A stretch of DNA of 64,000 nucleotides from Hypanus sabinus (GCF_030144855.1 NC_082710.1:183520001-183584000); one strand, 5' to 3'. Counted from the stretch's first letter, positions 1 to 64,000 are shown. The notes: a model not told the origin generated them from the letters alone. Numbers and translations: made by a program.

Positions 1-375
1 GAAACTTATTTAATGGTGAAAGGCCTTGATAGAGTGGACATGGAGTGAACGTTTCCTATGGTGGCAGAGTAAGACCAGAAGACACAGCTACAGAATAGAG
101 AAGCGTCCTTTTAGAATGGAAATGAGGAGGAATTTCTTTAGCCAGAGGGTGGTGAAATCTGTGAAATTCTTTGCTACAGGCCACAGTGGAGGCCAAGTCT
201 TTATGTACATTTAAGGCAGAGGTTCATAGATTCTTGATTAGTCAGGACATGAAGGGATACAAGGAGAAGGCAGGAGATTGGGGCTGAGAGGAAAACTGGA
301 TCAGCAATGATGAAATGGTTGAGAAGACTTGATGGGCCAAGTGGTCTAATTCTGCTCCTATATATTATGGTCTTA
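1..375 (+). mobile_element. CR1 LINE 3' end
   Basis: MRRNFFSQRVV C-terminus and gatgggccaa..ggtctaattctgctcct 3'UTR; similar piece at about 2935-3235. Confidence 0.8.
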
Positions 376-1169
376 TACAACTTCAACATAACTCCTGTAC
401 ATGATGTTCCACCATCACCTCTTGTATTTCAGATTCTATCTACCCACTGAGTTAAAAACATATCTTCCACAGAACCAACCCCTCTACACTTATTACACCT
501 TACCCTAAACCTCTGCCTTCTGATTATTGACAACTCTGCTGCAGAGTTGCAAAGTAGCTTTCATCTGCATCTGCGCTGTGCAACGTGGCTCCAGAACAAC
601 ATCTCATGCATCATCAACCTGCAGGACATGTCACTCAGGAACTGGGCTATATGATTATTCTTTTTATCACTGCATGTTTTTCTGCCATTCTAATTATATG
701 TGCTGTACATTATATGTGACTTGGCTCTGTTTTGCAATTTGGCCCCAGAGGAATGCTGTTTCACTTGGCTGAATTCATCTGATGGTTGAATGATAATTAA
801 ACTTGAGAATAGATTCTTACCATCCACCCTGAAAGAGGTGGGTAAATTAAACTGAATTGTTGGTGTTTGTTTGGGGGTGCTGGTGTGGACTGTGCAGAAT
901 TAGGGAAATTTGGTCACACTGAGACCAAATTAGTGTATTTGTTTTTCAAGATATATTTCTACTGTTTACAGCACAAAAGCCTTTCAGCAAATCATGTCTG
1001 TGTTGTGTTGTGGAAAGAACTAGCCCAGCTAATCCCTTGAACAAAAAGCTTACTGCCAAAAACAAGTACAAACTTATGGCCCTCTTCCTGCTACCGGCCA
1101 TGAGAAAGGTATCATTGCTTAGATCTCTTGCAACAGGCCCCTTTTGAGGGACTTGGGGAAACAAGTGGT

Positions 1170-1385
1170 TGGGTGGCACAGTAGTTATAACAGCGAAGCA
1201 GGTTCAATTCCAGCCACTGTCTGCAAGGAGTTTATAACTTCTCCCTGTGACTACATGGGCTTCCTCTGTGCCCTCCAGTTTCTTCCCACATTTCAAACAT
1301 ATAAGGGGTAGTAGGTAATTGGTCACATAGGTGCATCTGGTGGCGTGGGCTCATTGGGTCAAAGGGGCCTGTTGCTGCACCATAA
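1170..1385 (+). mobile_element. V-SINE / HE1-type SINE
   Basis: ggttcaattcc B-box, aaggagttt...ctccagtttcttcccacatt core; further copies at about 5095-5330 and 35230-35365. Confidence 0.7.
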
Positions 1386-1847
1386 GTGATGAAGTCTGGT
1401 TTATTTAGTTTCCTTACCCTACAACTTGCTTACTAGATTTTCCATCCTCACTTGCATTTACACAGATGGACCTTAATTCCTGATGAAGGGCTCAGATCAA
1501 AACATCGGCTGTTTGTTCATTTCCATAGTTGCTGCCTGACCTGCTGAGTCCCTCCAGCACTGTGTGTGTTGCTCTGGATTTAGAGCAGCTGCAGAATCTC
1601 ATGTGTCCCATTTCCACAATGCGTTGGGTTGTGGAAAGAACTGTCCTGGATAATCCCCGAGCAGAACTCCAGCTGTGGTTTTAAGGTTCCCTCATGTGTT
1701 TGTTCAGTCCCACCCACATTTCCAAGCATTGCTCTAACCTCTGAGATACTTCTGACAGATTGCCTTATTTTCTGCAAGTCATTGAAAGACAAACTGTGAT
1801 AAGGAATTAGCAAGGGAAGCCTCTTCTCTGGTAGATGCAGTCCTTAC

Positions 1848-1925
1848 CTCCTGCAGTGCCAACAAAGCGTTTGCTTGCCATCTGAAATCGGCACCTCTTG
1901 TAAACCGAGAAGCCACCTCACGAAC
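1848..1925 (-). CDS. CENPA: CENP-A coding exon 3 (end of helix 1, loop 1, start of helix 2; CATD region)
   Basis: 78-nt exon, ctttatctttccAG|...|GTaagg, phase 0-0, encodes VREVASRFTRGADFRWQANALLALQE. It matches CENP-A (human AREICVKFTRGVDFNWQAQALLALQE): loop 1 is two residues longer than in H3, and W replaces the F of H3 LRFQ. Confidence 0.97.
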
Positions 1926-2477
1926 CTGGAAAGATAAAGCCCCAAAAAAAATCAAATAAATCTAAATTATTGATGTAATTAAATAAAATGATTCGCATTA
2001 TTCACTGAGTACACATGTTAACTCTAGTAACCCTATCAAAATCAGGTTTACTATCACCAGTATATGTCATGAAATGTTGTTTTGCACAGCAGAACATTGC
2101 AATAGAGAATAAGAAAATAAATTACAATAATAAATATATTAATGTATAAAATTAAATTAAATTAGTGCAAAGAGAGATCAAAAAACAAAAAAATATAGTG
2201 AGGTAGTGTTCATAGACTCATTGTCCATTCAGAAATCTGATGGTAGTGGGGAAGAAGCTCTTCCTGAAACATTGAGCGTGTTTCTTCAGGCTTCTACCTC
2301 CTCCTTGATGGTAGCAATGAAAAGAGGATAATGGGGGTCCTTCATGATGGGAGCCATCGCCTTTTGAAGGTGTCCTGGATGCAGGGGAGGCTAGTGCCCA
2401 TGATGGAATTGTCTGAGCTTGCAGCTTCTTCTGATCCTGCGCAGTGCCCCCCCCCCCCCCATACCATTCAATGATAT

Positions 2478-2700
2478 AAGAAATTGCCTTTCAACTCACA
2501 AGAGAGCATAGGCCATTATATAGGCATATATTTTGATGTTTCTGTAGCAGGCAATTTCTTTTTTACAAGGTCAAGTTGCTAGCTTGATGCTCAACCTGGC
2601 ATGGATGGAAAGTGTGCACGGGAACCGGCTGCATTTGAACTCGGGACCTTCCATCCCAAAGCCCAGCATTGAAGCCACTAAGCCACCAGCTGGCTGCATA
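2478..2700 (-). mobile_element. tRNA-derived SINE family 2 (copies also at about 5840-6030 and 27050-27150)
   Basis: Minus strand has tagtggcttcaatgc...cccgagttcaaat boxes; tail hairpin AGAAATTGCC...GGCAATTTCT. Confidence 0.6.
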
Positions 2701-3239
2701 CAGTGATATAGCCAGATAGAATGCTTTCCATAGTACATGCGAGAGTCGCTGGTGACATACCAATTTCCCTATGAGTGACATCTAGCAGAATCTGTGCCTA
2801 TATTAAACACCTGCAGCATTTTTCTTTTTATTTAGAGATACAGCACGGTAACAGATCCTTCTGGACCCAGACTATGCGCTGCCCACCTACACCCATGTGA
2901 ACAATTCACGGACTAACATGAACATCCTTGGAATATGGAAGGAAATATCTTCTCTTCTGGACGTGGAGAGGATGCTTCCTATAGTGGACAAGTCTAAGAC
3001 TAGAGGGGACAGCCTCAAAATAGATGGACGTCCATTTCAAACAGAGACGAGGAAGAATTTCTTTAGCCAGAGTAGTGAATTTGTGGATTTCATTGCCATT
3101 TTTGGTACATTGACTATATTTAAAGCGGAGGTTGATAGTTTCGTGGTTAGTCAGAGTGTCACATGGAGAATGTTTGAGAAGGACAATAAATCAGTCATGG
3201 AAAAGCAGGGCAGACACGATATGCTAAGTTGTCTAATTC

Positions 3240-3990
3240 AGAATCAGGTTTAATATCACTGGCATATGGTGCAATTTGTTAACCTGGCAGCAGCAATACA
3301 ATGCAATACATGATAATACAGAACAAAAGTAAACCAATTACATTAAGTATGTGTATATTAAATAGTTAGATTAAAAATTGTGTAAAACCAGAAATAATAT
3401 TTTAAAAAATGAGGCAGTGTTCATGGGTTCGATGTCCATTTTGAAATCGGATGGCAGTGCGGAAGATGCCATTCCTGAATCATTGAGTGTGTGCCTTCAG
3501 ACTTCTCTACCTCCTTCTTGACAATAACAGTGAGAAAAGGACATGTCCTGGGTGATGGGGGTCCTTAATAATGGATGCCACCTTTCTGAGGCACCGCTCC
3601 TTGAGGATGTCTTACTACAGAGGTTGGAACCCAAGATGGAGCTGACTAATCTTACAACTTTCTGTAGCCTCTTTCGATGCCGTGCAGTAGCCTCCCCATA
3701 TCAGAGAGTGATGCAGCTTGTCAGAACAATCTCCACGATATATCTGTAGATGTTTGAGTGTTTTAGGTGACAAAGCAAATCTCATCTAACTCAAGAAATA
3801 TAGCCACTGTCTTGCCTTCTTTATAGGTGCATCAATATGTTGGGACCAGGTTAGATCCTCAGAGATGATGACACCCAGGAACTTGAAATTGCTCACTCTC
3901 TCCACTTCTGATGCTTCTATGAGGATTGGTTCATGTCCTACCTTTTCTGAAGTCAACAATCAGCTCTTTGCTCTTACTGATGTTGAGTGT
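3240..3990 (-). mobile_element. Rex1/Babar- or L2-like (DUF1891-type) LINE 3' fragment
   Basis: Family-typical HPGH.LFSLL..GRR.R segment and 3'UTR; further copies at about 2035-2460, 18340-18960, 24430-25020, 31150-31580 and 57600-58330 on the minus strand. Confidence 0.7.
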
Positions 3991-4394
3991 AATCCTGCTC
4001 CTATGGAGCACCAGGAGAAAACCATCACAGTCCAGGGGAGAACATACAAACTGCACTGAATGCTGCTGCTGCTGTGTTACGCCATCGTGCCCAGGTCCCT
4101 CTGTGCCTTTCTATAGGCATTTCTCAACTAACAAATATGAGACTTGTGAAATGTCAACACAATACCATTTCGGCGTTCAGAATATGTGCCTTCGATTTAA
4201 AAATCTTTCAGTGTTACAGTAGCCCTTAGAAATCAAATTTCAAGTCACAAAATTTAATTTAATGGAAAGTTTTCTTAGAACACAACCCTTTCATGATACT
4301 GGAAAACACGTACATCACAAATACTTTCCTGTTGAAACTTTGTTGAGCATCCCCATTCCAATCGCAGAATTTTCCAGTGGCCAAACATTTTAAT

Positions 4395-4950
4395 CCCTAT
4401 CCCCATTCCCATTCCAATACGCAAGTCCAAGGTCTCCTCTTCTGCCATGATGAGGCCACTTTCAGCTTGGAGGAACATCATCTTATATTCCATCAAAGTA
4501 GCCTAAACCTGATGGCATGAACATCATCTTGTCCTTACAGTAATTCTTTCCCCTTCCTCTTCTTTTATTCCCCACTGTGGTCTCTTATCTCTTCTACTCA
4601 TCAGCCTATCACCTCCCCCAGTGCCCCTCCTCCTTCCCTTTCTCCCATGGTCCACTCTCCTCCCCTATCAGATTCCTTCCCCTCCAGCCCTTTACTTTTT
4701 CCCACCTATCACCTACCAGCTTCTTACTTCATGCCTCCTCCCTCATCAAACTGGATTCACCTATCACCTTCTAGCTTGCCCTCCTTCACTCCTCCTTCCC
4801 CCCCCCCCCCCACACAACTTTTTATTCTGGCTTCTTCTCACATTTTTTTCCCCAGTCCTGATGAAGGGACTCAGCCTGAAACATCAACTGTTTATGCACT
4901 TCTATAGATTCTGTCTGACCTGCTGAGTTCCTCCAGCATTTCATCTGTGT
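4395..4950 (+). mobile_element. Penelope-like element 3' end with hammerhead motif
   Basis: End of GIY-YIG region (HDEATFSLEEHHLIF), polypyrimidine UTR, CAGTC-CTGATGA...GAAA at 4853-4890. Confidence 0.8.
4853..4890 (+). ncRNA. Minimal type I hammerhead ribozyme motif (degenerate)
   Basis: CAGUC-CUGAUGA-AGGGACUCAGCCU-GAAA-CA-UC-AACUG. Confidence 0.55.
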
Positions 4951-5559
4951 ATCACTTTCTTGTTGATGTGTTTGTTTCAGCTTTAAGTTTTCCATTTACC
5001 CAATGTCTCCCATCGTTCGGGTTTTTATTTTGCATCCTTCTCTAAAATCCACTTGGATTCTGCCATTGTTGACATTCCAACATGCAACATGGGGAAGCAT
5101 AGTGAAGCAGCTTGAGCCAGTCAGCACCACAACCCAGGCTCAATCCTGACTTCTGCACTGACTGCGTTAAACTCAAGCACATTAGTACTGGACAGGTCTT
5201 CCCACATCCCAAACGCATGTAGTTCATAGGCTAATTGACCACTATAAGTTATCCTCCGTGTAGATGAGTGTTAAGATTCAAGGGGAATTGATGGAACTGT
5301 AAGGAGAATAAAATCCAATGAACATATGATGAGTTCAAGATTAGTATACGTTCAACATCATCATCCGGTCAGTTCTAATCAACAGGCTCCAAAACCTCCC
5401 TCTGCAACTGGACTTGCATCAGGAAACCAGTCAGTGTGGATAGCAAATAGCTTCTCCCCCTCACTGACAGTCAACACAGATGCATACTTAGCCCACTGCT
5501 CTACAGTCAAGAGTGTGGCAAGGCAAGGCGCAATGTCACAACTGTTATTGGCAGAATCT

Positions 5560-6400
5560 CAAATGGTGACAAGGAGGCATACAGGAGCAAAATGAATCAG
5601 CTGGTTGGTGTCGCAACAACAAATCTGCACTTAACATCAGCAAGACAAAGGAATTGTCTGTAAACTTCAGGAAGATGAAGTCAAGAGAACAGAGACAAGT
5701 CCTAGGAAGGGTCAGTTCCTGGGTGTCAACATCTCTGAAATTCTATCCTTGGCCTAACAAACTGAGGCAATTACAAAGAAGGCTTGCCATTAGCTGTATT
5801 TCATTTGAAATTTGAGTAGATTTGGTATGTCGCCAAAGAGAAATTGCCTTTCAACTCATGAGAGAGCATAGGCCATCAACTTTTTGCCGTTGATGTTTCT
5901 GTAACAGGCAATTTCTTTTTTACGAGGTTGAGTCGCTAGCTCGACGCTCAACCCAGCACTGGTGGAAAGTGTGCACGGGGGCCGGCTGGACTTGAACTCA
6001 GGACCTGTTGCCACTATGCCACCAGGTGGCTATGTCATAAAGACTCTAGTAAATTTGTACAGATGTACTGTGGAAAGCATTCTGTTTGGCTGCATTACCT
6101 TCTGATATGGACACACCAATGCAGAGGATTAGAAAAAGCTGCACAGAGTTAAAAACTCAGCAAGCTCTGTCATGGGCACTAACCTCCCTATCATCAAGGG
6201 CATCTTCAAAAGGCAGTATCCAGCACTAAAGACTATCACCATCCAGGACAAAGCCTCTTCCCATTACTACAATTAGGGAGCTGGTGCAGGAGCTTGAAGA
6301 TGCCCACACAGTGTCAGGAACAGCTTCTTCCCCAATGCCATCAGATTTCTGAACAGTCCATAAACTCATGAACACTACCTTTTAGCATTACTTATTTTTC
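5560..6400 (+). mobile_element. Rex1/Babar- or L2-like LINE 3' fragment
   Basis: FLGVNISE.LSL, YRCTVESILFGCIT; further plus-strand copies at about 7410-7850, 24040-24400, 49640-50660 and 58990-59400. Confidence 0.7.
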
Positions 6401-6419
6401 TTATCTCTTATTCATCATC

Positions 6420-6780
6420 ATCATCATGTACGGTGCCATATGACGTGGACAATCATTATCTTCCATCCGTCATGGCCATGATTGTTCTTGGCAAATTTTT
6501 CGACATAAGTGGCTTGCCATTGCCTTCTTCTGGGCAATGTCTTTACAGGACAGGTAACCCCAGCCATTATAGATACTTCAGAGATTGTCTGCCTGGCGTC
6601 ACATAACCAGGATCTGTGATGTGCACCGGCTGTTCATACCACCTGCTCCCATGACTTTACGTGACCCTGATTGGGGGGGGGGGGCTGATCAGGTGCTACA
6701 CCTTGCCTAAGAGTGACCTGCAGGCTAGCAGAGGGAAGCAGCGCCTTCACCTCCTTTAGTAGGACATACCCCTAGCCCCG
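6420..6780. repeat. Unclassified interspersed repeat; inverted copy at about 48880-49000
   Basis: catgattgttcttggc...tgccattgcc...gtgtcttta shared between the two sites. Confidence 0.55.
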
Positions 6781-7966
6781 CCACATCATATTTCTTATTA
6801 TAACATTGTAATATTTTAATGCATTGAACTGTGCTACTGCTGCAAAACATGAAACTTCACAACATGTCATATATTAATGATAATCAATCTGATTCTGTAT
6901 ACCTGACAGTCAGGTGGTTAGCTGGTTATGTAAAAACAGCCATTAGTGTTAAGTATAAATAGCTCTACTATCACAGAAAACAATCAGATTGGAGAAGGCC
7001 TCTGGTGCAAAGTATGATTCTCTCATCCCAGAAGCCACTTGTCACTGCTAATATTATCTTAATCCTTTATTTAATCTGACTACTTCTTAAAGTATGCTAC
7101 CCAAATTCAGACAGTGCTCTGTACTGATGAAGCACAAATTTCTGCCCAGTTTCCAGAACCCACATGTACTCTGTTTTATCAGCGAGATCAACACAAGGAA
7201 AGCTAGTACTTACTGCCCACTCCTAATTGTCCCTGACAACGTGGCAAACAACCTTTTGTTTTGAACGAGTTCTGATTTACTGCCAATTCTCTAACAACCC
7301 AAATGTGCTTCCCACAGCTGATAATCTTTGGCAAGTGAAAATGAAAATATTGTGGGTACAGTATGTCAAAACTGCCCGATGTGTCAGCAATCCCAGCTAA
7401 CCTATGGTACTGTACCGTAACATACAGTATAGACAGAAAAGTGCCGGAAAAAGGCCAGTAACGTCATGAAGGATCCCACTCACCCTACTCATGGACTGTT
7501 TGTCCCACTCTCATCAGGGAAGAGATTACGTAGCGTCCATACCAGAACCACCAGACTTAAAAACACTTATTTGCCCCAAGCATCAACACTTCCCTGTCCA
7601 CACCCCCACCAGTATTTTATCATTTCCTGTCAAAGTCACATTATGTATAGTCACTCCTGTCACTTTATGGACTTACAATCTATGTATGTAAGCTACAGTA
7701 TCTTATGTATTTATATTGATTGTGTTAGTATTATTGTTATACTTATCTTATTGTGATTTTTTTTTTTGCATTGCATTGGATCTGAAGTAACAATTACTTT
7801 GCTTTCTTTTACACTTGTGTACTGGAAATTACTTTTAAAAATCTTGAATCCCAACACCAAACAGAGCTGAACACTTCGTCCACACTGCTAACAACAATAC
7901 AAATCAATCTGGAAAGAGCACTTTCATTTCACCTTGCAGTCAGTATTTTTGTCCCTGGCCACTCAC

Positions 7967-8085
7967 CACTCTGCTAAATGGCAGCTTGTTCATCAACAAA
8001 CTTGTCGACTTCTGATATTGGCGTATTTCCTTCAAGGCCTTGGTGCCCGGGCGGAACCTCCGGCGTGTGGAAGCTGGTCGTGGCC
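7967..8085 (-). CDS. CENPA: CENP-A coding exon 2 (end of tail, alphaN helix, helix 1)
   Basis: 119-nt exon, gcctgttctgtAG|...|GTgagt, phase 1-0, encodes (R)[39 protein letters not shown]. This is an H3-family signature with the CENP-A-type PFSR (H3 has PFQR), in frame with both flanking exons. Confidence 0.97.
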
Positions 8086-8789
8086 CTACAGAACAGGCAA
8101 TCGAGTTTTACGGAGTTCAACAGCAAGTCTGCATTTTGATCATGTTTATTTTGGCTAATTGGGACACATTGAGACCAGTACATTTTAACGCAATTAAGCA
8201 GCTCCCAATTAGCCGGTTTCATGGAAATAGTTAAAAAAGATGTTTAACTGAGTAACAAATTATGTATTTAAATGATTGACGGAGGAATTCATCCAGTGTA
8301 TGCTGCTGTTTTCTTTTGATTGATTGAAAATGAAGAAAATCAGTAAAGGTAATGGACTGGCTTCATTGCCTTCCTGCACGAAGTAGTGTTGCCATCTGTC
8401 AATATACAAGTGGATGACTTTCAGTTTGGTCCCATAGAGCTACTTTTTCCAGCAGTGTCAATTTTTTCGTGGTATCTTGGCAAGGGTCTGAAGTATTTTT
8501 AAAGTAAAAAAAAACTATCAAAGAAACACTTTTTTGAATTGCCATTCATCAGCCCAAATGGTTAACACAACAACACACACAAAATGCTGGAGGAACTCAG
8601 CAGGCCAGGCAGCATCTATGGAAAAGATTTCGGGCTGAGACCCTTCAGCAGGACTTCCAATCGAGTTGGTAGAATTGGGAGAAAGTTCTAGAGAGGACGG
8701 GATGGAGAGAGATTTGTGATGGATAGTAGTCTGGGTTTGAGGCTTTTGATGGGGCAGAGGGTAAGATGCTGCAGAATGCCATTGGAAGG

Positions 8790-9740
8790 CAAATCCCTGT
8801 TGCACAAAGTACTTGTCAGTGATTTTGATAATGGAATTGAGCGCTTTGTGGCAAAGTTTGCAGATGATACAAAGATAGATGGAGGGGCAGGTAGTGCTGA
8901 GGAAGCAATGCGATTGTAGCAGGACTTCGACAAATTGGAAGAATGGGGATAAAAGTGGCAGATGGAATACAGTGTTAGGAAATGTATGATAATGCATTTC
9001 TGTAAAAGGAACAATAGTACAAACTATATCTGAATGGGGAGAAAATTCAAACACCGGAGGTGCAGAGAGACTTAGTGCAAGACTTCCACAAGGTTAAATT
9101 ACAGGTTGAGTCTGTGATAAAGAAGGTAAGTGCAATGTTTGCATTTATTTCAAGGGGAAGAGAATACAAAAGCAAAGAGATAATGCTGAGCCTTTATAAC
9201 AACAGTTTAGGGCTCCATATGGGATGTCTTGTCATTGGAGAGAGTTCGAAGGAGGCTCATGAGGATGATTCCAGGAAGGAAGGGGTTAACATATGAAGAG
9301 CATCTGGCAGCTCTAGGCCTACACTCACTGGAATTTAGAAGAATGCAGGGGAATCTCATTGAAAGCTACCAAATGTTGAAAGAACTAGATAGGATGGATG
9401 TAAAGAGGATGTTTCCTCAGATGGTGGAGATATCAAGAACTAGAGGGCACAGTCTCAAAACTGTGAGGCAACCTTAGAGCAGAGGTAAGGAGGTATTTTG
9501 TTTGAGCCAGACAGAAATAAATCTGTGGGATGCTCTGCCACAGACTGCAGTGGAGGCCAAGTCCGTGGGTATATTTAAGGCAGAATTTGATACTTTACTG
9601 ATCGGTCAGGGCATCAAAGAATATGGCAAGGCGGCAAGTGAAAGCAGTTGGGTGGGATCCGGAATCAGCCATGATGGTATGGCGGAGCAGACTTGATAGG
9701 CTGAATGGCCTAATTCTGCTCCTATGTCCTACGATCTAAA
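8790..9740 (+). mobile_element. CR1 LINE 3' fragment
   Basis: AKFADDTKIDG, LEFRRMQGNLIE, RTRGHSLK, 3'UTR. Confidence 0.85.
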
Positions 9741-9769
9741 AGACCAAACAGCTCATTGTGTCTTGTGCA

Positions 9770-10143
9770 GATAAATGGCTCCAAGGAGGAAGGGCCAATA
9801 CTCCCGACAGAGCCCGTTTGTCCGAGGTGGATGAGCAGTCGAGATGTGTGTGCTTCAACGCAGATCATGGGTGCAGCATGCGAGTTAACAACAACTCCAT
9901 GATGAGCTCCGACTTTATACACACACCGGACTGGTTTAACTGTAATGGGCCCTTTTAGTATTTTCTTTTCTCTTCCCTGAGATTTGTAAGTACACTTTCT
10001 TTTTAATTTTAATTTAATCGAGGTTTCTTTCATCACGATGTTGCAATTTTGAACCCAAAATCATACGGACCCAAGACGGGTATTGTTTGTGAGTCTCGTG
10101 GCTGTTAGCAGAGCTGGCTAACGAGCACAGTGAGAGGGTTACA
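9770..10143. mobile_element. Probable LTR remnant related to 58470-58991
   Basis: Shared internal block; ends GAGGGTTACA. Confidence 0.4.
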
Positions 10144-10144
10144 C

Positions 10145-10740
10145 TTTGGTTAGACCACATTAGGAACATTATGTTCAGCTCTTGTCACTTCATGATAGAA
10201 AGGATATGGAATCTTTAGTAAGGGTGCAGAGAAGAATTACCAGGATACTTACTGAAGGTTGTCATAATTTATAATGGGACATTGACAGGACACAGAACTG
10301 GGTTGAGAAGTGGCTAGATGGTGTTTAATCTGGAAAAGTGTGAAGGGATTCACTTGGAAGGTTGAATTTGAAGGCAGAATGCAAGATTGAGAACAGGATT
10401 CTTAGTAGTGTAGAGGAACAAAGTTATCTCAGGGTCCACATGCATAGATCCCTCAAAGTTGCTGTGCAAGTTGATAGGGTATACAAGTTGAAGTAGTGTG
10501 TTGATCTTCATTCATTGAGGGACTGAGGTTAAGAATCACAAAGCAGCTGTATAAAACACTGGTTATACCATATTTGGAGCATGCTGTTCAATTCTGGTCA
10601 CTTCATTAGAAAGGATACCAACAATATTTACCAGGATCGCGCCTGGACTAGTGTAGATTGAGCAAGCCGTTGGTAGGGATATACAAGATGATTTAATAGG
10701 CATTTATTAGATTGGACAGCCAGCACCTTTTTCCCCAGAT
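10145..10740 (+). mobile_element. CR1 LINE fragments
   Basis: Degenerate RT C-terminal segments. Confidence 0.65.
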
Positions 10741-11574
10741 ACAAGACCATTAGATATAGGAGTAGAAGTAGGGCATTCGGCCCATCAAATCTGCTCCAGC
10801 ATTCAATCATGGGCTGATCCAATTCTTCCAGTCATCTCCACTCCCCATAACCTTTGATGCCCTGGCTAATCAAGAACCTATCTATCTCTGCCTTAAAAAC
10901 ACCCAATGACTTGGCCTTCACAGCCGCTCGTGGCAACAAATTCCACAGATTTACCACCCTCTGATTAAAGTAATTTATCCACATCTCTGTTCTAAATGAT
11001 CGTCCTTCAATCTTGAAGTCATGCCCTCTTGTCCGAGAATCCCCTACCATGGGAAATAACGTTGCCATATCTAATCTGTTCAGGCCTTTTAACATTCTGA
11101 ATGTTTCTATGAGATCACCCCTCATTCTCCTGAACTCCAGGGAATACAGCCCAAGAGCTGCCAGACATTACTCATATGGTAACCCTTTCATTCCTGGAAT
11201 CATTCTCATGAAACTTCTCTGAACTCTCTCCAATGTCAGTATACCCTTTCTAAAATAAGGAGCCCAAAACTGCACACAATACTCCAAGTGTGGTCTCATG
11301 AGTGCCTGACAGAGTCTCAACATCACATCCTTGCTCTAATATTCTATACCTCCAGAAATGAATGCCAACATTGCATTCGCCTTCTTCACCACCAACTCAA
11401 CCTGAAGGTTAACCTTTAGGAGATCCTGCACAAGGACTCCCAAGTCCCCTTGCATCTCTGCATCTTGAATTCTCTCCCTATCTAAATAATAATAATATCT
11501 TCCACCAAAGTGCATGACCATACACTTTCCAACATTGTATTTCATTTGCCACTTCTTTGCCCATTCCCCTAAAC

Positions 11575-14242
11575 CAGGGGTCGGCAACCCACGGCTCTTT
11601 CATCTCTGTGCTGCGGCTCCCTATGGCTTTGGAAAATAAATGATAAGTATTTAATTAAAATGTATTTTATGTTAGTTTGTTAGTTTTTGAAGTGTAATTC
11701 TAAATTTGAAGATTTTGGTGATCTTGTACAATCTAAATAAAACGTGTTTTTGTCACTATTAATATACGTCACCACGGCCAATGCCTGACACCCGCCAGTG
11801 CGCAATTTCTTTAATTTTTCGATCCAAGGTAGGCTAACTATGGAGAATTCTAAAAAAACAAAAGTGACTGAAGAAAACAGAACATTTAATGATACGTGGG
11901 CAGATTCATTTGCTTTCACTGCTGACAAGACTAGTTTACCGGTATGCTTAATATGCAATGAAAACTAGCAAACAACAAAAAGTCAAAAGTTGCAAGACAT
12001 TTCCAGAATAAACACGCAGCCTTTGCTCAAAAATATCCGGATGGAGATGAGAGAAAAAAAGCTGTTTCGGAACTGATGCGGAAGGTTGATCTGAGCAAAA
12101 ATCATTTCAAGAAGTGGATGATGACTGGAAAATCAACGACATATGCTAGTTTTGTTGCCGCTCAGGAAATAGTCAGGCACGGGAAGCAGTTTACAGATGG
12201 TGAATATATAAAAGAATCTTTCATTAAGATTTCAGAACATCTATTCACGGACTTTAAAAACAAGAGTGAAATTGTGCAGAAAATCAGGGATATGCCCCTC
12301 TCTGCAAAGACTGTCAAAGACAGAACCATAAAAATGGCAGAAGACATCAGAAGACAGTAAATTAAAGACATCAATTCAGCTGTGGCCTACTCGATTGCCT
12401 GTAATGAGTCTAAAGACAAAGGTGATATTGAACAAATAGCGCTGTTCTGCCAGTATGTAAACTCTGCCGGGCCACAGGAAGAAATGATTGAGTTGATACC
12501 TCTAAAAGACCAAACACAGGGGGAGGACATCTGTGAGGCTGTCTTGAATTGTTTAAGAGCCAAAGTAATAAAGACCACCCACCTGGTGTCAGTAGCTACT
12601 AATGGGGCACCAAGTATGACAGGAGCGCACAAGGGATTTGTGGCTTTACTGCAGAAGTCGCTGGACAGAAAGCTGCTGACTTTTCACTACATCTTGCACC
12701 AAGAGGCACTGTGCGCTCAAACATTTCCTTCGGAATGCACAGAAGTAATGGATGTTGTCATTCAGATTGTCAATAAAATAATGGCAAAAAGTTTAAATCA
12801 CCGTCAATTCCGTTTGTTACTGGACGAGCTGGAAAGCGCATATTCTTATCTCCTGCTGCACAACAAAGTTCGGTGGCTGTCCAGAGGAGAGGTGCTGAAA
12901 CGCTTTGTCGCGTGTCTGGAAGAAGTGAAAACTTTCCTGGGCAGCAAAGGTCTCACCTTTCCTGAGCTAGTACAGCCAGAGTGCCTGTAAAAGCTACACT
13001 TCATGGTCGACATGACAGCGCACCTGAACATGCTGAACACAGCTCTTCAGGGGAAAGGACGCACAGCCCTGCACATGTTGGAGGATGTTTTGGCATTCCA
13101 GCGCAAGTTGACAGTGCTTGCCAGAGATTTACAGAAAGGCACATTGTCTCACTTCCCCAATTTGAGAGAGTTCAAACAAGCTCACGACATGATAAATTCG
13201 GAGTATTTACATTCTGCAATCATCGCAATGCAAGCATCGTTTGGGAAACGCTTCTGTGAGCTCAGAGAGGTAAAAAACACATTATCCTTCCCGGTCACTC
13301 CCCTAAGCATCGATCCATCCCTACTGAATACGACTGCATTGGCAGGTGTGAGTCAACCTGATCTTGAGATGGAACTGGCCGACATAGCCGACAAAGACAT
13401 ATGGGTGTCCAAGTTTAGACGCTTGACAGCAGACCTTGAAGATGTTGCCCGTCAGAAGGCCATTCTTGATCAGAGTCACAAATGGAGTGATATTGAAAAC
13501 CTCCCTAAACTGGACAAACTTGTTTTCGAAAAATGGAATGCTATCCCCGATATTTATGTAAACATTAAAAAGTATGCGCTTGGAGTCCTGTAGATCTTTG
13601 GATCCACATATGTATGTGAGCAGGTGTTCTCCAACATGAACTTTATTAAAACAAACATCGCGCACGCCTCACAGATGACAGCTTGCGATCCTGTGTAAAG
13701 ATGAAGGTGACGTCATACAGCCCTGATGTGCAGACGCTGTGCGCTGAGGTCCAGGAGCAGAAATCCCATTAACCAAGTATGATAAATATTTTAATTGCCT
13801 ATTATTTTACGTATATGCATATTTTTTCATTGTTCAGTGAAATAGTCCTTTTATTTTTCAGGTTGACAGCTGGCTGACGTTAGTTTTGGTTTGCTGCTGG
13901 CGGACAATTTAAGTTTGGCGTTTTTCATAAATACAAGAAGGACTCAAATAGACATTGAGTATTTTACTTAAAAGTAACCTTCAACCCAACGTCTTTTTTT
14001 CGGAGTTCAAGATGTTTTTGTTGCATGCAGAAATGTAAATTCGTTTTCTCTGCAGGAGTTCATCGATTTCATAAATGCAACACATTATAGTTTGTTTATA
14101 CATAGCATAAAGGCAAAAAAAATGTTGTATGCAGTGTTATTTCATTTTAAATGTCAAACGGGTTTTGTGGCTCCCAGTGTTTTCTTTTCTGTGGGAGACG
14201 GGTCCAAATGGCTCTTTCAGTGGTAAAGGTTGCCGACCCCTG
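11575..14242 (+). mobile_element. Complete hAT DNA transposon (Charlie/Buster-group, GTF2IRD2/EPM2AIP1-like transposase), 2668 bp
   Basis: Perfect 15-bp TIRs CAGGGGTCGGCAACC / GGTTGCCGACCCCTG; 8-bp TSD CCCTAAAC at 11567-11574 and 14243-14250; inserted into a CR1 RT region. Confidence 0.96.
11840..13772 (+). pseudogene. hAT transposase, disrupted
   Basis: MENSKK... to ...EQKSH* read across ORFs 12076, 12382 and 13003. Motifs RWLSRG and YVCEQVFS are present. Premature stops end at 12360, 12990 and 13593, and there are apparent frameshifts near 11960 and 13650. Confidence 0.9.
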
Positions 14243-15168
14243 CCCTAAACTATCTAAGTTGCTCTGTAGGCTCTTTGTTTCCTCAACACTACCCACTCCT
14301 CCACCTATCTTTGTATCATTGTCAAACAGCCACAAATCCATTAATCCCATAGTCCAAATCATTGACATACATCGTAAAAAGCAGCGGTCCCAATACCGAC
14401 CCCTGTGGAACTCCACTGGTAACCAGCAGCCAGCCAGAATAGGATCCCTTTATTCCCACTCTGTTTTCTGCCAATCAGCAAATACTCCACCCACGCTAGT
14501 AACTCCCCTGTAATTCCATGGGATTTTATCTTGCTAAGCAGCCTAATATGCGGCACCTTGTCAAAGGCCTTCTGAAAATCCAAATACACAACATCTACTA
14601 CATCTCCTTTGCCTACCCTGCTTGTAATTTCCTCTAAAAAGTGCAGTAAATTCGTCAGGTAGGATTTTCCTTTCAGGAAACCACGCTGGCTTTGGCCTAT
14701 CTTGTCATGTGACTCCAGGTACTCCGTAATCTCATCCCTAACAATCAATTCCAACAACTTTCCAACCACTAATGTCAGGCTAACAGGTCTACAGTTTCCA
14801 TTTTGCTGCCTCCCACCCTTCTTAAATAGTAGAAGTAACACTGCCAAAATCTATCGATTCTTGAAAGATCATTGTTAATGCCTCCACAATCTCTCCAGCT
14901 ACTTCCTTCAGAACCCGAGGGTGTATTCCATCAGGTCCAGGAGATTTATCCACCCTCAGACTATTGAGCTTCCTGAGCACCTTCTCAGTCGTAATTTTCA
15001 CTGCACAAACTTCACCTCCCTGACACTCTTGAATGTCTGGTTTACTGCAGATGTCTTCCAATGTGAAGACTGATGCAAAATTAGCATTCAGTTCCTCTGC
15101 CATCTCTGCATCTCTCATTACAATATCTCCAGCATCATTTTCTATTGGTCCTATATCTACCCACAACT

Positions 15169-15489
15169 GTGTTGGCGCTTGGCCAACTGCTTAAGGCGTT
15201 CATCTAGTTATCTGAAGATTGCTAGTTCGAGCCTTGGCTGAGGCTTGCGTGTGTGTCCTTGAACAAGGCACTTAACCACACATTGCTCTGCGACAACACC
15301 GGTGCCAAGCTGTATGGGTCCTAATGCCCTTCCCTTGGACAACATTGGTGGCGTGGAGAGGGGAGACTTGCAGCTTGGGCAACTGCCGATCTTCCATAAA
15401 TAAAAAACCTTGCCCAGGCTTGCGCCCTGGAAACTTTCCAAGGTGCAAATCCATGGTCTATCAAGACTAACAGAGGCCTACATCTACAC
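15169..15489 (+). mobile_element. tRNA-derived SINE with TSD
   Basis: A/B-box-like head, core gtgtgtccttgaacaaggcacttaacc; 10-bp TSD ACCCACAACT at 15159-15168 and 15490-15499; partial second copy near 49520-49620. Confidence 0.75.
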
Positions 15490-16722
15490 ACCCACAACTC
15501 CTTTTCACCCTTGATGGTCACAATGTCATACTTGCCAATCTGTAGCTGAATTTCAAGAGCATCCATTTTATTTCTTATGCTGCATGCATTCAAATCCAGT
15601 ATTTGTTGCTTTCTGTTTTACCTGCGCCATGCCTCTACTGCCCGGTAACTCATCCCACTGGCTGTGATTTTGCCTCATCTGCTGTCTAATCTTTCTATAA
15701 TCTCCATTGCATGCTAACTTTGATTTATTTCTGTGTTCCCCTTCCTCAGCCCTATTACTCCAATTGCCATCCCCCTGCCATATCCCTCACCAATCCTGTG
15801 ACCAACCTCAGTCAGTCTGGTTCCAAATTTGAAGTAGCGTGGCTTTACCAGGACTCACATTTGCACCCCAGAAATCTTCCTTCAATCACCTCTAGTAGAT
15901 GTTGCTTAGCCTTCAGCCATGTTGATTGCTTGCGCAGAACACCCAAATGAAGAACAGTCTCAGGGCATTGAGACACAGGAAAAATAGGGAAATCAACAAA
16001 GCTCAGGAGGCAATGAGCTGGAATTTTGCCCCAAGATGGAAATGGCTAAGACAAGGGAATAATTGTAAGGTGTTTGGAGGAAAGTATGGTGGGGTGGGAA
16101 TGTCAAAAGCAAGTTCCTTACACAGAAAGTGGTGAGCATGTGGAACTTACTGCTAAGAGTGGTGATAGAGGCTGATACATAGACTGAACATGTCCGTACC
16201 CTAGAACTTCCTAGGGTTACCCATAGCCATCTATTTTTCTAAGCTCCATGTATCCATTCAGGAGTCTCTTAAAAGACCCTATCGCTTCCACCCCTACCAC
16301 CGCCATCGACAACCCATTCCATGCACTCACCACTCTCTGCAGAAAAATCTTATCCCTGACATCTGCTCTGTACCTAAGAGACATCCAGTAAAGAAAACTG
16401 GAGGGTTACATGAAGAGAAGGGTTCGACTGACACAGCTGTAGATTTGGTTGACACAACGTTGTGGCCCACTGCACTGTTCTATGTCCTACTTGCAGGTTC
16501 TGAAGGAGAAAAATAACGTGAACTAATTTATACTGTTGAAATGCTAGAGAAATTCTATTTTCTATTCCTTTATTATAGTGTGCTTCCAATAAATTTTATT
16601 TGGAAATAGCATTGACTGTCACCTCATGGAGAAAGGAAGTTATTCACTTTTGACTGTCTTCATTATCTGTCCCTTATTTGAGACACAGACTAAAGCAAAC
16701 AAAAGGAGTGAAACTGTCTTAC

Positions 16723-16888
16723 TTGGTAGGGTTCTAATGGACGGTCTCCCACGGGATCTCACTTGTTCTGACCTTCTCGGAGACCTCGGCGACCTTTGTG
16801 GAGACCTTGCCGGTGATAATCTCAGTGGTGATCTTCGCTTGGGTGCTGCGCCCCTCCGCTTGGCTGTTCCATGAGGTCTCCCAGTCAT
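16723..16888 (-). CDS. CENPA: CENP-A coding exon 1 (N-terminal tail); the full exon is 16723-16900 with 12 nt of 5'UTR
   Basis: ctgcAG|gtagcaacaata-ATG ... CCA A|GTaag; encodes MTGRPHGTAKRRGAAPKRRSPLRLSPARSPQRSPRSPRRSEQVRSRGRPSIRTLP. KRRGAAPKRRSP resembles the vertebrate CENP-A tail motif (human RKPEAPRRRSP). The phase-1 end fits exon 2 (A|GG = Arg). Confidence 0.9.
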
Positions 16889-17369
16889 TATTGTTGCTAC
16901 CTGCAGTTTAAGTATTTGATAAATCACACCAGTTCTTCCATTTGCATGGTATCACATTGAAAATATTTCACTGACAATGAAAACACAGAAGAAAGGTTGC
17001 ACAATGAAAAGAACTCCTTTTGTAAGGATTAATCCATGTATACAACAAACACTGCCTTATCTTCCAATTATCTGCACCCTCTACAAAAATCCTCAGCTGA
17101 GTTTGTGAGACATGACCTTCCCCACACAGAGCTATGCCAACTACACTTTTACAAAATGTACCAAGAGTCTTCACTAAAAGGATTTTTCAGTTTTTTTTTA
17201 ACTACATTCCTAAACTGTGGAATGCAATACCTAAAAACTAAAGGGACACAGACTCAGTTGACATTTTTAAGGACAAACACAAAACCTATTTACTTAACCT
17301 TACTTTTAACAAACAACTTTTTGTCTTTTATTTTCACATTTGCATTTTATCCCATTGTAAAGCACTTTG

Positions 17370-17735
17370 ATTCGGGCAGATGGGGCTTGTCAGCCATGGT
17401 TGGCAGCTCAACTAGGAGAAGGAAAACTCTGACCTCAAACCTCTGCTGCCTTGCGGCTACACCCACTCATGGGGATGGCTTCGGGATTAAACCCCGAGGA
17501 AAAACCCAGAGCCGAAGTCCCTAAAACAGTCCTTTGTTGAGTTCAATGCTGAATGGCAACTGTGATGCCACTGGTGCCAAACTGTATCAGTCGCTGCAGT
17601 TCCACTGGATTGATCAGCTGTTTGGAGAGGACAAGCCTGCCGCATGGGCAACAGCTTGCTCTCCATATCGTACTGTCCTGGCTTGTATATCACGTAGACA
17701 GCTAGAACACAATATCCATGGTCAACCCTGACGAA
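17370..17735. repeat. Unclassified interspersed repeat (possibly an RTE-type 5'UTR); copies at about 39400-39700, 56890-57330, 60840-61380, 62770-63060
   Basis: Shared block aggagaaggaaaactctga.ctcaaacct..gctgccttgcggcta.acccac. Confidence 0.65.
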
Positions 17736-19139
17736 TGAAGGGCCTCAAAACACTTTGAACTACGTCATCTGTAAGAGAAGTACACTATAAGATTTTTATT
17801 ATTATTAATTTCCCTACCATGGATACAAGGCTCACCAGCTGAAAAATGCCTGTTTTGTCTCTATTGCCATTCGTTAACTGAACAACTTCAGCTGTATTCC
17901 TCTTCCCCTTGCACAACCCCACCACCCCCGGACCCATCCTTGCCTATGGCTAACATGGAAACATGAGATTTCCATCAAGAACCCAGCAGTCCCCTCCTCT
18001 CTTGCCTCTCTCAATAATCCAGGATAGATCCCATCTGGCCTGGGCATTTATGCACCTGAACGTCCTTCCTGAAGATCAAACACTTTCTCCTTCTTGACAG
18101 TAGCACACCCCTTTCTGATCTCACTGTCCTGCATATCCTTCTCCTTGATGAACACCAATAACACGTACTTGTTTAGTACCTCAGTACCACTTCTCTGCCT
18201 CTTCATCATAACGCTTGGCTGTCAGAGTCCAGAAACTGGCTCTCAGTGTTTTCAATGAATTACCCCTCAGCTGCACAAGAAATAGAGGACTCCTTATTCA
18301 CCACTGAGATTACGTTCTAGTACGTGCTCGAGAACTGGATTCCAAAGTTCAACGTAAATTCATCACCAGAGTACGTACCGCCCTGAGCTTCAATTTCCTG
18401 CAGGGTCACTCAGCAAATCAAAGGAACCACAGCAAACAGGATCAATGAAAGAGCAGAAGAATAGGAGAGAGCAAACTGTTGAAATGCATCTGTAAATAAA
18501 TAGCAATAAGTAATGAGAACATGAAACAACAAGATAAAAAGTCCTTAAAGTGAGATCATTGGTTGTGGGAACATCAATAAAATGAGCATAATTATCCACT
18601 GCTGTTCAAGAGCCTTCTGACCGCAGTAGTGGTGAGTCCTGAGGCACTTGCACCTTCTACCTGATGGCAGCAGCAAGAAAAGTCCATGGCCTGGGTGGTG
18701 AGGATCTTTGATAATGGATGCTGCTTTTCTACAGCAACATTTCATGCAGATGTGCTCAATGGTTGGGAGGATTTTACCCGTGATGCAGTGAGCCAAATCC
18801 ACTACCTTTGGTAGGATTTTCTATTCAAAAGCATTAGTGTTCCCATACCAGGCCACGATGCAGCCAGTCAGTACACTTTCCACTACACATTTATGGACGT
18901 TCGTCAAGGTTTGGGATGACATACTGAATCTCCGCAGCCTTCGGAGGAAACAGAGTGCTTTCTTTGCAATTACAATGATATGATTCCCCCACCAAAGGAA
19001 ATATCATCTCAATATCTGCATTGTCAACCCTTCTTAGAATATAGTTGGTTTCATTAGGTGCTAAACTGACCTTTGAGTAGATTAACAGGGTGGCACAGCA
19101 TCGAGAACCAAAGGGTCTTTATTGTACTGTTCTACATTC

Positions 19140-19340
19140 AGAGCAACACACTCAAAATGCTGGAGGAACGCAGCAAGTCAGGTAGCATCAATGGAAAAGA
19201 ATAAAGAGACATCATTTCCTGATGAAAGATCTTCCGACTGTTTATTGTTTTACTGCCTGACCTGCTGAGTTCCTCCAGCATTTTGCGCGTGTGCACGTAC
19301 ACGGCACTTGGATTTGCAGCATCTGCAGACTTACTCTTGC
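19140..19340. mobile_element. Penelope tail fold-back (inverted pair)
   Basis: aaaatgctggaggaac..caggtagcatc ... gctgacctgctgagttcctccagcatttt. Confidence 0.7.
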
Positions 19341-19559
19341 TTGCTTTGAGTTCACTTTGGCCTGCATTTTATGGGTAAGGCCAGTTGAGCTTGTTACAGA
19401 TGTTCACTCCCTGATAACCAACCCTGTAAGAGCTCTTTATTTCCCTACTACTTGCTAATCCTGCAGCATTTTGGGTGCATCACTCTGGTTTTGGCATCTA
19501 TAGAATTTCTGCTGTTAATGTCCAATGCTCTATAGGACATAAACTAAAATCACCCAATC

Positions 19560-21485
19560 TGGTATCACATTGCAAAATTGCCATTCGAGATCCCATGGAA
19601 AGGTACTAACATAAATAGAGGATTGGCTGACTGGCAGGAAGCAAAGTGAAGAAATAAAGGGGGCCATTCTACTTGGCTGCTGGTGACTAGCAGTGTGACG
19701 GAGGGGTCTGTGTAGAGACCACTACTTTTCATATTATATATCATGTTAACGATATGGATGATGGAACTAATTGCTTTGTGGCCAAGTTTGAGGGCGATAC
19801 AAAGATAGGTGGAGGGGAAGAGGGTGTTAAGGAAGCAGGATGTCTGCAGAAGGACTTGGACTGGTAATGACTGGTAACATCAGGAGATTGAACAAAGATA
19901 CAGACGGAATATAGTGTCCGGTAGTGTATGATCAATCACTTTGGTAGAAGGAATAAAGGTATAATTTATCTTCTAAGCAGGCAGAAAATTCAAAAATCTG
20001 AGGGGCAAAGGGACTTGGGAATCCTCATGCAGGATTCCTTAAAGGTTAACAAAGGCAAATGAAATGTTACCCATCATTTGCAGAGGACCAGAACATAAAA
20101 TGATGATGCAAAGGTTGGGGGTGTTGTGCATAGTGTGGAGGGTTGTCAGAGGTTACAGCAGGACATTGATAGGATGCAAAACTGGGTTGAGAAGTGGTAG
20201 ATGGAGTTCAACCCAGGTAAGTGTGAGGTGGTTCGTTTTGGTAGGTCACATATGATGGCAGAATATAGTATTAATAGTAAGACTCTTCAGTGTGGAGGAT
20301 CTTGGTGTCCAAGTCTCTGTGATTAAGAAGGCATACCGTGTATTGGCCTTCATCAATTGTGGAATTGAATTTAGGAGCCGAGAGGTAATGTTGCAGCTAT
20401 ATAGGACCCTGGTCAGACCCCACTTGGAGTACAGTGCTCAGTTCTGGTCGCCTCACTACAGGAAGGATGTTGAAGCCATAGAAATGGTGCAGAGGAGATT
20501 TACAAGGATGTTGCCTGGATTGGGGAGCATTCCTTATGAGAATAGGTTGAGTGAACTCGGCCTTTTCTACTTGGAGCGACAGAGGATGAGAGGTGACCTG
20601 ATAGAGGTGTATAAGGTAATGAGATGCATTGATCTCGTGGATAGTCAGAGGCTTTTTCCCAGGGCTGAAATGGTTGCCACATGAGGACAGAGGTTTAAGG
20701 TGCTGGGGAGTAGGTACAGAGGGGATATCAGGGTTAAGTTTTTTACTCAGAGTGAGTGCTTGGAATGGGCTGCCGGCAATGGTGTTGGAGGTGGATACAA
20801 TAGGGTCTTTTAAGAGACTTTTGGATAGGTAGATGGAGCTTAGAACAATAGAGGGCTATGGGTAAGCCCAGTAATATCTAAGGTACGGACATGCTCGGCA
20901 CAACTTTATGGGCTATAGGGCCTGTATTGTGCTGTAGGTTTTCTATGTTTCTATAAAAGCAGGAATATAATATTGAGGCTTTGTGAGACACTGGTGGGAC
21001 CTACTTGGGGTATTGCAAGTAGTTTTTGGCCCCTTATCTGAGAAGGGATTTGCTGAAACTGTAGAGTGTCCGGAGAAGGTTAACAAGGATGTCTGGAATT
21101 AAAGGGCTCTCACTGGAGTTTAGAATGGGGATGGGGGAATCTCATTGAAACCTATCGAATATTGAATGACCTAGACAGAGTTGATATGATGCTTCATATA
21201 GTGGATGGGAGTCTAGGTACAGAGGGTACAGCCTTAAAATAGAGGGACGTCCATTTAGGAATGTCTTTAGCCAGAATGATGTATCTGTGAAATTCATTGT
21301 CACAGACGGCTGTGGAGGCAAAGTCATTGAGTATATTTAAGGCGAGGTTGATAGATTCTCGGTTAGTCAGGGTGTCAAAGGGAGAAGGTAGGAGAATGGG
21401 GTTGAGATGGATAATAAATCAGCCGTGATGGAATGTCAGAACAGATTTGATGGACCAAAAGGCCTAATTCTGTCCCTATCTTATG
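19560..21485 (+). mobile_element. Cluster of CR1 LINE fragments
   Basis: LYRTLVRPHLEYSAQFWSPHYRKDV, MRGDLIEVYK, several 3'UTRs. Confidence 0.85.
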
Positions 21486-21732
21486 GCCGGCAACATCATC
21501 CCTCCCGTCATCTCCTCGTCGACCCACAACAATAACTTATTTCTAGACCACTTTTTATACAGACGTAGCGCAAACTGCTTTACAATGGGATCAAGTGCAA
21601 AACATTAAAAAACATGAAAATGAAAAGACAAACAGATAGTTACATAAATAGGTCTTGATCTGGCATTTAAAGTGTCAACATAGCAGAGCACAGGCCTTTC
21701 GACACTGGCAGCCTTTCCTTCCACCCACCGCG

Positions 21733-23029
21733 GCTCCCCTCACCGTCACGGCCGCCCCGACCCGATCCCCTCACCGTCACGGCCGCCCCGACCCGATCCC
21801 CTCACCGTCACGGCCGCCCCGACCCGATCCCCTCACCGTCACGGCCGCCCCGACCCGCTCCCCTCACCGTCACGGCCGCCCTGCCTCGCTCCCCTCACCG
21901 TCACGGCCGCCCTGCCCCGCTCCCCTCACCGTCACGGCCGCCCTGCCCCGCTCCCCTCACCGTCACGGCCGCCCTGCTCCGCTCCCCTCACCGTCACGGC
22001 CGCCCTGCCCCGATCCCCTCACCGTCACGGCCGCCCCGCTCCCCTCACCGTCACGGCCGCCCTGCCCCGCTCCCCTCACCGTCACGGCCGCCCTGCCCCG
22101 CTCCCCTCACCGTCACGGCCGCCCCGACCCGATCCCCGCCGCTCCCCTCACCGTCACGGCCGCCCTGCCTCGCTCCCCTCACCGTCACGGCCGCCCTGCC
22201 TCGCTCCCCTCACCGTCACGGCCGCCCTGCCCCGCTCCCCTCACCGTCACGGCCGCCCCGACCCGATCCCCTCACCGTCACGGCCGCCCTGCCTCGCTCC
22301 CCTCACCGTCACGGCCGCCCCGCTCCCCTCCCCTCACCGTCACGGCCGCCCCGCTCCCCTCCCCTCACCGTCACGGCCGCCCCGACCCGATCCCCGCCGC
22401 TCCCCTCACCGTCACGGCCGCCCTGCCTCGCTCCCCTCACCGTCACGGCCGCCCCGCTCCCCTCACCGTCACGGCCGCCCTGCCCCGCTCCCCTCACCGT
22501 CACGGCCGCCCCGCTCCCCTCACCGTCACGGCCGCCCTGCTCCGCTCCCCTCACCGTCACGGCCGCCCTGCCTCGCTCCCCTCACCGTCACGGCCGCCCC
22601 GCTCCCCTCCCCTCACCGTCACGGCCGCCCCGCTCCCCTCCCCTCACCGTCACGGCCGCCTCGCTCCCCTCACCGTCACGGCCGCCCCGCTCCCCTCCCC
22701 TCACCGTCACGGCCGCCCTGCCCCGATCCCCTCACCGTCACGGCCGCCCTGCCTCGCTCCCCTCACCGTCACGGCCGCCCTGCCCCGCTCCCCTCACCGT
22801 CACGGCCGCCCCGCTCCCCTCCCCTCACCGTCACGGCCGCCCCGCTCCCCTCCCCTCACCGTCACGGCCGCCCTGCCCTGATCCCCTCACCGTCACGGCC
22901 GCCCCGCTCCCCTCCCCTCACCGTCACGGCCGCCCTGCCTCGCTCCCCTCACCGTCACGGCCGCCCGGCCCGATCCCCTCACCGTCACGGCCGCCCTGCC
23001 CCGCCCCCCTCACCGTCACCGTCACCGTC
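21733..23029. repeat. GC-rich minisatellite of about 41-42 units, mostly 31 bp (26 and 41 bp variants), core CCCCTCACCGTCACGGCCGCCC
   Basis: Direct read of the tandem units; it accounts for the 408-aa ORF at 21655-22881. Confidence 0.97.
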
Positions 23030-23080
23030 GTCTCGAGCCTCCACCGAGCGCGACGTGGGCCCGTGACCCAGCCTCCTTAC

Positions 23081-23150
23081 CTCGGCAGATTCAAATAATG
23101 CGCCTCCAGCGTCTCCCGGGCAACCACGCCGCCGACGGTTGAAACGTCCC
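23081..23150 (-). other. CENPA: Predicted non-coding first exon of CENPA (3' end exact, 5' end/TSS approximate)
   Basis: Strong donor gccgag|GTAAGG at 23080-23075 inside the CpG island and next to the promoter motifs. The ATG exon begins with a splice acceptor, so an upstream exon is required. Confidence 0.65.
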
Positions 23151-23260
23151 GATGACGTCAGCGGGGGCGGTGAGGCCGCTTTCTCGCCCCGCCTTCCAAA
23201 AGACAGACAACCTGTCCCCACCCCTGTCTCGCAATCAGTGCGCGAAAGCCGCATAATTGG
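23090..23260 (-). promoter_or_regulatory. CENPA: Cell-cycle (G2/M-type) promoter of CENPA
   Basis: On the minus strand: CCAAT (23256-23260), E2F site TTTCGCGC (23240-23247), GC box (23163-23170), palindromic CRE TGACGTCA (23153-23160), and CDE-4 nt-CHR GGCGC-ATTA-TTTGAA (23090-23104). Confidence 0.75.
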
Positions 23261-25214
23261 CAGGTGAGAAGGCGGGATCTTTAGGGGAGGGCTGGAATGG
23301 ATTTCCCCCAATAACTTACCAGTATTCACGTGATTGACATTTAGGTCAACCGATGATACTCGCCCTCAGTGCTCCCCGTTCCGTCAGTGTAGCCCCGTTT
23401 TTGGTGCTCTTTCGGTGCGATCCCTCCCCTTTCCCGGTGCTCACTCTCATCTCATGGTCCTGATATTTATTGCTTATTTACTTACTACGATTATTTTGCT
23501 TGTGTTTTTGTTTCTTTTCATTTACTGCGTATGCCTTCATGAAAATGAATCTCAGTGTTGTATATGGTGACATACACAATAAACTTACTTTTAACTTTGG
23601 ACGGCAGTGCCTCTGTGTTTTCTTAAAAGCTTGTGCAGATTTGGCATGTCAGCTAAAACTTGAAAGTAAATTTATTAAGTTCATATATGTCACTATATTG
23701 AGATTTGTTTTCTTGCTGGAATACACAGTAATTCCAAAAACCACACTTCCACTCAATGGAAGACTGCACCCAACAGGACGGACAAACAACCAATGTGCAA
23801 ACGCAAGAGACTGGAAAAAGAAGAAAGAACTTTGAAGAATAAATAGACCATAATGGGTCTTTTAAGAGACTCTTGGATGGGTACATGGAGCTTAGAAAAA
23901 TACAGGTAATTTCTAATGTACGTGTTCTGCACAGCTTTGTGGGCCAAAGGGCTTGTATTGTGCTGTAGGTTTTCTATGTTTCTATGTAAATATCAAGCCA
24001 TGGGATGAAGTGAGCCCATAGTTTGTGGGAACAGTTCAGTGTTGGAGCGGGTGAAGCTGTCCCATCTGGTTCAAGAGCCTGCTGGTTGAGGGGTAATAAC
24101 TGTCCTGAACCAGGTGCACATTGGAGAGTGGCCTCACTGGATGCAAACACCAGGAACGCCAAACATAAACGTCTACAAAGCAGCTCAGTCCATCACTAAC
24201 AAGGCAGAGCCTTCCTCACCACTAAGCACACATCTCCAAGGAGTCCTGCTTCCATCATCAGGCCTTGCTGCTACCACCAGAAGCAGGTACAGGAGTCTTA
24301 CCCCTCAACCATCCGGATTCTGAACTAGAGGGAATAACTTCACACAGCACAACTCTGAACTAATTCCAAAACCTATGGACTCTCTTTCAGGATCTCTACA
24401 ATGCAAGTCTCACTATTGAATTGAACTGAATCAGGTTATTATCACTGGCAGGTGATATGAAATTTGTTAACTTAGCAGCAGCAGTTCAATGCAATATATA
24501 ATCTAGTAGAGAGAAAAAACAATAGTAACATATAAAATAAAAATAATAAACAAGTAAATCAATTACAGTATATGTATATTAAAAAAACATGCAAAACCAG
24601 AAATACTGTATATTAAAAAAACAGTACCCAGCTGTCCTGGATACTTTGTAGGCTAGTATCCAAGATGGAGCTGACTAGATTTACAACCTTCTGCAGCTTC
24701 TTTCGGTCCTGTACAATAGCCCCTCCACACCAGACAGTGATGCAGCCTGTCAGGATGCTCTCCATGGTACAACTATAGCTTTTGAGTGTATTGGTTGACA
24801 TCCCAAAAACTCGTAATATAGCCGCTGTTTTACCTTCTTTCTGACTACATCGATATGTTGGGACCAGGTTAGATCCTCAGAGATCATGACACCCAGGAAC
24901 TTGAAGCTGCACACTCTCTCCACTTCTGATCCCTCTCTGAGGATTGAAATGTGTTTCTTCGTCTTGCCCCTCCTGAAGTCCACAATCAGCTCTTCCGTCT
25001 CTTACTGACGCTGAGTGCGGGGTTGAATGCTACTTTATTACTTACATCCTTCATATACATGAGGAGTAAAAAATCTTTACCTTACGTCTCCATCTAAATG
25101 TGCAATCATAGTAATTTATAATAATAATAATAAATAGAACAGTCAACGTAACATAGAAATAAACTCAAATCAGTAAAGGGCTGCTACCCGACAGCATGAC
25201 GATGGCTGCTGGTT

Positions 25215-25680
25215 GAGAGCAACATGCTGGAGGAACACAGCAGGTCAGATAGCATCTATGGAAAAGAGCACAGTTGTTGTTTTGGGCTGAGACCCTTCGG
25301 CAGGCGGTACTCTTTTCCATGGACGCTGCCTGACCTGCTGAGGGCCTCCAGCAGGTTGTGTGTGTTGCTTGGATCTCCAGCATCTGCAGATTTTTTGCTA
25401 GTTCAAGCTAACAGGTGGGGGGGGGGAGGGTTGAAGTAAGAAGCTGGGAGGTGATAGGTGGAAGAGGTAAAGGGCTGAAGAATAAGGAATCTGATAGGAG
25501 AGGAGAGTGGACCATGGGAGAAAGGGAAGAAGGTGATAGGCAAGTGAGAAGAAGAGGCAAGGGGCCAGAGTGGGAATAGAAGAAGAGGGAAGGGAGAGGA
25601 GGTAAAACAGCTGGTTGGAGAAATCGATGGCCATGTCATAAGGTTGCAGACTAGACGGAATATAAGCTGTTGCTTGTTCT
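25215..25680. mobile_element. Penelope tail fold-back plus 3' fragment
   Basis: Two inverted pLTR tails at 25215-25400, followed by the minus-strand polypurine UTR and endonuclease end. Confidence 0.7.
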
Positions 25681-26169
25681 TCATGATGGTTCTGTGAACA
25701 GCTTTGACATTGATTGTGATACACCTGTCAATAAATCAGCTGTAAACTAAATCCTTCTGAATGTTCCTCCATGCTGGATAATCTGGAAAGTTTGAAGTAA
25801 ATTATTATCACCATATATTACCTTGAGAGTTTATTTTCCTGCAGGCATTTACAGTAGAACAAAGACAAACAATAGAATTAATGAAAAACTGCACAAACAA
25901 AAGTTGACAAACAACCAATGTGGGAAAAGTAAACAAACTGCAAATAAAAAAATAAGTAAATTTACCAAGACAGGTGTGTGAGAGGATCATTGGGACCCGA
26001 GTCACCCCAACCACAAACTGTTCCAGCTGCCACCATCCGGGAAATGGTACCGCAGCATAAAAGCCAGGACCAACAGGCTCCGAGACAGTCTGGCCATTTT
26101 CCTCCGACCTCTCTCTTTTCACCCACAGGACTGCCTGTCACTGGGTGTTTTTTTCTTATTTCTCGCACC

Positions 26170-27212
26170 AGCCTCGGGACCAGTACATTGGGCTAATGGC
26201 TGCCACATTTAGCCCAAATTTCATGGAAGTAGTAAAAAAAGGCATAAAAATGACAAACTAAATAACAATCTGCATATTTAAATGAAATACACAGAACACT
26301 ACCAATAATACTACATTGCTGTATGACACCTTCAGGAAATACTTTTGACAATACCATCTTCCAAATCTGCATTTTCATTGCAACCTTCGAGATGATTGTT
26401 ATTGCCTTCAAATTATTCATAGTTTCTAACTGATTGAAGTAGTGAAATAATTTCATTCTCACCCTGGGCTTTTTCCCGGCATCTCCAAACCTGAATGCTT
26501 GAAACGTCAGTAAAACAGATCTGAATTGTCTAGCTCCTTATTTCTTGCCAGCTATCAAAAATCACTGCTGTTTGAACACAAACGCAGATAACTGTCACTA
26601 TCTGTTTGTCAAAACATGGTGTCGTTTCTTACAATCACAAAAGTGCATGCGACTGATACTAGTTAGAACTTGTTTAGCAAAAGTCTCCTAACCTAATTAA
26701 TTGGCACCATCTCCCAAGTAAACAAAAGGAATCTCAGCAATTTTCCCATTTAGTGACCATCAGAAGAAGGAAGGGTAGAGGAGAGCAGCTGTGGCTTCCC
26801 CTTTCACAATAATAACTTGATTTTGAGTACTGTGGGGGGGGGGGCGTGGAAACAGCCTACCCAGGGAAAGCAAGAGGTTGTACCTCTGGCTCAGGAGGGT
26901 AGGGAATGGAAGAGTGATAGGGAACTCTATAGTTAGGAGGACAGATAGGCGATTCTGTGGATGCGAAGAAAAATATGGATGTTACAAGATGTTACTAGTT
27001 TTTTTTAAGCCCTTAACTCAGACTGGAGTCACCGGAATGCGGTCGTGACAGTGTTTTTTAGCAGGCTTACTTGTTTTTATGAGGTCGAATTGCTAGCTCG
27101 ACGCTCAACCTCAGCACGGAAGGAAAGCGTGCAAGGCAGCCGGCTCACATGTTCTTGTTACCATTCAGCTCTCAAGATCAACTAATGGCCCCAATTACTG
27201 GAACCCACTGTA
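26170..27212. mobile_element. Probable non-autonomous pogo/Tigger-like element remnant (related fragment at about 8140-8500)
   Basis: Shared block gggaccagtacatt...tttcatggaa.tagt.aaaaaag with 8160-8240; ends cccaattactggaacccactgTA. Confidence 0.4.
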
Positions 27213-27334
27213 CTTCCTTCTCTTAGCGTTATAAATAGTCATTTTTTAAATCCAAACAATCATGATATTAAAGGAAATACAAAAGTTCACCAATATAGCA
27301 ACCAGTTCACAACAATGTGGATGGACGCTGTTGG

Positions 27335-27852
27335 CTAGCTGTTAAGCGGACAAATGATCAGACCTGGTTGACTCCATCCAGGTGAGAAGAATGGGTAGAC
27401 TTTGCCTGAGAAACTGGCATTGAACGTGTAGAGGTGGAACATAGTGTCAGCATCGTAGAAGGACAACTTCCCAGCCCCCAGGTCCAGAAACACAGCAATC
27501 TTTGTCGGCCTCGTTTCTATTGACATGCTGGAGTGATTCTTATCGCTGACTGTGTAGGCATCTCCATCTCGACCAAAGGTCCAGAAGCCATTGCTGGTGG
27601 ACAGGTTGGGCATGCCTTTCCGCTGGATCGTTTCAAGGACCACACCGATGTCCCAGTAGCTCTTCGAGGCGACTTCAACCACCCAGAAGTGGGCACCCTT
27701 CATAAAACCCTCCATCCCCAGCACATACAGAGCAGAGTCAAATCGCTCTGGGACGTCTGGAACAGTCGAGGGTGCTCCAGTCTTCGCACTGATCGCTGTT
27801 GAAGACACCTCCAGACATGCATTAGCGGTATTCGGATCTGGACGCACAACAA
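27335..27852 (-). CDS. Butyrophilin-like protein, terminal B30.2 (PRY/SPRY) exon
   Basis: ttgttctctcctAG| phase 1; VVRPDPNTA...PERFD...VLG.EGF..G.HFWVVEV...WDIGV...GFW...KIAVFLDLGAGKLSFYDA...HLYTF...FSGKVYPFFSPG, ending in TAG at 27337-27335; open throughout. Confidence 0.95.
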
Positions 27853-28559
27853 CTAGGAGAGAACAAATTAATGGAAGGTCACTTCTATTCAACCCCTTGT
27901 TCCACCATCCACTTAAACCCACTGCTCTTCTTCCTTTAACCATCTTCAGAAAGAGTTTAGCCTTATTTGTCATAGAGTCATAGAAGGAGGCCCCTCCATC
28001 CATCTATATCATATACACCTGGACCATAGCACACCATACTCCTCCTGTCCATGTACCCAACCAAACTTCTCTTTAACACTGAAATCAACCCCTTACACAG
28101 GCAGCTCATTCCACTCTCACCACCTCCTGAGTGATGAACCACCTCCTTAAACATTTCACCATTCACCTTTCACCCATGACCTCTAATGTAGATGCAGCCA
28201 ACATCAGTTTCCAGGAATTATGGATCTGCATTCCCAGATCCCCCAGTTCTACCGCACTCCTCAGTGTCCCAACGCTCACAGTGCAGATCCTCCCAAAGGA
28301 CAACACCTCACACATCTACATTAAATTCCATCCCCATCTTTCCAGCTGATCCAGATCCAACTGCAAGCGCCATCTTCCTCGCTGCCCACCACACCCTCAT
28401 CTTGATGTCACCCGCAAAGCTGTTGATTCAGTTTACTACTTCATCATCCAGATTGTCTGTGTAGATCGAAAATCAACACTGGCACACCTCAACGATCAGA
28501 AAAGATTTGGCAAGTGTGCACTAGGACAGGCTGTTTTCTGGCAAAGGTGTTCTTGCTAA

Positions 28560-29320
28560 GTGGGAGGTAAAATTTTGAGAGTACATAGTTTGTATGTTCC
28601 TGTCAGAATAAAAGGCAAGGATAACAGATTTAGAGAACATTGGTTTTCGAGAGATATTGAGGCCCAGGTTAAGAGAAAGGAAGTGCTTTGCTGGTATAGG
28701 CAGGTAGGAACAAATGAGGTACTTGAGGAGTATAAGAAATGCACAAGAACACTTACGAAGGAAATCGGGGGGACTAAAAGAAGAGATGAGGTTGCTCCGG
28801 CAGACAAGGTGAAGGAGAATCCTAAGGGCTTCTACAGATTACTAGGATAGCAGCAGACAAAACTGCTCCTTTGGAAGACCAGAGTGGTCATCTACGTATG
28901 GAGCTGGAAGAGATTGGTGGGGGGAGAACCTGAAATGGGGTTTTTTTTGCCCCTGTGTTTACTTGGGAGTCAGGCACAGGGTCTATAGAAGTGAGGCAAT
29001 GCAGCAGCGAGGTCATGAACACTCTACAGATTATAGAGGAGGTGTTTCTGTCTTGAAGCAATTTAAGGTAGATAAATGCCCAGGGCCTGACAGGGTGTTC
29101 CCTCAGACACTATGGGAGACTAGTGCAGGATCTACAAGAACCTTAGCAGAGATAATTAAAACACCTTAAGCCATGGGAGAGGTGCTGTGGGATTGGAAGA
29201 CAGCTAATGTTGTTCTGTTCTATAAGAAAAGCTCCAAGAGTAAGCCAGGAAATTACAGGCCAGTGAGTCTGACATCAATAGTGGGACGGGTAGCAATCTG
29301 GAGGTTGCAATCCTGGAGAT
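28560..29320 (+). mobile_element. CR1 ORF2 linker fragment
   Basis: KVKENPKGFY, VDKCPGPDRVFPQTL, nRPVSLTS. Confidence 0.75.
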
Positions 29321-30485
29321 CCTGTCCTTTAATTTAGCACCTAACTCTGAACTCAACCCTACCAATGTGGACAACGACCTCTGGCTGCCCACTCCCCCAT
29401 GCAAGCATGTCGTTGACTTCATCCGAGCTGTCCCTGACCCTGGCACCCAGGAGGCAACATACCATCCAGGAATCTCCTTCTCATTCACAAAACCTCCTTT
29501 CTGTCCTCCTAACCAATGAATCCCCTATCAACACAGGTTGCCTCTTCTCCCCTCTTCCCCTCTGAACCACAGAGCCAAAATCAGTGCCAGACACCTGACT
29601 GCGGTGACTTTCCTCTGCTAGGTCATTCCTCCCCCCTCCAACAGATACCCGTGGTTGAGGACATCGGCCACAGAGGTACTCTACACTGGCTGCCTAATCC
29701 TTTAGTGACGGTCACCTACTTCTCTGTGTCCTGCACCTTGGGTGTCTCACCTATCACCCACTCAGCCTCCCGAATGATCTGGAGTTCATCCAGTTCCGGC
29801 TCCAACTCCTTAACGTGGTTTGTTAGAAGCTGCGGCTGGATGTACATCTCACAGTTGCAGTCATCAGGGACACTGGAGGTCTCCCTGCCTTCCCAGATCC
29901 CACAAGAGGGGTATTCCAGTACCCTGCCTGACAGAGTAAATAATGAAAAAGAACTACCTCCCCTCACCAGCCTTGCTGAGCCAAAGCCTCAAGTGACTCA
30001 AACACTGACCCACTCACACAATGGCCACTCCACTTAAACCTAGCTTCTTTTTATTGGACCTTGCCAAGTGCCTAATTACAAGCAATCCAATGTCTCCTCG
30101 GGAACCATGGCGGAGTGTGGGAGGAAACTACAACATCCAGAGGGAACGCAGAGAGCCTTACAGACAGCAGCAGCAGGGATTGAACTGGGACGCTGGCACT
30201 GTAAGACATTTCACTAACTGCTACCCTTGACAAAGTCTATCGGTCCAGACCCTATATCCTCCAGTCAATTCCACCTTCTGGGGTTGGAGCTTCCCGAAAT
30301 TCACTGCCTTCCACACGAGGAAGCCTCAGAACTCAGACTGACTCTTTAACCTGCCACGGTGCCAGTTCTATCAACCAGGGGAAAGCTGAGTCTACACCAC
30401 TGGCATATGTTGTAAAATTTGTTTTTCTGTGGCAGCAGTACATTGCAATGCATAATAATAAAACCTGTAAATTACAATAAGCATA

Positions 30486-31143
30486 TGTGTTGCCTTTTTG
30501 GCAGTTATTTAGTTTATAATATTTTCACTTAGTAATTCATTTGTTAGTATTTTCTAGTTAGAAAGTGTTTAAAGTATATTCATTGCCTGTAAAATATATC
30601 GGCATGCGATGACGTCACATCCGGTTTCACCGCGTCTTGTGGGAAAATACCGGTTTGGGATCAACGCGAGGGCGGGGGGCTCGCACGAGGCAGACCCGAG
30701 CAAGAAGTTGTTTGTAAGCATTAGAAATCACAGTGAGAGCAACGCTGTAAGTTAATAGATAATCGATATGTTGAATTAAAATGTTAATGCCGATCCTGTT
30801 AAAAGTAACGTCGGTCGATAATGTTTATGTTTTCCTTAGTTAAAGAGTTGCAGATAGTTTGTGTTGAAGTGTATTTAAAGCGGTCCATGGCGCAGGCTGT
30901 AAGCTGCACTTTAATGCAATGTAGTTGTAGTTTACTTTTACAAGTATTTACAATGTAAATGTGATATCAAGAAGGGAACAAATACTGTATCAATCTTGTA
31001 TTGTTTTATCAACAGTTTTCACCATATGTTAATGTGAAGAGTGAACAGTAAATGGTTAATCTTACTGCGACCTTGTTTCATTGACTACGGTTTATCTCAG
31101 CGTTTAATTCGACGTTTCATTACACCCGAGCGAGAACGCTACA
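30486..31143. mobile_element. Probable solo LTR (658 bp)
   Basis: TG...CGCTACA termini; GCATA directly repeated at 30481-30485 and 31144-31148; interrupts a LINE tail. Confidence 0.65.
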
Positions 31144-32203
31144 GCATATATAAATTAAATAGTGCAAATAGAGAGGGAACATTACTGAAGTAGGTTCACT
31201 GTCCATTCAGATATCTAATGTTGCTGGGAAGAAGCTATTCCTGAAACATTGAGTGTGTACCTCCTCCCTGATGGGGGCAGTGAGAAGAGGGCCTGTCCTG
31301 GGTGATGGGAGTCCTTAATGACGAATGCCGCTTTTTTGAGGCATCGCCTTTTGAAGATGCCCTCAATCCTGGGGAGGCTACTGCCCACGATGGAGCTGGC
31401 TGAGTTAACAATTTCCCGAATCCTGTTCAATGACGGAACCAGTTAGAGTGCTCTCCAAGGTACATCTGTAGTCATTTGTGAGTGCTTTACTGTGTAAAAC
31501 CTGCACAGTGAATGGTAGGACATTCCTCTCTGTTCTAAACTTATTCTTGTGTGCGTCGGTCATGTACTGCAGGAAGTGAATCTCAAGGTGGTCTACGGTA
31601 ACACATATCCACTTTTGATAATAAATTTGAAGTTTGAATTTTGCCATTCCTCAAATGTCACCATGCCCCAGTCAGCTCAACTTGCTAATCCCTGCACAAG
31701 AAACCTGTGCACAAAGATTCAAACCAGTACCGCCCAGGTGGTGCGGGGGGAATGATACATTGAACAGTACAGCACAATACTGTACTGATATTCTAACCTA
31801 CCCTGAGGTCAATCTAATCCTTCCCTCCCTCCCACACAACCCTCCATTTTCCTATCATCTAACAGTTTCTCAAAACACCCCGAATGTACCTGCTTCCACC
31901 GTGCTCTGTACCTGGCAGGGAGTTCCGTGCGCCCGGCACTCTGTGTAAGAAACCTACCAGATGTTACCATCCACCACCTTGAGATCAGTTACTTTCCAGC
32001 ACTTACTTAATAAAGAAAACTCACAGAATTCATGACAAACTACCTGACTGATCTGAAGGCAACACACCTCCCTGTAATCAAAGGTACTGGAGGATAAAGG
32101 GCATCCTGCCAGCATTGCTCCGACACCAGGAGTTGATGTCTCAGTACGAGGGAAAGATCAGTGGCAGGTTTGACAAGTGCACTTCATTCCCTAGTGGTCT
32201 TAC

Positions 32204-32230
32204 CTGCATGACTGTACATCCTGTCCCATT
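32204..32230 (-). CDS. BTN-like microexon 10 (27 nt): (E)WDRMYSHA
   Basis: tatttctttttccAG|27 nt|GTaaga; resembles the W-containing pre-PRY exon of BTN/TRIM genes and joins the B30.2 exon as HA-V-VVRPDPNTA. Confidence 0.9.
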
Positions 32231-33289
32231 CTGGAAAAAGAAATAGAAGACATGAAGCACAAAGAATTAAACAGAACAACTAACATCCCACTTCCAAAGA
32301 GCTACAGATCTGTGAGCAATCATAGTTCATCCTAATTTCAGTAAGGTCAAAATTAGGAAAATAGCCAGTTCCCTCATGGTGAGGTTTAAAGTTCAAACTA
32401 CATTTATAATCAAGGTATGCATTTGGCATACAACCCTGAAATTTGTCTCCTCGCAGACAGCCACGAAACAAAGAAACACCATGGAACCCGACCAAACAAA
32501 ACATCAGACACCCAACACAAAAAAAATCATGCAAACGGCAGACAATGGGCAAAAACCACAGAATATAAAACATCAAACCACAGTCACTGAAATAGTCTAG
32601 GAATCTTCATTTAGCTCAGTTCAGTTCAATTTAGCACCGTGTCCACCGTTGAAGAGAGTCTTCAAGATTCAAGATTGTTTAATATCATTTCCAGTACACA
32701 AGTGTAAAGGAGAACAAAATTATTGGTACTCCGCATACAGTGCAGGTGCAGAAACCACACTAGGATAAAGATTATAATAATAGATGCTCTCTGACTTGCT
32801 GAGTTTCTCCATCATATTGCATATAAACCTCAGGATGATGGTCTCAAGATAACGGGCAGGTGGTTTAAGACTGGGAAAGGCCCTCAGACCGTAGGAAATC
32901 TTTGGGAAATCTCTTTCAAGCAAGTCGTGTAATCATAAGTCGGTGGGCTTATGATAGGAGAGACGGGGGTTATGGGGAACATGAATAAGGCCAGGATGAG
33001 AACGATGGGGAATGCAGGGAGGGTGGAATAGATATGAGACAATCTCACTGAAATTATTTTTACATGAAACTCAGGAGCCAGGAAGGCCACTGGAACCCTC
33101 CTGTGTTTGCCAGTCAATGAGATTACACCCCACCCCTTCTTTCCACCTGACTGTTTAATTTACGGTTCACAAATGTAAAGGAGAACAAAATAATTGTTAC
33201 TCCGGTTCCAACACAGCACAAAAAAAACACAACATAAAGAACACAATGACAATACTAAAACAACACAAAGAATACCTGTACATGAAATA

Positions 33290-33790
33290 GCTTAAATACT
33301 GTGCACAGATGATTGTATATAACCATATAACAATTACAGCACAGAAACAGGCCATCTCGGCCCTTCTAGTCCGTGCTGTACGGTTACTCTCACCTAGTCC
33401 CACTGGCCTGCACTCAGCCCATAACCCTCCTTTCCTCTCCTGTCCGTATACCTATCCAATTTTTTTTTTAATGACAATATTGAACCTGCCACTTCTACTG
33501 GAAGCTCATTCCACACAGCTACCATTCTCTGAGTAAAGAAATTCCCCCTCGTGTTACCCCTAAACTTTTGCCCCTTAACTCTCAACTCATGTCTTCTTGT
33601 TTGAATCTCCCCTACTCTCAATGGAAAAAGCCTATCTACATCAACTCTATCTATCCCCCTCATTATTTTAAATACCTCTATCAAGTCCCCCCTCAACCTT
33701 CTATGCTCCAAAGAATAAAGACCTAACTTGTTCAACCTTTCCCTGTAACTTAGGTGCTGAAACCCAGGTAACATTCTAGTAAATCTGAGT
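33290..33790 (-). mobile_element. Young CR1 3' end
   Basis: MLPGFQHLSYRERLNKLGLYSLEHRRLRGDLIEVFK; near-identical to 38090-38580. Confidence 0.88.
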
Positions 33791-34337
33791 TACAGGGTGG
33801 TGAGTGTGTGGAATGAGCTGCCAGCGGGAGTGCTGGATACGGGTTCAATTTCAACATTTAAATGAAATTCGGATAGGTACAGGAATGGGAGGGGCATGGA
33901 ATGCTGTGGTCTGAGTGCAGGTCAGTGAGACTAGTCAGATTAATAGTCTACCATGGACTAGATGGGCCAAAGGGTCTCTTTCTGGGCTGTGGTGCTCTAT
34001 TTATTTTCTATCTTCCTTTCAATTTACTTCCTATTTACTGTGTGAGATGCTCGAAAATACTTTAATGTCACTGGAATCTCCCTCCCCGCTATCTGTGCCA
34101 TTTACTAGGAGTGTTGCAGGCAAAGAACCTGAAGCATTGTTGAGGATCCCCACCACCCGTCCCACAATCTCTCTGACCCATTGCCATCAGGAAGGAGGTA
34201 CAGAGCATCATAACTAGGAATGCCAGACTGCATTGACCAGATGGGCCGAAGGGCCGGTTTCTGTGTTCTTAGACTCTGTGGGTGAGAAATCAGGTTCATA
34301 ATTAATCCTGGCACATTCCTCCACCGGCCTGACGTAC

Positions 34338-34364
34338 CTGATTTGACAAGAGGTCTCCATTGTT
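34338..34364 (-). CDS. BTN-like microexon 9 (27 nt): (E)QWRPLVKS
   Basis: ctcttttcatttcAG|27 nt|GTacgt; phase 1-1. Confidence 0.83.
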
Positions 34365-35439
34365 CTGAAATGAAAAGAGAAAATTAATTCAAACATAAAA
34401 CTTAATTTTTCAATGAAATATTCCCAGTGATACCAAGTTATTTCAAAACCATTATAAAAAAATACACCCTCCACATTCGTCACCATAAATCCTCAATCTA
34501 ACTGGGGGGAAATTTGAAAGCGGTAAACAAAACAATGAGGGGTATAGATAGGGCAAACACAAACAGCTGTTCTCCTCGGAGGTTGGCTGTGGCAATGAAT
34601 AAAGGTCAGAGGTTAAGGGTGAAAGGTGAAATGCTTCAGGGGAAGGTGAGAGGAAATTTCTTCACTCAGAGGCTGGTGAGAGTGCAGAACAAGCTGCCAG
34701 CGCAAGTGGTGGATGTGATTTCAAATTCGGCGTCTAAGAGAAGTTTGGATAGGTACATGGATGGGAGGAGTATAGGTCCAGGTGCAGGTTAAAGTTCAAA
34801 TTTCAAAGTCAATTTTAATACGTATGTCGCCATACACAACCCTGAGATTCATTTTCTTGTAGGCATACTCAATAAATCTATAGAATAGTAACCATAACAG
34901 AATCAACAAAAAACTGCCTGACTTGGGCATTCAACCAGAGTGCAGAAAACAACAAACTGTGTAGATACAAAAATAAAAATTAATTATACTAAACAAATAA
35001 GCAATAAGTATTGAGAATGTAACACGCAGAGTCTTTGAAAGTGAGTTCATCGGTTGTCGGAACACTTCAATGACTTTGTAAGTGAAGTGGAATTAACCCC
35101 TTTTGAGACTAGGCAGTTTAAATGGTTCAGCACATATTAGATGGGCTGAAAGGCCCCTTTCCATCCTGTAGTTTTCTATGACTCTAACATTGCCCAGTTA
35201 ATTTTGCCATGACATCTTAGTGGATTTGAATCACACCAATTAGTGTAACACTTTACAGCACCAGAAATGAGCAACCAGGGTTCAATTCCCGCAGCTGTTA
35301 CGATTTTTTTCTGTAGTCCTGTGGCCGTGTGGGTCTCCTCTGGGTGCTCTGGTTTACTCCCAGCATGGAATACCTTTACAGCAGGCACTGTTGCAGGAAG
35401 GCAGCATCCATTATTAATTGGACTTCGAGCTCCCCACCA

Positions 35440-36150
35440 CTGAGCACACCTCCACAGAGCAGCATCCATCACCAAGGACACTGCTGCCATCAGGCAGGAG
35501 GTACAGGAGCCTCAGGGCTCACACCACCAGGTTCAGGGAGAGTTATTACCCCTCGACCAGCAGGAACCACCATCCAGGACACGCTCTCGTCTCACTGCTG
35601 CCACCATCAGGCAGGAGGTACAGGAGCCTCAGGACCCACACCACCAGGTTCAGGGAGAGTTATTACCCCTCGACCAGCAGGAACCACCATCCAGGACACG
35701 CTCTCGTCTCACTGCTGCCACCATCAAGCAGGAGGTACAGGAGCCTCAGGGCCCACACCACCAGGTTCAGAAACAGTTATTACCCCTCAGTCAGCAGGAA
35801 TCCCCACCACCCAGGCCATGCTCTCGTCTCACTACTGCCACCATCAGGCAGGAGGTACAGGAGCCTCAGGACCCACACCACCAGGTTCAGGGAGAGTTAT
35901 TACCCCTCGACCAGAAGGAACCACCATCCAGGACACGCTCTCGTCTCACTGCTGCCACCATCAAGCAGGAGGTACAGGAGCCTCAGGGCTCACACCACCA
36001 GGTTCAGGAACAGTTATTACCCCTCAGTCAGCAGGAAGCACCACCCAGGCCACGCAGTTGTCTCACTGCTGCCACCATCAGGCAGGAGGTACAGGAGCCT
36101 CAGGACTCTCACCACCAGGTTCAGGAACAGTTATTACCCCCTCAACTATT
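35440..36150 (+). repeat. Six tandem 117-bp (one 120-bp) copies of a LINE ORF2 C-terminal segment
   Basis: CA(G/A)GCAGGAGGTACAGG anchors at 35491, 35608, 35725, 35845, 35962 and 36079; peptide HHPGHALVSLLPPSGRRYRSLRTHTTRFRNSYYP. Confidence 0.92.
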
Positions 36151-36619
36151 AGGCTCCTGAACCAGAGGGGATAACCTCACCCACCCCATCACTGAGCTGT
36201 TCTCACAACCTATTGACTCACTATCAAGGACTCTGCATCTCATGTTCTCGATATTTATTGTTTATTTGTTTATTATTTGCACAGTTTGTTGTCTTTTGCA
36301 CGTTAGTTGGTTGTCCATTCTGTTGGGTGCGATCATTCACTGATTCTATTGTGTTCTTGGATTTATTGAGTATGCCCACAAGGAAATGAACCTCAGGGTT
36401 GTATATGGTGACATATATGTACTTTGATAATAAATTTACTTTGAACTCAAAGCTTTGGGCATGCAAATTGGCACCAGAAGCATGAAGACGCTTGTGGACT
36501 GCCCTAACACAATCCATGGACTGCACTGGATGATATTGATAAATGGCAGATTTCACTGGAATATGCGATGTAGAGTTCATCTTTAATTAACTTTTACTCA
36601 CTTGCTAGCACCCACTGGA

Positions 36620-37010
36620 ATTCAGAAGAATGAGGAGTGACCTCATTGAAACCTATCGAATGTTGAAAGGCCTCAATAGGGTGGATGAAGAGAGAATATT
36701 TCCTATGGTGGGAGAGTCTAAGACCAGAGGACACAACCTCAGAATAGAGGGAGACATCCACTTAGAACAGATGGAGAAGAATTTCTTTGGCTAGAGTGGT
36801 GAATCTGTGAAATTTACTGCCACCAACGACTGTGGAGTCATTGGGTATATTTAAAGCAGATATTTAAAGTATATTTAATTCATTTGTCAGGGCATGAAGG
36901 GATATGGAGAGAAGACAGGAGATTGGGGCTGATAGGCATGATGAAATGGCAGAACAGGCTTGATGGGCCAAATGGCCTAATTCTACTCCTACATCTTATG
37001 GTCTTATGCT
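36620..37010 (+). mobile_element. CR1 3' end
   Basis: Typical C-terminus and 3'UTR; similar pieces at about 37240-37660, 39960-40670, 46250-46690. Confidence 0.75.
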
Positions 37011-37882
37011 TTTACATGCTCTGGCCATCAATTGGCTCTATGGAAGTTAAAGGACAGATAATATTTCAGGCCCATTTTCTTCTGTAGATGCTGCCTGACC
37101 TGCTGAGTTCCACCAATGCTTTGTGTGTGTGGCTCATGATTCCAGTACCAGTGGTTTCTCGTGCCTGCAGTCGGCTCTACACAGTGCTCTTCGAAAATCT
37201 ATTAATCTGCTTTACCTAAACAGATGTAGGTTAATGAGCTTGGGTTTTCCTCCTTGGAGTGAAGGAGGACGAGAGGGGACTTGAAAGAGGTGTACAGTTT
37301 GGTAAGAGGCATCGAAAGAGGGGACAGCCAGAGACTCTATCCCAGTGTGCAAATGGCTAATACGAGGGGGCATAATTGTAAGGTGTTTGGGGGGGGGAGG
37401 GGGTAAGATGTCAGAGGCAGAGAGAGTTCTGTATACATGAAAATCCCTGCCGGGGTGGTGAAGGCAGATACATTAGGGACATTGAAGGGGCTCTTAGACA
37501 GGCACATGTGTGGGAGGGAAAGACCAAATAAGGGCTTCCTAACTTTTATACGCCATGGATCCCGACCATTACCTGAGTGGGTCTGTGGACGGCAAGTCTA
37601 GATTGATCTTGCAGTGGGGTTAAGAGGTCAGCACAGCGTCGTAGGACTGTGCTGTGATGTGGTATTGAGATTAGAGGATTTGCCAGCCACCTTACTGAAG
37701 AATGAACTGCATGGAAAACCTAAAAAGGCTGGAGTGACGTCTCCGAACCAAATCCCAGCACGGGTGCCTTGAATGGCGCAGAACGGCCACACAAACACTC
37801 GGCCAACAGCAACAAGCAAGGCCGCAGAATACAACCCAACCTTATGCCGAGCAGGAGCCAGACCAACGAACTGAACACTTAC

Positions 37883-37909
37883 CAAACTCAGTCTGGAGCT
37901 TCTTGTAAT
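37883..37909 (-). CDS. BTN-like microexon 8 (27 nt): (N)YKKLQTEF
   Basis: ttgtttcctttgcAG|27 nt|GTaagt; phase 1-1. Confidence 0.87.
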
Positions 37910-38089
37910 CTGCAAAGGAAACAATCATTAGGAAAAAGGTCATCAATCTGTTTACAAAGAGTGTTGATCAACGGGGGGAGAATGAGGAAAACACAGAGCA
38001 CTACAGACAGAAGTGATCACACCACCTGCACGATGCTTGGTCAACTGGATAAGCAAATCTGCCGATGACACTAAGATTGGGGACGTAAT

Positions 38090-38872
38090 ATAACATATAA
38101 CAATCACAGCACGGAAACAGGCCATCTCGGCCCTCCTAGTCCGTGCCGAACTCTTAATCTCACCTAGTCCCACCTACCCGCACTCAGCCCATAACCCTCC
38201 ACTCCTTTCCTGTCCATATACCTATCCAATTTTACCTTAAATGACACAACTGAACTGGCCTCTACTACTTCTACAGGAAGCTCATTCCACACAGCTATCA
38301 CTCTCTGAGGAAAGAAATACCCCCTCGTGTTTCCCTTAAACTTCTGCCCCCTAACTCTCAAATCATGTCCTCTCGTTTGAATCTCCCCTACTCTCAATGG
38401 AAACAGCCTATTCACGTCAACTCTATCTATCCCTCTCAAAATTTTGAATACCTCTATCAAATCCCCCCTCAACCTTCTACGCTCCAATGAATAGAGACCT
38501 AACTTGTTCAACCTTTCTCTGTAACTTAAGTGCTGAAACCCAGGTAACATCCTAGTAAATTGTCTCTGCACTTTCTCTAATTTATTGATATCTTTCCTAT
38601 AATTCAGTGACTAGAACTGCACACAATATTCCAAATTTGGCCTTACCAATGCCTTGTACAATTTTAACATTACATTCCAACTTCTGTACTCAATGCTTTG
38701 ATTTATAAAGGCCAGCATAACAAAAGCCTTCTTCACCACCCTATCTACATGAGACTCCACCTTCAGGGAACTATGCACTGTTATTCCTAGATCTCTCTGT
38801 TCCTCTGCATTCCTCAATGCCCCACCATTTACGCTGTATGTTCTATTTGGATTATTCCTGCCAAAATGTAGA
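38090..38872 (-). mobile_element. Young CR1 3' end
   Basis: LYKALVRPNLEYCVQF, QRQFTRMLPGFQHLSYRERL, open C-terminus. Confidence 0.88.
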
Positions 38873-39084
38873 CAAAATGGACAGAGAGGAAGGCTATCTG
38901 CACGATGCGTGGTCAACTGGATAAATCTGCCAATGACACTAAGATTGGGGACAAAATGGACAGAGAGGAAGGCTATCTGGACCAGCTGGGAAAATGGGCT
39001 GAAAAATAAATACGTTGTGAAATTTACTGTTTCGCTGTAGCAGTACCGAGCAATCTGTTCCTTAAGGGGAGCTCCCACTGCCTG

Positions 39085-39350
39085 TTGGGTGGTACGGCAG
39101 TGTAGTCATCAGCACAACACTTTATAGTACCGGTGACCCAGGATCAATTCCCGCTACTGCCTGTAAGGAGTTTGTACGTTTTCCCCATCACTGTTTCTCT
39201 GGGTGCTCCAGTTTCCTCCCACAGTCCAAAGATGCACCAGTTGGTCGGTTAATTGGTCATCGTAAACTGTCCCATGGTTAGGCTAGGGGTTGCTGGGTGG
39301 CATGGACTCAAAGGGCCAGAAGGGCCAATTCCCCTCTGTATCTCAATACA
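39085..39350 (+). mobile_element. V-SINE / HE1-type tRNA-derived SINE
   Basis: tRNA-like head, then aaggagtttgtacgtt...gggtgctccagtttcctcccacagtccaaag..ggttaattggtc core. Confidence 0.75.
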
Positions 39351-39833
39351 TGAATCAATAGATAGCTAGATAAATAAATCAATTAATCCATAAATAAATA
39401 ATATTAACTGCTCCCAAAGCCATGCATCTGAAATAGCCTCTGACATCCAAGTCACTTGTGACGTAGCTACTAAGCCCAGCTGAACTGTTTCCACGGACAT
39501 CGGTGTGTTACTAGCTCCTGAAAACCGGTTGCCTCGGGCAGGACAGGGCTCTTTGGACGAGGTTTCGAGCTGATCTTGGAGAAGGAAACCTCTGATCTCA
39601 AACCTCCCCTGCCTTGCATTTATACCTATTCATGGGGGAGGCTTCAGGAGTGAACCCTGAGGAAAAGTCCGGAGCCGGAGTCCCCAAGCCAATCCTACAC
39701 GGAGGGGAGATCCTCGTGCAGAGATTCTTTAAATGAGGCCCAGCCAGGGTGTCCATCCCACATTCGCCTACAACCTCTCATCGTCGCAAAGCTCCGGACC
39801 GCGTAGTTAACCTGTGAGCAACTCGGCACTTAC

Positions 39834-39860
39834 TAGCTGTGATCGTGCTGCTTTCCTCCT
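39834..39860 (-). CDS. BTN-like microexon 7 (27 nt): (E)EESSTITA
   Basis: ctttttgtgttttacAG|27 nt|GTaagt; phase 1-1. Confidence 0.83.
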
Positions 39861-40813
39861 CTGTAAAACACAAAAAGAACCGATGTGAAACAAATTTTAG
39901 TCCCGAATCCCAACATGCAGCAAGATTCCCCACAGTCCACGCACACCAACACATATTACAGGCTATCGTAAGGTCAGAAGTGATTCACTTTAGAAGGGCG
40001 AGCTTGAGGGCAGAACACAGGATTCCTTGCAGCCTGGAGGAACGGAGGGATCTTGGGATTCACGTCCACAGATCCCCCAAAGCTGCCGTTCAAATTGACA
40101 GGGTGGTTAAGAAGCTGTACAGTGTGTTGGCCTTCATTAGTTGGGGGACCGAGTTCAAGAGTCATGAAATAAAGTTGCAATTCTATAAAACTTCGGTTAG
40201 ACCAGACGGAGTATTGCTTTCAGCTCTAATCACTCTGTTATAGTGACGATGAGGGTACAGAGGGTTGTTACCAGGATGCTGCCTGGATTATGAGAATATG
40301 TTGTGCAAGCCAGGACTTTTCTCTCTGGAGTGAAGGAGAACGAGAGGTGACTTAATGGAGATGTACAAGATAAGAGGGAAAGATAGAGTGGAAAGCGGAA
40401 ACTTTCCCCAGGGCAGAAATGGCTAACGTGAGGGGGCAAACATTTAAGACGACTGGAGGAAAGTATAGGGGGGAGATGTCTGAGGCCAGTTTTTTTTTAA
40501 AAACAGAAGAGTGTGTGTCACGCACAGTCAGCAGTGGTGGTAGAAGCAGGTACATTGAGGACATCTTAGATAGGCTCACAGTGGAGGGCTATGTAAAAAA
40601 GTAGGGTTAGATTGATCTTGGTGTAGATTAAAAGATGAACACAACATTGTGGGCTGAAGGGCCTGTACTGACTTCCATCCACAGTAGTATTACGAGCAAA
40701 GGCAGGAGAACCAGCCCTATTCACTTTGCGACTGACATTGAAAGTGACTGGTATTAATTCAGCGGGGAGATGTCAACCCCAGCAAGTGGGGAGCACTGGG
40801 AATATCCACTTAC

Positions 40814-40840
40814 CAAATTTCTTTTTAAGTTTCTCAAGCT
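40814..40840 (-). CDS. BTN-like microexon 6 (27 nt): (E)LEKLKKKF
   Basis: ttctttttgtttgctcAG|27 nt|GTaagt; phase 1-1. Confidence 0.87.
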
Positions 40841-41039
40841 CTGAGCAAACAAAAAGAAAAACAGGAGACAATGTAATGATTGTAACAAACAGACTAGGAT
40901 TAGCTCAAACAACATCACTCATGCAAGAAATTATGCAGAAAAAGTAATGCCTCACTTTCAGCGACTCGAATCTGCAGTTTTTTCTCGTGTTTTTTTTTTA
41001 CTTTTTTTCACTATTTGTGCAATTATTGGCTGTCCCTCT

Positions 41040-41190
41040 ACCTCCTCCCCGCCCACCCCTACCCCCTCCACATCCCCAACCCTCACACCCACAACCCTAA
41101 TCCTAACCCTAACCCCCACCCCTACCCCCTCCACCTCCCCAATCCTAATCCAAACCCCCAGCTCCACCCCAACCACCACCCTCAAGCCCG
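41040..41190. repeat. C-rich low-complexity tract with a 28-bp duplication and CCCTAA-like units
   Basis: cccacccctaccccctccac(a/c)tccccaa twice; aaccctaatcctaaccctaacccc. Confidence 0.7.
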
Positions 41191-41298
41191 GCTCCGACAA
41201 CATTAAGGAACCAACATGATGCCCAGGAACCTGAATGTGGAAACTGCAGAGGGTAACAGATGAGACTACACTGGTGACAGAGTTCTCTACATGCTCAC

Positions 41299-41325
41299 CT
41301 GATTTCTCTGCTCGTACTGCTTCCG
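41299..41325 (-). CDS. BTN-like microexon 5 (27 nt): (A)EAVRAEKS
   Basis: attgtctgtttcAG|27 nt|GTgagc; phase 1-1. Confidence 0.83.
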
Positions 41326-41559
41326 CTGAAACAGACAATAAAAACATATTAAGAGGCGTTGCCAGTGACCAGAGCCCAGGGAGCCCGTCGTACAGTAGGG
41401 ACAGTCAGCAGACTCTTAACAAGCCGAAAGCCTCGCGTCATTGAAACTTCGAGCAAGGTAGGAAACTTCTCTTTGGAGCGAAGGAGGATCAGCGGTGACT
41501 TGATAGAAGTGTACAAGATGATAAGAGACATCGATCAAGTGGACTTTATGTGTCTTCAT

Positions 41560-43810
41560 GTGAGTGTGTGTCAGTGACTCTTTCTCTGTGTGTGTGTCTC
41601 TCTCTAAGTCCATCTGTGCATCTCTGTCTGCGTGTGTGTCTCCCTCTATGACTGTGTGTCTCTCTCTCTATGACTGTCTCTCTCTCTCTATGACTATGTG
41701 TGTCTCTCTCTCTGTCTGCGTGTGTGTCTCTCTCTCTCTATGACTATGTGTGTCTCTCTCTCTGTCTGCGTGTGTGTGTCTCTCTCTCTATGACTATGTG
41801 TGTCTCTCCCTCTGTCTGCGTGTGTGTGTCTCTCTATGACTGTGTATCTCTCTATCTGCGTGTATCTCTCTATGACTGTGTATCTCTCTCTCTATGACTG
41901 TATCTCTCTCTGCGTGTGTCTCTCTATGACTGTGCATCTCTCTCTCTGTCTGCATGTGTGTGTCTCTCTCTATGACTGTGTATCTCTCTCTCTGTCTGCG
42001 TGTGTGTCTCTCTCTATGACTGTGTATCTCTGTCTGCATGTGTGTCTCTCTCTATGATTGTGTATCTCTCTGTCTGCATGTGTGTGTCTCTCTCTATGAC
42101 TGTGTATCTCTCTGTCTGCGTGTATCTCTCTCTATCTGCGTGTATCTCTCTATGACTGTGTATATCTCTCTCTATGACTGCACCTCTCTCTGTCTGCATG
42201 TGTGTCTCTCTCTATGACTGTGTATCTCTCTCTCTCTGTCTGCGTGTGTCTCTCTCTCTATGACTGTGTATCTCTGTCTGCGTGTGTGTCTCTCTCTATG
42301 ACTGTGTATCTCTCTCTTTCTGTCTGCGTGTGTGTCCCTCTCTATGACTGTGTATCTCTCTCTGTCTGCGTGTGTGTCTCTCTCTACGACTGTGTATCTC
42401 TGTCTGCGTGTGTGTCTCTCTCTATGACTGTGTATCTCTCTGTCTGCATGTGTGTGTCTCTCTCTATGACTGTGTATCTCTCTGTCTGCGTGTGTGTGTG
42501 TGTCTCTCTCTATGACTGTGCATCTCTCTCTCTGTCTGCGTGTGTGTCTCTATGACTGTGCATCTCTCTCTGACTGCGTGTGTCTCTCTCTGACTGTGTG
42601 TCTCTCTCTATGACTGTGTATCTCTCTCTCTGTCTGCGTGTGTGTCTCTCTCTCTATGACTGTGTATCTGTCTGCGTGTGTGTCTCTCTCTGACTGTGTG
42701 TCTCTCTCTATGACTGTGTATCTCTCTCTCTGTCTGCGTGTGTCTCTCTCTCTCTATGACTGTGTATCTCTCTGTCTGCATGTGTGTCTCTCTCTGACTG
42801 TCTCTCTCTATGACTGTGTATCTCTCTCTGTCTGCGTGTGTCTCTCTCTCTATGACTGTGTATCTCTCTGTCTGCGTGTGTGTCTCTCTCTCTATGACTG
42901 TGTGTCTCTCTCTCTGTCTGCGTGTGTGTCTCTCTCTCTGTCTGCGTGTGTGTCTCTCTCTATGACTGTGTATCTGTCTGTATGTGTGTGTCTCTCTCTA
43001 TGACTGTGTATCTGTCTGTATGTGTGTCTCTCTCTCTATGACTGTATCTCTCTCTGTCTGCGTGTGTGTGTCTCTCTCTCTCTCTCTATGACTGTGTATC
43101 TCTCTGTCTGCATGTGTGTGTCTCTCTCTATGACTGTGTATCTCTCTCTGTCTGTGTGTGTCTCTCTCTCTATGACTGTGTATCTCTCTCTCTCTCTCTG
43201 TGTCTCTCTCTCTCTATGACTGTGTATCTCTCTCTGTCTGCGTGTGTGTGTCTCTTTCTCTCTCTATGACTGTGTATCTCTCTGTCTGCGTGTGTGTGTC
43301 TCTCTCTCTCTCTATGACTGTGTATCTCTCTCTGTCTGCGTGTGTGTGTGTCTCTCTCTCTATGACTGTGTATCTCTCTCTGTCTGCGTGTGTGTGTGTC
43401 TCTCTCTCTATGACTGTGTATCTCTCTCTGTCTGCGTGTGTGTGTCTCTCTCTCTATGACTGTGTATCTCTCTCTGTCTGCGTGTGTGTGTGTCTCTCTC
43501 TATGACTGTGTATCTCTCTGTCTGCGTGTGTGTGTGTCTCTCTCTCTATGACTGTGTATCTCTCTCTGCGTGTGTGTGTGTCTCTCTCTCTCTATGACTG
43601 TGTATCTCTCTCTCTCTCTATGACTGTGTATCTCTCTGTCTGCGTGTGTGTGTCTCTCTCTCTCTATGACTGTGTATCTCTCTCTCTGCGTGTGTGTCTC
43701 TCTCTCTCTATGACTGTGTATCTCTCTCTCTGTCTGCGTGTGTGTGTCTCTCTCTCTATGACTGTGTATCTCTCTCTGTGACTGCGTGTGCGTGTCTCTC
43801 TCTCTCTGTC
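41560..43810. repeat. Compound (CT)n/(GT)n-derived minisatellite of roughly 50 variable units of about 40 bp
   Basis: Unit CTATGACTGTGTATC(TC)nTGTCTGCG(TG)n(TC)n. Confidence 0.95.
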
Positions 43811-44488
43811 TGAGCGCCTCTCTGTTGTTCAAGATTTCTAGCATCTGCAGAATCTCGTGTTGGTGTGTCAATGAGCTGCTTGGTTCCGATAGCAGTGAGA
43901 AATAGCTGTTCAAGCCGTGACATCAGGAATTTGATATGAAAAAAGTTCTTATTCTACTTGACGATGGAATAACTTTAATCATCTCGAGGATAAAACAACA
44001 GGTGAGGAAGGGGTTTCCATCTGGATATGTCCGTTTCAAAAATAAAACAAAATAGTAAGAGCCCAATGCTTGCTTTCAATGATTTCCTAACTATCTGTGA
44101 AATATGATCCAAAAATTAATAACCGGTAATGTAGTTTAGAAACACGAGAGATTCTGCAGATGCTGGAAATCCAGAGCAATGCACACAAAATGCTGGAGGG
44201 TCTGAGCAGCTCAGGCTCTATGGAAACGTACAGACAACGTTTCGGGCCAAGTCCATTCATGGCCAGACTTCAGAAGACCCCTATGACTGCTACATACTGA
44301 GAGTTTTGCCTTCCCTGTTACATAACAGTCAGTCAAGGTGCTGTTTGCTTTCGTCTGATAGGCAAACCTCAAACCGTAATCACTGCCCACCAATATTCAA
44401 AACATTGTGCTTTTAGAGAGGAATACAGCCACAGGCTTATGCCATTACCCCATGGCACCATCTTCACAACACAACCCACTGTCCTTAC

Positions 44489-44515
44489 CTTTCTCCCTGC
44501 GCAACTTCTCATACC
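44489..44515 (-). CDS. BTN-like microexon 4 (27 nt): (G)YEKLRREK
   Basis: ttctgttctctttcAG|27 nt|GTaagg; phase 1-1. Confidence 0.87.
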
Positions 44516-45749
44516 CTGAAAGAGAACAGAAATCCAGCTGTTAAATGGGTGACCAGCTGTAAGCTATAACACTTCCATTCGTTCAGGGAATAGGTAAAGC
44601 TGCAGATGAACCAAAAACCAGAAACACGGGTTAATGGCACCCACGGAAAGGGAAACTAGGCAGTGTTTCAGGCCAGTGACCCAGCCGCAGAACAGGGTGG
44701 GAGAGTGGAGGGGTGTCATCAGTTTGTACAGCCCACCGGGGGCGGCCAGGAGTGAGGTCCAAGAAAGCGTACCTGTTAAATACGAGAGCATAAGGGCAGC
44801 AAAGTCGCACACCAGTTACAACATCAGCACGCACAAACTGGGTCCAACTCCTGCTGCAGTCTGCAAGGGGTCTCTGTTCTCCCCGGCTGCTCTGCTCTCC
44901 CCCACATTCCAGAGAAACACAGGTGCAGGTTAGCAAGCGGTGGGCATTCCGCACTTGTAGGCTGCCCCCAGCACATCCTCGGACTGCGTTGGTCCTGGAC
45001 GCGGACACTTCACTGTACATGTGGGCAGGTTTGCCACAGGTGCAGGGGTGGGCTTGAACTAATTTGGCAGAGTGAGAGGGCAGAGTCTGGGACAGTTGGT
45101 GCACAACGAGATACAGTGTGTAGTGACACTGTCAGGAGGAACGGGCAGATGACAGGGCAAAATTGCAGTCAGTGGGAGGAGTTAAAGTGTAATGGGGGGC
45201 CAAAATCAAAAAGTGACGAATAGAGGACTGAAGGTGTTCTATGGGAATGCATGCACCAAGTGGGATAAGGTCGATGATCTTGCAGCAAGTCAGAGATTGA
45301 CAGGTATGACCTCGTGAACGTCTGAGTTGTGGCTGAAAGAAGGTCGTAGTTGGGAGCTTAACATCCAAGGATGCACACTGCATCGAAAGGACCGCCAGGT
45401 AGTCAGGAGGGGTGGGATGGCTCTGTTGGTACAAAATGAAATGAAATCTTTGGAAAAAGGCATCACAGGATCAGAAGATGTAGAAACTGCCAGGATAAAA
45501 AGACCCTGATGGGAGTTATATACAAGCCCCTGAACAGTGGGCAGGTTGTCGGCTACAAATTCCAATGGGAGATAGAAAAGGAATGTAAAAAGGGCAAGGT
45601 GCAATAATCACGGGGGATTTCAATATTTTGGTAGACAGGGAATATCCAGTTGGCGTTTGATCTCAAGAGAGGGAATTTGTAGAAGGGCCTATTCCACGCT
45701 GTCCCTCAATAAAAAAACAATTCGCCATTGTGCACGCATTTGATGGCCA

Positions 45750-46145
45750 CTCTATTAGGAACACCTCCTTGTTAATGCAAATATCTAATTAGCCAATCAT
45801 GTGGCAGCAACCCAATGTATAAAAGCACGCAGGCACGGTCAAAAGGTTCAGTTGTTACAACCAAACTTCAGAATGGGAAAGAAAAGCGACCTGTGACCTT
45901 GGAGTGATTGTTGGTGCCAGGCAGCACCTCGGAAGCTGCTGATCTCCGGAGATTTCTGCCCTCTACAGCTTCTGTGAGTGAAAATGCCTCGTTAATGAGG
46001 GAGGTCAGAGGAGAATGGCCAGACTGGTTCAAACTGACAGGAACTCAAATAACCATGCATTACAACAGCGGGTGCAGAAGAGCACCTCTGAACATTTAAC
46101 ACGTCAGACCTCGACGTGGATGGACTACAGCAGCAGAAATCCATG
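45750..46145 (+). mobile_element. Tc1/mariner transposon fragment (5' end and HTH region)
   Basis: tggccactctattaggaacacc terminal-type sequence, then degenerate MGKK.DL...IVGAR and ..ERGQRRMARLVQ Tc1 transposase N-terminus. Confidence 0.65.
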
Positions 46146-46696
46146 AACACACACGACAGTCGGCTTACCTCACACTACAGACACATGGTGCATGTGGGGT
46201 AGAGAGAGTTGGGTGGGGGGAAGAGGGGAAGTAGTACAAGGTGTTGATGAGGCCTAATTTACAGTATTGTGTGCAGTTTTGGTCATCTACCTACAGAAAA
46301 GATAAAAATAAGGACAAGAGAGTGCAGAGAAAAACTCCAAGGATTTGGCCAAGTCTGGAGGATCAGAGTTATGAGGGAAAATTGAATTGGGACTTTACTC
46401 CTGGGAACATAGAAGACTGAGGAGAGATTTGATAGAGGTAATCAAAATAAACAGAGTAAATGCGAACAGGCTTTTTCCACTGAGCTCAGCTGGGACTACA
46501 ACACCAGAGGTCATGGGTTAGGGGTGAAAGGTGAAACGTTTAAGGGGAACATGAATAGTGTGAAATGAGCTTCCAGCTCAAATGATCCATGTGGGCTTAT
46601 TTTCAACATTTAAGAGAAGTTTGAACAGGTACATGGATGGGAGGGGAATGCAGGGTCATGGTCCCGGTGCAGGCCGATCAGAGAAGGTAGCTTAAA

Positions 46697-47905
46697 TGAC
46701 AAACAAGAGAAAATCTGCAGATGCTGGATATCCGAGCAACACACGCAAAATGCTGGAGGGACTCAGCCGGCCAGGCAGCGTCTATGGAAAAGATTACAGT
46801 CGGTGTTTCGGGCCGAAACCCTTCTGCAGGACTGGAGGAATAAAGCTAAGGAGTAGGTTTAAAAGTGGGGGGGGGGGGTAGAGGGAGAGAGAAAGGCAAG
46901 GTGATAGGTGAAATCTGGAGGGGGAGGAATAAAGTGAAGAGCTGGGAAGTAAATTGTTGAAAGAGACAGAAGGCCATGGAAAAAAGAAAAGGGGGGAGGA
47001 GCACCAGAGGGAGGCGATGGACGGGCAAGGAGATAAGCTGAGAGAGGGGAAATGGTGAAGTTTGGGGGTGGAGGCATTACTGGAAGTTGGAGAAATCGAT
47101 GTTCATGCCATCAGGTTGGAGGCTACCCAAACAGAATATAAGGTGTTGTTCCTCCAACCCAAGTGTGGCCTCATCGTGACGGTGGAGGGAGGCCATGGAA
47201 GGACATATTGGAATGGGAATGGGAATGGGTGGCCACTGGGAGATCCCGCTTGTCCTGGTGGACAGAGCGTGGATGCTCGGTGAAGCGGTCTCCCAATCTA
47301 CATCGGGTCTCACCGACATGCAGGAGGTCACGCCGGGAGCACCAAACACTGCCAGTGACCCCAACAGTCTCACAGGTGAAGTGTCGCCTCACCTGGAAGG
47401 ACTGCCTGGGGCCCTGAATGGTGGTGAGGGAGGAGGTGGAGCACTTGTTCTGCTTGCCAAGGGGAAAAGGGGTGGGTTGAATGGACAAGGGAGTCACGAA
47501 GGGAGCCACCCCTGCGGAAAGCAGAAGCTGTGGGTAGGGGGCAGTGGTGGGATCTCGTTGGAGATGGCAGAGATTCTGGAGAATTACATGCTGGGCATGG
47601 AGGCTGGTGACAAGAGGGACACTATCCCTGGAAGGGTGGCAGGAACATGGTGTAAGAGCAGACGTGCGTGAAATGGAAGAGATGCGGTTGAGGGCAGTGT
47701 TAATGTGGAAGGGAAGCCCCTTTCTTTTAAAAAGGAGGGCATCTCCATTGTTTTAGAATGAAAAGACTCATCCTGAGAGCAGAAGTGGCGGAGATGGAGC
47801 AATTGAGAGACAGGGATGGTGTTTTTACGAGTAGCAGGGTGGGACGAGGTGTCGTCAAGGTAGCTGTGAGAGTCCACAGGTCTGTAATAGACATCAGTGG
47901 ATAAG
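46697..47905 (-). mobile_element. Penelope-like element, 3' part (RT thumb, GIY-YIG endonuclease, pLTR with hammerhead motif)
   Basis: DSHSYLDDTSSHP..KNTIPVSQ, QSFQVRRHFTCE..VWCSRRDLLHVGETRCRLGDRFTEH, LEEQHLIFCLGSLQPDGMNIDFSNF*. Confidence 0.9.
46797..46834 (-). ncRNA. Minimal type I hammerhead ribozyme motif (A6C core variant, degenerate)
   Basis: CAGUC-CUGCAGA-A-GGGUUUCGGCCC-GAAA-CA-CC-GACUG; stem I perfectly paired. Confidence 0.5.
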
Positions 47906-48628
47906 CTGTTTCCACAATTTCAATGGTTCGGCAGAGACCAGGTGGGCCACAGAGCAGGCTTCTGAGCTGTACTTTTCTATAACCGTGACTCATCATAACA
48001 ATTAAATCTCTGGGTCGGGGGAAGTGTGACACCCCCGATGACGTCAGCTTCTGATGGTTCTGAAGGTGAACCCCGACGGAATACTGACCAAGTGTAACTC
48101 GGCAAAGTTTAGAGAAGCCTGCGTTGTTTCCCCCGGAGCGCTGGAGGCTGACAGGAGACATGTTTATAAGATTATCAGAGGCACAGAGAGAGTAGACAGA
48201 CAATACCTTTTTCCCAGGGTTCAAATGTCTAAGACCAGGGGGTGAGAGGGGCTAATTTCAAAGGAGATACAGAGAGTGGTGGGTGCCTGGGGTGGTGGAG
48301 AGCCAGAAATAGTGGAGACTTCTAAGAGACATATAGATAGGCACATGATTGTGAGGAAAATGGAGGGACACGGACATTGTGTAGGCAGAAGGGCCATTTG
48401 ACTGGTTCAGCACAACACTGTGGGCTGAAGGGCCTCTTCCTGGGTCCTTTGCAAGATTGTCACACACCAGCATCCAATGTTGGTCCCAGTGGAAACGCAG
48501 TGCACTGCAGGGACGTCCTCTCACTCATCGTATCCTCGCTGAACGTACAGGGAGGCATACGGCCTATCTGCCACCAGTATTCACGGCGTCAGAACACTCG
48601 ATCACCATAAATTGATCCCGAGACTCAC

Positions 48629-48655
48629 CTTCTTCCGCTACCAGCTTCTGTTTCT
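48629..48655 (-). CDS. BTN-like microexon 3 (27 nt): (E)KQKLVAEE
   Basis: ctgtctcttgcAG|27 nt|GTgagt; phase 1-1. Confidence 0.85.
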
Positions 48656-50367
48656 CTGCAAGAGACAGAAATCCCATGTTAGGAACTAGGGCCAATGATA
48701 AAGAGCAGGCTGTTCCCACTGTGGACCTGTACGGTGTCAGATAGATCTCTGGTGAACCAGTACCTGCCCTCCATTTTAAGATTCGTCCCCCTTGTTTTGC
48801 CTCTCAACTGGAGGAAATGCATCACCTTCCCAAATTCATTCACAAATAATGGAACATTCCAGCACAGTTCAGGCCCTGGTTTTGTGACCTCTGACGGCTG
48901 GGTCACCAGTCTTGTAAAGACACTGCAGCAACGGCAAACCGCTTCTGTAGAAACATACGCCAAGAACAACCATGGTCACGAGTAGAGCAACAGCAGGAAG
49001 TGGGTCCTCCCCACAGGCAACGAGCCCTTGCTCGGTAGACAGATGGAAGACCGTGATCTGAACCCTAACCCTAATGCATGATCACACAACACACGATGAT
49101 GCTACTGATACCACCTTCAACCCACAATGTTGCGCCAAAATTTTAACCTGCTCTAAGATCACTGTAACCCCTCCCACCCACGCATTAGGGTAAGGGGTAG
49201 GGTAGCCCTCCATTTTTCTATCATCCATGTGCTTATCTAAAACTCTCTTAAATTTCCCTAATGTCCCTGGCAGCACGTTATACACACCCAGCACTCCATA
49301 AAAAATCTTCCTCTGATACCCACCCCTGCACTTTCCTCCAACCTACTCAAAATTATGCCCCCTCATGTTAGCCACTTCTGCACCTACGACATTTTCTCTA
49401 ATCCAAGCAGCATCCTGGGAGATCTTATGAGGCGACCAGAACTGAACACAATATTCCACCTTCTATAAGAGAATGGCCTTGTCTCTGGATGGGCAGATGC
49501 CACAGTGGTTAATCTAGGCTCAACTGCCGGTCTTCCATAAATAAAAAACCTTGCCCAGGCTTGCGACCTGGAAACTTTCCAAGGTGCAAATCCACGGTCC
49601 ATCAAGACTAACGGAGGCTGAATCAAATGAAGGGCTGGGATGTATTGGGTTTTCTGAACACAGGGACATTATCCAACGGTCAAATGGCGCCACAACACGA
49701 ACCTCTCACTCAGCTAATGAGCGGATCATCAACTACAGGAGGAAGACATCATGATCCAGTCCTCGTCAAGTGGAGAGCTTTAAATTCCTTGGCATTGTCA
49801 CATCCAAGGGTCTGTCTTGGGACCAGCAGGTCAGAGCAATCACAAAGAAGGGTTGACAGCAACCCTACTTTCTTCGAGGTTCACATAGATTTACTATGTC
49901 ATCTAAGACTCTACCTTCTATAGAAGCACAGTGCACAGTTCCCTGACCGGTTGCATTGAGGCCTGGTTTGGAAACACCAATGCCCAGGAATGGAAAAAGT
50001 GGTGGATACAGCCCAGTCCATCACAGGCAACAGCCTCCGTGCCAGAGCACGTCTACAAGGAGCGCTGCCACAAGAAAGCAGCTCCCATCATCACGGGGCC
50101 CACCATCCAGCCATACCGTTTTCTCGCTGCTACCATCGGGCAAAAGGTACAGGAGCCTCAGATCCTACATCACCTGGGTCAGGAACAGTTATTACCATCA
50201 GCTCCCGAACCAGCGAGGATAACTTCACTCATCTCAGTGCTGAACTGCCTCCACAACCCACAGACTCACTTTCACGGACTCTACAACTCGTTCTCAGAAT
50301 TATTCTTCTTAACTTGTACGATGCATCTTCTTTTGCACATTGGCTGTTTGTCAGTCTTTGTTCACGT

Positions 50368-50604
50368 TGTGGCGACCCATTTCCTGGCACACCCGAACTG
50401 GCTCACAATTAGCCAGCGTTCCGGCTAAGGGAGATAGCCTACGGGGGTTTGTGAGTACGTGTCTTTTGGAGCATCCGCGCCCATGGGGGGCGGGTTGAGG
50501 GAGGCTTTAAAGCAAGGCTGTTTAGTTCGAATAAAGTTATCTTTGACTGCAGTTTACCGATTCCCGTGTCGTTATTTTAGCGCTGCGTGTAGCACACCGC
50601 TACA
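50368..50604 (+). mobile_element. Solo LTR (237 bp), Gypsy-like
   Basis: TGTGGCG...CGCTACA termini, internal AATAAA, 4-bp TSD ACGT (50364-50367, 50605-50608). Confidence 0.85.
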
Positions 50605-50859
50605 ACGTAATAAATTCTACTGCATTTTTATTTTCCAGTAAATGCCTACAAGAAAATGAATCTCAGGGTAACCAATCTTGTAGGCATTTACAGGAAAATT
50701 TGTAAATCTCTTTCTCCAAACAAAGATGTGATTTTTCACTTCAGTGTTCCGTTCCTTCCCCAACTTCCTCCGCACCCACCACAAACCTCCAACTCTATAC
50801 CCTCACTCTCACAATCTGATAGGTATAAATTCACAATCTCCTTTACTGCTGGTCCTTAC

Positions 50860-50886
50860 CAAGTTCTTCTTTCAATTCTTCTATCC
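50860..50886 (-). CDS. BTN-like microexon 2 (27 nt): (R)IEELKEEL
   Basis: ttctctttgttacAG|27 nt|GTaagg; phase 1-1, coiled-coil-like peptide. Confidence 0.87.
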
Positions 50887-51280
50887 CTGTAACAAAGAGA
50901 AAGAAAACAAAAATCAATCAGCAGTTTTATTCTTGCCCAGAACCATTATTGGTAGGTGGCACAGTAATTGGACTTTCAGAAGGGCTTTGACCAGTTGCCA
51001 CACACGAGGCTGTTTCACAAGCTACGAGCCTGTGGTATTACAGGAAAGATTCTAACGCGGATAAAGCAGTGGCTGATTGGCAGGATTCAGAGTGGGAATA
51101 AAGGGAGCCTTCTCTGGTTGACTGCCAGTGACTAGTGGTGTTCCACAGCGGTCTGTGTTGGGACCGATTCTTTTTACATTGTATGTCAATACAGAAGACT
51201 AAAGGACAGCCAGACTCAAGCAAGAAGAACAGGAACTTATCGAACCATGGTTCTCTACAGAAGGATCCATCTCCAGACTC

Positions 51281-51400
51281 ACTGACACGGACCTGGTACA
51301 TGAACCCAGACACACTGACACGGACCCGGTACATGAACCCAGACACAGTGACACGGACACGGTACATGAACCCAGACACACCGACACGGACCCGGCATAT
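51281..51400. repeat. 33-bp minisatellite, about 3.6 copies
   Basis: Unit ACTGACACGGACCCGGTACATGAACCCAGACAC starting at 51281, 51314, 51347 and 51380. Confidence 0.9.
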
Positions 51401-51569
51401 TAACCCTTACAGAGAAAAGAGAAACAACAACATCAACAATCAATGAATCGCCAGGATTTGGACCGCGAAGTAAGCACTTCTAACGGACCTCCCTCGAAGC
51501 TAGCCATTCAGAATATTCTGCAGCTAAACTGTTCACAGTGTTTTGAACCAGCCAACTAGACCATGACAT

Positions 51570-51785
51570 ACACGAGGAAATCTGCAGATGCTGGAAATTC
51601 AAACAACACACAAAATGCTGGTGGAACACAGCAGGCCAGGCAGCATCTATAAGGAGAAGCACTGTTGACATTTTGGGCCGAGACTCTGTCCTGACGAAGG
51701 GTCTCGGCCCGAAGCATCGACAGTGCTTCTCTTTATAGATGCTGCCTGGCCTGCTGTGTTCCACCATCATTTTGTGTGTGTTGTT
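51570..51785. mobile_element. 216-bp fold-back element made of two inverted Penelope tails, with TSD
   Basis: About 85-bp inverted arms; flanked by TAGACCATGACAT (51557-51569) and TAGATCATGACAT (51786-51798). Confidence 0.8.
51686..51723 (+). ncRNA. Minimal type I hammerhead ribozyme motif
   Basis: CUGUC-CUGACGA-A-GGGUCUCGGCCC-GAAG-CA-UC-GACAG; stem I compensatory relative to CAGUC/GACUG. Confidence 0.6.
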
Positions 51786-51869
51786 TAGATCATGACATCC
51801 AGTCTTTCGCCATTCGGAGCCCGGAGGAGTATATAAGCCGGCATTCTGAGGAGACAACACCCTCAGCTG

Positions 51870-51911
51870 TGCACTGACGATGGCTTCTCAATTTGAGCCG
51901 AAACCTCTGCA
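51870..51911 (+). ncRNA. Second-family minimal hammerhead motif
   Basis: UGCA-CUGACGA-U-GGCUU(CUCAAUUU)GAGCC-GAAA-CC-UC-UGCA. Confidence 0.5.
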
Positions 51912-52711
51912 AACATTTTGCCAAGCTTGGCTACAAACCAAACTTCCAAATATGTCAATGATTTGGATGACAGAATTTATGGCTTTGAGACTAAGTTTGC
52001 AGAGATAGGTGGAGGGGCAGAAACTTGAAATAGAGAGGCTACAGAAAGAACTTGACCAATTAGGAGAATGGGCAAAAACCGAACAGATGGAATACAGTGT
52101 CGGGCACTTTGGTAGATGAAATGAATGGAGAGAAAATTTTAAAATCCGAGGAGCAAGGGGTCTTGTGGGTACTTGTGTAAGATTCCATAAAGGTTAACTT
52201 GCACGTTGAGTCGGTGGTGAGAAAGTAATTGCAATTTAGCATTCATTTCAAGATGACCAGAATATAAGAGCAAGGATGTAATTTTGAAGCTTTATAAAGC
52301 ACTGTTCAGGCCTCATTTGTAGTATTTGAGCTGATTTGGGACCCTTATATTAGAAGGGATGTGCTGAAACTGGAGAGGATTCAGAGGAGGTCGATGCAAA
52401 TGATTCTGGAATGGATGAGTTACCAAATAAGGACCAGTTGATGACTCTGGACCTATACTCACTGGAATTCCGAAGAATGATGGGGGAATCTCACTGAACC
52501 CTATCGAACGATGAAAGGCCTCAATAGACCAGATTTGGAGAAGAGGGCACAGCCTCAGAACAGCGAGACATCCACTTACAACAAAGATGAGGAAAAATGT
52601 CTCTAGCCAGATGGTTGTACAGGCCAAGTCATCGGGTAAATTTAAGGCAGAGGTTGATGGCATCTTCATTAGTCACAGTGTCAAAGGTCGCAGGGAGAAG
52701 GCAGGTAAATG

Positions 52712-55700
52712 AGTCTAAGTTAATCATATGGGATCCATTTAAAGCATTTCTACGTGGTCAGATCATTTCTTATTCAGCTAAGCTTAAAAAACAGACTAAA
52801 GTAGAATTAGGTAAGATTTCAAAACAAATTAAAGATTTAGATAATATTTATGCAATTTCCCCTAATATTGACTTATTTAAACAAAGGGTGGAACTTCAAT
52901 CACAATATAATTTATTGTTAACTCATCCTATTGAAGGTGACTTGTTTAAGCTAAAAAGTCAATTTTATATGTTTGGAGATAAAAATAACAAACTGCTTGC
53001 ATCTCAATTAAAAACGGCCAGAGCCAAAAGGCAAATTTTGAAAATCCGTAGGAAAGATGGCACCCTGGCTTGGGAGTATGAAGAAGTTAATAAGATTTTT
53101 CAAGATTTTTATACTGAACTTTATAAATTTCAATTTCCAGTGGATTATTCTAAAATGAATGCCTTTTTACGAAAGATTGCTTTTCCTCAAATTTCTGTTG
53201 AGGATCAAAGTACTCTCGTTGCCTAAATTACTGAAGCTTAAATCCATAAAGCTATTTTTTCAATGCAATCCGGTAAGGCCCCTGGACTTGATGGCTATCC
53301 TGTAGAATTCTATAAAAAATTTGGAAAATTGCTTTCTCCGTATATGCTGGAAATGTTTAAAGATGATTTACCCTCTACTTTTTATGAGGCTTCTATTTCT
53401 TTAATTCTTAAAAAGCATAAAGATCCTACTGATTGTGCCTCATACAGTCCTATTTCATTATTGAATGTTGATACTAAGATCCTGTCAAAGATAATAGCCA
53501 ATTGGTTGGAAAATATTTTGGGTTAAATTATTTTTAAAGATCAAACAGGATTTATAAGGGTCGTTAATTCCTTTTCAAATGTTCGGAGATTATTTAATAT
53601 TATATATTCATCTTCTTTTAAAACTCCACAATGCGTCGTCTCTTTGGATGCTGAAAAAGTGTTTGATCGAGTCGAATGGAAATATTCATTTAATGTTTTA
53701 GAGAAATTTTGCTTTGATGTTAATTTTAATAATTGGATTAGAATGATATATAAAACTCCTATTGCTACTGTTATTACTAATAACTGTAGATCCCCTTTTT
53801 TTCAGCTTTCATGGAGAACAAGACAGAGTTGTCCAATAGGTCTTTTGTTATTTAATTTAGTATTAGAACCCCTTGCTAGTGCTCTTCGTGAAGCTAAAGA
53901 TACTCATGGGATTCTTGTGAATGAGACCATTCATAAATTTCTCTTTATGCCGATGATTTACTGATTTACTGGTTTATATATCTAATCCTGAGGAATCTAT
54001 CCCTGCCTTGCTAAAATTATTCAATGAATTTGGGGATTTTTCAGGATATAAAATTAATTTTAATAAAAGTGAACTGTTTCCTTTAAATGAATCTGTTTCT
54101 ATATATGATAATTCTCTTTTCAAAGTTATGGATTCCTTTAGATATCTAGGCATTATAATCACTAAAAAATATAAGGATCTTTATAAAGCTAATTTTGTTC
54201 CCTTGGTAGATTCTATTAAGTATTTATTTAGCAGATGGAACCCACTTACGTTTTCACTCGCTGGCTGCTTCCATACAGTCAAAATGATGATTTTACCACA
54301 TTTTTTAATTTATTTCAGAATATCCCTGTTTTTTTGATCGAGTTGTTTCTATTATCTCATCTTTTATTTGGAATGATAAAAGACCAAGAATTGGTAAATG
54401 TCACTTCCAAAAATTGAAAAAGGACGGAGGTCTTGCTTTGCCTAATTTAAGAATGTATTTCTGGGCTGTTAATGTGCAATATATGCCCTTTTGGTTATAC
54501 TGGGTTGATAAGAACAAGTGGCCAATTTGGGTAGATTTGGAATTGAAAGCTGTGAAACAGTTTTGTTTAACCTCGTTATTGGGAGCTGCTCTACCTATAC
54601 AATTAGCTAAAGTTGCTAATTTAAATTTATACCCTATGATTAAGTATTCTTTACAAATTTGGCTCCAGTTCTGTAATTTTTTTAATCTTAAAAAATTTAA
54701 ACTTTGTAGTTTAATTTATCGAAACTATTTTTTTAAGCCTTCTTTGAGTGATCCAATTTTTTTACTTTGTAAAAATAAAGGTATTAATTCTTTTTTGGAT
54801 ATATTTAAAGAAGACAGTCTTTTGAACAATTAGTTGATAAATACTCTCTTTCATATTCACACTTCTTACAATACCTTCAAGTTAGACATTTCTTACAGAA
54901 ATATTTAAGTAAATTTCCTTGCATATTAGAGGCCGATCTGTTAGATATTATTATGAGTATGAACCCTTTGATGAAGGGTTCCATTGGAAGAATCTATAAT
55001 TTATTATTACAATGGGATAAGCGTCCTTTATTTAAGATTAAACAAGATTGGGAAAAGGAACTTAATTTGACTTTTGTGACGGAGGACTGGACGCGGATTC
55101 TGAAGTTGGTTAACTCTTCTTCGATTTGTGCTAGTCATTCACTGATTCAATTTAAAATTGTACTTCGTTACTATTTGATGGAGAGATTGTCTAAAATCTT
55201 TCCTGATGTTGGTAGTTATTGTGATAGATGTAAAACTGAGACAGCTACACTGACACACATGTTTTGGTCTTGTTCTATACTGGAACAGTTCTGGAAGTCA
55301 GTTTTATCTACAATTTCTAAAGCACTTAAAATTAATTTACAACCTAACAAATTAACTGTGCTCTTTGGAATAATACCTCAAAATATTTGTGGTATTTCTT
55401 TATCTGACCAACATGTTATTGCATTTGTTACATTGATAGCTAGGCGGGTCATTTTGTTGAAATGGAAGGATATGTCGGCTCCCACTCTGTCACAATGGTT
55501 CTCTCAAGTGATGCTATGTCTAAGTTTGGAGAAAATTAGAAGTCGAACCTTCGAACCCATGTTTGATATTGAGAAAAGATGGGGGTCATTTGCTCATTAC
55601 TACCATTTGAGTTAATTGATAGATTTTCTCCACGATCAAATTGTAAATTTTGGTATATTCTTTTTGCTGGCGGTTTGATGTTTATCTTTAGAAGCTTTTT

Positions 55701-55780
55701 GTATGATGCATGGCTCCGGGGTTGAACACTTAATTGGTTTTTTCCCCCCTCACTTTTTTCTTGATTTAGTAGGGGTTTTT
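52712..55780 (+). mobile_element. L1/Tx1-clade LINE, 5'-truncated ORF2 pseudogene
   Basis: WDPFKAFLRGQIISY, GKAPGLDGYPVEFYKKF, SLDAEKVFDRVEW, LYADDL (about 53943-53963), C-terminal CCHC (CDRC...HMFWSC), stop at 55615; many stops and frameshifts. Confidence 0.92.
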
Positions 55781-56099
55781 TGAAAAGATTTGAAAAGAAA
55801 GCTATAATGGAATGGCAGCACAGACTTGATGGGCCAAAGTGCCTAATTCTGCTCCTGTGTCTCACTGTGCCCCGTAGGATGATCGGAGAGAGACTGAATA
55901 GGAACCCGATGGGCAGGGTTTTCAGTACAACGAATGAGCTGCCAACGAAGGTGATGAGGGAGAGACATTAGCAAATGGACGAGTAGGTGAATAGGACAGG
56001 CTTAGATGGACGTGAGGCTGACACGGGCGAACGAGACTGGCTTGGAGCAGTTTGGCTAAGGGCCTGGTTCAGTGCTCTACAAATCAAAGCATTACTTAC

Positions 56100-56126
56100 G
56101 CATAGCACCCGAAGATTTCTTCACGT
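56100..56126 (-). CDS. BTN-like cytoplasmic microexon 1 (27 nt): (N)VKKSSGAM
   Basis: ctttgttcttgcAG|27 nt|GTaagt; phase 1-1, open. Confidence 0.8.
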
Positions 56127-56227
56127 CTGCAAGAACAAAGGACAAACTTGTCAGAATAGGAAACACAGTGAATTAAAACAGCGACAGCAGACTCACCCGT
56201 CGCTGCGTATTCAAATGATACACCCGA

Positions 56228-56770
56228 TAGTGTTGCAGCTCTATAAAACCCTGGTTAGACCACACTTGCAGCACTGTGTCAGCTCTGCTCACCTTACAGG
56301 AAGGATGCGGAATCTCTAGGGAGGAGATGCTGTCTGGATTAGTGAGCATGTCTTAAGAGGGTAGGCTGAGTGAGCGAGGGCTTTTCTCTTTGGAGTGAAG
56401 GAGGACGAGAGGCGACTTGATAGAGGTGTACAAGATGATGAGTCATAGAAAGAGTGGACAGTCAGAGTACTTTTGCCCAAGGGGGAAATGGCTAATACAG
56501 GAGGGCATAAAGTTAAAGTGATAGGAGGAAAGTATGCGGAGGGGGGGGGGGGGGGGGGGAGAATATCAGAGTATGGTTTTTTAAACACTGAGTGCTGGGT
56601 GCATGGAACGCACTGCCAGGGCTGGTGGTAGAGGCAGATACATTAGGGACAATTAAGAGATTCTTAGAAAGGCACATGGATGATAAAAAATCAGAGGGCA
56701 ATGTGAGCGAAGGGTCCAAGAGTAGGTACGACATTGTGAGCCACAGGGCCTGTACTGATCTGTGTTCTAT
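56228..56770 (+). mobile_element. CR1 3' fragment
   Basis: LQLYKTLVRPHLQHCV and 3'UTR; similar pieces at about 62090-62520 (-) and 63070-63450 (+). Confidence 0.75.
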
Positions 56771-57381
56771 TAGGTGATCTATAGAGCAGAACAGCAGAGA
56801 AACGTATCCATCTCTGTTCTACGTTCCATTCCATTCCCAGTACCTTCTGCCTTTCTGGGGGATGTGATATTACTCAGTTCCTCAAGGTTGTCACAGACGG
56901 GGGAGCTGCCACTACCTATTAAATGGCCTCTGACAAGCAAGTCCAGCTCCTGGTTCACGTGTGGCTTCGGCACCAAGACCGCCAGGACTGTTTCGACTGA
57001 CAGAAGGGACAAAGGTGGGTTACTGGCACCTTAAAACCGGTCGCTTCGGGCAGATGTTTGGCCGCTCATCTCGGAAAAGGAAAGTTCTGATTTCAAACTC
57101 TGCTGCCTTGTGGCTGTGTCCACTCGTGGGGAAAGCTGGAGTCCCTAAGGCAGAGTTCAACGCTGACTGGCAACTCTTGCGACACTACTGCTGCCAAGCT
57201 TTATCGTTTTCTGCTGTACCTCTTGAATCAGAGGGAGAGCCTGCGACACAGGTAACAGCTTGTTTTACACAGTACTGCCCCACTTTACGTATCCAATGCA
57301 GACAGCAAGCACGCAACCTGCAGGGCTGAGCCCGACCCTCAGACAGGCCCGGTCATTACCCGTTTGCTGAGTCGTACTCAC

Positions 57382-57501
57382 TGTCAATGCGCTGCCTCAT
57401 CTTGTGATACAAGAGATAGACCAAACCAAGACCTGCAAGAACGAACAGCACCAGGATCCAGAACACAATCTGCCATGCCGAGGTTTGAGGGAAGAAGCTA
57501 T
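57382..57501 (-). CDS. Butyrophilin-like protein, transmembrane exon
   Basis: 120-nt phase 1-1 exon (tttactccctgcAG|...|GTgagt); (D)SFFPQTSAWQIVFWILVLFVLAGLGLVYLLYHKMRQRID. It has the BTN-like D-x-FFP...W start, a hydrophobic span and a basic stop-transfer segment. Confidence 0.92.
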
Positions 57502-58469
57502 CTGCAGGGAGTAAACAACAGTGTCAAGAACTCTCACTCCCCTCCCTCCTCACTCAACCACATTTTCTCAGAACCAGAATCGGCATACGTCATCAAATAG
57601 GTTTTGAGCAGCAGTACATTGTGATACCAAATAATATAAATAAGTACATATGAAAATAAATATGTAGTGGAAATAGGGAGGGAGATAATCGTGAGGCAGT
57701 GTTCATGGGTTCAACGTCCATTTAGGAATCAGATGATAGAGGGGAGGAAGCTGTTCCTGAATCGCTGAGTGTGTGCCTTCAGGCTCCTGTACCTCCTCCC
57801 TGATGGAACCTGTGAGAAGGGGTCAGGACCTGGGTGAGGATCCTTAACGACGGATGCCACCTTTTGAAGGTTTTCTCGATGTTAGATAGACCAGCGCCCA
57901 TGATGAAGCTTAGAATTTTTGGCAGCTTTTTCTGACCTTGTTCAGTGACCCCCCCCCCCCCCCATACCAGGCGGTGTTACAGCCAGTTAAGAGTGCTCTC
58001 CATAGTACATCTATTAAAATTTGCAAGCGTCTTTGGTGACATCCAAGTCTCCTCAAACTCCTAACGAATTATAGATGCTGTTCCGCCTTCTTTGTAACTG
58101 CATCAGTATGTTGGGCCCAGGATAAATCATCAGAGACAGTCGGGAGCCTGAAACTGTTCACCCTTTCCTCTGCTGACCCCTCGATGAGGACTATTGTGTC
58201 TACCCTCGACGTACCCTTCCTGAAGTCCACAATCAATTCCTTGGTCTTAATGACATTGAGTTCAAGGTTGTTGCTATGACACCCGACAACCAGCTGAACT
58301 ATCTTGCTCCTGAAAGCCTCCTCCCTCTGCTGCCCAAACACAGTTCACTCCTCCTCATTGGTTCACTCTTCACCTCATAACTCAACGTGCCTCCAACCCA
58401 ACTCAATCTCCCATCCACCCAGCCTCCCTGAACCCACTGCTCTCCCCGGGTAAGGTTTCACTGCTAACG

Positions 58470-58991
58470 TGACGGTCGTTCTGCAGAGGCAGTGTTTGGG
58501 TTATGGTCAGAGATGACCGATGCTTTGGAACGTGCGCCGTCCAATGAAGGGAGCGGGTTTTTCGTGTTGTGTGCCTGACACCAGGGTGAGCCGGGTCTTT
58601 TGTTCGGCGGGAGATGGAGGGAGAAGATGCCGGAGAAGTCACAGCACTTGACCCGGAGCGGGACCATGATTTGATGAAGCTCGGAGATTGAAAGAGGATC
58701 AGTGAAGGGGAAACTGTGAGCTCCAACTTGTGCACATTAGACTGTTTCATAAAACTGGCCTATTTTGCTTTTTCTTTACTAACCCTTTAGTCAAATGAAG
58801 AATTAGTAACCAAAGTTTTTTAACTGTTATGAAGTGTACCGTCTGTTATTTTGTGGTACTTATTTGTAATAGGGGAACGAATCATGCAACATCCACACAA
58901 ACAGGGGGCTTTGGGGTTTGGCACCTCAATCTCGCGTGTTTGGCAGGGCCGGAGATTATCTTTCCTAGACCCACGGCACCAGAGTGTTGCA
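58470..58991. mobile_element. Probable LTR remnant
   Basis: Shares the block TGAGCTCC.ACTT...ACTG.TT.A....TGG.CC.TTTT with 9770-10143; ends GTGTTGCA; no clear TSD. Confidence 0.4.

Positions 58992-64000: not shown

What the first reader, a model, noticed from the sequence alone, without database searches (positions are those of the whole stretch)
32204..56126. Butyrophilin-like gene with ten consecutive 27-nt microexons building a 90-residue cytoplasmic stalk
Seen: between the TM exon and the B30.2 exon there are ten exons, each exactly 27 nt, phase 1-1, each with a polypyrimidine-AG acceptor and a GT donor. They splice into an open frame: NVKKSSGAM-RIEELKEEL-EKQKLVAEE-GYEKLRREK-AEAVRAEKS-ELEKLKKKF-EEESSTITA-NYKKLQTEF-EQWRPLVKS-EWDRMYSHA-V. 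Established: mammalian BTNs have only a few small (21/27-nt) juxtamembrane exons; chicken BG genes have long tails made of 21-nt heptad exons but no B30.2; the BTN3A/BTN2A1 juxtamembrane coil mediates pairing in gamma-delta T-cell sensing. Inference: this is an independently expanded, 9-residue-module stalk ending in B30.2. Any exon can be skipped in frame, so stalk length and helical register could be tuned by alternative splicing. Automated annotation may well miss these exons.
Basis: partly seen in the sequence, partly recalled or inferred. Interest (0 to 1): 0.85.

Follow-up and report, generated by a model that had tools for sequence, protein, structure and literature searches.

The report
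Stingray butyrophilin stalk of ten microexons
The ten 27-base exons are real and encode the helical stalk of an already annotated Atlantic stingray butyrophilin gene; the stalk is an old, length-conserved feature of cartilaginous fishes, not a new or hidden invention.

Summary
Observation confirmed. On the minus strand, ten 27-nt phase 1-1 exons with good splice sites lie between a TM exon and a PRY/SPRY exon. They splice into one open frame.

The spliced product is 100% identical, without gaps, to residues 141-536 of RefSeq XP_059827089.1, "butyrophilin subfamily 3 member A3-like" of Hypanus sabinus. Automated annotation therefore already holds all ten exons.

The array is not a lineage-specific expansion.
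- Chimaera, sharks and skate have twelve 9-residue modules.
- Stingrays and mantas have ten, having lost one adjacent pair.
- In the little skate, RNA-seq contigs map to the genome as twelve 27-nt exons, all included.
- Paddlefish BTN1A1-like uses 27/27/30/27-nt exons, and HMMER aligns the distal stalk to the human BTN3A/BTN2A1 juxtamembrane region.

The possibly new points are these.
- The stalk has an 18-residue, two-exon super-repeat, with hydrophobic period 3.6 rather than 3.5.
- Length differences between species come only in 18-residue blocks.
- No exon-skipped isoform of the long-stalk gene turned up.

Most likely the stalk is a rigid helical pairing spacer holding B30.2 about 12 nm from the membrane; this is inferred. 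The same scan noted the 18-residue periodicity on this same stretch (s1-178251), and I confirm it.

This is an ordinary family member with a modest comparative twist.

The parts
61751..62035 (-). IgC exon (285 nt, phase 1-1) of the butyrophilin-like gene
   Evidence: Pfam PF22705 'Butyrophilin subfamily 3 member A2-like Ig-C domain', E 3.2e-21. Acceptor and donor read. Part of the gapless 100% match to P0168.
57382..57501 (-). Transmembrane exon (120 nt, phase 1-1)
   Evidence: Hydrophobic stretch found, splice sites read. AF2 helix 243-276 of P0168.
56100..56126 (-). Microexon 1 (27 nt): Ser/Gly-rich hinge module
   Evidence: Low-pLDDT non-helical segment 276-284 in the AF2 model.
50860..50886 (-). 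Microexon 2 (27 nt), A-type module with hydrophobics at positions 2, 5 and 9
48629..48655 (-). Microexon 3 (27 nt), B-type module, mostly charged
44489..44515 (-). Microexon 4 (27 nt), A-type
41299..41325 (-). Microexon 5 (27 nt), B-type
40814..40840 (-). Microexon 6 (27 nt), A-type
39834..39860 (-). Microexon 7 (27 nt), B-type
37910..39833 (-). Intron where two ancestral modules (8 and 9 of the 12 in sharks, skate and chimaera) are missing
   Evidence: Family alignment. No recognisable relic above the background of the other introns.
37883..37909 (-). Microexon 8 (27 nt), A-type; corresponds to module 10 of 12
34338..34364 (-). Microexon 9 (27 nt), near-invariant EQW(R/K)PLV module
32204..32230 (-). 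Microexon 10 (27 nt), EW-R module; its paddlefish counterpart is a cassette exon
27335..27852 (-). B30.2 (PRY/SPRY) exon with stop codon
   Evidence: Pfam PRY E 5.5e-10 and SPRY E 3.5e-19. Best solved relative is human BTN3A1 B30.2, E 2.5e-34.

Best explanation
The window holds the 3' three quarters of the Atlantic stingray (Hypanus sabinus) gene for XP_059827089.1. This is a type I membrane protein of the butyrophilin family, with the order IgV-IgC-TM-stalk-B30.2.

Shown:
- The stalk is coded by ten symmetric (phase 1-1) 27-nt exons.
- The first module is a Ser/Gly-rich hinge. Modules 2-10 are predicted as one uninterrupted alpha-helix of about 79 residues, roughly 12 nm long.
- The modules alternate between two types. 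Type A has large hydrophobic residues at positions 2, 5 and 9. Type B is mostly charged.
- The true repeat is therefore two exons, which is 18 residues or five helical turns. The hydrophobic residues form a nearly straight stripe with period 3.6.
- The array is ancestral. There are twelve modules in chimaera, sharks and skate. One adjacent pair was lost in the stingray/manta lineage.
- The same 27-nt building block occurs in ray-finned-fish BTNs, and the distal stalk is homologous to the mammalian BTN juxtamembrane region.

Inferred:
- The stripe pairs two chains, as homo- or heterodimers, as proposed for the BTN3A1 juxtamembrane region and chicken BG tails.
- The stalk then acts as a rigid spacer or transmission rod between the membrane and B30.2.
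- Its length is constrained to change only by whole 18-residue units, which keep the azimuthal register.
- The purine-rich exons (68% A+G) probably act as their own splicing enhancers and are constitutively included.

The confidence given covers the shown parts (gene identity, exon structure, ancestry, periodicity) at about 0.95 and the inferred pairing-spacer mechanism at about 0.55.
For: Exon anatomy and statistics.

Identity to RefSeq: 100% over 396 residues with no gaps; accession and species; gene span 46,997 bp.

Domains. Foldseek places the AF2 model end to end (512-533 columns, E about 1e-46) on full-length human BTN3A1/BTN2A1 cryo-EM chains.

AF2 model: helix 283-361, hinge 276-284.

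Periodicity:
- The spectral peak is at 3.61 residues. 0 of 2000 permutations reach the observed power at 3.6.
- Power at 3.5 is 2-5 times lower.
- Autocorrelation is highest at lags 18 and 36 and negative at lags 9 and 27.
- 18 of 21 large hydrophobic residues fall within a 120-degree arc at 100 degrees per residue.

Orthologues:
- The alignment is gapless apart from 18-residue blocks.
- A skate RNA-seq contig maps to the genome as twelve 27-nt exons, and contigs from at least 11 runs encode the same protein.
- The bamboo shark genome holds twelve intact 27-nt exons.
- Paddlefish stalk exons are 27/27/30/27 nt.
- HMMER extends the alignment from B30.2 through the distal stalk into the human BTN3A3, BTN3A1 and BTN2A1 juxtamembrane region, with the EW motif at the same distance from B30.2.

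Literature:
- BTN juxtamembrane regions are coded by several very short 'heptad' exons (PMC6790196).
- A coiled-coil juxtamembrane dimer has been proposed for BTN3A1 (PMC7348870, section 3.5).
- Chicken BG tails are made of 21-nt phase-1 exons and are read as coiled coils (PMC5938342).
Against: - No transcript data from Hypanus itself were available here. Inclusion of all ten exons rests on the RefSeq model and on the skate orthologue.
- Dimerisation was not tested. Only a monomer could be modelled, and AF2 also predicts a lone long helix for such sequences.
- A period of 3.6 is not that of a canonical left-handed coiled coil. About 48% of the residues are charged, and i/i+4 opposite-charge pairs are mildly enriched (z 2.1). 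Both features also fit a single stable helix.
- The resolution between periods 3.5 and 3.6 over 90-108 residues is only about one spectral bin.
- The ten-module count in the electric ray Narcine, which lacks a different pair, was not checked against genomic DNA.
Confidence: 0.7

Rival explanations
1. The stalk is an independently expanded 9-residue-module array. Its length and helical register are tuned by skipping any of the symmetric microexons.
For: - All ten exons are phase 1-1, so any subset can be skipped in frame.
- RefSeq isoforms of paddlefish BTN1A1-like differ by exactly the last 9-residue module. Worm-lizard BTN3A1-like isoforms differ by 7- and 10-residue stalk units.
- Macaque BTN3A transcripts lacking one 'heptad' exon are reported (PMC6790196).
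Against: - Twelve modules are conserved, in a gapless alignment, from chimaera to sharks and skate, so the array was not expanded in this lineage.
- Skate RNA-seq contigs from at least 11 runs all carry all twelve exons.
- The 90% clusters of the Hypanus/Hemitrygon, Mobula and skate proteins contain no isoform shorter by 9 or 18 residues.
- Differences between species come only in 18-residue pairs.
- Distal modules are homologous to ray-finned-fish and mammalian stalks.
Confidence: 0.12
2. The stalk is a single stable alpha-helix (an ER/K-type SAH domain). It would act as a monomeric rigid spacer rather than as a pairing interface.
For: - 47% of the 81 helical residues are Glu, Lys or Arg.
- Opposite charges at i/i+4 are enriched (14 observed against 9.1 expected, z 2.1).
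- The B-type modules have almost no large hydrophobic residues.
- AF2 predicts one long helix in a monomer, with pLDDT about 71-91.
- A period of 3.6 is that of an undistorted helix.
Against: - 26% of the residues are large hydrophobics. They are conserved in position across about 400 million years of divergence (the age is from general knowledge) and are confined to one face. An SAH does not need this.
- BTN-family proteins act as dimers, and coiled-coil pairing of the juxtamembrane region has been proposed for them (PMC7348870, PMC5938342).
Confidence: 0.18
3. The straight amphipathic helix lies on the inner membrane leaflet or on a lipid surface. It would resemble apolipoprotein or perilipin repeats, and would fit the lipid-droplet role of mammalian BTN1A1.
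For: A straight hydrophobic stripe runs along about 80 residues. BTN1A1 is implicated in milk lipid droplet secretion (PMC8664049 abstract).
Against: - No 11-residue repeat is seen; the autocorrelation at lag 11 (0.17-0.27) is lower than at lag 18.
- The helix is strongly acidic overall (20 Asp/Glu against 19 Lys/Arg), with no basic flank around the stripe.
- No experimental hint exists.
Confidence: 0.04
4. The ten 27-nt segments are chance AG...GT matches or dead pseudo-exons.
For: None beyond the general difficulty of recognising microexons.
Against: - Exactly ten candidates of 27 nt are found, against 1-4 for other sizes.
- The frame is open through all the joins.
- The product is identical to a RefSeq protein.
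- Orthologous exons are spliced into skate mRNA.
Confidence: 0.01

Closest known systems
RefSeq XP_059827089.1 / XP_059827090.1, 'butyrophilin subfamily 3 member A3-like' [Hypanus sabinus]
   Same: It is the same gene. The match is 100% identical and gapless over all 396 residues coded in the window, including all ten microexons.
   Different: Nothing differs in sequence. The database name is automatic: the key phosphoantigen residue of BTN3A1 (His351) is Ala here, so 'BTN3A3-like' should not be read as orthology or shared ligand.
Human BTN3A1 / BTN3A3 / BTN2A1 (B30.2 crystal structures and full-length cryo-EM complexes, e.g. 8zjx, 8za9, 9j5j)
   Same: - Same domain order, aligned end to end by Foldseek.
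- B30.2 match at E about 1e-34.
- The distal stalk aligns to their juxtamembrane region, with the EW motif at the same spacing from B30.2.
- Their juxtamembrane region is coded by several very short exons (PMC6790196).
   Different: - From the alignment coordinates, the mammalian juxtamembrane region is about 70 residues. It is 99 in the stingray and about 117 in sharks.
- Macaque BTN3A genes have 3-4 such 'heptad' exons (PMC6790196); this gene has ten 27-nt exons and shark, skate and chimaera orthologues have twelve modules.
- The phosphoantigen residues W350-H351-Y352 are S-A-L here.
Chicken BG genes
   Same: BG genes have a long cytoplasmic helical tail coded by a long run of tiny symmetric exons with a split first codon, which is the same phase (PMC5938342). 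They belong to the BTN family.
   Different: BG genes have 27-37 exons of 21 nt (true heptads), a single IgV domain and no B30.2, and the exon number varies strongly between genes and haplotypes. Here the exons are 27 nt, the repeat is 18 residues, B30.2 is present, and the number is conserved.
BTN1A1-like genes of early ray-finned fishes (paddlefish XP_041090920.1, sturgeon, gar, reedfish)
   Same: Paddlefish stalk exons are 27/27/30/27 nt in phase 1. The last module, of the SEW-x-x-I type, is shared with the stingray.
   Different: These genes have only four modules, giving stalks of 35-45 residues. In paddlefish RefSeq isoforms the last module is a cassette exon.
Short-stalk tandem paralogue of cartilaginous fishes (e.g. 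skate XP_055486588.1, 527 aa)
   Same: Same architecture. It lies directly upstream in the same orientation, judging from read-through gene models in Amblyraja, Narcine and Carcharodon.
   Different: Its stalk is only about 59 residues and is about 29% identical overall.

Membership tests
Butyrophilin (BTN/BTNL) family | Extracellular IgV domain followed by a BTN-type IgC domain | tested here: met
   The IgC exon hits PF22705 at E 3.2e-21. The IgV exon is outside the window but is present in the identical RefSeq protein, which carries a precomputed V-set Pfam hit.
Butyrophilin (BTN/BTNL) family | Single transmembrane helix followed by a juxtamembrane region coded by very short symmetric exons | tested here: met
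   TM exon 57501-57382 and ten 27-nt phase 1-1 exons.
Butyrophilin (BTN/BTNL) family | C-terminal cytoplasmic B30.2 (PRY/SPRY) domain | tested here: met
   PRY E 5.5e-10 and SPRY E 3.5e-19. The best PDB relatives are BTN3A1, BTN3A3 and BTN2A.
BTN3A1-type phosphoantigen sensor | His351 (with W350 and Y352) in the B30.2 pocket; Arg at 351 in BTN3A3 abolishes sensing (PMC7348870) | tested here: not met
   In the HMMER alignment the motif after PERF reads D-S-A-L. Ala therefore stands at the His351 position and Ser at W350.
Chicken BG-type genes | Many 21-nt heptad exons and no B30.2 domain | tested here: not met
   The exons are 27 nt and a B30.2 exon is present.
Canonical heptad coiled coil | Hydrophobic a/d pattern with period 3.5 | tested here: not met
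   The peak is at 3.61. Power at 3.5 is 2-5 times lower, and the strongest autocorrelation is at lag 18, not at 7 or 14.
Dimeric helical stalk (any periodicity) | Two chains pair through the stalk | not testable with these tools
   Only monomer prediction was available. The conserved one-sided hydrophobic stripe is compatible with pairing but is not proof.

The most novel reading that the evidence does not exclude
The cartilaginous-fish BTN stalk is a non-heptad, 18-residue-periodic (3.6 residues per turn), essentially straight two-helix rod. Its length has been held at twelve modules since the chimaera-elasmobranch split. It can change only by five-turn quanta, that is by two-exon units. It would then be a register-preserving molecular ruler that couples the B30.2 domain to the ectodomain, an ancestral form of the inside-out signalling described for BTN3A1.
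Probability: 0.25. Interest if true: 0.55.

Novelty: new member of a known kind. Interest (0 to 1): 0.3.

Why it matters
The juxtamembrane region of mammalian BTN3A1/BTN2A1 is known to control gamma-delta T-cell activation, but how it does so is still debated. A version of the same region in cartilaginous fishes could help with that question, for three reasons:
- It is longer and cleanly modular, with one exon per nine residues and two exons per five helical turns.
- Its length is fixed across very deep time.
- It therefore offers a natural series (12, 10 and 4 modules) for testing whether stalk length and register matter.

For genome annotation, the case shows that current RefSeq models recover such 27-nt exons, while an older annotation lost a third of them.

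Beyond that, this is an ordinary, already annotated member of a known family.

Tried and rejected
1. A homology search with the skate stalk alone (residues 266-385) found only its own cluster. It says nothing about stalks outside cartilaginous fishes.
2. I searched for relics of the two lost modules in intron 39833-37910. The best 8-mer scores (19 and 17) are below the background of the other introns (24 and 24).
3. In-register DNA identity among the ten exons is at most 16 of 27. There is no sign of recent duplication.
4. Genomic DNA for Hypanus itself and for Heterodontus could not be fetched, because the file was too large or the gene range too long.
5. Literature searches for shark BTN microexons, or for 27-bp BTN exons, found no paper describing the array. 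PMC12841164 lists H. sabinus BTNs and only remarks that the number of heptads varies.
6. Pfam found nothing in the hAT-like ORFs at 12076-13593.
7. I considered reading the 527-aa skate cluster members as splice isoforms and rejected it. They are a paralogue with about 29% identity.


Full report
**1. The observation**

Each sits in a 27-nt segment that follows a pyrimidine tract plus AG and precedes a GT(A/G)AG-type donor.

With simple acceptor and donor scores, all ten pass (acceptor 4.2-10.8, donor 3.9-12.2). I then scanned both strands of the whole window for AG...GT segments of 15-57 nt at thresholds that just admit the ten. The minus strand gave exactly ten candidates of 27 nt, which are the claimed ones. 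Every other size gave 1-4 candidates, and the plus strand gave two of 27 nt. No further plausible microexon lies between them.

The upstream exons are an IgC exon (62035-61751) and a TM exon (57501-57382). The downstream exon is a PRY/SPRY exon (27852-27335, with stop). All junctions are phase 1, and the thirteen exons join into one open frame of 396 codons.

**2. What the gene is**

Pfam finds the butyrophilin-type IgC domain (PF22705, E 3.2e-21) and PRY plus SPRY.

A search of the B30.2 exon against 1.84 billion representatives, followed by cluster look-ups, led to RefSeq XP_059827089.1/XP_059827090.1, 'butyrophilin subfamily 3 member A3-like' of Hypanus sabinus. My spliced model is 100% identical to its residues 141-536, with no gap. 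So the window comes from the Atlantic stingray, and NCBI's annotation already contains all ten microexons.

The gene spans 46,997 bp in GCA_030144855.1. Its leader and IgV exons lie beyond the window end, and tblastn finds no IgV exon in the window.

An AlphaFold2 model of the full protein (mean pLDDT 83.6) aligns end to end with full-length human BTN3A1 and BTN2A1 chains from cryo-EM complexes (512-533 columns, E about 1e-46).

The name 'BTN3A3-like' is automatic. At the position of His351, the key phosphoantigen residue of BTN3A1 (PMC7348870), the stingray has Ala. W350 and Y352 are Ser and Leu (alignment).

**3. The array in other species**

| Species group | Modules in the stalk | Evidence |
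|---|---|---|
| Hemitrygon (91% identical), two Mobula species (70%) | 10, aligned gaplessly with the window | |
| Little skate, four sharks, chimaera Callorhinchus | 12 | |
| Electric ray Narcine (RefSeq model) | 10, lacking a different adjacent pair |, not checked on DNA |

The whole family alignment has no gaps in the stalk other than blocks of 18 residues. The stingray and manta lineage lacks modules 8 and 9 of the twelve. The corresponding intron in the window (39833-37910) shows no recognisable relic.

For the little skate I fetched both the genomic locus and RNA-seq-assembled contigs. One 1.9-kb contig maps onto the genome as 5'UTR, leader, IgV, IgC (284 nt), TM (120 nt), twelve blocks of exactly 27 nt, and the B30.2 exon. 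Contigs from at least eleven sequencing runs encode the same 553-residue protein. This is transcript-level proof, in an orthologue, that the microexons are all spliced in.

In the brownbanded bamboo shark genome, all twelve 27-nt exons are intact with AG/GT borders. The older deposited annotation (517 aa) lacks four of them. The newer RefSeq model (553 aa) has all twelve.

**4. Relation to other vertebrate butyrophilins**

Among the best B30.2 relatives that have a TM segment, the non-cartilaginous ones are BTN1A1-like proteins of sturgeon, paddlefish, gar and reedfish. Their stalks are 35-45 residues and end in the same SEW-x-x-I...A(V) motif.

Mapping the paddlefish protein onto its locus gives stalk exons of 27, 27, 30 and 27 nt in phase 1. 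Its RefSeq isoforms X1 and X2 differ by exactly the last module.

HMMER extends the alignment of the stingray stalk plus B30.2 into the juxtamembrane region of human BTN3A3, BTN3A1 and BTN2A1. It does so without gaps over the last three to four modules, with the EW pair in register.

The 27-nt phase-1 microexon, and at least the distal stalk, are therefore family features older than the split between cartilaginous and bony fishes. Cartilaginous fishes differ in number (12 or 10 modules, against 4 in paddlefish). Macaque BTN3A genes have 3-4 'heptad' exons (PMC6790196). Chicken BG genes have 27-37 exons of 21 nt and no B30.2 (PMC5938342, PMC4046983).

The mammalian juxtamembrane region is about 70 residues by the alignment coordinates. 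The stingray stalk (99 residues between TM and B30.2) is therefore longer, but not dramatically so.

**5. Internal structure of the stalk**

Per-column analysis of the family shows two alternating module types. Even-numbered modules carry large hydrophobic residues at positions 2, 5 and 9. Odd-numbered modules are mostly charged, with at most one central hydrophobic residue.

The hydrophobicity spectrum has these properties:
- It peaks at 3.61 residues in the 12-module species, in the 10-module species and in the window's own sequence alone.
- 0 of 2000 column permutations reach the observed power at 3.6. For the maximum over periods 3.0-4.2 the permutation p is at most 0.003.
- Power at 3.5 is two to five times lower.
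- The secondary peaks (2.25 and 3.0) are also harmonics of 18.
- Autocorrelation is highest at lags 18 and 36 and negative at lags 9 and 27.

In the window's 81-residue helix, 18 of 21 large hydrophobic residues fall in a 120-degree arc at 100 degrees per residue. The real unit is thus two exons, which is 18 residues or five turns.

AF2 predicts the first module (Ser/Gly-rich) as a low-confidence hinge (residues 276-284). It predicts modules 2-10 as one helix (283-361) running into B30.2.

The exons are 68% purine, against 50% for the strand as a whole. This would suit exonic splicing enhancers, but that is an inference.

**6. Mechanism**

Shown: the gene structure, its identity, its conservation, the helical prediction and the 18-residue periodicity.

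Inferred: the one-sided hydrophobic stripe pairs two chains, as proposed for the BTN3A1 juxtamembrane region (PMC7348870, section 3.5) and for chicken BG tails (PMC5938342). This would give a nearly straight rod that holds B30.2 about 12 nm from the membrane. That every verified length difference is an 18-residue pair suggests a constraint on azimuthal register.

The main structural rival is a monomeric charged single alpha-helix. In its favour, 47% of the residues are Glu, Lys or Arg, and i/i+4 salt-bridge pairs are enriched with z 2.1. The conserved hydrophobic face argues against it.

But no skipped isoform of the long-stalk gene appears in the skate contigs or in the protein clusters, and the module number is conserved.

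**7. Novelty**

The gene and its exons are already in RefSeq, and the family and its microexon-coded juxtamembrane region are well known. I found no paper describing the 27-nt array, its conservation in cartilaginous fishes or its 18-residue periodicity. The library covers open-access papers only.

I rate this a new member of a known kind, with a modest comparative point of interest.

Noticed in passing
L008 (Chiloscyllium punctatum BEZZ01001158.1) 12671-12697, 12989-13015, 17703-17729, 18742-18768: Four intact 27-nt stalk exons with good splice sites are absent from the older deposited protein chiPu_0016834 (517 aa). They are present in the newer RefSeq model (553 aa). They are missing as two adjacent pairs. 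This is either an annotation miss or, less likely, a pair-skipped isoform.
   Followed up: partly
P0005 (Narcine bancroftii XP_069771711.1), stalk region: The electric-ray model has ten modules but lacks a different adjacent pair (about modules 4-5) than the stingrays do. This was not checked against genomic DNA.
   Followed up: no
P0170 (Amblyraja radiata), P0005 (Narcine), P0194 (Carcharodon): These are read-through gene models that fuse a short-stalk BTN paralogue to the long-stalk one. They imply a conserved head-to-tail tandem pair, which fits the scan's note of a second BTN-like gene just beyond this window's end.
   Followed up: partly
window 52597-55615 (+): Several ORF pieces of a LINE-type retrotransposon (RVT_1 hit at 53644-53961, E 3.5e-07) lie inside the 5.2-kb intron between microexons 1 and 2, antisense to the gene.
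   Followed up: partly
window 41574-43823: A 2.2-kb imperfect (TC)/(TG)-rich tandem array, with period about 20-24 and about 100 copies, fills most of the intron between microexons 4 and 5.
   Followed up: no
window 35487-36140: A tandem repeat of 117 nt (5.6 copies, 90% matches) lies in the intron between microexons 8 and 9.
   Followed up: no
window 21733-23019: A tandem array of a 31-nt GC-rich unit (41.5 copies, 88% matches) lies about 4 kb downstream of the gene's stop codon. It gives a spurious 408-codon ORF.
   Followed up: no
window 12076-13593 (+): Three consecutive ORFs (94, 202 and 196 aa) look like pieces of a transposase-derived gene of hAT type, judged by eye. Pfam gave no hit.
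   Followed up: partly
L009 (Polyodon spathula CM030285.1) 16078-18472: The paddlefish BTN1A1-like model carries three consecutive B30.2 exons, and several other top hits have 2-8 B30.2 stretches. These are either tandem B30.2 exon duplication or fused gene models.
   Followed up: no
window 14362-14847 (-): A reverse-transcriptase fragment (RVT_1, E 3.3e-11) lies in the TE-rich region downstream of the gene.
   Followed up: partly
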